From assembly GCA_963754945.1 (NCBI GenBank), contig CAVWIG010000024.1, forward strand, positions 59,040 to 123,039: a stretch of 64,000 nt of DNA. Reading direction: 5' to 3'. The notes beneath the pieces are model-generated. The model saw only the letters and a list, made by a program, of their open reading frames with translations, ran no database searches and was not told the DNA's origin. Source of the DNA: Methanotrichaceae archaeon (lineage in GTDB: Archaea; Halobacteriota; Methanosarcinia; Methanotrichales; Methanotrichaceae). Shown one piece after another: positions 1 to 64,000 of this stretch (its first letter is position 1; the number at the start of each line of letters is the position of its first letter). The position numbers and the translations under genes are program-made.

Positions 1-644
1 CCTTCGGCCTGCACGATCTGCTCCCTGGCCTCCTTTCCGATCACGCTCTGAAAGTCCCTGACCATGCTAGGGAAGGGGTGGGGTCCGGCTGCCGTGCCCA
101 ATAGGTAGTGAGTGCTCTCGAAACTGGACGCCCAGTCCCTCATGGCCTCGTTTATGGCATCCTTGAGGGTTCGAGAGCCTGACTTGACCGGTATGACCTC
201 GGCCCCCATCAACTCCATGCGGTAGACGTTCATCTTCTGGCGCTCGATGTCCACCTCACCCATGTACACCTGAGTCTCGAACCCCAAGTTAGCCCCTACG
301 ATCGCTGTTGCCACACCGTGCTGTCCTGCTCCCGTCTCGGCTATCAGCCTGGTCTTGCCCATGCGCTTTGCCACCAGTGCCTGGCCTAGAGTGTTGTTCA
401 GCTTGTGAGCACCGCCGTGGACCAGGTCCTCACGCTTCAGGTAGACTTTCCGGCCCAGCTTCTCGCTGAGATTCCTGGCGTAGTACAGGGGCGTAGCCCT
501 TCCTGCAAAATTCTTAAGCATGCCGTCCAGGTCGGCAGTAAACCCAGCATCCCCGCTCAACCGTTCGTAAGCCTCTGCCAGCTCGGTCAGCGGCGGGATA
601 AGAGTCTCGGGCACAAATAGCCCGCCATACCTCCCGAACTTCAT
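1..644 (-). CDS. trpB: Tryptophan synthase beta chain (5' part, runs off the window edge)
   Basis: Hand translation: [15 protein letters not shown]...[16 protein letters not shown]...[11 protein letters not shown]...GPHPFP; not in the ORF track because it is truncated. Confidence 0.95.
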
Positions 645-776
645 CGTCTTGGGAATTTGATCAGCAACCTGACATTTCAAAGGATCACCGGCTTGATGTA
701 TAACTTAGTACTATGATGTATGAAAAAGTACATTGTATTTAAGCCTTATCTTTCTCCTTTCTCCCAGCCTTCTTGT

Positions 777-1037
777 CTAAAGATCTCCAGGAAGCTCTCC
801 GGTGAGGCTCTCGATCCTCTGCTCAGCGCTCTCCAGCCTGGAGCTGCACAATCTGACCAAACGTATACCACGCTCAAACAGAACCAGGCTCTCCTCAAGC
901 GAGAGCTTCCCATCCTCCAGCCTGCCGACAATCTGCTCCAGATCCGCCAGTGCTTCCTCCAAATTCAGATCGTCCTTCGAGATAACACCACACCCTAAAT
1001 CTTCAACTTCCTCGCTTTTACATCTTTTCCAATACAT
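777..1037 (-). CDS. xseB: Exodeoxyribonuclease VII small subunit (start uncertain)
   Basis: LEEALADLEQIVGRLEDGKLSLEESLVLFERG; directly downstream of xseA. Confidence 0.9.
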   Translation of the reverse strand: MYWKRCKSEEVEDLGCGVISKDDLNLEEALADLEQIVGRLEDGKLSLEESLVLFERGIRLVRLCSSRLESAEQRIESLTGELPGDL

Positions 1038-2205
1038 TGCACTTCAGCTTTCCATCTGCTAGGATCAGCTCTATTACATCCCCTGGTGAGGCATCCCCCG
1101 CCTTGAGGATCAACCGTCCACCTGAGGATCGAGCGATGGAATATCCTCGGGACAGAGTAGCCAGAGGGCTAATCGAATCAAGGCTGCTCTCCGCTAGAGC
1201 GAGCCTGTTCTTCAGGTTCTCTATCCTCGTCCTTTGGGCCGATTCCATGTGCTCTGCCAGGTCGTCCAGACGCTGGCGGTGCTCAGCCAGGAGGGCGTAC
1301 ATTCTCCGGGCAGATAGGCTGCGCTGGAGGTATTCCAGGCGTTCTTGCTTGCGCTCCAGACTGGACCAAAGGGACCTGGTCATCCTGGATTCGACAAGTC
1401 CGAGATGGATCTTCAGCTCTGCGACATCGGGGACTGCCATCTCCGCAGCCGCCGTCGGAGTTGGTGCCCGCACGTCTGCAACGAAATCTGCGATTGTGAT
1501 GTCGGTCTCGTGCCCTATGGCCGAGATCACAGGAGAATCGCACTCGAAGATGGCCCTGGCTACAATTTCGTGGTTGAAACCCCACAGATCCTCAGCCGAT
1601 CCGCCACCTCGGCAAACTATGACAACGTCAGCCCTGCCCTGTAGGGACCTTACGGCCAATGATATGCTCTCCGGTGCTCCGTCGCCCTGGACCTGAGCAG
1701 GTGACAGTATAATCCTGGCAGGATAGGAGCCGATGATGCTGAGCACATCCCTGAGGGCTGCTCCGTCAGGAGATGTCACTATGCCGATTCTGGACGGGTA
1801 CTTGTGCAGGGACCTCTTGCGCTCGTCGTCGAAGAGGCCTTCTGCAGCAAGCTTTTGCTTGAGCCTCTCAAGCTCCTGGTGCCGGAGTCCCAGACCGGAG
1901 TCGAGCCTGATTCCTCGAACTACCAGTTGTACCTGCCCCCTGGGACGGTAAACCTCTACGTCTCCGAAGACCTGGACGTTCTGGCCATCCTTTAGCTCGA
2001 AGCCTAGTCGCGCCCCGTAGTTCCGAAATAGGGCACAGGAGAGTTGAGAATCCTTATCCTTGAGGGTGAAGTACCTGTGGCCTGAGCGATGGTTCACGAC
2101 ATTGGACAGCTCCCCTCGGGCCCACAGGTCGTGCAGCCGTAGGTCCGAATCCAGGCGCTCTTTTATCCTTTCGGTCAGCTCTGAGACTGTGAATATCTGG
2201 GTCAA
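1018..2205 (-). CDS. xseA: Exodeoxyribonuclease VII large subunit
   Basis: OB-fold SGHRYFTLKD, RGGGSAEDLWGFN, SAIGHETD, TPTAAAE. Confidence 0.95.
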   Translation of the reverse strand: MTQIFTVSELTERIKERLDSDLRLHDLWARGELSNVVNHRSGHRYFTLKDKDSQLSCALFRNYGARLGFELKDGQNVQVFGDVEVYRPRGQVQLVVRGIRLDSGLGLRHQELERLKQKLAAEGLFDDERKRSLHKYPSRIGIVTSPDGAALRDVLSIIGSYPARIILSPAQVQGDGAPESISLAVRSLQGRADVVIVCRGGGSAEDLWGFNHEIVARAIFECDSPVISAIGHETDITIADFVADVRAPTPTAAAEMAVPDVAELKIHLGLVESRMTRSLWSSLERKQERLEYLQRSLSARRMYALLAEHRQRLDDLAEHMESAQRTRIENLKNRLALAESSLDSISPLATLSRGYSIARSSGGRLILKAGDASPGDVIELILADGKLKCNVLEKM

Positions 2206-2264
2206 GGTGTTTCTTTTTTAGACGTGTGGCATATTTAACACCTCTCAGGGCAGGAAGAAAGTGG

Positions 2265-2950
2265 ATGCGAATAGCCGGCGATCTCATCTGGGCAAGGTTC
2301 CTCGAGCGGACGAGCAGGTTTACGGTTACTGCAGAGCAGGATGGCAGACTGCTCGACTGTTTCTTATCAAACCCCGGCCGACTCAAAGAGCTGCTGGTCC
2401 CGGGGCATAGCCTCCTGCTTAGGTGCGTCGCCGACACGGGCAGGACCAGAAAAACCGGCTTCGACGTCATCGGCGTATGTCTGAAAGACAAGGTCATCAC
2501 CATCGACTCGAGGATTCCCAATGCTCTGATCGAGGAGGCTCTCAATGCCGGAAGCCTGCGGGAGTTCAAAGGTTACAGCGTTGTCAAAACGGAGCCGGCC
2601 TTCGGCTCCGGGAGATTCGATTTCCTCCTGGATTCACAGTGCTTTGTGGAAGTGAAGAGCTGCACACTGGTCAAGAACGGAGTAGCCCTGTTCCCGGATG
2701 CGCCCACAGCCCGCGGGAGGCGTCATCTGTTGGAGATGATCGAAGCTTTGAAACAGGTTACAGGTGCGTCATCATCTTCGTTGTTCAAAGAGACGATGCT
2801 AGGGTGTTTATGCCTAATTCGGACACTGATCCAGAGTTCAGCAAGGCGCTCCAGGATGCATGCAGCTCTGGAGTCGAGGCCATCGCCTACACAGCCAAGT
2901 ATGAAGACAGACTAATAGAGCTTGTCAGAAGGATAGATGTTCAGGTCTAG
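2265..2950 (+). pseudogene. sfsA: SfsA DNA/RNA nuclease, frameshifted near 2755
   Basis: NPGRLKELL, RFDFLL, VEVKSCTL, FPDAPTARGRRHL in one frame; GYRCVIIFVVQR...DPEFSKAL continues in the 2423..2950 frame; adding one G at CAGG joins them. Confidence 0.8.
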
Positions 2951-3096
2951 ATACCAATTGCCTCGTGATAGAATCTTCGGCTAAGCATGATGTTTTTAAC
3001 GAAGAAGGATCACATGAAAAAATCAATTAAACTTTTTTGGTCTCTAATCAAGATAACTTTATATGGCATAATTTCCTCTTCAATTGTGGTGTTGTC

Positions 3097-3792
3097 GTGC
3101 ATATAATGGAAGGGTTCCTGCCTCATCCCTGGTGGGAGATCTGGTTTGGACTTTCACTGCCGGTGGTGGCGTATGGGGCTTTTAGGATGAACAAAATGAT
3201 AAAAGAAAGCCGCGAAATTTTGCCCTTGCTTGCAGTCTCTGGCGCCTTTATCTTCGTCCTATCTTCCCTGAAGATGCCATCCGTTACAGGAAGCTGCTCG
3301 CACCCCACAGGAACGGGCATGGGAGCGATCATCTTCGGTCCCTGGATTACTTCTGTGCTGTCGATCATAGTGCTGATATATCAGGCCCTGTTCCTAGCTC
3401 ACGGCGGCTTGACCACGTTGGGGGCCAACACATTCTCCATGGGAATAGCAGGGCCGATAGTCGGATACATAGTCTATAAAGCGGCCATGAAGTCGGGGGT
3501 AAATATTTACATCGCCGTATTTCTGGCGGCGTTGCTCGCCGATTGGGCCACGTATGCTGTTACATCCGTCCAGCTTGCTCTGGCCTTCCCCGCGGCTACC
3601 GGTGGAGTGCTGGCCTCGTTCAAGGCTTTCATGGCCATCTTTGCCATAACACAGGTTCCCCTGGCAGTAGTTGAGGGCGCTGTAACTGCACTTATGTTCA
3701 AATACATCGTCCAGCTCAGGAGCGATGTTCTGGTAAGACTCAATGTTGCATCTCCCAGCATTATTAAGAAACTGAAGGAGGCTTCGGCGTGA
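3097..3792 (+). CDS. cbiM: Cobalt ECF transporter S component CbiM
   Basis: GTG start gives MHIMEGFLP; GSCSHPTG; HGGLTTLGAN. Confidence 0.95.
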   Translation: MHIMEGFLPHPWWEIWFGLSLPVVAYGAFRMNKMIKESREILPLLAVSGAFIFVLSSLKMPSVTGSCSHPTGTGMGAIIFGPWITSVLSIIVLIYQALFLAHGGLTTLGANTFSMGIAGPIVGYIVYKAAMKSGVNIYIAVFLAALLADWATYAVTSVQLALAFPAATGGVLASFKAFMAIFAITQVPLAVVEGAVTALMFKYIVQLRSDVLVRLNVASPSIIKKLKEASA

Positions 3793-4097
3793 AGTTAGAG
3801 TTAATAACCTTGGCTATTTTAGTGACCTTCATCGCAGTCTTTGCATATGTCAGTTCAAGCGGAAACCACGAGTGGGGAGGCGCAGATGATCAGCCGGCAA
3901 AAGTCATCAATGAGCTGACTCATGGGTCCTACCATCCTTGGTTTAATAGTGTATGGGTACCTCCTAGCCCTGAGATAGAGAGCTTGCTTTTCGCCTTGCA
4001 GGCGGCCTTCGGCAGCCTCATTATCGGCTATTTCCTGGGCTACTACCGTGCCATGGCAAAGATTAAGAGTGCGGCAGCTTCGGCTAAGCAAGATTGA
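3789..4097 (+). CDS. cbiN: Cobalt transport protein CbiN
   Basis: WGGADD, YHPWF, EIESLLFALQAA; operon position. Confidence 0.93.
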   Translation: MKLELITLAILVTFIAVFAYVSSSGNHEWGGADDQPAKVINELTHGSYHPWFNSVWVPPSPEIESLLFALQAAFGSLIIGYFLGYYRAMAKIKSAAASAKQD

Positions 4098-4104
4098 GAA
4101 TTGA

Positions 4105-4887
4105 ATGCACGACCTGCTAGACGACTACGCACATTCCAACGCACTAAGGGACACGAATCCGAGGCTCAAGCTGCTGCTTGGTCTCGGAGCTATCATCCTT
4201 TGCGTATCTTCGGCCACTCCGATAGCGCCTTTATTCATAGCTGTTACCATGAGTCTCATAACTGTAAGGTTGGCCAAAATTCCAGGGCGTTTTTACTCCA
4301 CACTGCTGCTAATACCCATCTCCTTCTCCATGATGAGCGCCGTAGTGGTGGCCTTCATGCATGGCGGAGGCGACCAATTATTTACCTTTGACATCTTCGG
4401 CATCAGCTTGGGCATCAGAGAAGAGGGGGCCAACCTGGCCCTGCTTCTGGTCGCCAGGACCTTTGGGGGCATGTGCTCCCTATTCTTCATAGCCCTGACC
4501 ACGCCCATGATCGAGATCTTCTCGATCCTGAAGTCCCTGGGCCTGCCGGACTTCTTGGTTGAGCTTTCCATGTTGATGTACAGGTATATCTTTGTCTTCG
4601 TGGATCAAGCTGCCATGATCCACAGCGCCCAAACGATGCGGCTTGGAGATATGGGAATCAAAAACTCTCTTAACTCCTTCTCCATGCTTTCGAGCGTTCT
4701 TTTTCTACGGGCCTGGGAGCAGGGGGAGCGCTTAATGGTGGCCATGGACTCCCGTTGCTACGATGGGAGACTGGATGTATTCGAAAAGCGGACACCAATT
4801 ATGCTGCAAGGCGCATTGATCGTTGTCGGCTATTTGGCCACAATTGCAGCGATCGCCTTTTTGACAAGGGATTTCAGGCTGATATGA
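4105..4887 (+). CDS. cbiQ: Cobalt ECF transporter T component CbiQ
   Basis: Hydrophobic; YRYIFV, AMDSRCYDG. Confidence 0.93.
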   Translation: MHDLLDDYAHSNALRDTNPRLKLLLGLGAIILCVSSATPIAPLFIAVTMSLITVRLAKIPGRFYSTLLLIPISFSMMSAVVVAFMHGGGDQLFTFDIFGISLGIREEGANLALLLVARTFGGMCSLFFIALTTPMIEIFSILKSLGLPDFLVELSMLMYRYIFVFVDQAAMIHSAQTMRLGDMGIKNSLNSFSMLSSVLFLRAWEQGERLMVAMDSRCYDGRLDVFEKRTPIMLQGALIVVGYLATIAAIAFLTRDFRLI

Positions 4888-4894
4888 GGTTGTC

Positions 4895-5935
4895 ATGGAC
4901 AACATTCTAGAAGCAAGGAACGTTCGATACTCTTACTCGGATGGTCCGGAGGCGCTGAGAGGATTGAGCACTGCGATAGAAGAAGGCAAAAAGATCGCTC
5001 TTGTTGGCCCCAACGGAGCAGGAAAATCCACCCTCATGCTCATGTTCAATGGCATTCTCAGGCCTACGTCCGGGGAGGTGTACTTCAGGGACCAGCCCAT
5101 GAAGTACGACTCTCCTTCTTTGAGGAATGTGCGGCGTAAGGTGGGTTTGGTCTTCCAGAACCCAGACGACCAGCTCTTCGCTCCCACAGTCTACCAGGAT
5201 GTGGCTTTCGGGCCGGTCAACCTGGGATATCCCAAGGACAAAGTCGAGAAGTATGTAAACTACGCCTTGAGCTACGTCGGCCTTTCCGGCTTCGAGAGCC
5301 GACCACCCCATCATTTGAGCGGCGGTGAGAAGAAGCGGGTAGCAATAGCCGGTGTCCTGGCCATGGAGCCTGAGGTGATGATCCTTGACGAGCCGACATC
5401 CAACCTTGACCCAGCAGGCTCCGAGGAGATCATGGAGATGCTGGACGAGCTGAACAGCAGCGGGAAGACGATGATAATCTCCACCCATGACGTTGAGCTG
5501 GCCTATCGCTGGTCGGACCAGATCCTGCTAATGGAAGACGGCAAACTCCTCCACTACGGCCCGCCAGCAGAGGTCTTTGCCGATCATGAGTTAGTGAGCA
5601 AAGCTCGCATGAAGCCGCCCGCCGTGATGGAGATCTACCAGGAGCTTAGAGGGAGAGGGGTCTTGGATGGTGACCGACCGCCCAGGAATATCCTTGAGCT
5701 TACAAACCTTTTGGAGACAAGGGCCACAGTAGGCTGTCCAAAAGTCAGCCCAGGCAAGATCTATCTGTACAACGTAGACCGTGCCGACCCTGGGGAGATA
5801 AGATCCTTCCTTGATTCAGGATCTGCCAAATATGTTGGCGCTATGGGTACCAGCGCCAAGATGATGGCGGAGAGAGAGTTGATCCGTCTGGACTTCACCT
5901 TCGGGGTTATAGACAAGAGAGTTTCGAAAAACTAA
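4895..5935 (+). CDS. cbiO: Cobalt ECF ATPase CbiO; C-terminal extension cut by IS5 at 5917
   Basis: GPNGAGKST, FQNPDDQ, LSGGEKKR, LDEPT; the last residues RVSKN* are IS-derived. Confidence 0.92.
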   Translation: MDNILEARNVRYSYSDGPEALRGLSTAIEEGKKIALVGPNGAGKSTLMLMFNGILRPTSGEVYFRDQPMKYDSPSLRNVRRKVGLVFQNPDDQLFAPTVYQDVAFGPVNLGYPKDKVEKYVNYALSYVGLSGFESRPPHHLSGGEKKRVAIAGVLAMEPEVMILDEPTSNLDPAGSEEIMEMLDELNSSGKTMIISTHDVELAYRWSDQILLMEDGKLLHYGPPAEVFADHELVSKARMKPPAVMEIYQELRGRGVLDGDRPPRNILELTNLLETRATVGCPKVSPGKIYLYNVDRADPGEIRSFLDSGSAKYVGAMGTSAKMMAERELIRLDFTFGVIDKRVSKN

Positions 5936-7201
5936 TCAATCGAAATACTTATATACTATTAATACTATAATATAATGCATGAGGACTCTCATTGATTTTG
6001 CCATTCGAGCAGAATATGCTCGAGTAAAAGCCCTCGGAGATGATCTATCCGAGATCGGATCGTTGATCAATTGGGAGCGTTTCAGATTTTTGGAACCATT
6101 GATATACAAAAATAAAACTAGCCGCGGAGGTCGTCCGAACATTGACATCGTGATTATGGTGAAAGCTCTCGTAATTCAGCATTGGTTTGGTCTAACAGAT
6201 CCAGAACTGGAGCGACAGGTTGCGGATAGGATCTCTTTTCGTATTTTCCTTGGCACCACTGAAGTAATTCCTGATTTCAGCACAGTTTGGCTATTCCGTG
6301 AACGTTTGATTAAGTGCGACGTATACGATGATCTTTGGAATGAGCTTCAAAGGCAGCTCGATGAGATGGGGTTTACTGTAAAGAATGGCACTATCCAGGA
6401 TGCAACCTTCATAACTTCGGACCCAGGTCGGAAGAGGAACAAGAAAGACGAGCAAGGCGGGGACAAAAAGGAAGGTCAAGATTCCGAAGCCACCAGTACG
6501 AGCCTGAATCAGGAGTTTGATAAAGAGCTAATTGGTATTTCAAATAATATTATTGATGACAAGGCCAAACCACAGAGACTCGAAGAAGAGCCAATAAATG
6601 AGGGAAGTTGGGCAAAAAAGGGTGTCAAATCCTTTTTCGGATATAAAGGTCATATCTCAATCGATACCAATTACCACCTTATCAGATATTTTGAGACTAC
6701 AACTGCTTCTGTACACGATAGTCAGGTAGATCTTGGAATTGAAGGGCTACCACGTTACGCCGATAAGGGATATGATGGTGCAAAAACTCGAGGATATGAT
6801 GCAGCCATGAAAAAAGCTACAAGAGGTCACAAGCTTGGAATCATAGATCTTCTGAGGAATAAGAGAATCAGTAAAACGCGATCGCACATCGAAAGATGCT
6901 TCGCTGTTATGAAGCGGGGGCATAAGGGAGCACATGTTTATGTAACAACTGTCGCAAGAGCTGGAGTAAAATTCATGATGAATTCGGTCGTTTACAACCT
7001 GGAACAGTTGAAATATTTAGTGCATAAACAAACAGCCTAGCGGAAGCTCTCTAAAAAAGCGCAAAAATTAGAAACAACAAGGTAAATTGAAATCTAATAA
7101 GCCAATTTAGGGGTGAAATATGCTAAAAAACCACTATAAAGATTGAAAATATTAACGCAAGAATTTAAGGCTTCATTAACCAACACTAAATCGAAACCCT
7201 C
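5917..7201 (+). mobile_element. IS5-family element (transposase 5979..7040)
   Basis: TIRs GAGAGTTTCGA / TCGAAACCCTC; flanks ACAA / ACCA; transposase motifs GGRP, PDFSTVWLFRERL, QDATFI, FGYKGH, ADKGYD. Confidence 0.92.
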
Positions 7202-7203
7202 AC

Positions 7204-7398
7204 CAGTCAATTCTCAAGGCTACAACAGGCCAGAGCTCTCTGATAATGACCTCTGGAGGCATGGTCGAACACGCTCTGCGCCGAATAGAGGCCTACTGCG
7301 ATGAGTGGGGAGCGAAGATTCAGACATCTGTACTCAATGCATCTGTACTCAATGCATCTGTTCTCAATGCATCTGTTCTCAACGATCCTGGAAAATAA
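7204..7398 (+). pseudogene. Displaced 3' end of cbiO
   Basis: Reads SILKATTGQSSLIMTSGGMVEHALRRIEAY...GK*; joins GVIDK in frame when the IS and one duplicated flank are removed. Confidence 0.8.
7325..7382 (+). repeat. 15-bp tandem repeat, about 4 copies of CATCTGTWCTCAATG
   Basis: Directly visible; encodes repeated SVLNA. Confidence 0.95.
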
Positions 7399-7625
7399 TT
7401 GGCTTGATAAATTTGGTGGTCTCTATCGTGCCGGTCTTCAAACATTGTTGTGATTATATTATATTATTAATTATTTAGTTATTGCAAAATCTGCATTGGA
7501 CAAATGAATGGAGCGGGTAGGGGAGTGGGGGTTAGTAAAAAAGATGAGTGTACCCGCTCAAATCTCCAAACCCTTTTGTTGTATAAATACTTTTCCGGAT
7601 AGGTTTTATAATTAATTATCAATAA

Positions 7626-8393
7626 CTAATGATTGATTCTGAGCATTGCTATTTTAGCAGCATAAGCCCCAGCCACGAAGCCTGCATCTATGTTAACAAC
7701 GGTCAAGACCGAACAGGATTGCAGCATGGACATCAGCGCTGCGATGCCGTTCCCGCCCACTCCGTAACCTGTTGAGACGGGCAAGCCTATCACAGGAGCG
7801 TCCAGGATTCCGGCCACAACCGCAGGAAGGGTTCCCTCTCTGCCCGCAGCGACCACCATTGCATCAACGTCCAGCATCTTCTCAAGGCAGGGAAAAAGCC
7901 TGTGAATCCCGGCCACGCCGACATCGTACTCTGAGACGACATGACAGCCCATCTCCCGGGCAACCACTTTGGCCTCCTCTGCAACGGGAATATCCGCTGT
8001 GCCGGCTGCAAGTATGCCCACCTTGCCCCGTCCCTGCTTTCTCTCACCGGCCCTCAGTACCACCGTCCTGGCTCTTGGGTTGTGGTCCAGAAATGAACCC
8101 GTAGGAAGATCGGCCTCCTTCAGGACCTGGAGCTGCTCAGGGGAGACTCTGGTTATTATAACGCTGCCAACTTCCTCCAGATGGGCCAAGGCGATCTCGG
8201 CAAGATCGTCCTTGTCCTTGCCTTCGGCCAGGATTGCTTCAGGCACTCCGATCCGGTTCGCCCTCTGGGTGTCCAGCTTGGCCATGTCGCCTAAGGCACG
8301 ACAGGATAGAAGCCTGATCTGGCCCAGGGCTTGGTCCAGGGAGACCTCGCCTCTCGCATGCTGCTCCAGAAGGTCTCTAAGGCTATCATTCAC
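7626..8393 (-). CDS. larB: LarB / PurE-like (NCAIR mutase family) protein
   Basis: PEAILAEGK, AGTADIPVAEEA, DVGVAGIHRL, PVSTGYG, VVNIDAGF. Confidence 0.85.
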   Translation of the reverse strand: MNDSLRDLLEQHARGEVSLDQALGQIRLLSCRALGDMAKLDTQRANRIGVPEAILAEGKDKDDLAEIALAHLEEVGSVIITRVSPEQLQVLKEADLPTGSFLDHNPRARTVVLRAGERKQGRGKVGILAAGTADIPVAEEAKVVAREMGCHVVSEYDVGVAGIHRLFPCLEKMLDVDAMVVAAGREGTLPAVVAGILDAPVIGLPVSTGYGVGGNGIAALMSMLQSCSVLTVVNIDAGFVAGAYAAKIAMLRINH

Positions 8394-8672
8394 GACAGGG
8401 GATTGGCGGGCGAAGAATAAAGGGTTTGTCCTATGGAACGGGAGGCATGGGCTGATGATATTATTCGATGAAATTACTGGTCATCATCACCAGTCCTGCA
8501 AACATGTGGTTAATGTGACTTCAAGAAAGCGTAAATAACGTCCTTGATAAGATATACGGCTCGATCTATAAATCATTTGATAGAATCTGAGATTTTCAAT
8601 CTTTGGATTCTTTGATCTATGTCACATTCTGCATTGAATATTTCTTGCGATTCAATAATTTTTTTATCGTGC

Positions 8673-9761
8673 TAGGACTTACGCACTTGGCAGAATCTTC
8701 TTATATTGCATATGCTATATTAATACCAACAAATAAATGGGATAGGGCTGAACTTGAATCCTTCCAAGTGCGATGATCTTGATTATATTCACTTTCTGAT
8801 AGCATCAGTAGATGTTTTTACCTGTACTGAGGCTGCAAGGTGCCAGCCAGTAGGAGAAAATAGTCCATCGCATGATGCATTTACCCGTCTTCTACAAAGA
8901 CAGCCTCCAGATACGGATACGTTGTGGAATGAGGTAAAGGATATTGTTCAGCCTCAAAATGGTTTCTTGGTTATTGACGATACGACGTTGGACAAGCCAT
9001 ATGCTAAAAATATGAGCCTAGTCTATCATCAATGGAGTGGAAAACAGCATCGATTGGTGAATGGAATCAATATTTGTACGTTGCTGTGGACAGATGGAAA
9101 CGCTATAATTCCCGTTGATTTCCGAATCTACGATATAGATGTCGACGGCAAGACAAAAAATGATCATTTTCGAGATATGCTTGCCAAAGCAAAAGAACGG
9201 CGTTTTCAGCCCTGTATTGTTCTCTTCGATAGCTGGTATGCCAGTGTAGATAATCTCAAAACCATACGAAAGTCTGGATGGCACTGGCTGACCCGATTGA
9301 AGAAAAATAGGCTAGTGAATCCGAATAACACCAAAAATATGCAAATTCAGGAGATAGAGATACCGCTGCAAGGCAGGGAAGTGCATTTAAAAGCTTATGG
9401 TTTTATAAAAGTATTCCGGATAGTCTCTAATGACGGTGACATAGGATACTGGGCAACTGACGTGCTGGAGATAGACGAAGCTAAACGCGAAAAATTTGGT
9501 GGATATTCCTGGAAGATTGAGGAATATCACAGAGGCATAAAGCAATTCTGTGGAGTCGAAAGCTGTCAAGCAAGAAAAAGTCAGTCCCAGAGAGCACACA
9601 TAATGTTCTCCCTGAGAGCGTTTCTCAGATTAGAAGTAGAAAGGCTTAGAATAGGAATAAGTTGGTTCGAATCTAAGCGAAGAATTATTCGCGAGTCAAT
9701 TCGCGAATATATAAAATATCCTTATTATTCATTGTCGAAAGATTCAACTGCGTAAGTCCTA
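8673..9761 (+). mobile_element. IS701-family element (transposase 8754..9755)
   Basis: TIR TAGGACTTACGCA at both ends; 5-bp TSD CGTGC; motifs IDDTTLDKPY, FDSWY, WKIEEYHRGIKQ. Confidence 0.92.
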
Positions 9762-9773
9762 CGTGCATTAATA

Positions 9774-11038
9774 GAGGACTCCTAAAAACCCACTCAAAGG
9801 AATCCCTTATTTATATACTATTTATATAAGCCAAGCACTGAATCAGGGGTTAATAGGAATCCCCTAGCATCGAGATATAATTCGGTTACCGAGAATTCCT
9901 ATAAACCTACCTGGCTTTGATCATAGTAATGTTTATATACTATTAATACTATTATATACTATGGATTCATTTACTACTTGGATGCTTAAAGGTCTCCATG
10001 CCAAGCAAGAGAAGTCGCGACTCTCAGAGATATCGAATAAGATTGATTGGGCACCTTTCCGCCAAATTCTCGAAGAGATGTACGATAATAAAAGCGAGAA
10101 AGGTGGAAGACCAAATTGCGATGTCATCATGATGTTCAAGATTTTGATCCTTCAGAAATGGCATGGTCTGAGCGATTTGGGAATTGAAAGACAAATGGCT
10201 GACCGCATATCATTTATGGCGTTCCTTGATTATCCTGATCCTTTGCCAGACTCCCGAACGATATGGCTATTCAAGCAACGCATTGCAGAATCCGGGAAAG
10301 CTGAGTTGATCTGGTCAGAACTGCAAAAACAGTTAGTCGCTATGGGTTTGCAGGTTAAGTGTGGAACGGTGCAAGATGCTACATTTATTGAAGCAGATCC
10401 CGGTTCTTCAAAAAAACCTCGTGGCGAGGATGCTAAGACTCGGCGCAGTCGAGATGGAACCTGGGCAAAGAAGGGAAATGAGACTCATTTTGGATATAAG
10501 CTGCACCAAAAAACCGATATCGATTACTGCCTAATACGCGAAATCGAGACAACAACCGCTTCATTGCATGATAGTCAGGTTGACTTATCAACCAAAGATG
10601 AAATCGTCCTTAGAGATAGAGGATATTTTGGCGCTGAAGCAAAAGGTATCGATTTCACGATGAAACGCAGAACATCAGAAAAGCCTCTTGAGGAGCTTGA
10701 TAAAGAGCGAAACAGGTTGATAAGCAAACTAAGATCTCCGGGAGAACGACCTCATGCAGTTATAAAAAGAGTATTTGGGATGGGAAGAGTGTTGGTTACA
10801 ACAGTCAAGAGGGTTCATGTTGAATTGATGGTTACAGCTTTCGCTTTGACCTGTTTCAGCTCTGTACATTGAAAAAAGCCAACGTCATCTGAACATAGCG
10901 GAAGCTATCGAAGAACAGATTGAAAGAGGGCTAATTCAATGAAATTCATAACAATTGAACCAAAAGGCTAGGTCATTCGGTAGTGAATCTTGAAAGAAAG
11001 AATAGAAGCTTGTTGAAAGCTAGTTTTTAGGAATACTC
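9774..11038 (+). mobile_element. Composite IS5-family unit: 91-bp MITE (9774-9864) + 26-bp spacer + IS5 (9891-11038; transposase 9961..10892, frameshifted near 10848)
   Basis: End motifs GAGGACTCCTAAAAACC, GAGAATTCCTATAAACC and reverse-complement GAGTATTCCTAAAAAC; 4-bp TSD AATA flanks the whole unit; DDE motifs QDATFI, FGYKLH, DRGY. Confidence 0.87.
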
Positions 11039-11124
11039 AATAAATGCACGGAATAAATATCACATAGTGCTTGAGAAGCAATTAATAAGTCAGTATCACC
11101 TAAAAGACGATCCTTATCTTTTAT

Positions 11125-11275
11125 TTTAAAACGCAATACCCCGCAGCTTGCTGCGGCTGGGATAAAGAGCATGTAACTCCAACTTAAGGATGCTTCAGAT
11201 TTTGTAGAGCATTTTTATGCGTCGGCGGGAACATGCCCCGCTGCTTGCAGCGGGGTCCGCCGACGCAACGTTGAC
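11125..11275 (+). mobile_element. Non-autonomous IS200/IS605-type palindromic mini-element
   Basis: Subterminal hairpins CCGCAGCTTGCTGCGG and CCCCGCTGCTTGCAGCGGGG; follows TTTAT and ends TTGAC; precise removal restores LAAK-IKDKD. Confidence 0.75.
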
Positions 11276-11601
11276 TTTCGCCGCCAGTTTTAAAGAGTCT
11301 GATCTGGCAGGTTTAAGATCAATTTTTTCGCTTTCTAGTACTTCGAAAAATTCACCAATAGCTTCTTGATTATCGTTCTTATCGAGGTCTGCTTTTTTGT
11401 TCAAATTGTTTATTAATTCCCCAGCAACTACAAATGGAAATATGACAAAAATTTTTCTATTGCCATTTGCATGCGCAATTGCTTTTCTAACTTGTTCTTT
11501 TCTCCAATCATCCTCTTCTTTTTCCTGAATTAAATAAGATTGGAGATTTGAAGTATCAATGTATATATGCTGCTTATCTCCATTCGACGACATGATGCAT
11601 A

Positions 11602-12099
11602 TCAGCTAGATCTTATCAGATTATATTCTTTTAGGTCATGGAATACATTCTCAATAAAGCAATCTTTGTCATATTCGCTTTTTATATTTTTCGTTCTTTC
11701 TAGTAGAAGCGAAGCTATCTTATCTTCTTCGACCTTGTCCTTAACGTTATTATAGATCGAAAGCATCGTCGTTCCCACTTCTAGCCATTCTATATTCTTT
11801 TCTTGAATTGTCTGGGCGAATCTCTTCTTATCGCGACCAGCTAGACAATTTCTATCCTCCTCCAGAGAAGCGGGACTAATGTTAATTTTATAATAATCCT
11901 TAGCTAGATCAGGTGAATAAGGTCCCCTAATATAGATGTTGTAAGGATAATCATGATTCCATCCTAGAAATCTAGCAATAAACACATATTTCTGTAGCAT
12001 AACTCTATGGTCAAAGCTATTTACATCAAAGGCAAAACCCAAACCTTTTAGGAATTCAGCGAATGCCTTCAACTCAATAAATCTTGTGACCATATTCAT
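11602..12099 (-). CDS. YwgA/Panacea(SocA)-like putative antitoxin
   Basis: RVMLQKYVF...YNIYIRGPYSPDL motif; immediately upstream of the PIN gene; AT-rich. Confidence 0.6.
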   Translation of the reverse strand: MNMVTRFIELKAFAEFLKGLGFAFDVNSFDHRVMLQKYVFIARFLGWNHDYPYNIYIRGPYSPDLAKDYYKINISPASLEEDRNCLAGRDKKRFAQTIQEKNIEWLEVGTTMLSIYNNVKDKVEEDKIASLLLERTKNIKSEYDKDCFIENVFHDLKEYNLIRSS

Positions 12100-12328
12100 C
12101 TTCTCTTTTGTATCATGTGTAAAAGATGCATTGATATATACATCTTTGGGACACGGAAAAAGTAATCGACTGAATTTTAGGAGCAAAGGAGATTAACCTA
12201 CATACAAAAAATTTATATTCCGTCCCCCTTTTTTAGTAACACTCATGACATACTCTAATTGCGACCACCATAACTGCCAACACATATATGCACCATATGA
12301 GTTTACAACAGAACCACCTACCAACGTC

Positions 12329-12384
12329 TTTATATAGAAGTTCAAATACCCGCTAAATTGTTTCGATAATACGAATATTGGAGG
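12329..12384 (+). promoter_or_regulatory. Thermosome promoter (TATA), possible operator, and SD
   Basis: TTTATATA at 12329; TTCG-N6-CGAA at 12362-12375; GGAGG at 12380. Confidence 0.55.
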
Positions 12385-12391
12385 AAATTGA

Positions 12392-14032
12392 ATGGCTGGA
12401 CAACTAGGTGGAACACCTGTACTCATTCTGAAGGAAGGCAGCCAGAGGACTGCCGGACGTGAGGCGCAGAGGTCGAACATCATGGCTGCCAAGGCTGTGG
12501 CCGGAGCAGTCAGGACAACCCTGGGCCCCAAGGGCATGGACAAGATGCTCGTTGACACCATGGGCGATGTAGTAATCACCAACGACGGTGTCACCATCCT
12601 CAAGGAAATGGACATCGAGCACCCCGCGGCCAAGATGATGGTGGAGATCGCCAAGACCCAGGACGCTGAGGTTGGAGACGGAACCACCACAGCCGTTGTC
12701 GTTGCCGGAGAGCTGCTCAAGCAGGCAGAAGCCCTTCTGGACCAGGAGATTCACCCCACGGTGATTGCCGCCGGTTACAGAGATGCCACAGACAAGGCCA
12801 TCGAGATCCTGAAGGCCATAGCCGTAAAGGTCACAGTCAAGGATGAAGCGCTGCTGAAGAAGATCGCAATCACGGCGATGACCGGCAAGGGGTCCGGCAC
12901 ATCCAGGGACGATCTGGCAGGTCTGGCTGTAAAGGCAGTCAAGGCAGTAATCGACGAGGACGGAACAGTCGATACCGACAACATCACAATAGAGAAGAAG
13001 GTAGGCGCTGGAATCACCGACTCCCAGCTTGTTGAGGGCGTAGTGGTCGACAAGGAGAGGCTCCACCCCAATATGCCCAAAAAGGTAACTGACGCAAAGA
13101 TCGCCCTGCTCAACGCTCCAGTGGAGATCGAGAAGACAGAGGTCGATGCGAAGATCGAGATCACTTCCCCTGACCAGCTCCAGGCCTTCCTGGACCAGGA
13201 AGAGGTAATGCTCAAGGGCATGGTCGAGAACATCGTCAAGACCGGAGCTAACGTTGTCTTCGCCCAGAAGGGCATCGACGACCTGGCCCAGCACTTCCTG
13301 GCCAAGGCTGGAATATACACGGTTCGCCGCGTTAAGAAGAGCGACATGGAGAAGCTCGCGCGTGCAACAGGCGGCAGGATCGTCACCAGCATCCATGAGC
13401 TGTCCAAGGATGACCTCGGCAAGGCAGGCCTCGTCGAGGAGAGGAAGATCGGCGACGATAAGATGACCTTCGTTGAGGAGTGCACCAACCCCAAGTCAGT
13501 CTCCATCATCCTCCGCGGCGGCACCGAGCACGTCGTTGACGAACTTGAGAGGGCCATGAACGATGCCCTTCGCGTTGTGGGCGTTGTCGTGGAGGACAAG
13601 ATGCTCGTCCCAGGTGGCGGCGCCCCAGAGGTTGAGCTGGCCCTGAGGCTGCGGGAGTACGCGGCAACGGTTGGAGGCCGTGAGCAGCTAGCCATTGAGG
13701 CCTTTGCGGATGCCATGGAAGTAATCCCCAAGACTCTGGCCGAGAACGCTGGCCTGGACCAGATAGACTCTCTGGTATCCCTACGAAGCCAGCACGAGAA
13801 GGGCATAAAGAGCGCAGGCCTCGACATGGAGACCGGCAAGCCAGTGGACATGCTCAACCTCGGAGTTGTCGAACCCCTTAGGGTCAAGACCCAGGCAATC
13901 CAGTCTGCAGCCGAGGCGGCAGTCATGATCCTGAGGATCGATGATGTCATCGCCTCCAAGTCAGGCGGACCAGGCGGTATGCCAGGCGCTGGCGGCATGC
14001 CTGGCGGCATGGGCGGAGAGGACTTCGATTAA
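12392..14032 (+). CDS. Thermosome subunit (group II chaperonin)
   Basis: [24 protein letters not shown]-rich tail. Confidence 0.97.
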
Positions 14033-14219
14033 GCCCTAACTCCTCCTTTCGGTTTCGTCTTTTTTAGATTTTAGATTATATTTTATATTATATAAATGTA
14101 TTTTTAGCGTAAATCATATCTCATATAAGTCATATAATCAGTTTTATATTTTGAGCCAAAGACCGTTGGGCAAACTGCAAACGCAAAGATTATCATCTTC
14201 TCCAGACCTAAGTCAGCCA

Positions 14220-15134
14220 ATGGATCGCAAGCTTCTGATGAAAGGAAAAGTCAAGGCTGCCTACGATTTGGGCGATAAGTTGGAGTTCAGATTTACAGAC
14301 AACATCTCTGTCTTCGACAAGGTTATCCCTAGCATAATCCCATACAAGGGGGAGACTCTCTGCAAAGAGGGCGTCTACTGGTTCAAACGAGCGAGCAGAA
14401 TGGGGATCAGGAACCACTTCCTGGAGTATCTTCCACCCAACGGGATGCTTGTCAAGAAAGTTGACATCGTCAAGCCCGAGAAGATCACAGCAAATTCCAG
14501 ATGCCACCTGATTCCCCTAGAGTTCATTTGCCGTTGGTACGTGGCTGGTTCCCTTCACGACAGGATAAAAGCCGGAGAAGTCTCGCCGGAGGCCCTGGGC
14601 TTTGCCCCGGGTCATCGGGTCGAGTACGGCGAACCGCTGCCCGAGCCTTTCCTAGAGGTGTCGACCAAGCTCGAAAAGACCGACCGGCTTCTGGACAAAG
14701 CCAGCGCTCTACAGCTTTCGGGACTCTCACCCTCCGAATATGAGGATGCTCGAGAGATCGTGCTCCGGATAGACGAAGACATAAGAAAGAACGTTGAGCC
14801 TCGCGGTCTTATTCACGTTGACGGCAAGAAGGAGCTGGCCTTCGACGAGGAGCGTCAGATAATGGTCGTAGACGTTTACGGGACAGCCGATGAGGACAGG
14901 TTTTGGGACAAGGCCGGGTACGATCAAGGAGAGTTCGTGGACCTATCCAAGGAGTACGTCCGCCAGTATTACCGCAAGACAGGATACAAGGACGATCTTT
15001 ACGCTGCTAGATCGAAGGGACTGGCCGAGCCGAACATACCCAGCCTGCCAGCTGAGGTCATAGATCAGACCAGTAAGATCTACGTAGAGCTGTACGAGAG
15101 GATCACCGGGGAGAGCTTCAAACCAGCAGGCTGA
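14220..15134 (+). CDS. purC: SAICAR synthetase
   Basis: KGKVK, DNISVFD, STKLE, VDGKKE, TADEDRFW, LSKEYVRQ. Confidence 0.93.
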   Translation: MDRKLLMKGKVKAAYDLGDKLEFRFTDNISVFDKVIPSIIPYKGETLCKEGVYWFKRASRMGIRNHFLEYLPPNGMLVKKVDIVKPEKITANSRCHLIPLEFICRWYVAGSLHDRIKAGEVSPEALGFAPGHRVEYGEPLPEPFLEVSTKLEKTDRLLDKASALQLSGLSPSEYEDAREIVLRIDEDIRKNVEPRGLIHVDGKKELAFDEERQIMVVDVYGTADEDRFWDKAGYDQGEFVDLSKEYVRQYYRKTGYKDDLYAARSKGLAEPNIPSLPAEVIDQTSKIYVELYERITGESFKPAG

Positions 15135-15281
15135 TCTGGGACGCCAGGTGTTAGTGCAATCGACAGAAGGAAGCGCGAAATCGCAAGAGATTTAAGCCTG
15201 TGCTCTAATTCATAAAGTGCAAGAGAAGCCGGACTGGCGCAGATTGCCGTCCGGGCAATTTATGTCATTGGAGATAATGAG

Positions 15282-16214
15282 ATGAAGAGATTTATATTGG
15301 CTTTGGCCATAATCACTGTGGCTTTCTCCGGCTGCACAGAGAAGGCACCCAGTTCTGATGTAATCAAGACCGCGTTGAATCATTCTACAGCAAACCTCAG
15401 CGCCTACGGTTTTACAATATCGAACAACCAGACGGGATCCATAAGGGATCTGGTAAAAAATAATATCACTAACAGTTACAATACAACTTCACGCTCGGAC
15501 GATACGAAGGTTACTGCATCCATCGATCTGGCGGGCCGGAAGGCTGAGGCGGCCATCTCCACTACGACCATTGTAAAAGGCTCATCAGGGTCGCCAGTCG
15601 TGGGTAACACTGAGAGCACTGAGTACAACGTAGGAAACATCACCTATGTCTTCCAGAACGGCAACTGGACGGTGCTGAAGGCCCCAGAATCGGCAGAGGC
15701 CATTTGGGCAAGAGGGAGCTTCGATCTAATGAAGTCAAGGGCGGTCTCCATTAATCAGACCCAGGCGGATGTAATAGGATCTGAGAGCATCGATGGAAAA
15801 GACTGTTACAAACTCCGGCTGATCTTGGACAACCAGACCTATTTGGGAACTGAGTATAACCTGCTTGTCCGCGCTCTGTACCCCTTCGTGCCCGAGGCCA
15901 ACCAGACCGACCTGCTCAAGAGCAGCAAAAATGAGAACACGGTGTGGGTAGAGAAGGACAATAACCTGCTCAAGAAATACCAGCAGACTATGAACATACA
16001 AATGGTACCAAACATCATTGGTGTCGTCGATAGCAAAGGAAACATCCAGAAGCTCAACCAGACTATGAAGCTGGTCGAAGTAACACTTGCCTCAGACAGC
16101 ATTGAGACGTACACCGATTATAACAAGCCAGTAGTTATAATTGTGCCGAAAGCTGCCTTGAACGCCACCCAGATCATGCCCACACCGATACAGGCTGCCA
16201 CAATCACCGGATAG
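15282..16214 (+). CDS. Lipoprotein of unknown function
   Basis: Signal peptide with lipobox FSGC; many N-x-S/T sequons; ESIDGKDCYKL strand motif. Confidence 0.75.
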   Translation: MKRFILALAIITVAFSGCTEKAPSSDVIKTALNHSTANLSAYGFTISNNQTGSIRDLVKNNITNSYNTTSRSDDTKVTASIDLAGRKAEAAISTTTIVKGSSGSPVVGNTESTEYNVGNITYVFQNGNWTVLKAPESAEAIWARGSFDLMKSRAVSINQTQADVIGSESIDGKDCYKLRLILDNQTYLGTEYNLLVRALYPFVPEANQTDLLKSSKNENTVWVEKDNNLLKKYQQTMNIQMVPNIIGVVDSKGNIQKLNQTMKLVEVTLASDSIETYTDYNKPVVIIVPKAALNATQIMPTPIQAATITG

Positions 16215-16217
16215 AGT

Positions 16218-16670
16218 ATGACGGAATCCCTGGATTGGCTCTTCCTCAAGGAAAAGCCAACCCTTGCATTACTGGCGGTAGAGGAGCTCGATCCGGCTTA
16301 CGCGTCCTTGGTGTCCAAACGGATCGACTCCACCTTTCCCTACACTTCTAGCATACTTTCCCAGTTGGAAGAGCAAGGGCTCATCCGTGCTCGCCCGGAA
16401 GGACGGGTCAGGTACTTAGAGCTAACATCCCGGGGCAGAAAGATAACCATCGGCCTGAAATCCCTATTAGATGCGCTAATGGCACCCGGAGTCCACCAAC
16501 GAAAGGCGGAACGACTCAGAGAGCTCATCGGTTCGGGGAATAACGGCTCGGAGCTGGTACTTGGCCCTCTGCGTCGAGACGTCTCCAAGCTGAAAGGCCT
16601 GGGGGACGAGGAGCTGATTAGAACCGCCGATGAGCTGGACAGGATAATCCAATCGGCCCTCCACAAGTAA
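16218..16670 (+). CDS. Winged-helix (MarR-like) DNA-binding protein
   Basis: YASLVSKRIDSTFPYTSSILSQLEEQGLI...GRVRYLELTSRG. Confidence 0.75.
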   Translation: MTESLDWLFLKEKPTLALLAVEELDPAYASLVSKRIDSTFPYTSSILSQLEEQGLIRARPEGRVRYLELTSRGRKITIGLKSLLDALMAPGVHQRKAERLRELIGSGNNGSELVLGPLRRDVSKLKGLGDEELIRTADELDRIIQSALHK

Positions 16671-17603
16671 GCTAAGTCTGCATCAAGAACTAAGTTGAAT
16701 CGACAAAAAGATCGAAGATAATACCCAAAGTCCGAATGGTATATCTACAGCCCGTTCGGCCTGTCGATCCGGAAGTGTTGAATCTCCTAATGCAGAGCCT
16801 GTCCTCATTCTATCCAACGAAGCTTCTACCCCGATTGAAGTTCCTCAAAAAGCGTATGAGAAAACACATGCAATAAGATGAGCATTTGCTTGCGACCGAT
16901 TAAGCATCCGACAAGACCGCTACGAGCAGGTTGTCGAAGCCGTTCATGCGAGGTGATAGGAGACAGCTCTCGAAGGTTACAGTCTTCCGAACCCCTCTAT
17001 TAGGTCTGTTGAGATGTCCAAGACCGGTGTGTAGGCCTCGCTCGACCCACCCCCCCCCCGACCTGGCTGTCCTTTTTCAACAAGACCGAAATCCTGCACA
17101 TATTCAACTGCTTGGAGATTATTCGAATTGATTCACGGTCTCTGGTCTATGTTCGAAAGCCGCTAGAATTCCTGGCCTTCCAAGATCTGCCCTGGTGCAG
17201 GAGTTCAACTAACTGTTGGTTGAATTGTCTGGAACCATGTAAGTTGGGCTGGAAGAATGACTCATTACTAAGCCTGAAGGTTCAATCTCCTTCTTTTCGA
17301 GCATCAGAGATTTGAGCTTGACCTCCCCTTGCTGTTTCGGATCTCTTCCCGAAGCTGCAAGAGTTCTTGGTTATATCGCTTCGAGGTCTGGTCCTGATCA
17401 CTATCGAGGCGTAGCTCTACAGTCTATATACGAATTTTGAAAGTGAGATACTGCTCGCTTGGAAAGTTTCTTCCTATCGTTCTGGATCGTTCTCCGATGA
17501 AAGATAAATGTCACAATACCTATTCTTGAATTTATATAGTCGATACCGCACATACACCAACCCTAATAGAACTTGGAGAATATAATTGGTGCCGGTAGAA
17601 TAT

Positions 17604-18401
17604 CTAAATAATTTTTTTAATTCTTACCTGAAAGGATTCACCGGCCGCCTCCAGGGACGATCGCAAACTCCTGATCTGCATTGGACTGGCAGGGATAAGA
17701 TCCCGGAGCCTCATCTCCTCTGTCTTGGGATAACGTAGCAATCGGGAATGGTCGCCTGATATACTGTAGTGATAATGGCCGTAGGCCACAGTAAAAGCAT
17801 AGGCCAGGAGCTTCTCAGCCCTTCTCGACGAGGTATAAACCACCTGATTGGGATCGTGTCTAACTCTGGCTTTATCTCTGAACAGCTTTAGAGAAAGATC
17901 GTAATCGTCCAGAAGGGAGATGTCGCTGTGGCCCCCGATCTGCCTGTATGTTCCGGCTCGCACAGCCATGTTCGATCCCAGGATGTAGTAGAAGTTAGAC
18001 AGGTAAAATATCCTGTACATACTACGCCATCTCTGAATGAGCTCGGATTTCACTCCCTGATCCTGGTAGACGACAGGACCGGTGCTTGCATCATATCGAT
18101 CCAGATTATAGCTTATAGCCTCAAGCCAGCCCTCGGAAACGATCGTGTCCGCATCCGTAAACGCCAGCTTGTCCCCATAAGCAGCCTTCGCTCCATCCCT
18201 TCTAGCTCCGCCTATGCCCGGGCTTGTCTGAAAGACCACCTTGTCCGCAAGCTCACGGGCGATGGACGCGGTGCGGTCCTGAGAGCCACCATCAACTACT
18301 ACGACCTCGTAGTCCTCAGAAGGACTCTGTTCTGAGATGGATCTCAGGCATGCCTCGATGCCCGATTCCTCATTGAGGGCTGGTAGTATTACGGAAATCA
18401 C
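17604..18401 (-). CDS. Glycosyltransferase family 2
   Basis: SVILPALNEE, VDGGSQDRT, FTDADT, GSNMA, TSSRR. Confidence 0.9.
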   Translation of the reverse strand: MISVILPALNEESGIEACLRSISEQSPSEDYEVVVVDGGSQDRTASIARELADKVVFQTSPGIGGARRDGAKAAYGDKLAFTDADTIVSEGWLEAISYNLDRYDASTGPVVYQDQGVKSELIQRWRSMYRIFYLSNFYYILGSNMAVRAGTYRQIGGHSDISLLDDYDLSLKLFRDKARVRHDPNQVVYTSSRRAEKLLAYAFTVAYGHYHYSISGDHSRLLRYPKTEEMRLRDLIPASPMQIRSLRSSLEAAGESFQVRIKKII

Positions 18402-19191
18402 GAATTAAGCTCCTGCAAGAGTAGGCTGGATAGACTAACAAGTACCAGCCCAGAGCGGTTACGGCCCAGAAGGGCAGCGGTTTTGTTCCTGCCATGAACA
18501 TCAACAGGATGATGGAGAACACGGCAGCGGAACCCAGTAGCAGCAGGCCATTTCTCCGCCCAATAAAGGTTACTGTGGTCCTGGTGGACAGTACATCCTC
18601 TTCGTACTCAACCACTTGGTGAGCTATCAAGGCCTCAGCTCCCAGGATAAATGGAAATGAGGAAGCCAAAAGGATCTCAGGTGGTATGCTGCCCTTGGAA
18701 AGGGCGAAACCTGTTAGAAATGGAACTGCTCCGAACATGAGTCCGTGGGTTATTATGTCCAGGAAGAACTTCTCTTTGAGGCGTATGCCCCCTGAATAGG
18801 CTGTGAACAGAATTAGGTTCAGCAGGACAAGGCAGAATCCAAGATAGCTCATCTCAAGGGAGATCAGTGCTATTACGATCTGGAATAACATCATCAACAC
18901 AACACCACTTCGGCCAACAGACCCTGAAGCCAGAGGATTCTTGTTGGACTCCATTTTTCCGACGTGTTGCCTGTCGATTTCAACATCGAAATAGTTGTTG
19001 ACTGTAAAGGCGTAGCCTATGAGGGCAAAGTATATTACGAAAACCAGAATAATTTGAGAGTGCACTGCACCGGCTAACAGAGCGCCGGCCAAGGGCGCTG
19101 CTATGTAGAACTTAATCCAGTCGCCGATGCGAAGCATCCTAAGATACTCATGCATTCTCATATCAATCTTATTTTCCTCCGAAACGCCCAC
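18370..19191 (-). CDS. UbiA-family prenyltransferase
   Basis: NNYFDVEID...NPLASG; multi-TM; second acidic motif EYEED. Confidence 0.85.
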   Translation of the reverse strand: MGVSEENKIDMRMHEYLRMLRIGDWIKFYIAAPLAGALLAGAVHSQIILVFVIYFALIGYAFTVNNYFDVEIDRQHVGKMESNKNPLASGSVGRSGVVLMMLFQIVIALISLEMSYLGFCLVLLNLILFTAYSGGIRLKEKFFLDIITHGLMFGAVPFLTGFALSKGSIPPEILLASSFPFILGAEALIAHQVVEYEEDVLSTRTTVTFIGRRNGLLLLGSAAVFSIILLMFMAGTKPLPFWAVTALGWYLLVYPAYSCRSLIRDFRNTTSPQ

Positions 19192-19240
19192 GTTCTACCC
19201 GGATGAGTGCCTCAAAGAACAGTTTCGGTTCTATAACAAT

Positions 19241-20734
19241 CTACCTACTGGCCTCAGCCGAAAACCGATCCTCAACCTCATTTCGGTGTACTGTGTTGTA
19301 GGCACAGAAGGGTATTATCCTGCCGTCAGGGGTGGCGTAGTGTACACCGCACCTCCGAAGCCTCTCAAGGTCCATGTTGTATCGGTCCTGGAAGTGCATA
19401 GCCCCCAGAAATAGAGACTTGTTGTGGAACTCTCTAATAGACTGTCTTGTGCCGTTCCAGAAAACGCTGAGGAGCATCTTGGTCACATTAAGGTCCCGAG
19501 GTGCCTTGGCCTCATCAGCAAACCTTGACAGCTCTTTGAGTATCGCGCCTCTCTTTTTCAGTTTGCTCAGGCCGGACCCAACATAGTTCTCTGCCTCCTC
19601 GGCGATGCGTTCCATCAGTCCTTCTACGTCGAGGAACCTGTTGATGGGGGTCATCTTGCCGTCCATGCAGTAGATATAGGTGGCAGCCCCACAACATGGG
19701 TGGACTGTGAAAACCGGCTGGGGGCGCTGTGTCTCGGCTGCTATGAGCCTGGATATGGGAGCTACGAAAGGAACAGGATAGAAGTCCTCCCTGGTTATCT
19801 CATTGTTCGTCTGTTCCTCGACCAAAGTCAGAAAATCGGGGATCGTTATTCTCTTTTCCGATCTCTCTTTCTGATCGATCCTCCCGGCGAAGGAGACCGG
19901 CTGAACATTGATTCCCTTGATGACATCCAGGTTCTTGGAGGCGAACCTGATTATGTCCCCCATCTGATCGTCATTGACGCCCTTTGCTAGCGTGGGGACT
20001 AAGACTATGCTCGTCTGGCTAGCCTTTCTGAAGTTCTCGATTGCTTTGAGCTTAATGGGCAGGAGATTTCTGCCCCTCATCATCTTGTAAGGCCTGGAAC
20101 TAAGTCCGTCAAATTGGAGATAGACTGTGCTCAATCCAGCCTGTTCCAGGCTTTGGCAGAGCTTCAAATCAGCTGAAAGCATTATTCCATTGGTCGCAAT
20201 CTGAACCTGGGTAAAGCCTAATCCTTTGGCCAAGGCTACTATTTCGGGCAAATCCCATCTCAAGGTCGGTTCACCCCCAGAGAACTGGATAGCCGAGCAT
20301 GGCACAGGCCTCTGTGATCGCAGGTTCTGCAACATAGCCGTTATCTGATCGATTGTTGGCTCCAAAATCCGGCCCCCGGAGTTTGCAAAGCATACAGGGC
20401 AGGACATGTTGCACCTATTTGTCAGGTCGACGTTTGCTAGAAGAGTACCTGTTAGGTGTTTCTCGCACAATCCGCAGTCGAAAGGGCAGCCCCTCTCGGA
20501 CGTGGTCGGGTCCTCGATGCCTGAGCCCTCACAGAAGTACCTGTAGAACTTCCTGTACAGTGCAGCATCCGACCAGTAGAGATCCTTGAACTCGCCGTGG
20601 ATCTGGCACTCCTTCTCGATGAAGACCTTCTCTCCTTCCTGGAATATGTGAGCCTTTATAACCTTGAGACATACTGGACAAACGGACGAAACAGTCCTAT
20701 CGATGGCTGTTAGATCGGAAGTAGTGAGTTCCAT
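19241..20734 (-). CDS. tes: Tetraether lipid synthase (Tes/GDGT-MAS-type radical SAM), copy 1
   Basis: N-terminal CPVC..CQIHG, CPFDCGLC, CNMSCPVC, MHFQDRYN, RCGVHYATPDGRIIPFC. Confidence 0.85.
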   Translation of the reverse strand: MELTTSDLTAIDRTVSSVCPVCLKVIKAHIFQEGEKVFIEKECQIHGEFKDLYWSDAALYRKFYRYFCEGSGIEDPTTSERGCPFDCGLCEKHLTGTLLANVDLTNRCNMSCPVCFANSGGRILEPTIDQITAMLQNLRSQRPVPCSAIQFSGGEPTLRWDLPEIVALAKGLGFTQVQIATNGIMLSADLKLCQSLEQAGLSTVYLQFDGLSSRPYKMMRGRNLLPIKLKAIENFRKASQTSIVLVPTLAKGVNDDQMGDIIRFASKNLDVIKGINVQPVSFAGRIDQKERSEKRITIPDFLTLVEEQTNNEITREDFYPVPFVAPISRLIAAETQRPQPVFTVHPCCGAATYIYCMDGKMTPINRFLDVEGLMERIAEEAENYVGSGLSKLKKRGAILKELSRFADEAKAPRDLNVTKMLLSVFWNGTRQSIREFHNKSLFLGAMHFQDRYNMDLERLRRCGVHYATPDGRIIPFCAYNTVHRNEVEDRFSAEASR

Positions 20735-20896
20735 TGCAATGCATTAGTTCTTTTAAAGGATAGAGTATAAAGATTATGCCCAAACGTCTTTTCATGATGT
20801 TGGAATCTATTGAGATCGAAGGGATGCAAGGGCCTGGGTTGATATATCTAAAATTTAGAAGAATAAAATGATCTTGATCGACCCTTTAACCGATGA

Positions 20897-22396
20897 TCAA
20901 TCCAGTGCGAGCATCTTCCAGATCTCGTCCATGCGCAGGTTGGCCTCAACTGCCTTGGCCAGCTCATCGTATACATCGCATTCGTGAGATGTGGTCGGCC
21001 TGCTATTATGAATCTGGCCTGAATCACTGTTCTGGACCGTCTTTCTGCGGCTGTAGAGGTAATCCAGGAAAGCATTTCTGAAGTTCTCGTTCTCAAAGAT
21101 GCCGTGGAGGTAAGTTCCAATGACAAGACCGTCCTTGGCGACCGCACCGTCGTCTCCGAAGGCTGCTTCATCCTTGGGGAACGTCACTCCCATGTGGATC
21201 TCGTATCCAGTGACCTCCTGGCCTTGGATCCCCCCCAGGATTGGACCTCCACCAGTGACCTTTTTCCTTGTCTGTACGGTCTTCTTCTCGTACAGGTCGA
21301 AGCGAGTGACAGCGTCCAAGAGGCCCAGTCCCTGAACTGTACCGACGGTGTCCTCAATGCCGCAGTCGATTATCTCCTTTCCCAGGATCTGGTAGCCGCC
21401 ACAGATTCCCAGGACTGGGATATCCTTTAGGGCCAGAATCTGGCGGTCCAGTCCACTTCGCCTCATATCTTCGAGGTCGGAGACGGTGTTCTTGGTGCCG
21501 GGGATTATCACAGCATCAGGTTTTCCCAAAGGCTCGTCCAAGCCCACATACCTGATCCGAGCGCTCTGCTCCAAGGCCCCAAAATCCGTGAAGTTGGAGA
21601 TACGGGGCAGCTTGATTACTGCAATCTCCACCAGATCATCCCTTCCTGAGGCCGTCTTGTTTGCCTGGGTTTTATCTCCCAGGGATACTGAGTCCTCAGA
21701 GGGAAGGGTTAGATTGAGGTAAGGCATAACCCCTAGGACCGGAATGCCGGTAAGCTTCTCCAGCGATTCCAGCCCAGGCTCAAGGATTGCCGGATCTCCC
21801 CGGAACTTGTTTATGACCAGCCCTTTCACCAAAGAGCGAATTTGAGGCGGAAGCAGCTGCACCGTTCCGAAGAGGCTGGCAAACACCCCGCCGCGCTCGA
21901 TGTCCCCCACAAGGATTATCGGAGCCTGGAGACGTTCAGCCACGTAGATGTTGGCGATGTCTCTGTCGTACAGATTGATCTCGGCGGCCCCGCCGGCTCC
22001 CTCCACAACGATGTAATCGTACTCCTTCTCCAGCTCGTCCAGAGAACTGTCGACGACCTCCTTCAGGTCGTCTATCCCTTTGTAGTACTCCTCAGCGGAT
22101 TTGTCAGCTACTGGTTTTCCCAGGACTACGACCTGAGACGTTCTGTCCCCCTTAGGCTTCAGAAGAATGGGGTTCATGAACTCGGAAGGCTCGATCTTGG
22201 CCGCCCAGGCTTGAACTGCCTGTGCGATTCCGATCTCGCTGCAGTTAGCTGTAACCCAGGAGTTCAGGCTCATGTTCTGGGACTTGAAAGGCGCAACGCT
22301 CAGGCCGCGGTTGCTGAGGATGCGGCATAGAGCAGCCACCAGGGTGCTCTTGCCGGAGTGGGAGGTAGTGCCTAGGACAACGATGAATCTAGCCAT
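20897..22396 (-). CDS. cobQ: Cobyric acid synthase
   Basis: GTTSHSGKS, PFKSQNMS, EGAG, ISNFTDF, GICGGYQ, GTYLHG. Confidence 0.95.
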   Translation of the reverse strand: MARFIVVLGTTSHSGKSTLVAALCRILSNRGLSVAPFKSQNMSLNSWVTANCSEIGIAQAVQAWAAKIEPSEFMNPILLKPKGDRTSQVVVLGKPVADKSAEEYYKGIDDLKEVVDSSLDELEKEYDYIVVEGAGGAAEINLYDRDIANIYVAERLQAPIILVGDIERGGVFASLFGTVQLLPPQIRSLVKGLVINKFRGDPAILEPGLESLEKLTGIPVLGVMPYLNLTLPSEDSVSLGDKTQANKTASGRDDLVEIAVIKLPRISNFTDFGALEQSARIRYVGLDEPLGKPDAVIIPGTKNTVSDLEDMRRSGLDRQILALKDIPVLGICGGYQILGKEIIDCGIEDTVGTVQGLGLLDAVTRFDLYEKKTVQTRKKVTGGGPILGGIQGQEVTGYEIHMGVTFPKDEAAFGDDGAVAKDGLVIGTYLHGIFENENFRNAFLDYLYSRRKTVQNSDSGQIHNSRPTTSHECDVYDELAKAVEANLRMDEIWKMLALD

Positions 22397-22594
22397 ATCT
22401 TAATCGGGAGGGATATTCAAGTTTATTTGTCTTTTGGAAGGTGAGGTTTTCTAACAGCCAGATCATGGAAGAAAAGGAAGGAGCTGGACTAATGAACGAT
22501 ATATTCCGACATGTATGTCGATGTATCTCTCAATTCTTATTCAATGCCCAGACTCTAGCAGATTTCTGATTTTAATAGTCTTAAACAAAAAACT

Positions 22595-22891
22595 CTATCC
22601 GAACAGCGCTCCCATCCCTGCCTCTGCAGCCTCGGCCTGCTCCCTGAATGCCTTGATCACAGCCTCACCCTCAACGCCTGTCAGCTCCTTGGCAGGCGAC
22701 TCAGAGAGCATCTTTTTGGCCTTGAGAGCTAGTTCGTCCCTGACCTTGATGTACATGCAAAAGCCATCCTTGTTTATGCTCATGAACTTGCATTCCACGA
22801 TCGTAGGAACAATCTCATCGAACAGGTCGTCGTCCAGTACCTTCTTCATAGCCTTCTCGTTCTCTGTGCTGTAAGAGTAAACCATCTCCAC
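22595..22891 (-). CDS. Conserved hypothetical protein
   Basis: 98-aa ORF ending AEAGMGALFG, at the end of the operon. Confidence 0.7.
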   Translation of the reverse strand: MEMVYSYSTENEKAMKKVLDDDLFDEIVPTIVECKFMSINKDGFCMYIKVRDELALKAKKMLSESPAKELTGVEGEAVIKAFREQAEAAEAGMGALFG

Positions 22892-23112
22892 TATCTCACC
22901 TCAAGATCATCCTTTGCTTTCTTCAGCATCTCTGTGCACTGATCCATCAGGTCAGCCGCCTGGTTTATCTCTGTGGCTGCCTGCCTGCTTATCTCCTCGA
23001 TCTGCTTGGCCCTTTCGCGAAACGAGCGGCTGTGGCTCTCGTTATGCTCTATCCAGTGCTCTAGAAGATGTTCTGCTTCGTGTTTATTCAATGAGGCACT
23101 CTTTTCTGACAT
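22891..23112 (-). CDS. Small His-rich helical hypothetical protein
   Basis: HLLEHWIEHNESH; translationally coupled to its neighbours. Confidence 0.7.
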   Translation of the reverse strand: MSEKSASLNKHEAEHLLEHWIEHNESHSRSFRERAKQIEEISRQAATEINQAADLMDQCTEMLKKAKDDLEVR

Positions 23113-23114
23113 TA

Positions 23115-24077
23115 CTAATACCCTCGTCTGATCATATAATCCGCCAGATCAAGCAATAACATCTTTGCGGGCGAGTCAGAAAGTGCATCAAGCGCTCGCT
23201 TTCCACGGTTCACCAGATCGGCAGCTCGAGTCCTGGCATAATCTATAGATCCGGCCTCCTCTAGAACATAGAGGGCTTTTTCAATCTCTTGCGGTGTTGC
23301 GTCTTTCTTTCCAAAGACATTCACTTCGACGCCTTGCCCCAAGGCGTGGATCATTATCAGAGTCTTTTTCCCCTCAACCAGATCGCCCCCACGTCGCTTT
23401 CCCAGGACTTTCTCGGGAGCAGTCAGATCCAGTACATCATCATGGATCTGAAAGCCCATTCCTGTAAGCTTGCCGAATTCATCTAGACCCGTAACCTCTT
23501 TTGCTGAGGCACCTGAGAGCGTAGCGCCCATGCAAGCGGAGGCTCCATAGAGAACGCCGGTCTTCTTCTCGATCATCTCCAGGTATTCATCCTCGGAGAC
23601 GCGAGACCTGTTCTCGAACTCCAGGTCCAGCCACTGCCCCTCACATATAGCGGTGCAGGTCTTGGAGAGGATGTTCATGGACAGAAGGATCAACCTCGGT
23701 TCCGCAGGTGTACTGCCCAGGATCTGGAATGCCTTGGAATACAGGGTATCCCCGGCCAGGATTGCTCCGGAGTCGCCCCAGATTTTGTGGACCGAAGGCC
23801 GACCTCTGCGAATATCGGCATTGTCCATTATATCGTCGTGGATCAGAGTGAAGTTATGGATCAGTTCAATGGACACAGCCGCAGACACGAGGGCCAAAGG
23901 GTCCCCCCCTGTTGCCTCTGCGGCAATCAGCAGCATTGAAGGCCTGAGCCTCTTTCCGCCGGCATCAACCAGGTGCCTGCCTGCCTTGTAAAGCTCCGTG
24001 GGATGGACGACAGGCAGTAGATCCTCTATCGCCCTGGAAATTATTCCTGCTCGTCTAGCCAGCTCTTCGTCGATCAT
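23115..24077 (-). CDS. idsA: Geranylgeranyl diphosphate synthase
   Basis: GGKRLRP, FTLIHDDIMD..RRG, FQIHDDVLD. Confidence 0.93.
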   Translation of the reverse strand: MIDEELARRAGIISRAIEDLLPVVHPTELYKAGRHLVDAGGKRLRPSMLLIAAEATGGDPLALVSAAVSIELIHNFTLIHDDIMDNADIRRGRPSVHKIWGDSGAILAGDTLYSKAFQILGSTPAEPRLILLSMNILSKTCTAICEGQWLDLEFENRSRVSEDEYLEMIEKKTGVLYGASACMGATLSGASAKEVTGLDEFGKLTGMGFQIHDDVLDLTAPEKVLGKRRGGDLVEGKKTLIMIHALGQGVEVNVFGKKDATPQEIEKALYVLEEAGSIDYARTRAADLVNRGKRALDALSDSPAKMLLLDLADYMIRRGY

Positions 24078-24098
24078 GATCCACCCTTGCCGTCACTT

Positions 24099-25439
24099 TC
24101 ACTCTAAGAGAAGCTCCTGGCCGTTTCTCACAAGATGGATGTTGGACCCCAGGCTGTAGCCGGTGTCCTCTGCCATCATCAGGTAGTTGCCGTGGGACAC
24201 CAAGTTTCCGTGGCTGGGGATTACGTGCTCTGGATTTATCATCCTCAGAAGCTCCCAGTGATCTTCTCGGCAGGCGTGACCAGAGACATGGATGTTGTCG
24301 TATACCCTGGCACCTCGCATCTTGAGCTTGGTCTCCACTGTGTAGCGGTTGGAGATGTTCAGAGGCTGGGGTATTATTCCCGCACTAAACACGACTTTGT
24401 CTCCGGACTCGACCAAGTACTCTGTCTCTCCATTCGCCACTCGGCTTAAGATGGCACCGGGCTCTCCCTGATGGCCGGTCATAATGGGGAGGTACTTATC
24501 CTTTCCTTCGACCATGATCCTCTTCAGAGCTTTGTCCACCGACTTTCTGCGGCCGTAGACGGCCAACCCGTCGTCCCTCTCGGCATAGCCTGTTCTTACG
24601 GCAGTGCCCCAGTACTTCTCCATGGACCTGCCTAGGAGAATTGGCTTTCTGCCCATTTTGTGCGCCGCCTCGATGATAGACCTTATGCGGGCGATGTGGG
24701 ATGAGAAGGTCGTAACCATTACCCCAGACTTGCTCTCTTCTGTCCCCATCAGCACATCCCACACCAGGTCTTTCGCAATCTGCTCCGAAGGAGTCTTGCC
24801 GGATATGGACGCGTTGGTGGTTTCGGTTATCAGCGCAACAACCCCCTCCTTTCCGAGAGCTTTGAGCCTGGCAAAGTCCGGCGGCTCTCCCAGTGTAGGA
24901 CTCCTGTCTATTTTGAAGTCGTTGGCATAGAGGATGATCCCTTGACTGGTGTGTATAGCGGCAAAGACACAGTCGACTATGCTGTGCTGAACCCTGACGA
25001 ACTCCAGCTCGATGTCCGGAGTTACCTGGAACCTCTCTCCCGCACACATGGGTTTGACTGGGTTATCTACCCCGAAGATCCTCTCCGATTTTATCTCCTG
25101 ATCGATCAGGTCCGCTGTAAAAGGCGTGGCTATAATCGGCGCTTTGTACTTGTGCGCCAGCTTGGAGATCGCACCAATATGGTCCAGGTGGCCGTGGGTG
25201 CAGGCTATTGCCCTTACCTTGCCATCAACGTGGCTCATGATGCTGTCATCGGGGATTGCCCCCATGGCGATCAGGTCGGAAGCGTGAAGGGACTCTACAT
25301 CCGTATCCTCATGAATCTGGACCCTGTCCAGACGGATGCCCATGTCCATAACCACTATGTCTTTTCCTATCTTAATCGCGGTCATGTTCCTTCCGACCTC
25401 GTTATATCCACCGACCGCAATAATTCCAATATCCTTCAT
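24099..25439 (-). CDS. rnj: RNase J (beta-CASP)
   Basis: GGYNEVGRNM, THGHLDHIG, HVSGHA. Confidence 0.93.
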   Translation of the reverse strand: MKDIGIIAVGGYNEVGRNMTAIKIGKDIVVMDMGIRLDRVQIHEDTDVESLHASDLIAMGAIPDDSIMSHVDGKVRAIACTHGHLDHIGAISKLAHKYKAPIIATPFTADLIDQEIKSERIFGVDNPVKPMCAGERFQVTPDIELEFVRVQHSIVDCVFAAIHTSQGIILYANDFKIDRSPTLGEPPDFARLKALGKEGVVALITETTNASISGKTPSEQIAKDLVWDVLMGTEESKSGVMVTTFSSHIARIRSIIEAAHKMGRKPILLGRSMEKYWGTAVRTGYAERDDGLAVYGRRKSVDKALKRIMVEGKDKYLPIMTGHQGEPGAILSRVANGETEYLVESGDKVVFSAGIIPQPLNISNRYTVETKLKMRGARVYDNIHVSGHACREDHWELLRMINPEHVIPSHGNLVSHGNYLMMAEDTGYSLGSNIHLVRNGQELLLE

Positions 25440-26521
25440 CTTGCCATCTCTCTGTAAATAGAAAATTTTCTCGTATCAAATCCTCTCTGCTCCAGGATCT
25501 CCCTGGTCCTTCCCAGGATTACGACCTGCGCTGAACGTAGCGTTGAAAGATCCTTGCATCCGGTCAGGAACATTGACATCCTGAGAGCCCTGATGCACTC
25601 TTTCAGGGCTTTTTCCACATCCTTTGGGCCGCGGCATGCAGGCGCTAGCAATGGGAGGGCCATTCCTGCCATAGATGCGCCCAAGGCCAAGCTTTTTGCC
25701 ACATCTATACCGTTTCTAACGCCTCCGGTTGATATAACATCTGCTCCTGCGAATGCGCACTCCACAACACTGACGGGCGTTGGAATTCCCCAGTCCTTGA
25801 AGATCCTGCCCATGTGAAGAGACTCTATGTCTCCTGCTTCCTCTGCCCGGAGAGCCTCCACCGATGAGAAGCTTGTACCTCCAACTCCAGAGACGTCCAC
25901 AATTTTGATTCCTGCTTCCAGGAGTTCCGAAGCTACCTCACCGGATAATCCAGCCCCAGTCTCCTTGACGATCACAGGAACGGAACTACGCGCCGAGGCA
26001 ATAGCCTCCAAGACCCCAGAGGCATCTCTGTCGCCTTCGGGCTGTACAGACTCCTGAAGGAAGTTCAAATGAACGGCCATGGCATCGGCATCTATCATCT
26101 CCGCCAGTCTGTCCAGGACCTCTGGACCAGATTCTCTGAGCTGCACGGCTCCAATGTTGCCAACTATGGGCACGTCCGGTGCTACTTCCCTTACCATGGA
26201 AAAGGTTTTCACTTGCATTGGGTCCTCCAAGGCGGCTCTCTGAGAACCTAGGCCCATGGCCACTCCCATCTCCTGGGCGGCCGCGGCCAAGTTCATGTTG
26301 ATCTCTCGAGCCTCAGGATGGCCTCCGGTCATGCCCGTGATCATGAGGGGCGCCTTGATCTTCCGTCCCAAGAACCGGCAGCTCGTATCGATCTCCGCCT
26401 CGCTGATTTCAGGAAGAGCCTTGTGGATGAGCATCAGGTCGTCAAAGGGCTTAGGTTCTGTCTCTACTGACCTGTCTAAGCAGATTCTGATGTGATCCAT
26501 TTTTCTGCTGGATGTGGTCAT
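25436..26521 (-). CDS. fni: Type 2 IPP isomerase
   Basis: RKMDHI, GMTGG, GSQRA, HLNFLQE, KETGAG; start reset to MTTSSRK. Confidence 0.94.
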   Translation of the reverse strand: MTTSSRKMDHIRICLDRSVETEPKPFDDLMLIHKALPEISEAEIDTSCRFLGRKIKAPLMITGMTGGHPEAREINMNLAAAAQEMGVAMGLGSQRAALEDPMQVKTFSMVREVAPDVPIVGNIGAVQLRESGPEVLDRLAEMIDADAMAVHLNFLQESVQPEGDRDASGVLEAIASARSSVPVIVKETGAGLSGEVASELLEAGIKIVDVSGVGGTSFSSVEALRAEEAGDIESLHMGRIFKDWGIPTPVSVVECAFAGADVISTGGVRNGIDVAKSLALGASMAGMALPLLAPACRGPKDVEKALKECIRALRMSMFLTGCKDLSTLRSAQVVILGRTREILEQRGFDTRKFSIYREMAR

Positions 26522-26523
26522 TC

Positions 26524-27270
26524 CTACCTCTCTACCTTTGTTCCCAATACATCTCCCTTCAGAACCCTGGAAATATAGCCATGTTTTGAGGCGTTGAATA
26601 TCAAAGAGTTTATGCCCGCATCGGCAAGTTTCAGAAGCTTCAGAACCTTCTCTCGCATGCCACCCGTCACATCCGTAGTGGAGCTCCCAACAAGAAACTT
26701 CTCTACGGCAGGCCAATCATCCCTACTTATCCTTTCGAGGGGCTTTCCTTCTACTAGAACCCCATCCTTGTCAGTGCCCTCAGCCACCATCTCGGCGTCC
26801 AATGATCTTGCAAGGTACGGAACTAGATCATCTCCCGAGACGATGCCAGCTCTGCGGGTTATATCCATGGCCACATCTCCGTGCAGAACAGGCAAGAGGC
26901 CTTCCTCGATCATCAGCACGATAGGCTCCAGGGAGAAGCTCTCAATCCTTCCATCTCGCAGAGTAACGCAGGAAAAGGGGTGAATGGGCATGGGGTTTGC
27001 GCCAGATCGGGCCAGAGCCTCGACCACCAGGCGATTAAGCTCCACAACGGAACTGTGGGTAACCCTGAGGCCCTCGGGGTTGAATTTTTCCCGAAGCTCG
27101 TACTCCTCTGCCTGTACGTGCCCAAAGGACCCAGCACCATGGACTAGGATCAAGTTCTCTGCGTAAGGAGCAACCTCTTCAGCCACACGATTTATTTCTT
27201 CAGACCGGGCAAACAGTCGTCGATTCTTGTCCGTCAGGATACTTCCTCCGATCTTCAGCACTTTAACCAA
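26524..27270 (-). CDS. ipk: Isopentenyl phosphate kinase
   Basis: KIGGSILTDK, HGAGSFGH, SGDD, DVTGGM. Confidence 0.92.
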   Translation of the reverse strand: MVKVLKIGGSILTDKNRRLFARSEEINRVAEEVAPYAENLILVHGAGSFGHVQAEEYELREKFNPEGLRVTHSSVVELNRLVVEALARSGANPMPIHPFSCVTLRDGRIESFSLEPIVLMIEEGLLPVLHGDVAMDITRRAGIVSGDDLVPYLARSLDAEMVAEGTDKDGVLVEGKPLERISRDDWPAVEKFLVGSSTTDVTGGMREKVLKLLKLADAGINSLIFNASKHGYISRVLKGDVLGTKVER

Positions 27271-27273
27271 TGG

Positions 27274-28224
27274 CTAGGCCTCCACCCGCACTCCATCGCA
27301 ACCTGTCTTTACAAGGAAGGCCTTACCGCGTGCTTGCATTAGTGCTGTGATCACAGCCTCAGAACCCTTCCTTGGCGGCATGGCAATCATGCACCCGCCA
27401 CCTCCTGCTCCTGTAAGCTTTGCGCCAAGGGCACCGCCGGTTCCTCTGGCAGCATAGACCAGCTCACTCAACTCGCGGGTACCTACGCCTAGAGCTTCCA
27501 ATAGCCCGTGATTGAAGTTCATAAGCCTGCCCAGCTCTTCCAGGCGGTTGTCTCTTATGAGGGGAACCGCTCTGGTGGATATGGCTCCGATGGCACTGAA
27601 TATGGGTTCGACAATGTCCGGATACGTTGACCTCATGTCCTGGACCTTGTGTACCTCTGACCTGGTATCGTGCTCCTTTTCTGTATACCCAACCACCAAC
27701 TCCATTTTAGGGAGATCGATCCTTTGAACTATTCCAGATACTAGCATGTACCCGCCGAAAGTGGACAGTGCAGTGTCCATGGGGCTGCCGAGACCCATCT
27801 GCACAGTCTTCTCTATCCTGTGGGCACTAGATGCTATCTCTTCCCTGGTCAAGCCCGTATTCTTGTGTTGGTTGAGGGCTGCCAGAGTGGCAACCACGAT
27901 CGCGGCCGAGGAACCAAGGCCTGCGGCGGGAGGAATATCTGAATCGACTATCACCCTAATGTCATTGGCTTGAAACTCTTTTAGAACAGCAGAAACGTAT
28001 CTCAAAGCGTTTCGGGCTCCAGACGAGCAGACCTCTCCAGTCATTAGATCCAAAGAGAATCCCATCAGCATCAGGTTGCTGGCCTTTACTTCAAGCTTGC
28101 CGGGGAGGTCTTCAATGGTCACATTAGCCCGGAGGTCAATTGCTGACCCCAGGGCGGGAATGCCAGAGACGACGGCATGCTCTCCGAACAGTATGACCTT
28201 GCCGGGAGCAGATGCCTTGGTCAA
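27274..28224 (-). CDS. mvk: Mevalonate kinase
   Basis: APGKVILFGEHAVV, GLGSSAA, KLTGAGGGG; TTG start after GGAGG. Confidence 0.94.
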   Translation of the reverse strand: MTKASAPGKVILFGEHAVVSGIPALGSAIDLRANVTIEDLPGKLEVKASNLMLMGFSLDLMTGEVCSSGARNALRYVSAVLKEFQANDIRVIVDSDIPPAAGLGSSAAIVVATLAALNQHKNTGLTREEIASSAHRIEKTVQMGLGSPMDTALSTFGGYMLVSGIVQRIDLPKMELVVGYTEKEHDTRSEVHKVQDMRSTYPDIVEPIFSAIGAISTRAVPLIRDNRLEELGRLMNFNHGLLEALGVGTRELSELVYAARGTGGALGAKLTGAGGGGCMIAMPPRKGSEAVITALMQARGKAFLVKTGCDGVRVEA

Positions 28225-28234
28225 GAGACCTCCG

Positions 28235-29038
28235 TTACGTGAAAGCAATGGCTCCGTAACCTACGACCTGACTGTAGTCGCCGGTGACATCTCCGCTTGT
28301 CGCGTATCGAAGGAGCTTGCCGCTGGTAGCACCCAAAGCCCGTGAGGCCGTGATGGCGGCAGCGATGGGCCCGTAGCCGCATGCCGTGGCTTCATACCTG
28401 TAGACCCTGGAATAGAGTTCCGGAATGTCCATTCTGAGAATAGCCTCGATCAGGTTGGCATCGACTTTCCTGGCCAACTCCTGAGGTCCATAGTGCGTGA
28501 AGTCGCTGCTGGCTACGAATGTGCAGTCCCTCTTCAGATCTCGTGCAGCTTTGCCTATGGCCTCGCCCACCTCCGTTGCCGTCTCCTCGTCCTGTAGCCC
28601 CATGGCTATTGCCAGGATTTTGAAACCAGCAAACCTATACTGAAGAAAAGGCAGTTGAACCTCAATGGAGTGCTCGTGAAGGTGAGCGGATTCTTCCTGA
28701 TCTATTATAGTGCCTGCAAGAGCGTCAGCCATCTCCTGGTCAGGCTCAACAACGCCCAGAGGCGTCCTCCAGGAGTCCCTGGACAGAGCTACAGGCGCTC
28801 CCAGACCGTGATGGTTGGGGCCGAGGATGACATAGGTCTGCCTTTTGGGAAGCCGGGCGTAAACCTCCGCTGCGACTGCCCCAGAGTAAACATAGCCCGC
28901 ATGGGGAACCACAACCCCCAGAGCCGGAAGCTCCTCTGAGGCTACGCCTTTAAAGAGCTCGTCCAGCTGGAGCTTAAGGTCCTCGGGGTCTAGGGGATAG
29001 AACTGGCCCGCCACAGCCGGAGACCGCATCCCGATCAA
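28235..29038 (-). CDS. MEMO1-family protein (AmmeMemoRadiSam protein B)
   Basis: [35 protein letters not shown]. Confidence 0.92.
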
Positions 29039-29655
29039 AACTCCATCTCAAAGTCAGAGATAGTGTACTTGAACCTGTCTTCCTCTCCACGCTCACGCAG
29101 CACCTGTCTGGCCAGTAGCCAGTAGATCAGAGTCAGAGCCTTTCTGCCCTTGTTGTTGGTTGGTATGACCAGGTCCACGTTGGAGATCATATTGTTGGTG
29201 TCACAAAGGGCAATCACGGGAATTCCGGCATCTACAGCCTCGTTGACCGCCTGGGCGTCGCCGCTCGGGTCAGTGGCTATCAGGGCGTCCGGTTCTGTAA
29301 ATCCATAGAAATCGGGATTGGTCAGAGTGTTGGGTATGAACCGTCCTACGTTGGACTTGGCTCCTATTGCCTTGGCAAACATTGTAGCGGGCCGCTGACC
29401 GTACTGCCTGGCAGAGACCACCAGGATCTTGGATGGATCGTACTTGGCCAGGAACTTGGCGGCCAAGCGGATGCGCTTATCTGTGGATTGAACATCCAGA
29501 ACGTACAGACCATCTGTTCGCACTCTGTAGATGTAAGGCATCATGTCGTTCGTCTTCTGCTGAGTGCCGATGTGCACACCAGCAGCAAGGTACTCGTCTA
29601 TGGGTATGAGAGTTTCGTATTCTCCCACTACCTTTATCACCTCATCTTCTTCCAA
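29035..29655 (-). CDS. rps2: 30S ribosomal protein S2
   Basis: [26 protein letters not shown]. Confidence 0.96.
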
Positions 29656-29664
29656 CTAATTCAC

Positions 29665-29850
29665 CTACCTTTTTGCTATCGCCCGTTTCACGGTGATGGG
29701 TACTACCCCCAGTCTCATCTCTTCTAGCGCTATTTCGAGGGGGTCCATAGATGCGGTATCGATGAATACCGGGGCGCCCATGAAAATCTGCAGAGCCCGT
29801 GCTCCTACTATCCTGGCACGTTCATATCTTGTATACTTCTCACCCTTCAA
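29665..29850 (-). CDS. rpoK: RNA polymerase subunit K (Rpo6)
   Basis: [16 protein letters not shown]. Confidence 0.95.
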
Positions 29851-29877
29851 ATAGCCACCTCAAAAGGAAGAGCATGA

Positions 29878-29952
29878 TGGGGTTGCTGAGATTCGAACTC
29901 AGGTCACAGCGTCCCGAACGCTGTAGGATGGGCCAGGCTACCCTACAACCCC
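29878..29952 (-). tRNA. tRNA-Pro(CGG)
   Basis: Acceptor GGGGTTG/CAACCCC; anticodon arm CAGCG-TTCGGGA-CGCTG; T-loop GTTCGAAT. Confidence 0.95.
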
Positions 29953-29956
29953 CTTC

Positions 29957-30142
29957 TTACTGGTACCGCCTTAGCGTTTCCACTATTTCCACATGGGCAA
30001 GGAGCATGCGCCTGCAACAATAGCTATCTATGCCCAGATCGTCGAGGACTTTGCCGGGAGGTTCAGTTTTTATGCGCTCCCGGTATTCCTCCCATACATT
30101 AGAGATAACTTTCCCGCAGGAAAAGCACCTGACTGGAATCAA
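29957..30142 (-). CDS. rpoN: RNA polymerase subunit N (Rpo10)
   Basis: MIPVRCFSCGK, YCCRRM. Confidence 0.96.
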   Translation of the reverse strand: MIPVRCFSCGKVISNVWEEYRERIKTEPPGKVLDDLGIDSYCCRRMLLAHVEIVETLRRYQ

Positions 30143-30148
30143 GCCATT

Positions 30149-30547
30149 TCACCTGTAGGACTTTTGGAACTTGGATCTTGCACCATGACCGCCGAACTTC
30201 TTCTTCTCCTTCTGCCGGTGGTCACTGACCAGGAGGTTTCTGTCGTACTCAGTATAAGCCTCTTTAAGTCCAGTGTCTCCAGTCCACTCAACTATCCCTT
30301 TGGCAATGGCAGTACGAACTGCATCCGCTTGCCCTATGGTCCCGCCACCGCTGACTGTTACATCGATATCGATGCCCTGAACCAGCTTGTCGGCTATCGT
30401 CACGGCATCCATGATCTTCATCTTGGCCAGCTTGGGCTCATAAATCTCTAAGGGCATTTTGTTGATCCGGACCCTGCCTTTTCCATCCTTCAGCGTAGCC
30501 CTGGCAGTAGCAGTCTTCTTCTTGCCGGACGAGTTGATTATCTTCAT
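30149..30547 (-). CDS. rps9: 30S ribosomal protein S9
   Basis: [26 protein letters not shown]. Confidence 0.96.
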
Positions 30548-30557
30548 AAAGAACCTC

Positions 30558-30974
30558 TCAGAAATGTGCGCCAAGCCTCTTGCTCAGATCGCCCAGCTCG
30601 ATAAAGTTCGCGCTGCTGGACCCTCTGACCTTTGCGGCCTGGGGTTGTTCGAACTGCTGTCCCGACAGATCCCTGGGAACACCGATATAGATCCTGAGCC
30701 TGGACAATGCATCCCGTCCGCGTCTTAGCTTGTAGGGTAGCATGCCTCTTACAGTCCTCTTCATTATCATCTCAGGTCTTCTGGGGAAGTAAGGGCCTCT
30801 CTCCTTGTGCCCTCTGTCACGGCAAGCGAAGTACTCTTCGTAAATGCTCTCTCTGCGGCCAGTGATTATAGCCTTCTCAGCGTTGACGATCTTGATCTCG
30901 TTTCCTGCCAAAAGCTGCGTCGCGACCACTGAAGCCAGACGCCCCATGACCAATCCAGTTGCATCAACTATCAT
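30558..30974 (-). CDS. rpl13: 50S ribosomal protein L13
   Basis: [13 protein letters not shown]. Confidence 0.96.
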
Positions 30975-30978
30975 GAGA

Positions 30979-31341
30979 TCACCTCAAAATCTTTATGCCG
31001 GAGCCCTTGGGGTGCTCTTGTATCAGGCTCTCTATCTTGAGGCACTTTCCGCCGGCCGATTCTATCTTGGAGATTGCCTGGCCACTGAATCCCAGGGCGG
31101 CCACAATCACGCTATGCTCCAGGTCGCCTGAGGCCAGCACCTTTCCGGGAACGAGAACAGTATCGTTAGGACTGGTATGCCTATTGATCTTGCTTAGGTT
31201 TACTGCAGCGTAGTTGCGTTTGGGCTTCTCCAGCCTTCTCGCGACGTCGCGCCAGAGGCCAACATTATTATTACGGGATGCCGCCTTCAAGTCGCCAATG
31301 AGGCGGACCAACCTCGGATTTGTCTTAGCTATCGCTTTCAT
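30979..31341 (-). CDS. rpl18e: 50S ribosomal protein L18e
   Basis: KTNPRL, VNLSKINR, VPGKVL. Confidence 0.95.
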   Translation of the reverse strand: MKAIAKTNPRLVRLIGDLKAASRNNNVGLWRDVARRLEKPKRNYAAVNLSKINRHTSPNDTVLVPGKVLASGDLEHSVIVAALGFSGQAISKIESAGGKCLKIESLIQEHPKGSGIKILR

Positions 31342-31656
31342 CTTGAATCCTCCGCAAGGCCTCTTTTGGGCCCACTCACGCGCTGCACGCGCGTTCGAAC
31401 CTTCGGGTTCATGCGCCCCGGGACTCCTGCCCCCAGGTGCGGAATGATTAACCGACTCTTCACCAGTATTTAAGAGTTTTCACCATTTGCACCTTGCTGT
31501 GCTTTTTGACACGGGCCAGCGCCAAGACGGTCAAAGGCCACCCCATTCAACGCGCCAATCCTGCAATGCCTGCCTCAGTAAGCTATTAATCCTTACATGT
31601 AATCCTTACAGGTTAAATTAAGTCCGACAGTTGCTATCATCATCTCTCAATCAGCT

Positions 31657-32919
31657 ATGATCGACGTTATAATAATCCTTTGTGCCTCTGCGGGACTGAT
31701 CCTAGGGGCTATCAGTGGGCTTACCCCTGGCCTGCATGTGAACAACTTCGCAGCCATGCTGCTGGCGGCTTCACCCATTTTGATGTCCTACGGCCTTTCT
31801 CCTTATCACGTGTCAACTATCATTTTGGCGGCGGCCATCTCCCAGACCTTCTTCGACGCCATCCCAGCGGTGTTCGTGGGAGCACCCGACTCGGACACAA
31901 TTCTGACGGTCCTGCCAGGCCACAGCCTCATGCTCGAAGGACGGGGGATAGAGGCCATCAGGCTATCAGCAATAGGCTCGGCAGGGTCCATCATTGCCGC
32001 TATGCTCCTGGTCTTTCCCCTATCCTGGATCTTCTCTCATTACAACGATCTTTTGATGAAGTACGTTGGAGTCTTGCTGCTGGTCATTGCTCTTTTCATG
32101 ATCAAGACTGAGAACGGCCCGGTGATTGAGGGCCAGGGGTCTCTGGTCCATCTGAAGTACAAGGCCATGGCGGTCCTGGTCTTCCTGACAAGCGGTTTCT
32201 TAGGAAGCTTCGCCTTCAACCACGAGAGCATGTTCCAGTCACCCATTGGCTTGCAGCCACAGCCCATGCTGCCCCTTCTATCAGGGCTCTTCGGCGCATC
32301 CTTTCTGATAATCAGCCTTTCATCAGGGACGAGCATCCCGGAGCAGAAGGATACCGGCCTGCACATCCCCGCTGGCTCTCTGGCCAGATCGGTCTTACTT
32401 GGCAGCCTGGGCGGATCGGTGATTGCCTGGATTCCCGGGGTGTCGCCGTCCATCGCTGCCATGGCCACGCGCTTGGGTGCTCCATCCACTGGAGAGGAGT
32501 TTCTTGTCTCCATCTCCGGGGTGAACACCGCAAACGCATTGTTCTCCCTGGTAGCCCTTTACGCCGTGGACAAGCCCAGGAGCGGCGCCGCTGCAGCCAT
32601 AAAGGAGCTGATCACCATGAACTGGGACGTCCTAGTTCAGATGCTGGTGATAATAATAGCCGTCGGCGCAGCCTCTTATATTGCGGCCATAGGATCGGCA
32701 CGGGTCTTTGCCAGAGTGATATCACGGCTGAACTACCCTCGGCTCTGCATGGGCGTGCTGGCGGGCCTGACGGCCTTGACTCTAGCCTTCACAGGATGGT
32801 TTGGGCTTTTCATCTTCGTCATCTCAACGATAGTGGGGATGATTTCACCCTTAGCTGGAATCCGGAAGACTCACGCCATGGGAGTGCTGATGCTGCCGCT
32901 GATTGTGCATTATCTATAA
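31657..32919 (+). CDS. TctA-family (tripartite tricarboxylate transporter) membrane protein
   Basis: GLTPGLHVN, IPAVFVGAPD..VLPGH..GRG, RSGAA. Confidence 0.82.
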   Translation: MIDVIIILCASAGLILGAISGLTPGLHVNNFAAMLLAASPILMSYGLSPYHVSTIILAAAISQTFFDAIPAVFVGAPDSDTILTVLPGHSLMLEGRGIEAIRLSAIGSAGSIIAAMLLVFPLSWIFSHYNDLLMKYVGVLLLVIALFMIKTENGPVIEGQGSLVHLKYKAMAVLVFLTSGFLGSFAFNHESMFQSPIGLQPQPMLPLLSGLFGASFLIISLSSGTSIPEQKDTGLHIPAGSLARSVLLGSLGGSVIAWIPGVSPSIAAMATRLGAPSTGEEFLVSISGVNTANALFSLVALYAVDKPRSGAAAAIKELITMNWDVLVQMLVIIIAVGAASYIAAIGSARVFARVISRLNYPRLCMGVLAGLTALTLAFTGWFGLFIFVISTIVGMISPLAGIRKTHAMGVLMLPLIVHYL

Positions 32920-33151
32920 ATGTATCAATCTCTTTGTGATTTATAAACCCACATGAGCCTAAAGATCAGGACAGAGGCTCACGCCCGAAAAATGAAAGTG
33001 ATATCTGCGGGCACCACTTTCATGGGAATTAAAACACAGTTCGGGCTCAGCTATTCCAACTTAGTAAAGACGTAAGGAGATTTTTAGAACGTTGCTCGAA
33101 AGAGCAAAAGAGAATCCTAAAATGGGAATACACTTTTAAATTACAATACCT

Positions 33152-34108
33152 CTATCGAAAAAAGCTCTCTATTAGGTCCAGCGACGTGGCCTCCATCCCG
33201 CACTGCTGTAAATGATGGGCCAGCAGGTTCGACCGTTCTCCCCCGGGATGATAGACCAGCACCTCCTGCGGAGAGACGTGCTCCACCATCCTCATCAGCC
33301 CACGGAAATCAAGGTGGTCACTGATCATGATAGTTTGGTAGGACATATCTCTCCTGCCGGTGAGCATGTACTTGTTGTTGCCCCGGACCTGGTGAAGGTT
33401 CCAGGGGGTAACCACGTTGGTGCAGTCCTTCTGGACATCGACGAATGGGCCGGAGTCTGCCATGAGCTCTCTGGTCAAGGCAAGGCTTTCAGAGTCCATG
33501 CCTATCTCACCCTTGTACCCCATGCCCCGGATCAGTGCAACTGCACGCTGGGCCTTTCCGAAGGCGTAAGCCCCGAAGGATGCGCCTGAATCCAGGGCCT
33601 CAAAGAAGCCGGCCAGATCATCATCGAAGATGCAAGCCGGGTCCCAGGGATCTCCGTAGTTGGCCTCAGAGATAAGAAAATCGCAACGCGGCAGAGCGCT
33701 GTAGTCCTTGACATCGCCAGTGACCAGGATCCTGGTCCCGACTTCCGTCTGCCAGGAGAAGGCTGCGGAGCCTATGGTGTGGCCTGTCGGGTGGGTCTTG
33801 ACCTCCACGTCTCCCACCATTATGCTCTCTCCAACGGAGAAAGTCCGACCATTATATTTGCGGCCGTAGCGTATCTCCAGTGCCCGGGCGGTCTCCACCG
33901 AGGCCACCGCTCTTTCGGAGAGCATTGCCGACTTGCCGTAGTGATCACTGTGGGCGTGCGTTATTAGGTAAACATCGGGCTGAACGCAGGCCTTGGGCGA
34001 CCGGCTGGTGTCTATGGAGAAGAGATGGGAATCGAACTTTATGGACAGATGCGGCGCAGGTTTGCAGTGGCTGTTAAGCCTCCTCACAGGCTCCGCGCCA
34101 AGGTCCAT
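33152..34108 (-). CDS. Metallo-beta-lactamase-fold hydrolase (beta-CASP-like)
   Basis: THAHSDH, GHTIGS, TGD, EANYG, SDHLDF. Confidence 0.82.
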   Translation of the reverse strand: MDLGAEPVRRLNSHCKPAPHLSIKFDSHLFSIDTSRSPKACVQPDVYLITHAHSDHYGKSAMLSERAVASVETARALEIRYGRKYNGRTFSVGESIMVGDVEVKTHPTGHTIGSAAFSWQTEVGTRILVTGDVKDYSALPRCDFLISEANYGDPWDPACIFDDDLAGFFEALDSGASFGAYAFGKAQRAVALIRGMGYKGEIGMDSESLALTRELMADSGPFVDVQKDCTNVVTPWNLHQVRGNNKYMLTGRRDMSYQTIMISDHLDFRGLMRMVEHVSPQEVLVYHPGGERSNLLAHHLQQCGMEATSLDLIESFFR

Positions 34109-34119
34109 CTGGTTACACC

Positions 34120-34392
34120 TTACTTCAGGGCGGCATCCAGGGCCGCAGTCAGCTCTTCTTTCGAGGTGACGCCCGTCCACTTGTTGAGCTCTTTGCCATC
34201 CTTCTCCAGGATCAGCGTCGGCACGACGAAGATCCCGTACTTCGAAGCCAGATCGTTCTCCTTGTCCACGTTGATCTTCTTGATCTCAGCTTTTCCCTCG
34301 AAGGCGGCCTTTATCTCTTCCAAAATCGGCCCCTGCATCCGGCAGGGTCCACACCAATCAGCGTAAAAGTCCATCAGAATCGGTTTAGCCAT
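34120..34392 (-). CDS. Thioredoxin
   Basis: WCGPC, VPT. Confidence 0.93.
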   Translation of the reverse strand: MAKPILMDFYADWCGPCRMQGPILEEIKAAFEGKAEIKKINVDKENDLASKYGIFVVPTLILEKDGKELNKWTGVTSKEELTAALDAALK

Positions 34393-34468
34393 TTTTGTAC
34401 CCTCCTCAGAGCTATCATACCCATCTATTCAAAGAATCTAACAGTTCATCCTATATCAACATTCTATA

Positions 34469-34918
34469 TCAAACTATATCGAACTTCACCCCGATCTTGA
34501 ATATCCTGACCGTGGGCAACACCAGGAGCTTTCGGCCTGTCCCTGATCTTATCTCGGTCAGGATTTCCTGAATCCTATCCTCCTTAGCGGATACCGTGAA
34601 CCACATGTTATAACCAGAGTCGTTCGGTCGCAGGTAGTTGTGAGAGACCTCTTCGTACCGGTCCACAATACTCGCAACTCCTTGGGCCTCTCCTTCGGAG
34701 ACCTTCATAGCCACCAGGACGCCTGCCAATCCCAGCTTCCTGATGTCCAGGATGGGACCCAGCCTGCGTACCAGCCCGTCTCTCTTCAGCTTCTCCACCC
34801 TGCTTATTACCTCATCTTCACCTAGACCAAGCTTCTCGCCTAAGGCCAGGAAGGGCTTGCTGACCAGGGGAAACTCCGCCTGTACCGCGGCCAGGATCTT
34901 CAGGTCTGTATCGTCCAT
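34469..34918 (-). CDS. ahbA: Siroheme decarboxylase subunit (AsnC-like)
   Basis: FPLVSKPF, VSHNYLR, YNMWFT; next to the heme radical SAM gene. Confidence 0.8.
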   Translation of the reverse strand: MDDTDLKILAAVQAEFPLVSKPFLALGEKLGLGEDEVISRVEKLKRDGLVRRLGPILDIRKLGLAGVLVAMKVSEGEAQGVASIVDRYEEVSHNYLRPNDSGYNMWFTVSAKEDRIQEILTEIRSGTGRKLLVLPTVRIFKIGVKFDIV

Positions 34919-35886
34919 CAGGCCGCCTCATAGTTGCACATGGGGTCGGATTCCAGGTAGTCGCCATTCTTGGCAAAAGCCCTTGCCCTGCATCCTCCGC
35001 AGGCAGTGCGATAGCTGCACTCTCCGCACTTGCCTTTGAGCTTCCGCTCCCTTAGCGCTTTAAAAACAACCGAGTTATCCCAGATCTCCCTAAAACTCTG
35101 CTCTCTGACGTTCCCTGCAAGCATCGACAGGTAGCCGCACGGATAGACCTCCCCCCGTCTGGAGATGAACGCGAAACTCGTCCCGGCCAGACAGCCTCCG
35201 CTCCGCCTACCGCTACCGGGCCGTGCTATCCTTGCAAACTGGGGGGCACAGGTGACCTGCACCTCGATGGCTCTACTCGATCGCTCGAGGTCTATCAGGC
35301 GAAGCAGCTCTTCTTGCATTTCGGGGGAAATAAGATCCCCCTCTGTGCCACTCCCAGTGGGAACCAGGAAGAAAAAGTGGAGGGCCTTTGCCCCTAGACT
35401 ATCCGCCAGATCAAAGATGGGCAGTATGCACCACGCATTTCTTTTCGTAATAGTGAAATTGATCTGAAAATCTACCTTGTCACAAAGGTTCTCTATTCCT
35501 TTCATGACCTGCAGGTAGCAGCCCTGGCCACGAGCAGCATCGTGTTCTTCTGGAGTAACTCCATCTAGGCTGATGCTTATTCTGCTTACTCCAGAGGAGG
35601 CTATCTTGTCAACGATCTCTGGTGTGAGAAGGGTCCCGTTTGTGGCCAGAGAAACGCGCAAACCCTTGGAGACCGCGTAGCGGGCTAGGAGAAAAATATC
35701 AGGCCGGAGCAGCGGCTCTCCTCCGCTGAGAATCAGCAAGGGCTTGAGAGGCGCAACCTCGTCTATGAGGGCCAGGGCCTCCTCTGTGCTAAGCTCATCC
35801 GGATCAGGCTCTGCGGTTGCCCTAGCCCGGCAGTAGCTGCACTGCAAGTTGCAGGCCGAGGTTGTCTCCCAGGCTACTATCAGCAT
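34918..35886 (-). CDS. ahbD: AdoMet-dependent heme synthase-like radical SAM/SPASM protein
   Basis: WETTSACNLQCSYCRA, TCAPQF, GCLAG, YPCGY, CGGCRARA. Confidence 0.75.
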   Translation of the reverse strand: MLIVAWETTSACNLQCSYCRARATAEPDPDELSTEEALALIDEVAPLKPLLILSGGEPLLRPDIFLLARYAVSKGLRVSLATNGTLLTPEIVDKIASSGVSRISISLDGVTPEEHDAARGQGCYLQVMKGIENLCDKVDFQINFTITKRNAWCILPIFDLADSLGAKALHFFFLVPTGSGTEGDLISPEMQEELLRLIDLERSSRAIEVQVTCAPQFARIARPGSGRRSGGCLAGTSFAFISRRGEVYPCGYLSMLAGNVREQSFREIWDNSVVFKALRERKLKGKCGECSYRTACGGCRARAFAKNGDYLESDPMCNYEAA

Positions 35887-36915
35887 TTAAAGGATGCCTT
35901 TCTTGTGAAGCAACTCGGCGTTCAGTATGCTAGCGCCCGCTGCGCCGCGAACCGTGTTGTGGCCCATTGCGATGAACCTTATCCCCGACCTTATCCTGCC
36001 AACGGAGACGGACATGCCGTTGCCTCGGTTGCGGTCAAGGCGTGGCTGAGGCCTATCAACCTCATCCTTGACTATTAGCGCCTTCTTGGGCGATGTAGGC
36101 AGGTCTCCCAGGCCAGGGTCGAAGTCGAGCATTGCCTGTCGTACCTCCTTTGGAGTGGGGTTATCCCTCATGGTGACCCAGACAGCCTCGGTGTGTCCAT
36201 CCATGACCGGGACACGGTGGCAGCTAGCGCTGACGCTGAAATCGGCGGGCACTATCTTCTCTCCATCGAAGTCGCCGAGGATCTTCTGTGGCTCCGTCTC
36301 CACCTTCTCCTCCTCGCCTCCGATGTAGGGGATCACATTGCCAAGGATTGCCATGGAGGGAACGCCCTCGTAGCCTGCGCCGCTCACGGCCTGCATCGAT
36401 GCAACGTGAACGGTCTGGATTCCGAACTTCATGAGCGGTTTCAGGGCCAGAGTGAACATTACCGTCGTGCAATTGGGGTTGGTTGTGAGGTAGCCGTCCC
36501 AGCCTCTCTTCTCCTGCTGCACTTTTATAAGATCCAGGTGCTCGTAGTTGCACTCGGGAATGAGAAGCGGCACATCAGATACCATTCGATAAGAGCTGGT
36601 GTTGCTTGCCACGGCAAAGCCAGCGGCTGCGAAGGCGGGCTCGGCAGTTTTCGCCTCGTCCGCCGGAAGCGCTGAGAATACAATGTCAGCATCGACCTCT
36701 TTCGGGTCCACGTTCACTACTGTCATCTCGGCTACGTCTGCGGGAAGCTCGCTCTCCAGACGCCACCTGGCTGCTTCCTTGTACTTCTTGCCTGCACTCC
36801 GCTCAGAAGCGGCTATGCTGGTAATCTCGAACCACGGATGGTTTTGTAATCCCTCGATGAAACGCTGTCCTACCGCGCCGGTGGCGCCTAAGACGCCTGC
36901 TTTGATCTTGGCCAT
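35887..36915 (-). CDS. asd: Aspartate-semialdehyde dehydrogenase
   Basis: GATGAVGQRF, NPNCTT, QAVSGAG, HNTVRGAAG. Confidence 0.96.
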   Translation of the reverse strand: MAKIKAGVLGATGAVGQRFIEGLQNHPWFEITSIAASERSAGKKYKEAARWRLESELPADVAEMTVVNVDPKEVDADIVFSALPADEAKTAEPAFAAAGFAVASNTSSYRMVSDVPLLIPECNYEHLDLIKVQQEKRGWDGYLTTNPNCTTVMFTLALKPLMKFGIQTVHVASMQAVSGAGYEGVPSMAILGNVIPYIGGEEEKVETEPQKILGDFDGEKIVPADFSVSASCHRVPVMDGHTEAVWVTMRDNPTPKEVRQAMLDFDPGLGDLPTSPKKALIVKDEVDRPQPRLDRNRGNGMSVSVGRIRSGIRFIAMGHNTVRGAAGASILNAELLHKKGIL

Positions 36916-37050
36916 CAATCATCACCTAAACTGGTTTGGCCTTACTTGCAGGGGTGTATATATTTCTTCTCTGGATGCCCCAACTTATAATAGCCAAGAA
37001 ACGGAAAAAGACCCGGAAGAACCTTGGAAAAAATGATGAAAGAACCGTGT

Positions 37051-37620
37051 TCACCGACAGCCACACGTTCTGCCCTTCATGCTGTACTCATCGGCAAACT
37101 CGTTGTTCACATCCACTACTTCCTCGTTGAACTCCAACAGGTGATCCGGGACAGGTCCCAGGGCGTCGGCCTTGTTTTGGGTGTCCACAAGAGCACCGTG
37201 CGGCACGAACTTTCCATCCGTCAGCTTGACCCCAATAACAATCGCTCCGTGGCCAACGAAGCATTTCTTACCTAAGTCGGAGGCATGAACTACCGAATTA
37301 AAGCCGACGAAGCTTTCGTCTCCGATCTTCAAAGGTCCGTGGATGATAGCTCCATGGGCAATAGAGATGCGCTTCCCAAGCTCGATTGAGCTGCCCTTGA
37401 GCCCATGGAACACGGCACAGTCCTGGATATTGCATTCATCGCCAATGATAATAGGCGTAGCTTCGTCAGCCCTCAGGGATGCCCCTGGCGCAATATAGAC
37501 CTGGCTGCCTATGCGGACATCTCCAATAACTGTAGCAGCATCGTCCACATAAGCTGTAGCCGAGACCGTAGGCATCCGCTCTTCACTGTTCCAGGAAGTC
37601 TTTGGATTGCTCTTCAGCAT
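37051..37620 (-). CDS. Gamma-class carbonic anhydrase, no signal peptide
   Basis: Hexapeptide repeats; LRADE, NIQD..FH, IAHGAIIHGP metal-binding His residues; EVVDVNNEFADEY helix. Confidence 0.88.
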   Translation of the reverse strand: MLKSNPKTSWNSEERMPTVSATAYVDDAATVIGDVRIGSQVYIAPGASLRADEATPIIIGDECNIQDCAVFHGLKGSSIELGKRISIAHGAIIHGPLKIGDESFVGFNSVVHASDLGKKCFVGHGAIVIGVKLTDGKFVPHGALVDTQNKADALGPVPDHLLEFNEEVVDVNNEFADEYSMKGRTCGCR

Positions 37621-38032
37621 ATTTATCACCTTCTTGTGGATTTGACATTCTGATAAAAAGAGATTACCATCAACGATGATTTTCATCTTCTGGTTCTATC
37701 TCGATCAATGGCGATGCATGGAGCGTCTTTCTCATAGGAGACAATCCAAAATCAATGCCTACCTGTGCACTATTCGGAGAAATAGAGAAAACAGTCTAGC
37801 GATATGACCAATATTATAATGTATAATTGGTATATTTCGCCGCTAATCTTAAATAGGTAGGGAATAAAACTTAGGACACGTTACCAAATTATCATAAGGG
37901 GTAATGTAAGGGAACAAGGAGGGATTTGAGGAGTTTGGACCTATATACACTTATAGATAGTATTGAGATTTATATTAATTACGCGTATTGAATAGGAACA
38001 AAGTAATATTGCTTTGAGGAAGGGTTAAACTT

Positions 38033-39322
38033 ATGGCTGAAGAAATGAAGGAATCAGGAAGTAGATGGATTCTTGTCATCGATGGCCTGATAATGATGCT
38101 CTGTCTGGGCGCTATCTATGCGTACAGCTTGTTCTCTGTGGCTTTAAAGGCGTATTATACTGATCCGGTATCTAAAGGCGGTCTAGGATTGACGGTTTCT
38201 GCTCTTGATATGCAGCTGCCGTTCATAGTGTTTCTGGCGTTCTTTGCCATTACCATGCCCCTGATGGGCAAGTACATAGAGAAGCATGGGCCAAAGAAAG
38301 TATGTACCGTTGGAGGAGTTCTTGTCGGCCTGGGATGGTTCCTGGCATCGTTTGCATCATCCCCCCTGATGCTCGACGTACTCTATGGCGTAATAGGTGG
38401 CATTGGGGTAGGCGTGGCCTATAACTGTCCCATCACCGTCTCTGGAAGATGGTTCCCTGACCGGCGCGGCCTAGCTGTCGGGCTCACAGTGTTAGGATTT
38501 GGTTTCTCCTCGGCTTTGATTGGACCCATATCCTTGTACTTGAGAACCAGCTACGGAATATTAACCGCAATGAAGATCTTTGGAATAGCCTTTCTGATTA
38601 TAATCGTAGCGCTAGCCCAGCTACTGAAGTTTCCGCCCGCTGGATGGAAGCCTGCTGGCTGGATGCCTCCAGCACCGAAGCCCGGAGCTGCTGTTTCGTG
38701 TGACTTCATCAGGGCTCAAATGCTTAAATCCCCAAGCTGTTGGGGTCTATGGCTATGCTACGTCATAGGAGCTACGGCAGGACTCATGGCAATTGGAATT
38801 GCCGGACCTGTTGGGATAGAGGTAGCAAAGAATGCAGGCATTACGGGTGCTGCAGCTACTGCCCTGACAACTAGCCTTGTCATCCCATTTGCCATTGCCA
38901 ATGGTTTTGGAAGGCCGATCTTTGGGTCTCTGGTGGATAAGTTAGGTGCCAGGAATACAGCCATAGTGTCGTTCGTGCTGATCTTCATAGCCTCCATAAT
39001 GATGGGCGGATACATTGGATCGCCGTCAGTCACGATATACACCATAGCCTTCATACTGCTCTGGGGATGCCTGGGCGGGTGGCTGGCTATTGCTCCCTCC
39101 TGTACAGGGGCATACTTCGGGATGAAAGACTATGCCTGTAACTATGGGTTCATCTTCACGGCCTATGGCCTGGGTGCCATAATTGGAAACGTGATGTCCT
39201 CAAGGATCGTGGATATCACCGGCAGCTACTTCGGAGCGTTCCCAATTGTAGCGGTCATGTCCATACTCGGCATCATCATCGCCTTCGTGCTGCTGAAGCA
39301 TCCTGAGCCGCCCGCGGCTTAA
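38033..39322 (+). CDS. OFA-family (oxalate/formate antiporter-like) MFS transporter
   Basis: GAIYAYSLF, WFPDRRGLAVG, ANGFGRPIFG, NYGFIFTAYG. Confidence 0.85.
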   Translation: MAEEMKESGSRWILVIDGLIMMLCLGAIYAYSLFSVALKAYYTDPVSKGGLGLTVSALDMQLPFIVFLAFFAITMPLMGKYIEKHGPKKVCTVGGVLVGLGWFLASFASSPLMLDVLYGVIGGIGVGVAYNCPITVSGRWFPDRRGLAVGLTVLGFGFSSALIGPISLYLRTSYGILTAMKIFGIAFLIIIVALAQLLKFPPAGWKPAGWMPPAPKPGAAVSCDFIRAQMLKSPSCWGLWLCYVIGATAGLMAIGIAGPVGIEVAKNAGITGAAATALTTSLVIPFAIANGFGRPIFGSLVDKLGARNTAIVSFVLIFIASIMMGGYIGSPSVTIYTIAFILLWGCLGGWLAIAPSCTGAYFGMKDYACNYGFIFTAYGLGAIIGNVMSSRIVDITGSYFGAFPIVAVMSILGIIIAFVLLKHPEPPAA

Positions 39323-39354
39323 TTTATTTTTTATTTACTTTTTTATAACACTAG

Positions 39355-39565
39355 ATGTTTCTTTAAACCCACTATGGCCAATTTCGAAATCATTACATGC
39401 TAATAATAGTACTATCAATACTATGAATTCTCTTACAGCCTGGGTTTTTCAAGAAGCTCACAAGAAATAACGAAATCTGACGACAGGTTATTGAAGATAT
39501 CGGATCCAATCAAGTGGACGTCAATTCGTCAGATCCTCGAAGAAATGTACGACAATTAAGCGAGA
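39355..39565 (+). mobile_element. Degenerate IS5 left-end fragment
   Basis: MNSLTAW...IRQILEEMYDN* matches the N-terminus of the 9961 transposase (FRQILEEMYDNK); contains stops and a frameshift. Confidence 0.7.
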
Positions 39566-39638
39566 TTGGTATAATTCAATCAAACTTTATATATCTCTCT
39601 GCGTTTAGGAGCTATCGGCAGGACGACGAGATATAATT

Positions 39639-41402
39639 ATGATATCCAAAGTCAAGGACCTCTGTGACCTCGCGAGTGCTAGCTACACCCGAAAATGGGT
39701 TACCTTAAGCATACTGATAGGAATTGCCGCAGGTCTGGGCTCCATTATCTTCTACTGGTCTTTGACGACCGCTACTCATCTCCTGCTTGGGCTTGGAGCA
39801 GGATACGTTCCGCCCGCGTCCACCGGAGAGGGGGCTACCGTATTTACCGGTGTGGCCAGGCCCTGGGTTCTTCCCTTTCTCACGGCTGCAGGAGGACTGC
39901 TGAGCGGGATCATAGTCTTTCGTTTTGCACCGGAGGCTGAAGGGCATGGGACAGACGCTGTCATAAATGCATTTCACAATAAAGGAGGTGTCATTCGCCG
40001 CCGTGTTCCCTTGGTTAAAGCCGTAGCATCCGCCATCACCATAGGCTCCGGTGGCAGTGCCGGTAGAGAAGGACCCACCGCCCAAATCGCCGCAGGGACA
40101 GCCTCGGCCCTGGCGGACCTGTTCCATCTGTCTGAGTCAGACAGACGCATTGCCGTCGCTGCCGGGATCGGCGCCGGGATAGGCTCCATCTTCAAGGCAC
40201 CCCTGGGTGGTGCGATCCTTAGCATGGAGATTCTCTACCGCCGCGATTTCGAGTATGAAGCTCTCCTGCCATCCTTTATCGCATCCGTTGTGGGTTACAG
40301 CATCTTCGCTTCCTGGAGCGGATGGGCGCCGGTCTTCGGCAGCGGCATTGTCCCGCCGTTCAGCAGACCTTCTGAGCTTATCTCCTACGCTATCCTCGGC
40401 GTGGTCTGCGGGCTGGTCGGCATATTGTACGGGCGCAGCTTCTACTACCTTAGAGACTTTTTCAAGAGCGCCGGAATTCCCAACTGGATAAAGCCTGCTA
40501 TTGGAGGGCTAATGGTCGGATTAATAGGCGTCTTCCTGCCGCAGGTCCTGGGCACCAGCTACGGATGGTTACAGTTTGCCATCAACGGAGACTACATCGC
40601 ATTGCCTGTTACAGTCATGCTGGCAGTGGCGATCTTTAAGATCCTGACCACCGGGCTGACCATAGGGTCAGGGGGCAGCGGCGGCGTTTTTGCTCCAGGT
40701 TTGGTTATAGGCGGAATGACCGGCGGTGTCTTGTGGAATCTCCTTCACGGTTACCCAGCTATCACTCCCAGCTACCCCTCGGCCTTCGTCGTCGTGGGAA
40801 TGATGGCTCTCTTCGGGGGCATCGCCAAAGTCCCTCTGGCGGTGATCCTCATGGTGAGCGAGATGACCATGGATTACACCCTCTTGATCCCCAGTATGCT
40901 GGCCTGTTCCATAGCCTATTTCGTCACCGGAGACAATTACCTCTATGAGAAGCAGGTGAATGTTCGGGCAGAGTCGCCTGCCCATAGGCATGAGTACTCT
41001 GCTATGCTTCTCAAGGCGCTTAAAGTGAAAGAGGCTATGACAAAACGGGTGCCTATCATCAGCTCCCAATCGACGATAGATGAAGTGGCTAATCTTTTAA
41101 AAGAGTACGAGGTTCACGCCGTGCCGGTTGTCGATGAGGGCAGGCTCGTGGGGATTGTGGCCAAACTGGACGCGGTAAGAAGTATTTACCAGGATCGTCC
41201 TCGAGCATCGGTGAAGGAGATAATGAGCTCCAAGCTTGTAGTAACATACCCGGATGAATCTTTATTTGACGCGATGAATAAGATGATCATAAATCACATC
41301 AGCCAGCTTCCGGTTGTAGAGAGAAACGATCCCGATCAGCTCCTTGGATTGTTAGCTTTGGATGATGTGACCAGGATCCAATGCACAACAAATGCTAGCT
41401 GA
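39639..41402 (+). CDS. CLC-family chloride channel/antiporter with CBS domains
   Basis: GSAGREGP, FKAPLGG, GGVFAP, C-terminal CBS pair. Confidence 0.93.
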   Translation: MISKVKDLCDLASASYTRKWVTLSILIGIAAGLGSIIFYWSLTTATHLLLGLGAGYVPPASTGEGATVFTGVARPWVLPFLTAAGGLLSGIIVFRFAPEAEGHGTDAVINAFHNKGGVIRRRVPLVKAVASAITIGSGGSAGREGPTAQIAAGTASALADLFHLSESDRRIAVAAGIGAGIGSIFKAPLGGAILSMEILYRRDFEYEALLPSFIASVVGYSIFASWSGWAPVFGSGIVPPFSRPSELISYAILGVVCGLVGILYGRSFYYLRDFFKSAGIPNWIKPAIGGLMVGLIGVFLPQVLGTSYGWLQFAINGDYIALPVTVMLAVAIFKILTTGLTIGSGGSGGVFAPGLVIGGMTGGVLWNLLHGYPAITPSYPSAFVVVGMMALFGGIAKVPLAVILMVSEMTMDYTLLIPSMLACSIAYFVTGDNYLYEKQVNVRAESPAHRHEYSAMLLKALKVKEAMTKRVPIISSQSTIDEVANLLKEYEVHAVPVVDEGRLVGIVAKLDAVRSIYQDRPRASVKEIMSSKLVVTYPDESLFDAMNKMIINHISQLPVVERNDPDQLLGLLALDDVTRIQCTTNAS

Positions 41403-41444
41403 AAACTGGCTGCTGCCCCTACATGCTGAACAAGGGTGTGCTAG

Positions 41445-43931
41445 CTAAATTCCACCAACCTCTTTTCCGATAACCTCCGCTTCCCTCTCCAGTATCTCCA
41501 CCTCTCGCTCAAACCGCTTGAATAAGAAGACCTTGGCGAGATCCGTCAAAATGAAGGATATCATTGCGTAAACCCACACAAATAATGCAAGCCTCCAGCC
41601 TATCGGGGGTATGAGCAAGCCGTAGACTGCGATAATAGTCGCCACTGTCTGAGTGCCAAGGACCGCAGCAAGAAGTATATTGCTCGGCCTGCTGGACCAG
41701 AAATGGCCTTTCGTCCTGGTTATAAATATAAGAAAATGCCCGGCGACAGAGAGCTTGAGGTACATCATTGATTGCAGAACATCCCTGGTGAGGTGAAGGA
41801 TGTCCACTCCTATGAAAAATAACGTAAAAGATGCTACGGTGCCAACAATGCCCAGAAATGTCGCCATGCCTAGCACGGTCCTCATATCCCAGCGACTAGG
41901 CTTGAACGCATACTCTGCTCGATCGTAGGCTATGGACATGATTGCAAAATCGTTAAGCAAAGCCAGCAATACTATCATTATGGCAGTCACTGGATAAAAG
42001 TTGAATATGATTATGGACAGAGTGATGAAGAGAAGTACTCTTATGGTCTCAGCTATCCGATAAATGGCGTAGCTGTTCATTCGCCGGAATATCTTGCGGC
42101 TCTCCTTGATGGTGTCTATGATGACGGAAAGCCCAGGTCTAGTTAGAACAATTGCTGCAGCAGACTTGGCGGCGTCTGTTGCTCCTGAGACTGCAATTCC
42201 GGCGTCTGCTTTCTTCAAGGCAGGGGCATCGTTTACACCGTCACCCGTCATGCCGACAATGTGTCCTCTGGCCTGAAGCAGCTCTACTATCTTGAATTTG
42301 TGCTCCGGAAATACTTGGGCAAAACCGTCTGCCTTTTCGATGATATCCGTGGCCTCTTTGTCTGGTTTGTCGATGAAGTCGGATGCGGGACCGATATTGG
42401 TTCCTAGACCCACCATTCGAGCGATCTCTTTGGCTATGGCTACGTGGTCGCCGGTTACCATTTTTATGCGGACGCCCAGTGATTGAGCAGTCTTGATCGT
42501 CTCAGCGGAGTCTTCTCTGGGCGGATCTTGCAGAGCAATAAGTCCCACATAGCGCCAGGCTCCTTTGGAGTCAGTGCTGGCAACGCCAAGAGCCCTGTAG
42601 CCCTTCGAAGCGAAATTTTCTACGTCTCGGTCAACTGAGGAGCCCACGATGCTATTTGCTGTTAATGAGAGTATGGCCTGAGGTGCACCTTTGGCTGTCT
42701 TGAAACTGCCTTGAGGACCCTCTATTTCAGCTTCAGTTCTTTTGGAAACGGGATCGAAGGGTTTGAACTTGCCCAATTTGCATCTGCCAGGTTCAACCTG
42801 CTCTTCTTTGCACTTCTTTATGATGGCGATATCTATGAGGTCGCCGTTCTCCTCTCGGGATGCCAGAGCGCCAAACAGCAACACATCCTTCTCGGTGAAT
42901 CCCTCGAAAGGCACTACCTCTGCCACCGTAATGGCATTCTGAGTTATGGTGCCGGTCTTATCTGAGCAGAGAACATCAACGCCTGCCATCTCCTCGATGG
43001 CTGCCAGCCTGCTCACTATAGCCTCCTTCTTGGCCAGTTCAATCGCGCCCACTGCCATTGTCACGGACAGGACAGCAGGAAGGGCGGCCGGTATGGCGGC
43101 TACTACTAGAACTAGGGCGAATTGTAAAGTCTGCAGGAAGCCCTCATGTCTCAGAGTGGCTACGATGAAAATCAGTGTCACCAGGACCAAGGCAAGAATG
43201 ATCAGATAGTCTCCGATCTTGACTACAGCTTTCTGAAAGTGGCTCTGGGTCTTGGCCAATTCCACTAGCTTGGCAGTGCGGCCGAAGTAAGTATTCATCC
43301 CCGTAGCAAAGACCAGGGCTGTCATCTCTCCCTGACGAACTATTGATCCGGAGAATGCAACCTCTGAGACACTTTTCTCCACAGGCAGCGATTCACCTGT
43401 CAGGGCGGATTCGTCTACCTGGAGGAAATCGCCCTCAATAAGCTTGATATCTGCTGGAACGATCTCACCCAATCGGATTCTAACAAGATCACCGGGTACA
43501 AGTCCTCCGGAGGGGAGGCCTTTCCATTGTCCATCTCTCTGGACCCTGGCCATAGGTGCAAGCCTTTTCTTCAAAAGTTCAATGGCATTGTCGGCTTTAT
43601 GCTCCTGCCAGAAGCCAACCACGCAGTTCATGAGAAGAAGCAAGAAGATGATGGCAAAGTCGTCCCAGCGATTTAGTATTGCGGAAAGAATTGCTGCAGC
43701 CTCAATCATCCAGGGAATGGTTCCCCAGAAATAGCCCAGGAATTTGATTAATGGATTGATTTTCTTCTCTAAAATTTCATTTGGGCCGTATTGCCGGAAT
43801 CTAGCTTTTGCCTCTGAAGTAGAGAGACCGCTCTCGCTCGATGAGAGTCTATTCATCAAATCAGCTACAGATGCCTCCCGAGCTTCATCGGCACCGATGA
43901 TAGAATTTATGTCATACACCTCGATCAACAT
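41445..43931 (-). CDS. Plasma-membrane proton-efflux P-type ATPase (P3A)
   Basis: TGES, IPAALPAV, CSDKTGT, GDGVNDAP, LLNDF (M6 Asp), YAIYRI. Confidence 0.9.
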   Translation of the reverse strand: MLIEVYDINSIIGADEAREASVADLMNRLSSSESGLSTSEAKARFRQYGPNEILEKKINPLIKFLGYFWGTIPWMIEAAAILSAILNRWDDFAIIFLLLLMNCVVGFWQEHKADNAIELLKKRLAPMARVQRDGQWKGLPSGGLVPGDLVRIRLGEIVPADIKLIEGDFLQVDESALTGESLPVEKSVSEVAFSGSIVRQGEMTALVFATGMNTYFGRTAKLVELAKTQSHFQKAVVKIGDYLIILALVLVTLIFIVATLRHEGFLQTLQFALVLVVAAIPAALPAVLSVTMAVGAIELAKKEAIVSRLAAIEEMAGVDVLCSDKTGTITQNAITVAEVVPFEGFTEKDVLLFGALASREENGDLIDIAIIKKCKEEQVEPGRCKLGKFKPFDPVSKRTEAEIEGPQGSFKTAKGAPQAILSLTANSIVGSSVDRDVENFASKGYRALGVASTDSKGAWRYVGLIALQDPPREDSAETIKTAQSLGVRIKMVTGDHVAIAKEIARMVGLGTNIGPASDFIDKPDKEATDIIEKADGFAQVFPEHKFKIVELLQARGHIVGMTGDGVNDAPALKKADAGIAVSGATDAAKSAAAIVLTRPGLSVIIDTIKESRKIFRRMNSYAIYRIAETIRVLLFITLSIIIFNFYPVTAIMIVLLALLNDFAIMSIAYDRAEYAFKPSRWDMRTVLGMATFLGIVGTVASFTLFFIGVDILHLTRDVLQSMMYLKLSVAGHFLIFITRTKGHFWSSRPSNILLAAVLGTQTVATIIAVYGLLIPPIGWRLALFVWVYAMISFILTDLAKVFLFKRFEREVEILEREAEVIGKEVGGI

Positions 43932-44069
43932 ATAGATTTATTTCCAAGTGATATTGAACTTTCGGTGCTCAAATCAAAGCTGGTTAGTTAATCGAATTAG
44001 TGAACTGACCTTGCGATAGCAATAAGTAGTTTAGAATCCCATAAAATGTTCAGAGTCAGAGGAATACCA

Positions 44070-44426
44070 ATGATCGAAAAATTAGCTGAAAGCTCGGGAA
44101 ATGTCGTTGGCTATAAAGCAGTTGGAGTCATAACGGCTTCCGACTACCTGAAGTTAGAGCCTGAAGTCAGAGATTTGGTAGAAAAGGAAGGAAACATATG
44201 TATGTTGATTGATCTGACCGATTTCGAATGGGAAAAATTGGAAACCTGGTTACAGGATCTGGAATTTGGATATGAGTTTCATAAAAAGATCCAAAAACTG
44301 GCAATAGTCGGCAATAGGACATGGGAGAAGTGGATATCACACCTGGCCAGACCCTTCTATGCTCGTAACGTAAAATTCTTCCACACTGACAATATCGACA
44401 AGGCCTGGGCCTGGCTTCGGGAGTGA
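44070..44426 (+). CDS. SpoIIAA-like (STAS/SEC14) protein
   Basis: G.ITASDY, KLAIVG..W, AWAWL. Confidence 0.8.
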   Translation: MIEKLAESSGNVVGYKAVGVITASDYLKLEPEVRDLVEKEGNICMLIDLTDFEWEKLETWLQDLEFGYEFHKKIQKLAIVGNRTWEKWISHLARPFYARNVKFFHTDNIDKAWAWLRE

Positions 44427-44853
44427 CTCGTAGAGTGCGAAGAAAAAAGATGTGCATTTCACATTTTTTACATAGTGGGAAATTATTGGGGTCACACAGG
44501 AGAGACTTTAAACCTATCGGGTAAATCAGGCGGGAGCCAGATGAAACTCGGTTTGGCTTTGATGTTGTTATTGGTTGTGATATAGTAGCTGAGGCACGGA
44601 AGTGAATATAGCCGATCGAGAGGTCCCATATCTGCAATATTGTGCAGGGGTGAGATTTTTTTGCACGACTGGATTAGCTAAGTTCCGAGAAGCAAGAATA
44701 CATCTGTTAATGATCAACTAAGCCAATGTATTCAAAAATTTTAAGTAGTAAGCATTGCTAATACTATTATCTAAAGAGGCCAAGAGCCCCGATATTCATA
44801 GACGATATTTGCAATTTAGGGGAGCCTCTGAATGATTGATGAGGTGAAAGTGT

Positions 44854-46041
44854 ATGAAGACAACAGTCTATTTGGCAATAATCCTTGCAGCCATGATGCT
44901 TCTCTCTATGGCATCATTTGCACAGAAAATGCAAGGAGTAGCGGTTGAATCGGATAGCGTGGCGCCCGCACCGCCATCGATTGGTGCAGATGTACCTTTA
45001 ACTTACTTTGGTCCTGCTCCTTCAACAGTTCAACGTGAACTCGTTGGTCCTTATCAACTGTTGAAGTCCGGCATGATCGATCTGAATGCTGGTACTATCA
45101 CGATGCCGCTGTACCAGGGACAGATGAAGGATGGCAAAAAGGTATGGTACATCCTGACAGACACGGACGATAAAGGAAATGCAGATGCACTCGGCTTGAA
45201 CTATGCCGCGAAGCTGACGTATGCGGCAGTGGGCAAAGCGGTCAGAACTGCAACCCTGGAGAAAAATGCCACCTTAACTTTCGATAGCGGAACAGTGGAC
45301 TTCAAGCCAGTGCACAACTTGGTGCCTGGAGCTGCGCCTAACGCATTCCCACCAAAGAACGCCACTCCTGGGTCAGTTGGTGATGCTGACTACAGCCCCC
45401 TGGTTAAGATAGTCAACGCAGGCGGGCATATCTACAACGCTCCGATGATAGCTTTTAACGTTGATGCCAAACAGCTCATGTTCCCGAACGGCAAGCCTGA
45501 CTATAGCATAGTGGAAGACAAGGTTGTAGCTATCGATCCCAAGAACATGACGGTCACAATGAAGCTCACTCAGGGGTTCAGCTTTGCAAAGCCCGTGCTC
45601 TACCTGAGCACTGAAGCCAGCGACCCATTGGCCGCCACCCTGGAAGGCGCAACCTATACCCCGGCGCTCAGAGATATACCCATAGGACGTGACGACAGCG
45701 CCTTCAGTCCGATCGAGAGGATCTTCGTCTTCATCAATGGTCCCACAGGAAAGGAAAACCCCCAACGCCAAGGACTGAATAGTGCGATAATGGACGGTGA
45801 GTCACCTCTTAACGTCTTAGGAGGCATTCCATCAGTGGCAACTGATTACAGCCCGTTATGGGATATGAACCTGGGCATGTGGACAAATGAGTCTATTAAT
45901 AAAGGCTACAGGTCCAGGATGATTGAGGAGTTCCAGATCCTGGGAATGGCCCAGAAAGGATGGATCACTGGGCCTGCGGGAGGACCTTTTGGTTCGGTGG
46001 GCATAGTCGTAAACTGCCCGATTGCATACCGTTTCCTGTGA
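44854..46041 (+). CDS. Secreted hypothetical protein
   Basis: Sec signal peptide; two YSPL motifs; terminal VNCP; single Cys. Confidence 0.8.
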   Translation: MKTTVYLAIILAAMMLLSMASFAQKMQGVAVESDSVAPAPPSIGADVPLTYFGPAPSTVQRELVGPYQLLKSGMIDLNAGTITMPLYQGQMKDGKKVWYILTDTDDKGNADALGLNYAAKLTYAAVGKAVRTATLEKNATLTFDSGTVDFKPVHNLVPGAAPNAFPPKNATPGSVGDADYSPLVKIVNAGGHIYNAPMIAFNVDAKQLMFPNGKPDYSIVEDKVVAIDPKNMTVTMKLTQGFSFAKPVLYLSTEASDPLAATLEGATYTPALRDIPIGRDDSAFSPIERIFVFINGPTGKENPQRQGLNSAIMDGESPLNVLGGIPSVATDYSPLWDMNLGMWTNESINKGYRSRMIEEFQILGMAQKGWITGPAGGPFGSVGIVVNCPIAYRFL

Positions 46042-46095
46042 ATAACAGGAAACAAACCTTTTTCATTGAACTTACTTTGTAAAGGGGTTGTTGAA

Positions 46096-46860
46096 ATGAT
46101 TGTTGAAAGCAAAAAATTAAGCGGGATAATGTTATTTCTGGCTGTGTTGGTAGCATTAGCTCTGCCAGCATGCACGGCGCAAATGAACACAACTGGAACA
46201 CCTCAGGTCAAGATCATAGAGCCGAAAGAGGGCGCTCAGATCCCAGCAGGAAACATCACCGTTATGGCAAATGTCACGAACTTTAATCTGGTTAATAAGC
46301 TCGGCCAAGCTAATGCCGCGGGCGAGGGCCACCTACATTACTACATTGATGTTGCAGTTCCAAAGACCCCCGGCAAGCCTGCAGTTACAGCGATAGGCAC
46401 CTTCGCACCAGTCGCCAATACTACCTGGACATGGCCGAACATTAAGCCCGGCAAACATAACTTCTCGATCCAGCTTGCGAACAACGACCATACTCCCGTG
46501 CTTCCGTTGGTGTATAATACAGTTAACGTCACAGTAGCGGCTCCGACCTTAAAAGCGATGAGTGTAAAGAGCGTGACAATCAGTCTTGTCGTTAAGAATA
46601 TGTCTTTCAGCCCAACCGAAATCAAGGTTCCTGCTGGAGCCAATGTCACCATCAACTTTGATAACCAGGATCAGTTCATACCTCATAACTTTGCTGTCTA
46701 TACTGATTCCTCTGCCAGAACAGCTATCTACCAGGGGAAGCCCATGACGGGACCTGCCAAGGTAAACTATACATTTACTGCGCCAACTAAAGCGGGAACC
46801 TATTTCTTCCGATGTGATGTCCACCCCACGATTATGACAGGTCAGTTTATAGTTCAGTGA
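46096..46860 (+). CDS. Secreted two-domain cupredoxin (type-1 Cu site) with a His-containing N-domain
   Basis: Signal peptide; GEGHLHYY..NNDH; PHNF...CDVH...M. Confidence 0.85.
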   Translation: MIVESKKLSGIMLFLAVLVALALPACTAQMNTTGTPQVKIIEPKEGAQIPAGNITVMANVTNFNLVNKLGQANAAGEGHLHYYIDVAVPKTPGKPAVTAIGTFAPVANTTWTWPNIKPGKHNFSIQLANNDHTPVLPLVYNTVNVTVAAPTLKAMSVKSVTISLVVKNMSFSPTEIKVPAGANVTINFDNQDQFIPHNFAVYTDSSARTAIYQGKPMTGPAKVNYTFTAPTKAGTYFFRCDVHPTIMTGQFIVQ

Positions 46861-47475
46861 TCCTGGATGACGGTTGCAACATAAGATCTTTGTTGGTGGA
46901 TAACAGGACTTTGAAAAACTTCCATCTGATCGGAGAATGAGCGGGCAAAAGTCAATGTCCTTGGGTGCAATTGGGAACTAATTGGTTTATAGGTGATTCG
47001 CGACTTTCGCCCATAACATGTTTGGCTTCAAACACATTTAAGGACGTGGTACAACCATTGGTTGGTCGCCAAAGCTTCCTGTTCACTGTATTTTTAAGTC
47101 ATCTTTCATCTGCATTATTGCTCTCTGGTCAAATTTCTCCCTTTGTGTAACGAAGCAGATTCACATTGAAAAGGAAAGGAAGGAGGCAAAAGTCAATTGA
47201 TGTAGGAAGAAGAAGTGGACGCACGACTCTTGCCTATTTATTGTTGACATAGTACATATATATAGATGTGGTATGGCCTCGTAACCGATTTTAGGGCAGA
47301 AACAAAGGATCGTTGCTTGCAAAAAAAGAGAGAGCTGAGGTTGCCAATGTAGCCTATTGGCCATCGCAGTTTGAGCTCGACCGGAAACAAAATTGATTTG
47401 GAATCGCTATGCACTTTGAATAAATTGGCTTGATACATATTGCTTAGGCTAGCGATAAATGCATTAAATATCAAT

Positions 47476-48357
47476 TTACCATCTACCAGTTAACGCCTCA
47501 AATCCTGTCACAACATCCAGCAATTCCGAAGTGATAGCGGCCTGACGCTGCCTGTGGAATTGGGCGTTGAGATCATTAAGGTGCTCTTCGATATTCTTTT
47601 CAGCCGCCTGCATAGACAAGAGCCGGCTGGCATTCTCGCTGGCGAGGGATTCGACGAACGCGCGGTAGAGAGTGAAAAAGAGATACTGCCGCACCAGGGA
47701 AGAAAAAAGTTGATCTATGTCCATTGAGAAGGTAGGCAGAGTGCGACACGGCCATTTTTTCTCCACCAGACTATTGAGCCATTCAAGATCGAGTGGAAAA
47801 AGCTGTACCATGTGAGGATCAAAAGCCGCGCCAGAAACGGACCGATTGTAAAAGAGCACTATCTGATCGATCTTCCTTTCAATTCGCCACTCCTCTATCT
47901 TGACCAGCACATCCAGCATTACCTGAGTAATGCCGAGATGGTCTCCATAGAAAGAATGCGCCTCGGTTGGCTGTCCTGCTTCTTCGAGACGGGAGACGAC
48001 GCGCTCTCCTATGGCCAGGGCTATTCTTTCCTGGCTCTCGATCTCGTTCATTTTCTTGACGGCATAACTGGCAATTTGCTCATTAAAACTACCGCACAAT
48101 CCCTGATCGGAGCCAAAGATCACAGCTCCCAGGCTCTTTTTTTTCCCAACAGGCCTGACGCCTAAGAGTTCCCTCGGCTTATTTCGCATAACAATTTGAA
48201 ATCCCATCTCGATGGTTTTATTGTATTCGCCGAGCGATTTCACTGTCAGCTCGTATTCGCGGATGTTCGAAGCCGAAATTGTCTTCATTATTTTGACGAC
48301 TGACTGCAAGTCTCTTGCATTCTTTATCTTCCTCTTCAGCCGCTCCAGCTCTTCCAT
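47476..48357 (-). CDS. atpG: N-ATPase gamma subunit
   Basis: SDQGLCGSFN, SENASRLLSMQAA, RQAAITSEL. Confidence 0.95.
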   Translation of the reverse strand: MEELERLKRKIKNARDLQSVVKIMKTISASNIREYELTVKSLGEYNKTIEMGFQIVMRNKPRELLGVRPVGKKKSLGAVIFGSDQGLCGSFNEQIASYAVKKMNEIESQERIALAIGERVVSRLEEAGQPTEAHSFYGDHLGITQVMLDVLVKIEEWRIERKIDQIVLFYNRSVSGAAFDPHMVQLFPLDLEWLNSLVEKKWPCRTLPTFSMDIDQLFSSLVRQYLFFTLYRAFVESLASENASRLLSMQAAEKNIEEHLNDLNAQFHRQRQAAITSELLDVVTGFEALTGRW

Positions 48358-48378
48358 CTCTTCCTCACTCCATTTTGT

Positions 48379-49893
48379 CTACTTTTTGCCCAGAACATTT
48401 TTGGACATATCCAGAAGCATCTCACGATCCTTGGGCCTGAGCTTTTCGGCCGATGAAATCCGCTGGTACAATTCAGTCATTTGCTCTCGAAGCGCCTTTC
48501 CGATCCTTTTTTTTGCAGATGCAATTTCGTCCAGAGGGATATCATCAAGGACGCCCGCGGTTGCCGCCAGGAGAACAGCGATCTGCTCTGGGGCGGGTAC
48601 CGGCTCATACTGCTGCTGTTTCAGCACCTCGCGGATTCGCCGTCCGTGCTCCAGTGTCTTTCGTGTATCCTCATCCATCTTGGTGCCGAATCTTGCAAAA
48701 TCCTCTAGCTCCTCGAATTGAGAATAAGAAAGGCGCAGATCACCCACAACATCCCGGTATGCAGGAAGTTGGCTCTTTCCTCCTACTCGCGAGACCGACT
48801 TGCCCACGTCGATGGCGGGCAAGACTCCCTCCTCATAAAGATCTGGAGAAATATAGATCTGGCCATCGGTTATGGAAATGAGGTTGGTTGGTATATAAGC
48901 GGATATGTCCTGAGCTTCTGTTTCAATTATGGGCAAAGCTGTTAGGGAACCGCCTTTTATTAGATGAGTGGATCTCTCAAGGAGACGTGAGTGAATATAA
49001 AATATGTCCCCCGGAAAGGCTTCTCTTCCAGGTGGCCGCCGCATCAGCAGGGATATCTCGCGGTACGTACGTGCATGGCGGGTCAGATCGTCGTAAACGA
49101 TCAGGACATCTCGACCCATTTCCATGAAATACTCTGCCATAGTTGTGGCTGCGTAAGGAGCAATGAAGTTCAAACCAGGCGTGTCTTCGCCTGTGGCCAC
49201 TACTACAATGCAGTTCTTCATGGCATCGTACTTGTGCAAATCCGCGATCACTCTGGCTACTGCTGACCGCTGCTGTCCAATGGCACAATAGACGCTTATG
49301 ATTCCTTTATCTCTTTGATTTATTATTGTGTCAATGGCTATGGCAGTCTTGCCTGCTTGGCGATCTCCTAGGATCAATTCCCGCTGGCCGCGACCAACAG
49401 GAATCATTGCATCAACTGCAAGAATTCCCGTCTGAAGCGGAACATTCACAGGAGCGCGGTCCATAATAGCCGGAGCAACACGTTCTATTGGTCGCTGCTC
49501 TCTGGTTTTGACTGGTCCGCCTTCGTCCAGCGGCCTCCCGGTCGGGCCCACAACTCTTCCCAGCAGCTCTTCTCCCACGGGAACGTCCATAACCCTCTCG
49601 GTTCGACGAACCTCCTGCCCGGCTTTGAGCTCTTCGCTTTTATCGAGCAAGATGACGGAAACTTCTTCAGGGTCCAGGTTGAAGGCTATCCCCATCTTGT
49701 CGCCAGAGAACCTGACCAGCTCCTCAGACTTCACATGAGCCTGGCCTTTGATACGTACGATGTCGTTTCCCACGAAGGTTATTGTGCCGATCTCCTCAAA
49801 ACGCATTTCGGGTTGATGACTTTCAAGGGTACGACTAACTACGGAAAAAGCATCAATGAAAGCTTCCTGGAGTTCTTTATTCTCTTTATCCAT
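48379..49893 (-). CDS. atpA: N-ATPase alpha subunit
   Basis: [36 protein letters not shown]. Confidence 0.96.
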
Positions 49894-50683
49894 TCCTTTT
49901 TTCCTCAGAAGGCAGGAGCTTCTCGGAGGCTCTTTGCAAAGACGCTAGGGACAGATCCGCTCTCAAAGTATCCAGATAGCTGGCGATGCTCCAGCCAATT
50001 CTTGTATCTGACGTACTCATCTCAATGCCGGCTATCAACTCCGGAGAAGGTTCGAACTTGATTTTGAGGTCTTTGCCTGCCAGATTTCGCATTGTTTCCA
50101 GGATAGTCTGTCGAGCCTCATCGGGAATTTCAAAGGTGCTTCTGACGGTGATAGGCCCAGGGGTTTTAAAAAACTCTTTGATTTCCTCTTTTCCAGTCTC
50201 TCTCATTTCCCGCAGACGCCGGATGAAGGTGTCGATTATCTGGGCCTCCAGTTTTTCATCGGCCAGATCCTGAAGGGCCCGGCGAGTGATAGCATAAACC
50301 TCTTCTCCAGTGCGCAATCTCAGGTCTGTGAGGATTGACTCTTTCTGTCGCTCAATGGAAGCGTACCAATCGGCAGTGCTTGCTTCAACTTCCGAACGCG
50401 CTTTTTCGGTTAAATCGGTCTTCAAGGCTCGGACCTCCTCGGCGACCTTTGCGAGCATCTCCTGGCGCTTGTCCTGCAATTCCTGTTTCATCCGGCGAAA
50501 AGATTCGGCCTCCTGCTCAGCCTCTTTTCGTTTTTGCTCCACATCTTTCAATTTAGATACCATTTTTTGCTCTCGTTCGTCCATCGCCGTGATGACAGGC
50601 CTGTAGAGGAAGTGTCTCAACAGGAAGACTAGGATAAGAAAGTTGATGATTTGGGCAATTATGGTGAAATAGTCGATCTGCAC
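49886..50683 (-). CDS. atpF: N-ATPase b subunit (long, with delta-like C-terminus)
   Basis: [18 protein letters not shown], coiled coil, LIAGIE. Confidence 0.92.
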
Positions 50684-50692
50684 GCAATCCTC

Positions 50693-50971
50693 CTATTTTG
50701 CCACGTAGCTCCAGAAGGGATTGGCGAAGATCAGGATTATGGATATCACAAAGCAGTAGATAGCTATGGACTCTACCATTGCCAGGCCAACGAACAGAGT
50801 TCGGGTTATGTTGTTGGCCTCATCGGGCTGCTGAGCAATAGCACTCAAAGCTCTGGACAGCGCCCAGCCTTCACCTATCGCCGGACCAATCGATCCTATA
50901 GCCATGGTTATCCCGGCCATGATTATGGAGACCATGCCGATGGTGTCCACGCTTGCCATATCTACAGCCAC
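50693..50971 (-). CDS. atpE: N-ATPase c subunit
   Basis: PAIGEG, QQPD loop, AMVESIAIY; SD AAGGAGGT. Confidence 0.95.
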   Translation of the reverse strand: MAVDMASVDTIGMVSIIMAGITMAIGSIGPAIGEGWALSRALSAIAQQPDEANNITRTLFVGLAMVESIAIYCFVISIILIFANPFWSYVAK

Positions 50972-50972
50972 A

Positions 50973-51674
50973 TCAAGTACCTCCTTTAGAATCTTTAACC
51001 ATTTTTCTATCATTCGAACTGGCCGAAACAATGTAAACGGTAGCCAGAACCGCAAATATGTAGGCCTGTACCTGGCCGATCAGCAGCCCGAGCAACTCCA
51101 GCAGCACGGGCAGAAACAAGGGCGCAATGGTGAGCAAGATGGCGATCAACATGGACTCGCTCATCATATTCCCGAACAGCCTGACAGCCAGGGCTATTGT
51201 GCGCGAAAACTCTCCGATGATGTGGAAAGGCAGCATGAGGATCGATGGTTCTGCATAATGCTTGAGATAACCGGCAACGCCTGACTGGGCAATTCCATAG
51301 ATGGGAACTGCGAAGAAGACGCATATCGCCAGCGCTGCCGTAGTGGAAAGAGAACTGGTCGGCGTACGGTAACCAGGTACGATATCGAGCAAATTTGCAA
51401 CAGAAATGAAGAGAAATAGAGTGCCCGAAAAGGGAAGATAGCGATCAGGACTCATCTGGGCAATTCCTCGTATTTGGCTATCCATATAGCCGATTAATGT
51501 TTCAAACAGGTTCTGCCAGTGAGAGATTGGCGGTTCGACCGACAGACGACGCGTTGTAAACCAGGCCAAAAAAACCAGCAATGCCATTACGGCCCAGGTA
51601 AAAACTATAGTTTCATTGATGGAAACAAATCCCCATTTCCAGAAGACGATTTCATCGGGGCTTAACTCCACCAT
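50973..51674 (-). CDS. atpB: N-ATPase a subunit
   Basis: PTSSLSTT, LAVRLFGNM, QAYIF. Confidence 0.95.
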   Translation of the reverse strand: MVELSPDEIVFWKWGFVSINETIVFTWAVMALLVFLAWFTTRRLSVEPPISHWQNLFETLIGYMDSQIRGIAQMSPDRYLPFSGTLFLFISVANLLDIVPGYRTPTSSLSTTAALAICVFFAVPIYGIAQSGVAGYLKHYAEPSILMLPFHIIGEFSRTIALAVRLFGNMMSESMLIAILLTIAPLFLPVLLELLGLLIGQVQAYIFAVLATVYIVSASSNDRKMVKDSKGGT

Positions 51675-51675
51675 T

Positions 51676-51963
51676 TCAATCCGACTCCTTATAGATATAA
51701 TGGCCCAGGCGGTGAGTCAGCGCCAGCTTCGTCAATGTGAAGCCAGCCAGGCTGGAGACAAGCCCCACCCAACCGTTGCTGGCAACGAGATAAAAGCAGA
51801 AAATGCACACCGCAGACCGTCCCAGAAAACTGCTCACGGTCAAAAGTGCAGGTTGTCGAGAGCGAGAGAGATGCAGCAGTGTCAGCCAGAGTCCGCCGAA
51901 GTAGAAGACGCCCAGGACAATGCCCGATATCATGGCGAGGGCCAAGACGAGAATTTCATTCAT
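51676..51963 (-). CDS. atpR: N-ATPase AtpR subunit
   Basis: YFGGLWLT, SFLGR; position between atpQ and atpB. Confidence 0.85.
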   Translation of the reverse strand: MNEILVLALAMISGIVLGVFYFGGLWLTLLHLSRSRQPALLTVSSFLGRSAVCIFCFYLVASNGWVGLVSSLAGFTLTKLALTHRLGHYIYKESD

Positions 51964-52275
51964 CCCTTTGATACCTCTCGATATTTTTTTGCTCTTTTTT
52001 AACCCAGTACCAGGCATTGGCACAACCGACAGCCAGTCCGATGGATAAAAATGTAAGCGTCCAAGAGATGTGCCCTGGATACCTTATGTCAAGCCAGACT
52101 CCGATTGCAACGCCGATCAGAGTGGGAATGACCACCGACCAACCAATCATGCCCATCATTCCCAGTCCAAACCAAACGCCTTTGGCTCTATTACGTCTGG
52201 CCTTCATTTTACGCTCTTCTCTGGAGCCTATCTTTTCGGTAAATTCGCCGTCTTTTTCGTACTCGGCTTCGACCA

Positions 52276-52276
<1 letters not shown>
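51956..52276 (-). CDS. atpQ: N-ATPase AtpQ (AtpZ/AtpI-like) subunit
   Basis: GLGMMGMIGWSVVIPT, GCANAWYW. Confidence 0.85.
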
Positions 52277-54092
<1,816 letters not shown>

Positions 54093-54639
54093 CTATTTCG
54101 ACGCAGATCCTAAACGTTCTCTTAATGTCGTATTGTATATTTACTATCCCGCAACAGCAAAATTTGTAATAATTCTCTTATCGATTCTTTCATAACTTTG
54201 ACCCCTGAATCAGAATGGCGTCATTGGTCTCTTTGCTGTATAGAGGATTCACTTCCTCTGCTCCTACAGAGATTGTTGCCAGGTCCCAATTGTCGGAGCA
54301 ATTGGAGTAGGTCTCTTGCTTTTGCATCGGCCATTAGACACCTAGAACGAAGATTATTATCTAAAGGCCAATCTTGCTAGTCTGTTGGACCTAATAGTGA
54401 TAGTATACGTTAGGCCGGAAGGCCAAAGAATTTGTCTCACCTGTTGGAAACGATTCTAGCCCATATGTGGTCAATATCATTCTCAGGAGGAAGGCCATTT
54501 TTTGCCCTAATCTCGCACAGAAGCCGCCTTAGCTCGAAGTCCTCATCATTTAAAATCTCGTTAATTTTATTCATATAAACAACTCTGCGGGTTTTCTTAT
54601 ACTATAATGGGCATCTAAAGTATAAGGTCTTTTTCGAAG

Positions 54640-55005
54640 GTGCTTGAAATGATAAAGGTCGAGAGAATTTATAACGCCCCTGAAAGCGATGGATTCAGGA
54701 TACTGGTAGATCGATTGTGGCCGAGGGGTCTAGCAAAAGACAAAGTAAAGTTAGATATGTGGTTGAAGGAGATTGGGCCAAGTAATGAGCTAAGAAAATG
54801 GTTTGGACACGACCCCGATAATTGGATTGAGTTCAAGGATAAGTTCTTTCAAGAACTCGACCAGAAGAAAGAGCTGACAGATCAGATCATTGCAAGAGCA
54901 AAAGAAGATGATGTCGTACTGCTTTTCGGCGCTAAAGATGAAGAACACAACAATGCCGTGGCGTTGAAAGAATATATCGATAACAGAATGGAGACACAAT
55001 CATGA
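54640..55005 (+). CDS. DUF488/YeaO-family protein
   Basis: RILVDRLWPRG, PSNELRKWFGH, HNNAVAL. Confidence 0.9.
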   Translation: MLEMIKVERIYNAPESDGFRILVDRLWPRGLAKDKVKLDMWLKEIGPSNELRKWFGHDPDNWIEFKDKFFQELDQKKELTDQIIARAKEDDVVLLFGAKDEEHNNAVALKEYIDNRMETQS

Positions 55006-55172
55006 AACAATTGCTCACCTAATCGTACAGTCCGATAAATTAATTATAAATATTATTACTTATTAGTGGATGATTAACAAGCCTGAAGAAGTTTTTGCTT
55101 GTTTGGCTATTCTGCATCCATTAAGTTGCTCTTCGGGAAGAATTATAAGATCCGAACGAGAATACAATTTCT

Positions 55173-55928
55173 ATGAATTTTTCAGGAGAAACTGCTCAAT
55201 TGGAGACGGAGGTAACGGGTGTTATACAGCGAACGGAGGACGTTAAGTCCGTTCGGTTTAGAAGGCCAAAGGGATTTGATTATCTTTCGGGCCAATGGGC
55301 GTTTGTGACAGTTGGCGGTGAAGAGGAGCAGAAAACAAAACCCCTTTCTTTCTCAAGCAGCCCTACCGAGGATTTTCTTGAATTTACGAAGAGACTGACC
55401 GGCCACGAGTTCTCGAATGACTTTGCGGCAATGGAGGTTGGGGATGCGGCGACAATACGTGGGCCTTACGGCAAACTGACTCTCCAGGAGAATCATAAAA
55501 AAATCTGCATGCTGTCCGGTGGGATAGGCGTTACGCCCTTGCGCAGTATGATCCGGTACTCAACGGATAAGGTGCTGGAGACTAGCATAATCCTTCTCTA
55601 CTCCAACCGCTTCGAGGATGATTCTATAGCCTTCATGGACGATTTTGATGAAATGCGAGCGAGGAACCCGAACTTAGAGGTGATAGTCACGATAACTAGA
55701 CCTGGCCATGGATGGAAAGGACTAGCCGGGCGGATAAGTCAGGAGATGATCGAGAAAAAAGTACCAGATTACTCAGCGCGGGTTTTTTACTCCTGCGGTC
55801 CTAAGCCGATGGTCGATGCGATGGTGGCAATGCTAAGCGAGATGGGCCTTCCCGAGAAGCAAATAAAATACGAGTACTTCTCCGGTTATCTGGGAGCACC
55901 AGGTGGGGAATCCACACAACAGCAATAG
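55173..55928 (+). CDS. FNR-like FAD/NAD(P)-dependent oxidoreductase
   Basis: LSFSSSP, GPYG, GGIGVTP, CGPKPM. Confidence 0.88.
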   Translation: MNFSGETAQLETEVTGVIQRTEDVKSVRFRRPKGFDYLSGQWAFVTVGGEEEQKTKPLSFSSSPTEDFLEFTKRLTGHEFSNDFAAMEVGDAATIRGPYGKLTLQENHKKICMLSGGIGVTPLRSMIRYSTDKVLETSIILLYSNRFEDDSIAFMDDFDEMRARNPNLEVIVTITRPGHGWKGLAGRISQEMIEKKVPDYSARVFYSCGPKPMVDAMVAMLSEMGLPEKQIKYEYFSGYLGAPGGESTQQQ

Positions 55929-56055
55929 ATAGAAGGGAATACGACTGGGGGAAGTCGTCATTCTTTATTCTCTAATATTTATAATCCAGGTAATATAAAC
56001 TTCAACCTTAACTTAACTCCAGTTCTGTAACAAAATGACCCAAAAATTAGTTCAT

Positions 56056-57582
56056 TTATTCTGCGGATATTATCATATGCCGCTGAGCGTCTTGAATATG
56101 AGTTTCTAGATTTGATGATTTAGATCTATAAATGGTATTGTAGGAACAGAAGGGAACAATCCTTCCATCCGGCAAGGCGTAGTGAACTCCACATCTCTGC
56201 AACCTCTCCAGATCTATATTGTACAGATCCTGGAAGAACATAGTTCCGATAAAGAGAGTGTTGTTATGAAACTCGGTCAGAGCTTCCCGGGTTCCGTTCT
56301 TGATAATGCTTAGAAACAACCTGGTAAAGGCTAGGCCATCGGGAGTCTTCGACTCGTCTATGAACTTCGGCAGCTCCTTCAAGATCATGCCCTTCATCCA
56401 GAGCCTGCTCAGCCATGATCCATCGAAGTTCTTAACTTCCTCCTTGATCTTCTCCAGTAATCCCTCGACATCAACAAACCTCGTAATGGGGATAAGGCGG
56501 CCATTTAAGCTGTATAAGTAAGTGGCCGCACCGCAGCAAGGATGGACGGTCATGGTCGGTTGAGGAGTGCCGGTCTCAGCGGCAATTAGGCCGGATATGG
56601 GAACAACGAAAGGAACTGGATAGAAATCATCTCTAGTTATCTCGTTATCTGTCTGGTCTTCTACCAGGGTGATTAGATCGGATATGGTGAGCCTCTTCTT
56701 TTCCCTCTCCTGCTGATCGATCCTGCCCACAAACGACACTGGCTGGAAGTTAACGCCCTTCACTACATCGAGGTTCGTGGAGGCTAACCTGATTATGTCG
56801 CCTACCTGACCATCGTTAACCCCCTTCGCCAGGGTTGGAACAAGGACTAGGCTCATCTGCCCGGCTTCTCTGAGGTTCTTTATGGCTCGAAGCTTGATTT
56901 GCAGTAAGTCGCTTCCTCGCATCGTTTTGTACGGTTCTGGAGTAACGCCGTCGAACTGCATGTAGACGGTGCTGAGTCCACTTTTCACCAAGCTTTTGCA
57001 GAGGTCGAGACTGGCAGCGAGCTTTACACCGTTGGTAGCTACTTGAATCTGGGCGAAGCCCATTTCTTTCGCCATTGAGATGATCTCGGGCAGGTCATCC
57101 CTGATTGTAGGTTCGCCTCCGGATAACTGGACCGCCGGGCATGGAACTGGCCTCTGATCCCTCAGTGTCTGCATCATGGCCCTGATCTGGTCCATCGTGA
57201 GGTCTTCTGCATTTTGTCCTGCATCAGCGAAGCAGGTTGGGCATGATAGATTGCATCTATTGGTAACATCGATATTCGCCAGGATGGTGCTTGTCCTGTG
57301 ATTCTCGCACAGACCGCAGTTGAAAGGACAGTTCCCGGAAGACGCGACTGGTTTTTCTACGCCTGAACCAATGGCCCAGAAACGCATGAACTTTCTATAG
57401 AGCGTTACATCAGACCAGTACAAGTCTTTGAAATCGCCGTGGTCTGGACATCGTTTCTCTAGCTTAACTGCCTTGCCTTCTTGAAAAATATGGGCGTCGA
57501 CGACCTTCAGGCAAACGGGGCAGAGAGAAGATATAGTTTTGTCGATGATGCTAGGAGGAGTTATGATCTCATTCAAACGCAT
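56056..57582 (-). CDS. tes: Tetraether lipid synthase (Tes-type radical SAM), copy 2
   Basis: CPVC..CPDHG, CPFNCGLC, CNLSCPTC, MFFQDLYN, RCGVHYALPDGRIVPFC; collinear with 19241..20734. Confidence 0.83.
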   Translation of the reverse strand: MRLNEIITPPSIIDKTISSLCPVCLKVVDAHIFQEGKAVKLEKRCPDHGDFKDLYWSDVTLYRKFMRFWAIGSGVEKPVASSGNCPFNCGLCENHRTSTILANIDVTNRCNLSCPTCFADAGQNAEDLTMDQIRAMMQTLRDQRPVPCPAVQLSGGEPTIRDDLPEIISMAKEMGFAQIQVATNGVKLAASLDLCKSLVKSGLSTVYMQFDGVTPEPYKTMRGSDLLQIKLRAIKNLREAGQMSLVLVPTLAKGVNDGQVGDIIRLASTNLDVVKGVNFQPVSFVGRIDQQEREKKRLTISDLITLVEDQTDNEITRDDFYPVPFVVPISGLIAAETGTPQPTMTVHPCCGAATYLYSLNGRLIPITRFVDVEGLLEKIKEEVKNFDGSWLSRLWMKGMILKELPKFIDESKTPDGLAFTRLFLSIIKNGTREALTEFHNNTLFIGTMFFQDLYNIDLERLQRCGVHYALPDGRIVPFCSYNTIYRSKSSNLETHIQDAQRHMIISAE

Positions 57583-57969
57583 TGCTTTCAGTTTCTGCAA
57601 AAAGATCCCACCTATCTTCTTTTTTCACACATGCATCCACATTCATGTTTCTATTAGGCCATCAGCCAAATGTGGTTTGACTGGTACACACTCATGAAGG
57701 CAATATCAGAATTCACCAATGCTCTGACTATTAACATGTAAGATAATGATTATCAATTAATTAATCTGGCATACTATTTAAATTTTTCAACGATATCTGA
57801 TACGAATCCTTAAAACGACCAGCATATTTAATAGAAATGTAGAATTTATCAAAAAAGAACTGCTATAATTTACATAAAGGCATATTAGTTTAATTCCATT
57901 ATAAAAACTGGCAATAAGTCCTTGGGCGAGGTTGCTTTGCACTCCTCGGGATGGCTTCAATTACAGCAC

Positions 57970-59028
57970 TGTATAGTCCCGAAACTCTTGACTTTATATA
58001 CCCACCACTGGTGCATGGGAAAGAGGAATAAAGTTGTAAAGCTAACCCAGAAGAAAATCAGATACATAATCCGCTACAAAACCAACAACATCAGCACTAA
58101 ATCAATCGCCAAGGATCTCAAACTTAGCGAATCAACGGTAAAGCGAGTCTGGATGCATTGGATAAGAACCAAGATGCCCCTAAACATTAACAAATTTGGA
58201 AGAAAGAAAAAGAAGATGGATGAGTCTTCCGAGCAGTTAATTCTTGAAGTCAACAAAGAGCAAAATCTCGGCGCAAGACGTCTGGAAAAGATCATAGAAT
58301 TCACGCACGGAAAGCATATACCGCATAATGCCATTCATAATGTGCTAATAGCTCATGGCCAGGCAAAGACTAATCCAAACAAATCTAAGCGCAGAAAGCC
58401 ATGGGTTCGGTGGGAACGGGATCACAGCTTAAGCCTTGTACATCTGGATTGGCATACCAGAGACTGTGATGGAAAGAAGGTTTGCGTCGTCCTCGATGAT
58501 AGTTCGCGGCGCATTCTTGCAGGTGGAGAATTCGATGCGGAAACAACCGAAAACAGCATCGGACTCCTTCAAGAGGCACTTGAGAATTATGGTTGGTTGA
58601 CATCGATCCGCGAGGTGATGACAGACCATGGGACTCAGTTCTATGCCAATAAGCGGGACAAAAATGGCAATGCTGACACCGAATTTGAAAATTTCCTTAA
58701 GAGGAATAAAATAGTTCACATACTGTCTCCAGTTAAACGCCCTCAAGTCAATGGCAAAATTGAAAAGTGGAATGATACTTACGAAAAGAACAGATTTAGA
58801 TTCGATAATTTTGACAATTTCATGAATTGGTACAACACAGTCAGGTTCCATGAATCACTTGATACAAAGTGGTATCTACAGACGCCAGATATCGCATTCT
58901 GGGCAAGGCTGCCGGAAGGGTGCAAGTTAGGAATGTTCTTGAATCGCATGGAGACAGAATTAAATGCTAGAAAAAGAATATAAAATTCAGGTCGGAGTAT
59001 ATAAAGTCAAGACATTCAGGACTACACA
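57970..59028 (+). mobile_element. IS481-family element (transposase 58015..58983)
   Basis: 32-bp TIRs beginning TGT (4 mismatches); HLDW, TDHGTQF, NGKIEKW; no TSD. Confidence 0.88.
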
Positions 59029-59599
59029 CGAGGAAGCCGTGAGAGAAAAGCTTATCCATCCAGCCCCTCTCCACAGGAAGGAAGCAGGATATCTTCTCGT
59101 TTTGCTTAGGCCTGGCTATGTCTAACTCAGTGTGGGCAGTGTTGACATCCCCACAAATAACGATTCGACGGCCTTCGGCCTTAAGGCGATCCACGTGTTC
59201 CAGGAAAAGATCGTAGAACTTCAGCTTGTACTCCAGCCGCTCTTTGGAAGCCTTGCCGTTGGGGAAGTACACGTTGAAGAGTATGAAGCTTCCGTAGTCA
59301 GCCACTATGGCCCTGCTCTCGTCGTCGAAGCCGTCAATCTCCAATGAGAATTTTACAGATAACGGCTTCTTCCTGGTGAAGAGCCCGATACCAGCGTACC
59401 CCTTCTTATGCCCTGAGGAAAAGTAGGTGTGGTACCCCGGAGCATCCTTAACCTGGGACGGTATCTGGTCCTCCCTGGACTTGGTCTCCTGGACGCACAG
59501 GATGTCCGGCCTGTCCCGTTGCAGCCATTCAAGGAAGCCTTTCTTGTGGACGGCTCGAAGGCCATTCACGTTCCAGGAGAGAATACGAATTGTTGGCAT
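59029..59599 (-). pseudogene. xth: Exodeoxyribonuclease III, C-terminally truncated by IS481
   Basis: SWNVNGLRA, QETK, YFPNG, GDVNTAH; ends at HGFL at the IS boundary; no SDH motif. Confidence 0.88.
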
Positions 59600-59616
59600 T
59601 CCATCTCAGCTCTTTA

Positions 59617-62100
59617 TCACTTTTCGAATACTAAAACGCTCTCAGTTGCACGGGAGTTGCTGCGATATTTCATTGCCCCTCTATTGCAGCCCGCCATTGT
59701 TTGCTTTACGTGATAATCGAGTCGATTAACTGCAGCCCAATCAAGAGAGCTAGCCATTTCACAGAATATTTTTGGCAAATCGTTATGAATATCTTTGTAG
59801 TAGGAATCCTGGACTACAATTACACATTTTCCTGATCCTACAAGGGTCCTATCAATTTCCAAAAAAGATTTATAGATCGAATTAAAATATTGGATATGAT
59901 ATCTATAATAATATGACTTCGAGGCTTTCGAGCTATGTGTTTCAACTGCATTTAGAAAGGATTTGCAGGATCGGCCCCATTCTGATCTAACTTCTGGAAT
60001 CTCATTTATTATTGTGGGAGTTCCAATCATATGACTACGCATAATCTTGAGGTCTTGGTTCATCGAACAGCCCAATAGTGCGAGTTCTGGGCTGGTGGCA
60101 ATAGCGTAATCAATCCTTGCGCAATATGGTGGGGAAGAAATCACCGGTCGTGTACGCATATCATTGAATTGGTATCCTGAATGCCATTAGCTCCTTGATA
60201 GTCCAGCTATGATCAGTCAGTCCTTCTGCCATCGCAGGTGTTCTTTGCGTCCATTTTTTTCTGCCCTGATCGACTCTTAGCCGAAGTGACTTGTGTGGCT
60301 TGACAAAGTTATACCAAGCTTGGAAAAAGTCCAGGGCATGAGCATGTCTTCCCAAGATCTTGCTGCAATTCATGCTCTTGCGCACAAATCGAGCCAATGA
60401 ATTACGAATTGTGAGATTCAGCCGTTCAATATATGCCGTGTTGATCTTTCCTCCAGAATCGACACCAAGCAACTGCATTATCTCTTTTGGATCACCATAA
60501 ACAATAAGCTGTATTACCTCAACGAGTCTTCCATTCTTTCTTTTCTTGCAGACCTTTGCATACTTCAGGTTTGGGTAAGGAACCAGTATCGAGTCAGGCT
60601 TTCTTCCGATTCCGCAATAGGGCGGTGTCTCAAGAAAACCATAGACATTGAGAAGCCCCTCCTCGAAAGGGTCCCAGTTATCGGAAGTGAATACAGGAAT
60701 AGGCGAATCGATTGCACGACGTCTTTCAACATCGCTAAATAATCCGACACAATCCTCTGCAGTTCTTTTTCCCTCATGATGGCTTAAAAAAAGTCGTGTA
60801 TCGGGTTTTATTGCAGTCAGGCTATAGGCATCACCGTATTCTTTCGAATCGCTGACAGCGACGTTTTTCTCCTTTTTTTATATATGACCAGATCTCATCA
60901 ACTTGCACGCGATCAAGGCGAAGTTCTTCCAAAAAATAGTCAGTCACTTCTTTGCAATGTTTGCCCGTGAGATCTATCCATCTGCATATGGTGCTCTTAT
61001 CGTGACCTGATGATCGAGCAACACCACGAATACTTCCCTTTTCTGGAATCTCTGCCAATGTTCGACAGACTTCATCCATTGATGTATTAAGCCCGAAGAA
61101 TGGTGTTCCATGAGTCTCGCTGAAGCAACGGCTACAGGTTTTGCACTTGAGAAGGGCTCTGTTGTCCTTCCCGTATCGCTCTTTCAAAACTATGTTTCCT
61201 GCTCCCCTTTTCCCATAATCGGGACAGTTTTTCTGCCAGCACCAATATTTCGATAGATCAAGATTGGACTCCATCGCTACCCCAGCTTAATGATTTGCTG
61301 AGGTAGTATAAAAATTATTCAGTCAAGTAAGTACACGACCAAATCACCATATCAATTGATGTATTTGACAAGGGGATCGATTCTGATGAAGCGAGCTCAA
61401 TTTTAATGATTGGCGATTTTTTGATATTATTCTCGTCATCATTAAAAGCAACAACATTAATCATTTTATGAATTTGATTTTGCAGTTCTTGGTATATGTC
61501 ATCACAAGATGGATGAACATAGTCTTTTTTAGCTAAAGACAACTTTATCCATGTTGGATTCGATGAAACATATTGGGCAAGGAAGCTGCGTAAAGTTTTA
61601 AAGAGCGCCAAGTAAAAAAATGAAGCTAAGGTCGACAGATCTTGAAGGCTATCTTGAGAATAGATCGAATAATACTCATTATCTACAAGCAAGAGATGAG
61701 CGGCCCTCTCGACAGGCTCTAAAAAACACAAGGCGCTCTCGGGTTGGAGCCAAGAATTGAGGGGCTCTTCATTAGAAAATTTTCCATTTGAAAGCTGGAT
61801 GCAATTTTTATCATTGAATCCAGATAGGCTAATATTTTCTCCCTAATCTCTGTTGTAGAATCTAGAAGCTTGGCCTTGGCTACAATTACCATTACTGGAT
61901 TTATGTCAAAGCCAATTGCAGAAAATCCCATGTCTCTCGCGACTTGTGTTGTTGTCCCGCTTCCATTCCAGGGATCCATTATGACTGCATTATCATCAAT
62001 ACTTAGGCCTGCAATTATATCCATTACAAATTTTGGAGAAAACCCTGCATAATAATGATATAAATTGATCGATCTCTTGTTCGATGACCGATCTCTCTTT
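59617..62100 (-). pseudogene. Amino (N4C-type) DNA methyltransferase, split by IS1 and frameshifted
   Basis: YYAGFS, DPWNGSGTT, DINP, then DMVISSPPY after IS removal, VVQDSYYK; frameshift near 61790. Confidence 0.82.
60146..61340 (-). mobile_element. IS1-family element (orfA 61274-60831; orfB open to 60161 across an A7G junction)
   Basis: TIR GGTCGTGTAC; 8-bp TSD AAATCACC; Zn-ribbon and HTH, VDEIWSY, TSDNW, IERLNLTIR, TPAMAEG. Confidence 0.9.
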
Positions 62101-62521
62101 GGCTACTGTACCGTTCTGGGCAGTATCATTTGGCATCAACCTGATTAGTAAGCACTAATTCAATCAATTCCCTGGTTCGATCAATCTATGGCATCTCATC
62201 CATCTATCTATACGTTTTCTCGAGAAACTTTTGGGTCGCGTATGAGAGCTACTGAAAAACGCTAACTCCTGGCTAAATGGATATTCACCAGGAAAATTGA
62301 CCCATAGAACCTGATTTGGTCAATGATTTTCAGTAACATTCACCCACGACCAACTTTTGGGTGGCAGGCTTTTCACAAAATTGCCTCTCCGACCGATTTG
62401 GTGCAACTGCCAGAACCAAGCGGAAGGCCACTCATAAGTGAGCCCGTCTGGTTCATAATCCTGCTGCAAAATGAGGTATTTAACAAAAATCATTTGTGAA
62501 TATAAATTAGATCGTCTGAGC

Positions 62522-63223
62522 CTACGGGATATTCGCGCTTGGTACTTTTAAATAGACTTGATTAATCAGCCCCTGCATCAGCAAATCTCTGAGTTCTGAC
62601 ATTATCTCATATACGAAATTCTCAAATTTTAGATAAGTCTCCTCATCTATGCCACTCACATATTTTCCATGCGCGATGTCATTTCTTGCATCAAGCAGCT
62701 CCTTGATTTGATATTCATGTTTCTCGAAAACATCATATGGGAAACCTAACCTGAAAAGGATCTTCCTCATAACCTCTCGCTTAAGGTTTGATTCCGTATC
62801 CACTACTGAATCCGGTATATTTGCCTGAATGCCCAAAAAATTGTTCAATTCAGAAATAAAATTCACTTGTCGGCAAAAGCGATGTAATTTTGTATCATCA
62901 GGTAGTTTAGGTTTGAAAATTTTGCATTGTGCATCAGGAATCTCTAATGCCCTAAATATATCCGCAAAAGATAAAGTGACAATAAAATCATTTGCGCTCG
63001 AACAGAGAATTTTTTCTTGATCGATTGCATTTGTGTATATGAGAAAGGCCATTTTGCAGAAACCCTCGTAATGCGAATACAACATTACGACCAAAGCTTT
63101 CCGAAATCTCTTCTTTTCATCCTCCTTATCCATATTGGATAATTGGTTTCTCAATAAACGCATTTCGTCCTGGCGCCAAGTCAATTCTTCTTCGAGCTGA
63201 GCCCGAATATCGGACAACTTCAT
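62522..63223 (-). CDS. HEPN-family nuclease (MAE_28990/RiboL-PSP-like)
   Basis: LTWRQDEM, LYSHYEGF, TESNL, RNDIAHG (RxxxxH). Confidence 0.85.
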   Translation of the reverse strand: MKLSDIRAQLEEELTWRQDEMRLLRNQLSNMDKEDEKKRFRKALVVMLYSHYEGFCKMAFLIYTNAIDQEKILCSSANDFIVTLSFADIFRALEIPDAQCKIFKPKLPDDTKLHRFCRQVNFISELNNFLGIQANIPDSVVDTESNLKREVMRKILFRLGFPYDVFEKHEYQIKELLDARNDIAHGKYVSGIDEETYLKFENFVYEIMSELRDLLMQGLINQVYLKVPSANIP

Positions 63224-63419
63224 TAAAATACGGCCCCTAATCTACTTTCAACAAATGTTATTCTAGCTTCTAGATGTCCGGGTGTTTTTACCGCCTCCCA
63301 TAATAATTCTGCGAAACTCTTTATCGTTCCTAATAGATTTAAATTCTGTTCTTAATCGTTCTATAATTTCTGCTTCTAGGGGGTCGATTTTATCTAAATA
63401 TTTCTGGATACCAATAGCA

Positions 63420-63574
63420 GGTCGTGATGCAATAATTGGTTGGCGTTTTGGTAGTTGCCTCTTGCTTGCTATTATGATGAATTCCATTTTTGGGATTACC
63501 TCAGACAAATTGGCATGCAATGACGCTACGACCTTTGGAAGATCTAAATTCCAACCCATAATTGATTCACCACC
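63420..63574. mobile_element. 155-bp IS1-type MITE
   Basis: Ends GGTCGTGATGCAAT and reverse-complement GGTGGTGAATCAAT; 8-bp TSD CAATAGCA. Confidence 0.82.
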
Positions 63575-63787
63575 CAATAGCAAATGCTTCATAATAATAT
63601 GGGGAGACTCTTTTTTTAGGAGTGCCTTTACTACTTGTATCAGAAAATGCATATTCTCCAAGAGCGCTATTTAGAACCTTGAAAGTCTTTTCAAATTGGA
63701 CTTTCTCATTTTCATAATTAAATTCGATATTTATTTTTGGATCGGAGACAGCTTCCATATATTCAGTCAAAAAGTTCCGACATCATG

Positions 63788-63905
63788 TGCTGTGTTGCGT
63801 AACTCAGGACCGTGATGCTTACAGATGTCGATTTTGCTCATTTATCGATCATCACTGGTATTGCCCCGATGCATATCGATTTTGCCAGAGTTATTCAACA
63901 CAGCA
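63788..63905. mobile_element. 118-bp MITE
   Basis: 18-bp TIR TGCTGTGTTGcgTAACTC (2 mismatches); 8-bp TSD ACATCATG. Confidence 0.87.
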
Positions 63906-64000
63906 ACATCATGCACATATTTGTCTCTATAATTCTTGATCGCAAAAAAACGGAGGACTAATTCTTTATCAAAGAGTCTATTTCTTGAGGCTTCTGCTAA

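Follow-up and report, generated by a model that had tools for sequence, protein, structure and literature searches.

The 20-kb stretch at positions 37,051 to 57,582 of the window, a 64,000-nucleotide piece of a Methanotrichaceae metagenome-assembled genome (MAG), is on balance best read as a mosaic of separately inherited units that converged at a variable locus of the family, and not as a single system. The mosaic itself is real, and its ion-balance modules at this variable locus are related by theme; all gene types in the stretch are of kinds already known. The presence and placement of each gene named in the initial annotation were borne out by open reading frames and by Pfam and NCBIfam profile matches, and the label "methanogen" was confirmed by mcrA on contig C18. 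The idea of a co-located toolkit inherited as one island was not. Since the strand changes six times across the stretch, the units are transcribed separately. The contiguity of the modules is known from a single MAG contig of a genome rich in insertion sequences (IS).

The 20 kb do not constitute a co-inherited island, because the divergent gene pair at their left end belongs to the family-wide core. The CamH-like gamma carbonic anhydrase (37051..37686, minus strand; probable start Met23, about 37620) occurs in 72 of the 81 family genomes and the MFS carrier of the SfMCT/OFA type (38033..39322, plus strand) in 71, the two lying at most 2 kb apart in about 57 of 81 (hand count). The anhydrase aligns from residue 23 with Cam structures of M. 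thermophila (1qrg, 1thj and others; E 1e-38) and retains His81/117/122, Arg59, Asp61, Glu62, Asn73 and Gln75, with Lys at the Glu84 position. The carrier scores 361 bits with NF049980 (cut-off 320) and has the L-lactate transporter SfMCT as its best solved relative (6g9x, E 1e-47; OxlT, E 1e-27). The divergent arrangement had therefore been described correctly, but the supposed OFA-type carboxylate transporter is nearer to the lactate/monocarboxylate type of SfMCT than to OxlT. Cam is described together with the acetate/H+ symporter AceP in Methanosarcina acetivorans (bioRxiv 10.1101/2024.04.24.590269), and a Cam/AceP cluster is noted in Methanocrinis (PMC10598746). The present pair resembles the M. 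acetivorans arrangement in that an acetate-using methanogen encodes a gamma carbonic anhydrase next to a carboxylate carrier; however, its carrier is an MCT-like MFS protein, AceP of this genome is encoded on contig C28, and the anhydrase, unlike Cam, is CamH-like and shows no acidic loop, Glu84 or visible signal peptide. The pair is core housekeeping and most likely helps an obligate user of acetate to handle carboxylates and bicarbonate/protons.

In the family, the backbone of the locus runs from asd through the divergent anhydrase and MCT-like MFS genes to a slot A, followed by a purF/Lsm/PUA/.../HSP20 block and a slot B. Its left anchor, the aspartate-semialdehyde dehydrogenase gene asd (35887..36918, minus strand; PF01118 and PF02774), is 84-92% identical in G085, G091, G081, G092 and G044, where it likewise adjoins the anhydrase/MFS genes. 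Slot A of relatives holds nothing, a CLC gene alone, CLC-P3A-STAS or an "ESI-type" N-ATPase, and slot B an "EST-type" N-ATPase. The order is asd-CA-MFS-CLC-[8-gene purF block]-N-ATPase in G091, CLC-[block]-N-ATPase in G082 and G048, asd-CA-MFS-N-ATPase-purF block in G081 and G092, purF-(STAS)-P3A-CLC(-MFS-CA-asd) in G085 and three other MAGs, and asd..CLC-MFS-purF in G044. Ion transporters are the slot cargo in 14 of 15 loci examined, the exception being the empty slot A of G080 (MFS-[block]-N-ATPase). The window has the fullest loading of slot A, with both kinds of cargo as well as a Tes paralogue, DUF488, an FNR-like reductase and an IS at the end; the purF block of its genome is found on contig C38, to which it has presumably moved. 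The same-genus genome G002 lacks window positions 39350-43925 (IS remnant, CLC and P3A) at this site, the alignment breaking at 39349/39350; its MFS gene adjoins STAS, and Tes2-FNR-DUF488 runs to the contig end, where atpD would follow. No N-ATPase, P3A or window-type CLC was found in G001 of the same genus, which carries a P2-type ATPase, an LPG-synthase-like protein, a tyrosine integrase and a Prim-Pol at the site. At this locus relatives bear the modules singly. In G019 a distance of 1.4 Mb separates P3A from the N-ATPase, and in G005, G017, G082, G085 and G086 the two are on separate contigs.

Among the accessory modules (prevalence over 81 genomes: CLC-P3A-STAS 13-18, N-ATPase 28, accessory Tes 12), the plasma-membrane-type P3A ATPase (41445..43931, minus strand, convergent with CLC) occurs at ≥68% identity in 18 genomes. 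It exceeds the TIGR01647 cut-off clearly (1057 versus 615.5 bits) and, aligned to AHA2 (5ksd, residues 22-800), retains DKTGT and the equivalents of Asn106, Arg655 and Asp684, so that at the level of motifs it reads as the H+ exporter first annotated. The protein resembles AHA2 and Pma1 (5ksd, 7vh5, 1mhs) over almost its full length (E 1e-183 to 1e-192), but at 828 residues it lacks a C-terminal autoinhibitory domain and, unlike them, it has a small STAS neighbour. Relatives at 55-69% identity occur in many phyla of Bacteria and Archaea. The STAS protein (SpoIIAA-like; 44046..44426, plus strand, likely start 44070; PF11964, E 4.6e-23), encoded divergently from P3A, is a possible regulator; it adjoins P3A in 9 of 80 P3A loci, including one in a deltaproteobacterial MAG, and lies directly upstream of atpD in two metagenome N-ATPase loci.

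The adjoining CLC gene (39639..41402, plus strand; PF00654 and PF00571, two CBS domains) is found at ≥76% identity in 13 of 81 genomes. ClC-ec1 reportedly acts as an electrical shunt in the extreme acid resistance of E. coli (Iyer et al., 2002). Both proteins have the CLC fold, and the window protein keeps the gating Glu (GREGPT) as well as the central Tyr (Tyr445), but carries His for the central Ser (GHGTD in place of GSGIP), Ile for the inner proton Glu (E203 position) and C-terminal CBS domains. The CLC gene is present as annotated, whereas the case for a shunt is weakened, since Ser-cen and Glu-in, half of the four defining residues of the ClC-ec1 exchanger, are missing. GHGTD was found in 108 of the 120 best CLC homologues and marks a distinct, widespread and apparently unstudied subfamily.

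The N-ATPase was rightly called complete, since all seven "alternate F1F0" models score above cut-off and the operon has both AtpR and AtpQ. The operon atpDCQRBEFAG (47476..54050, minus strand; TIGR03305/03166/02230/03165/03306/03322/03321/03324/03323 above cut-offs) comprises, all on the same strand, atpD (52659-54050), atpC (52276-52662), atpQ (51956-52276), atpR (51676-52023), atpB(a) (50973-51674), atpE(c) (50693-51055; motif E...ESIxxY), atpF(b-delta) (49886-50683), atpA (48379-49893) and atpG (47476-48357). N-ATPases of the class Methanosarcinia have been described as laterally moving atpDCQRBEFAG operons in Methanosarcina (Dibrova et al., 2010, PMC2881411; ProAD, 2025, PMC11738941), and ProAD lists them in a few genomes of other Methanosarcinia genera, one Methanothrix_A among them. 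The Methanotrichaceae operon is of the same kind, but it occurs in 28 of 81 genomes and in two sub-lineages at different slots of one backbone (ESI in slot A, EST in slot B), a placement absent from the consulted parts of both sources. In Burkholderia pseudomallei, a 17-subunit N-type ring (ratio 5.7; E30, E61-T62-M63, Y66) was found experimentally to be H+-specific and was proposed to export protons at the expense of ATP under acid stress (Schulz et al., 2017, PMC5376962). The window operon is of the same type with AtpQ and AtpR, and its c subunit likewise has a second Glu on helix 1 and, on helix 2, the pattern Glu-(Ser/Thr)-hydrophobic-x-x-Tyr; it differs in its archaeal host and in ESI versus ETM, and Methanotrichaceae relatives with a full EST motif also occur. 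From this motif the N-ATPase reads as an H+ pump.

Further cargo lies between and beyond the pumps. The Tes2 gene (56056..57600, minus strand; NF045702 652 bits, cut-off 450) encodes a putative tetraether lipid synthase with a radical SAM domain and an N-terminal zinc ribbon, as in the enzyme Tes / GDGT-MAS that was reportedly described by Zeng et al. and Lloyd et al. in 2022. Unlike that enzyme, it is one of four paralogues, so that the "second Tes" of the initial annotation is indeed a Tes gene but not the second of two; it falls into an accessory clade (support 99; 12 of 81 genomes) set apart from the syntenic "core" copy. Besides STAS, the stretch contains a DUF7482 protein (44854..46041, plus strand; PF24298, E 1.5e-15), for which no counterpart near P3A or N-ATPase was found in relatives, and a cupredoxin/DUF4399 protein (46066..46860, plus strand; PF13473 and PF00127), whose only relative seen is encoded in G017, on the contig of the N-ATPase and about 20 kb upstream of atpD. 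A DUF488 gene (54640-55005) and an FNR-like flavin reductase gene (55173-55928), both on the plus strand and assigned by Pfam, form a pair that also lies between Tes2 and the contig end in G002; FNR homologues occur near STAS-P3A in two other MAGs. Of the two IS remnants proposed, the one at 39355 corresponds to a degenerate remnant (39384..39550; 171 nt aligning at about 70% identity with the 5' end of an IS of 1175 bp, which has five genome copies) that borders the CLC+P3A indel on the left. The other, at 57970..59028, appears to be an intact IS481-like element, bounded by inverted ends of 32 nt (57970-58001 and 58997-59028, 88% complementary), a transposase matching NF033577 below its cut-off (E 7e-43) plus an rve domain, and diverged copies on C53 and C13. 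Both elements lie at module borders.

An alternative is that selection keeps the modules together as a toolkit for stress from low pH or organic acids, with P3A and an H+-type N-ATPase as pumps, CLC as shunt and tetraether lipids cutting proton leak. We consider this possible but doubtful. In the raw counts the modules occur together far more often than chance would give, with odds ratios between 6 and 17 in four of six module pairs over 81 genomes: 5.9 for N-ATPase with P3A (12/16/6/47), 16.5 with CLC (11/17/2/51), 7.9 with accessory Tes (9/19/3/50) and 9.3 for P3A with CLC. In independent contrasts the second trait changed in the same direction four to five times versus zero to one in the opposite, but these contrasts, being too few, are non-significant (p about 0.06 for P3A, 0.125 for CLC and 0.375 for Tes). 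On the mcrA tree of 71 genomes, at least 17 changes are required for N-ATPase, 16 for P3A and eight each for CLC and accessory Tes. Block inheritance is absent: neither N-ATPase nor Tes was found at any of 80 P3A loci, nor CLC, P3A or Tes at any of 43 metagenome N-ATPase loci. The core pair stands outside any island, the CLC protein departs from the acid-resistance exchanger, and relatives with P3A and CLC include MAGs pointing to bioreactor bins (PtaU1), which we take to be a non-acidic source. In favour of the toolkit are the H+-type motifs of both pumps (for the N-ATPase by comparison with the B. pseudomallei ring, PMC5376962), the repeated loading of one backbone with these genes and the slot of G001, which also bears a P-type pump and a lipid-modifying protein. 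Moreover, accessory Tes is present in 7 of 13 genomes with ESI-type N-ATPase versus one of eight with the EST type, and in four genomes, of differing sub-clades and with differing intervening genes, it is found upstream of atpD at a distance of 1-11 kb. STAS homologues stand beside both pump types, CLC-P3A-STAS is found on a single strand in a deltaproteobacterial MAG, the company of P3A elsewhere is stress-like (APC amino-acid permeases in 12 of 80 loci, tandem Usp proteins in 8 of 80), and pieces at least 99% alike were seen in one peat run (17/165) and one soil run (26/61).

It seems unlikely that the locus instead serves sodium, salt or general ion balance, with the N-ATPase expelling Na+ and CLC handling Cl-. 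N-ATPases are defined as mostly Na+ exporters, a full ESTxxY motif is present in 8 of 21 family c subunits read, and where Thr is missing, the second Glu of helix 1 might serve to complete a Na+ site (PMC2881411); but under the ProAD rule, by which any missing ligand means H+ (PMC11738941), the window c subunit is of the H+ type because it lacks the Thr ligand. The B. pseudomallei ring of like pattern is H+-specific (PMC5376962), and family and residues alike mark the neighbouring P3A as a proton pump. A very improbable alternative is that the N-ATPase works as an ATP synthase whose high ion-to-ATP ratio would suit the very little energy that acetate splitting yields. The assembly showed no A subunit of an A-type ATP synthase, TIGR01043 matching only the N-ATPase alpha and beta subunits, and a ring as large as that of B. 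pseudomallei would fit such a role; yet the assembly is 87.7% complete, A-type subunits are present in both same-genus genomes and 39 of 40 other genomes searched, and N-ATPases are described as always second copies (PMC2881411). We give equally little weight to an assembly artefact, a false join of repeats in a MAG rich in IS. One 1.2-kb IS is present in more than 45 identical copies and a 0.8-kb element in about 20, dispersed repeats lie in the intergenic stretches 39384-39550 and 46900-47275, and the public contigs matching the stretch, all too short, bridge none of the module junctions. However, a mis-join at the module borders is poorly grounded because the repeats there are short and only 70-83% alike; G002 independently has the MFS-STAS adjacency and the Tes2-FNR-DUF488 run to its contig end, and slot A is loaded with these genes in independent assemblies.

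Within the mosaic that we favour, families and motifs suggest a likely working of the parts. The P3A pump would spend ATP on H+ expulsion, the N-ATPase would likewise use ATP for export, probably of H+, the His-type CLC next to P3A could offset the voltage built up by the pump through an anion current or exchange, and the extra Tes might supply membrane-spanning lipids that reduce ion leak. The co-occurrence, the same-direction contrasts, the recurrence of ion transporters as slot cargo, the position of Tes near atpD and the presence of STAS with both pumps speak against this mosaic and favour selection keeping these functions together, as the toolkit reading has it. We infer that the modules have ion and pH balance as their common theme and are gained and lost independently in Methanotrichaceae, and a role in acid tolerance common to them is plausible.

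The stretch at 37-59 kb of the window, for which an acid- or pH-homeostasis island had been proposed, is best accounted for as a mosaic of separate modules at a variable locus beside a core anhydrase/carrier pair, an account that we consider rather probable. All genes named for the proposed island were recovered there with ORFs and family profile scans, and the label "methanogen" holds, since mcrA is present in the source assembly G000 (2.97 Mb, 54 contigs, 87.7% complete). A gamma carbonic anhydrase (37051-37686, minus strand) is divergent from an SfMCT-like MFS carrier (38033-39322). Further genes encode a CLC protein with two CBS domains (39639-41402), a P3A H+-ATPase convergent with it (41445-43931), a small STAS protein divergent from the P3A (PF11964; 44046-44426), a DUF7482 protein and a cupredoxin (44854-46860), an N-ATPase (47476-54050, minus strand), a DUF488 protein and an FNR-like reductase (54640-55928), the tetraether lipid synthase copy Tes2 (56056-57600) and an IS481-like element (57970-59028). 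With its six strand changes, the whole stretch was ruled out as one operon.

The modules were compared across 81 family genomes, comprising G000 and 80 drawn evenly. The carbonic anhydrase was found in 72 and the MFS carrier in 71 of them, less than 2 kb apart in about 57 (a hand count from coordinates; the exception is mainly genus g6), and this adjacency identifies the pair as family core and not, as initially assumed, as island members. The N-ATPase (beta subunit at least 76% identical), P3A (at least 68%) and the His-type CLC (at least 76%) were present in 28, 18 and 13 genomes, respectively. N-ATPase and P3A lie 1.4 Mb apart in G019 and on different contigs in G005, G017, G082, G085 and G086. 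On a 71-genome mcrA tree, which omits ten of the 81 genomes without usable mcrA, four of them with an N-ATPase, the minimum number of changes was 17 for the N-ATPase, 16 for P3A, and 8 each for CLC and the accessory Tes clade to which Tes2 belongs. None of 80 P3A loci across GTDB (flanks up to 10 kb) has an N-ATPase or Tes near the pump, and 8-9 of them hold a CLC of the window type. Searching metagenomes with the beta subunit gave 80 loci, of which AtpR/AtpQ identify 43 as N-ATPases; none of these 43 carries a CLC, Tes, window-type MFS, anhydrase or P3A. The block is thus not inherited together among relatives, and the idea of a co-inherited island has to be given up. The synteny sought in relatives was recovered in part: the modules are scattered and share no block, but 10 of 28 genomes have an N-ATPase no more than 15 kb from the MFS, CLC, P3A or accessory Tes (15 do not; contigs too short in 3). 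None of the public contigs aligned to the window, mostly 0.3-2 kb long, spans a module junction.

The core order in relatives is asd-anhydrase-MFS, a variable position (slot A), the purF block and a second variable position (slot B), the block being made up of purF, Lsm, PUA, DUF7847, a 94-aa ORF, an adenosine-kinase-like gene, an amidohydrolase and HSP20. Slot A is empty in G080 and is occupied by a CLC in G091, by CLC-P3A-(STAS) in G085 and three named MAGs (L062, L098, L108), and by an N-ATPase in G081 and G092. Slot B is occupied by an N-ATPase in G080, G091, G082 and G048, the last two of which have the CLC-block-N-ATPase order of G091, with MFS and anhydrase absent from the flank fetched. 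Slot-A N-ATPases are of the ESI type and slot-B N-ATPases of the EST type, named after the c-subunit motifs ESIxxY and ESTxxY. In G000, where the purF block is on contig C38, slot A contains CLC-P3A-STAS and an ESI N-ATPase together, then DUF488, FNR, Tes2 and the IS. Content varies even among close kin. In the same-genus genome G002, the STAS gene lies about 350 bp after the MFS gene and window 39350-43925 (IS remnant, CLC, P3A) is absent at the site, while another contig carries Tes2-(1.7 kb)-FNR-DUF488 up to the contig end. G001, of the same genus, has no N-ATPase, P3A or window-type CLC; its MFS gene is followed on the right by genes for an LPG-synthase-like protein, a P2-type cation ATPase, DUF1890, a tyrosine integrase and Prim-Pol (L327; G001:C219, 3442-11989), a cargo resembling an integrated element that brings a pump and a lipid gene of its own. 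Two P3A copies were seen in G002 (G002:C198 and G002:C67; 91% and 84% identical); each breaks off at residue 348, where its contig stops, as would be expected if two paralogues break the assembly.

Mobile-element marks at the module borders comprise one IS remnant and one intact IS; of the IS remnants initially reported, the element at 57970 turned out to be intact, with 32-nt inverted ends, while a remnant does lie at another border. No tRNA gene and no integrase were found within the stretch, and foreign base composition was not seen (GC 0.43-0.53 in 2-kb windows of the stretch vs 0.45-0.52 in contigs). A repeat common to the ends of C24, on which the window occupies 59040-123039, and C15, possibly closing the locus, was looked for and not found. 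The promoter/terminator scan (22 vs 18 expected and 13 vs 13.6 expected, respectively) relied on bacterial consensus in an archaeal host and is hence uninformative. The intergenic region 46900-47275, from the cupredoxin gene to atpG, contains dispersed repeats 77-83% like sites on C17, C15, C28, C39 and C21. The G000 genome has undergone massive IS expansion, with a 1.2-kb IS that is seen at window 5978-7202 and recurs at more than 45 further sites (>45 copies 100% identical), about 20 copies of a 0.8-kb element and five of a 1175-bp IS; transposases are also encoded at window 8754-9755 and 9961-10872. Low-GC DNA (0.38-0.42) at the right end, 61719-63223, encodes a DNA methylase fragment and a HEPN (RiboL-PSP / MAE_28990) protein, and is probably a defence or mobile region.

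In raw 2x2 counts over the 81 genomes, which ignore kinship, the N-ATPase co-occurs with P3A (odds ratio 5.9, p 0.002), CLC (16.5, p 8e-5) and accessory Tes (7.9, p 0.003), and CLC with P3A (9.3, p 9e-4) and accessory Tes (8.9, p 0.003); for P3A and accessory Tes the values are 3.1 and p 0.13. A tree-corrected test used 13 phylogenetically independent pairs differing in N-ATPase, in which P3A changed the same way in 4.9 and the other way in 0.2 (median p 0.06), CLC in 4.1 vs 0.0 (p 0.125) and Tes in 4.4 vs 1.1 (p 0.375). The contrasts are consistent in direction, but the numbers are too small.

Tes2 is predicted to be a tetraether lipid synthase by the equivalog model NF045702 (651.6 bits vs cut-off 450), with radical SAM (PF04055) and zinc ribbon (PF23545) domains. 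It had been described as a second Tes; G000 has four copies. These lie at window 19241-20734 and 56056-57600, C46:38322-39767 and C49:9804-11282, the highest count among the 81 genomes, and three stop codons interrupt the match at C49. Since only 33 of the 81 genomes have any Tes, tetraether synthesis looks variable in the family. The tree of the full set of 45 Tes hits places Tes2 in the accessory clade (support 99), along with two other copies from G000 and all those near an N-ATPase. The clade covers 12 genomes, 9 of them with an N-ATPase; compared with a 26-hit version, this tree adds one genome without N-ATPase to the clade. The distance from accessory Tes to atpD is 2 kb in G000, 1.2 kb in G089, 4.8 kb in G019 and 10.8 kb in G005, and the intervening genes vary by genome. 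The clade also holds a G086 copy located 10 kb from the P3A pair of that genome. Among genomes with an ESI-type ring, 7 of 13 have an accessory Tes, vs 1 of 8 among those with an EST-type ring. The syntenic core copy Tes1 is located beside a UbiA prenyltransferase and a GT2 glycosyltransferase (window 17604-20734); accessory copies in G019 and G005 are beside glycosyltransferases, that of G005 also beside an MMPL transporter.

N-ATPases are characterized, following Dibrova et al. (2010; PMC2881411), by the order atpD-C-Q-R-B-E-F-A-G, the presence of AtpR/AtpQ, a b-delta fusion and a second helix-1 Glu. The window operon has this order, all on the minus strand, and encodes AtpR (PF12966 and TIGR03165, 62.3 bits vs cut-off 55.5), AtpQ (PF09527 and TIGR02230, 130.7 vs 46.7) and a b subunit fused to part of delta (PF00430 and PF00213 in a single ORF). 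All "alternate F1F0" models scored above cut-off (beta 790.7/752, alpha 791.7/750.5, gamma 318.1/282.35, a 319.8/302.1, c 147.2/130.85, b 257.5/224.7, epsilon 138/100.1). The second Glu of the c subunit lies in the helix-1 sequence GPAIGEG, aligned with Gln/Glu32 in the rings of I. tartaricus and F. nucleatum; helix 2 has ESIxxY, with Ile in place of the Thr of the Na+ motif ESTxxY, so that the ligand set (Q/E)...ESTxxY of Na+-coupled rings is incomplete. ESIxxY was found in the window and 11 relatives, ESV in one and EST in 8 others, and in a beta-subunit tree the ESI- and EST-type enzymes are two clades of one family-level group, both occurring within genus g2. The ProAD rule treats any ring with a missing ligand as H+-specific (PMC11738941), and the N-type ring of B. 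pseudomallei (E30; E61-T62-M63; Y66), with the same pattern as the window c subunit, was found to be H+-specific (PMC5376962). Because of the absent Thr ligand under this rule and the like-patterned B. pseudomallei ring, the window N-ATPase is probably H+-coupled. Dibrova et al. (PMC2881411) consider that the second Glu might compensate for an absent ligand, and describe N-ATPases as invariably accompanying a primary rotary ATPase. The A-type ATP synthase A subunit was not found in the G000 assembly, in which the N-ATPase is the sole rotary ATPase seen; given the completeness of 87.7% and the presence of A-type subunits in G001 and G002, this is probably an assembly gap.

P3A pumps are known in methanogens. 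The window P3A (TIGR01647, 1057.3 bits vs cut-off 615.5) aligns to AHA2 (5ksd) over almost its whole length, keeping DKTGT and the positions of Asn106, Arg655 and Asp684, residues with known roles in AHA2, and is without the C-terminal regulatory domain. By family model and residues it is a predicted plasma-membrane-type H+-ATPase, expected to drive ATP-dependent H+ export. Relatives 55-69% identical (L064-L135) occur in Calditrichota, Thermodesulfobacteriota, Bacteroidota, Omnitrophota and CPR, and, among archaea, in Bathyarchaeia, Methanosarcinaceae and Asgard; this spread over many bacterial phyla and archaea suggests wide lateral transfer. The commonest P3A neighbours elsewhere are APC-type permeases (12/80 loci) and tandem Usp proteins (8/80). 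STAS adjoins P3A in 9 of the 80 loci, and in two metagenome N-ATPase loci a STAS homologue encoded on the atpD strand immediately precedes atpD. The two pumps, both driven by ATP but unrelated, may have STAS as a common partner. STAS sites of note are window 44046-44426, L283:3268-3636, L267:1503-1865 and L084:7992-8354. Complex prediction for STAS and P3A (alignments of 13 and 27 rows) gave no answer, with a score of 0.00 that speaks neither for nor against binding.

In a deltaproteobacterial MAG, CLC-P3A-STAS lie on one strand, and the CLC there also has GHGTD. This motif replaces GSGIP of ClC-ec1 (central Ser to His) in the window CLC, which shares with ClC-ec1 the gating Glu148 (GREGPT) and the central Tyr445 (EMTMDY) and has Ile at the column of the inner proton Glu203 (alignment to 1kpl, 1ots and relatives). 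GHGTD is found in 108 of the best 120 CLC homologues (P0002-P0121), at identities as low as 56% and in proteins named from Dehalococcoidia, among others; the GHGTD CLC with CBS domains is a widespread subfamily, and a literature search did not find GHGTD as a CLC motif. The initial annotation had invoked CLCs as electrical shunts in bacterial acid resistance; the analogy to the E. coli ClC shunt fails two of four residue tests, namely the central Ser and Glu203.

The anhydrase keeps the metal ligands His81/117/122 as well as Arg59, Asp61, Glu62, Asn73 and Gln75 (alignment to the 1qrg family, M. thermophila Cam); Lys stands at position 84 instead of Glu84, an acidic loop of about 19 residues is missing, and no hydrophobic leader was seen in the translation, judged by eye. 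Since it is without Glu84, acidic loop and leader, it is predicted to be CamH-like. Lacking leader and acidic loop, it was ruled out as a secreted Cam. The carrier had been called an OFA-type carboxylate transporter divergent from the anhydrase; the divergent arrangement stands, but the protein is closer to SfMCT (NF049980, 361.3 vs cut-off 320) than to OxlT (TIGR04259, 189.8, below the cut-off of 335), and a solved-structure search agrees. An oxalate:formate antiporter was ruled out by the latter score. An anhydrase beside an acetate carrier gene has already been noted in Methanotrichaceae (PMC10598746).

As for habitat, 18 public runs match 5-17% of sampled words of window 40500-50499, labelled as peat (11, one of them an RNA library), soil (4), freshwater/sediment (2) and permafrost (1). 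Contigs were aligned for four of them (X1, X2, X4, X12), and the other 14 carry no habitat evidence. Pieces at least 99% alike numbered 26 of 61 in the soil run, 10 of 58 in the freshwater-sediment run, 17 of 165 in the peat run and 7 of 72 in the peat RNA library; bins left uncovered in some runs, within 41.0-41.7 and 45.0-45.7 kb, carry no meaning. Contigs from the RNA library, 91-97% alike, match segments of the genes for the MFS, STAS, atpA, atpD and P3A, the last with one 1949-nt contig, a weak hint that these genes of relatives are transcribed in peat, as RNA libraries can contain DNA and contigs cannot rank expression.

The mosaic account would have, beside a core anhydrase/carrier pair, a variable locus at which cargo for ion transport arrives time and again; in the IS-rich genome G000, this locus would have acquired two otherwise separate cargos and a Tes paralogue, and the parts may have a theme in common, with H+ exported at the cost of ATP, a path for anions and a membrane made tighter. 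A dedicated acid toolkit would fit the comparative signals in so far as they lean to some functional link, but no block is inherited and the E. coli ClC shunt analogy breaks down at half of the residues tested, and we regard such a toolkit as unlikely. More doubtful still, though conceivable, is a co-selected accessory "proton defence" set of P3A, a hitherto unstudied GHGTD CLC of new selectivity or coupling, an H+-coupled ESI N-ATPase and accessory Tes tightening the membrane, repeatedly drawn to one locus beside the anhydrase/carboxylate-carrier pair, with STAS as common regulator of the two pumps, that would enable some energy-starved, acetate-using Methanotrichaceae lineages to live in acidic peat and soil.

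N-ATPases in Methanosarcinia, including a few genomes outside Methanosarcina, have been published (PMC2881411, PMC11738941), as has the proton-pump reading of an N-ATPase (PMC5376962). In a literature search of article texts, we found neither the backbone-and-slots picture with its ESI/EST split by slot, nor the cross-domain P3A/GHGTD-CLC/STAS module, nor the accessory Tes clade tracking the N-ATPase. A proton P-type ATPase of Methanothrix in peat was not found in the search either, and nothing on Methanosaeta P-type ATPases and acid was on topic among the literature matches listed. For Methanothrix with an N-ATPase, ProAD was the one match (PMC11738941).

The comparison separates core from accessory modules and shows insertion sites, and yields statements testable beyond one genome: that two N-ATPase sub-lineages differ at an ion-site residue, that an extra Tes clade tracks the N-ATPase, and that P3A travels with an atypical CLC and STAS across domains. 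Much of the methane from wetlands is made by relatives of Methanothrix, whose energy margin is very thin, so that ATP-spending ion pumps are costly and thus informative on the stresses faced. If the link to acidity fails, the region would be an ordinary variable locus; if it is true, the acid-tolerant acetoclastic methanogens of peat would be recognizable by these genes.
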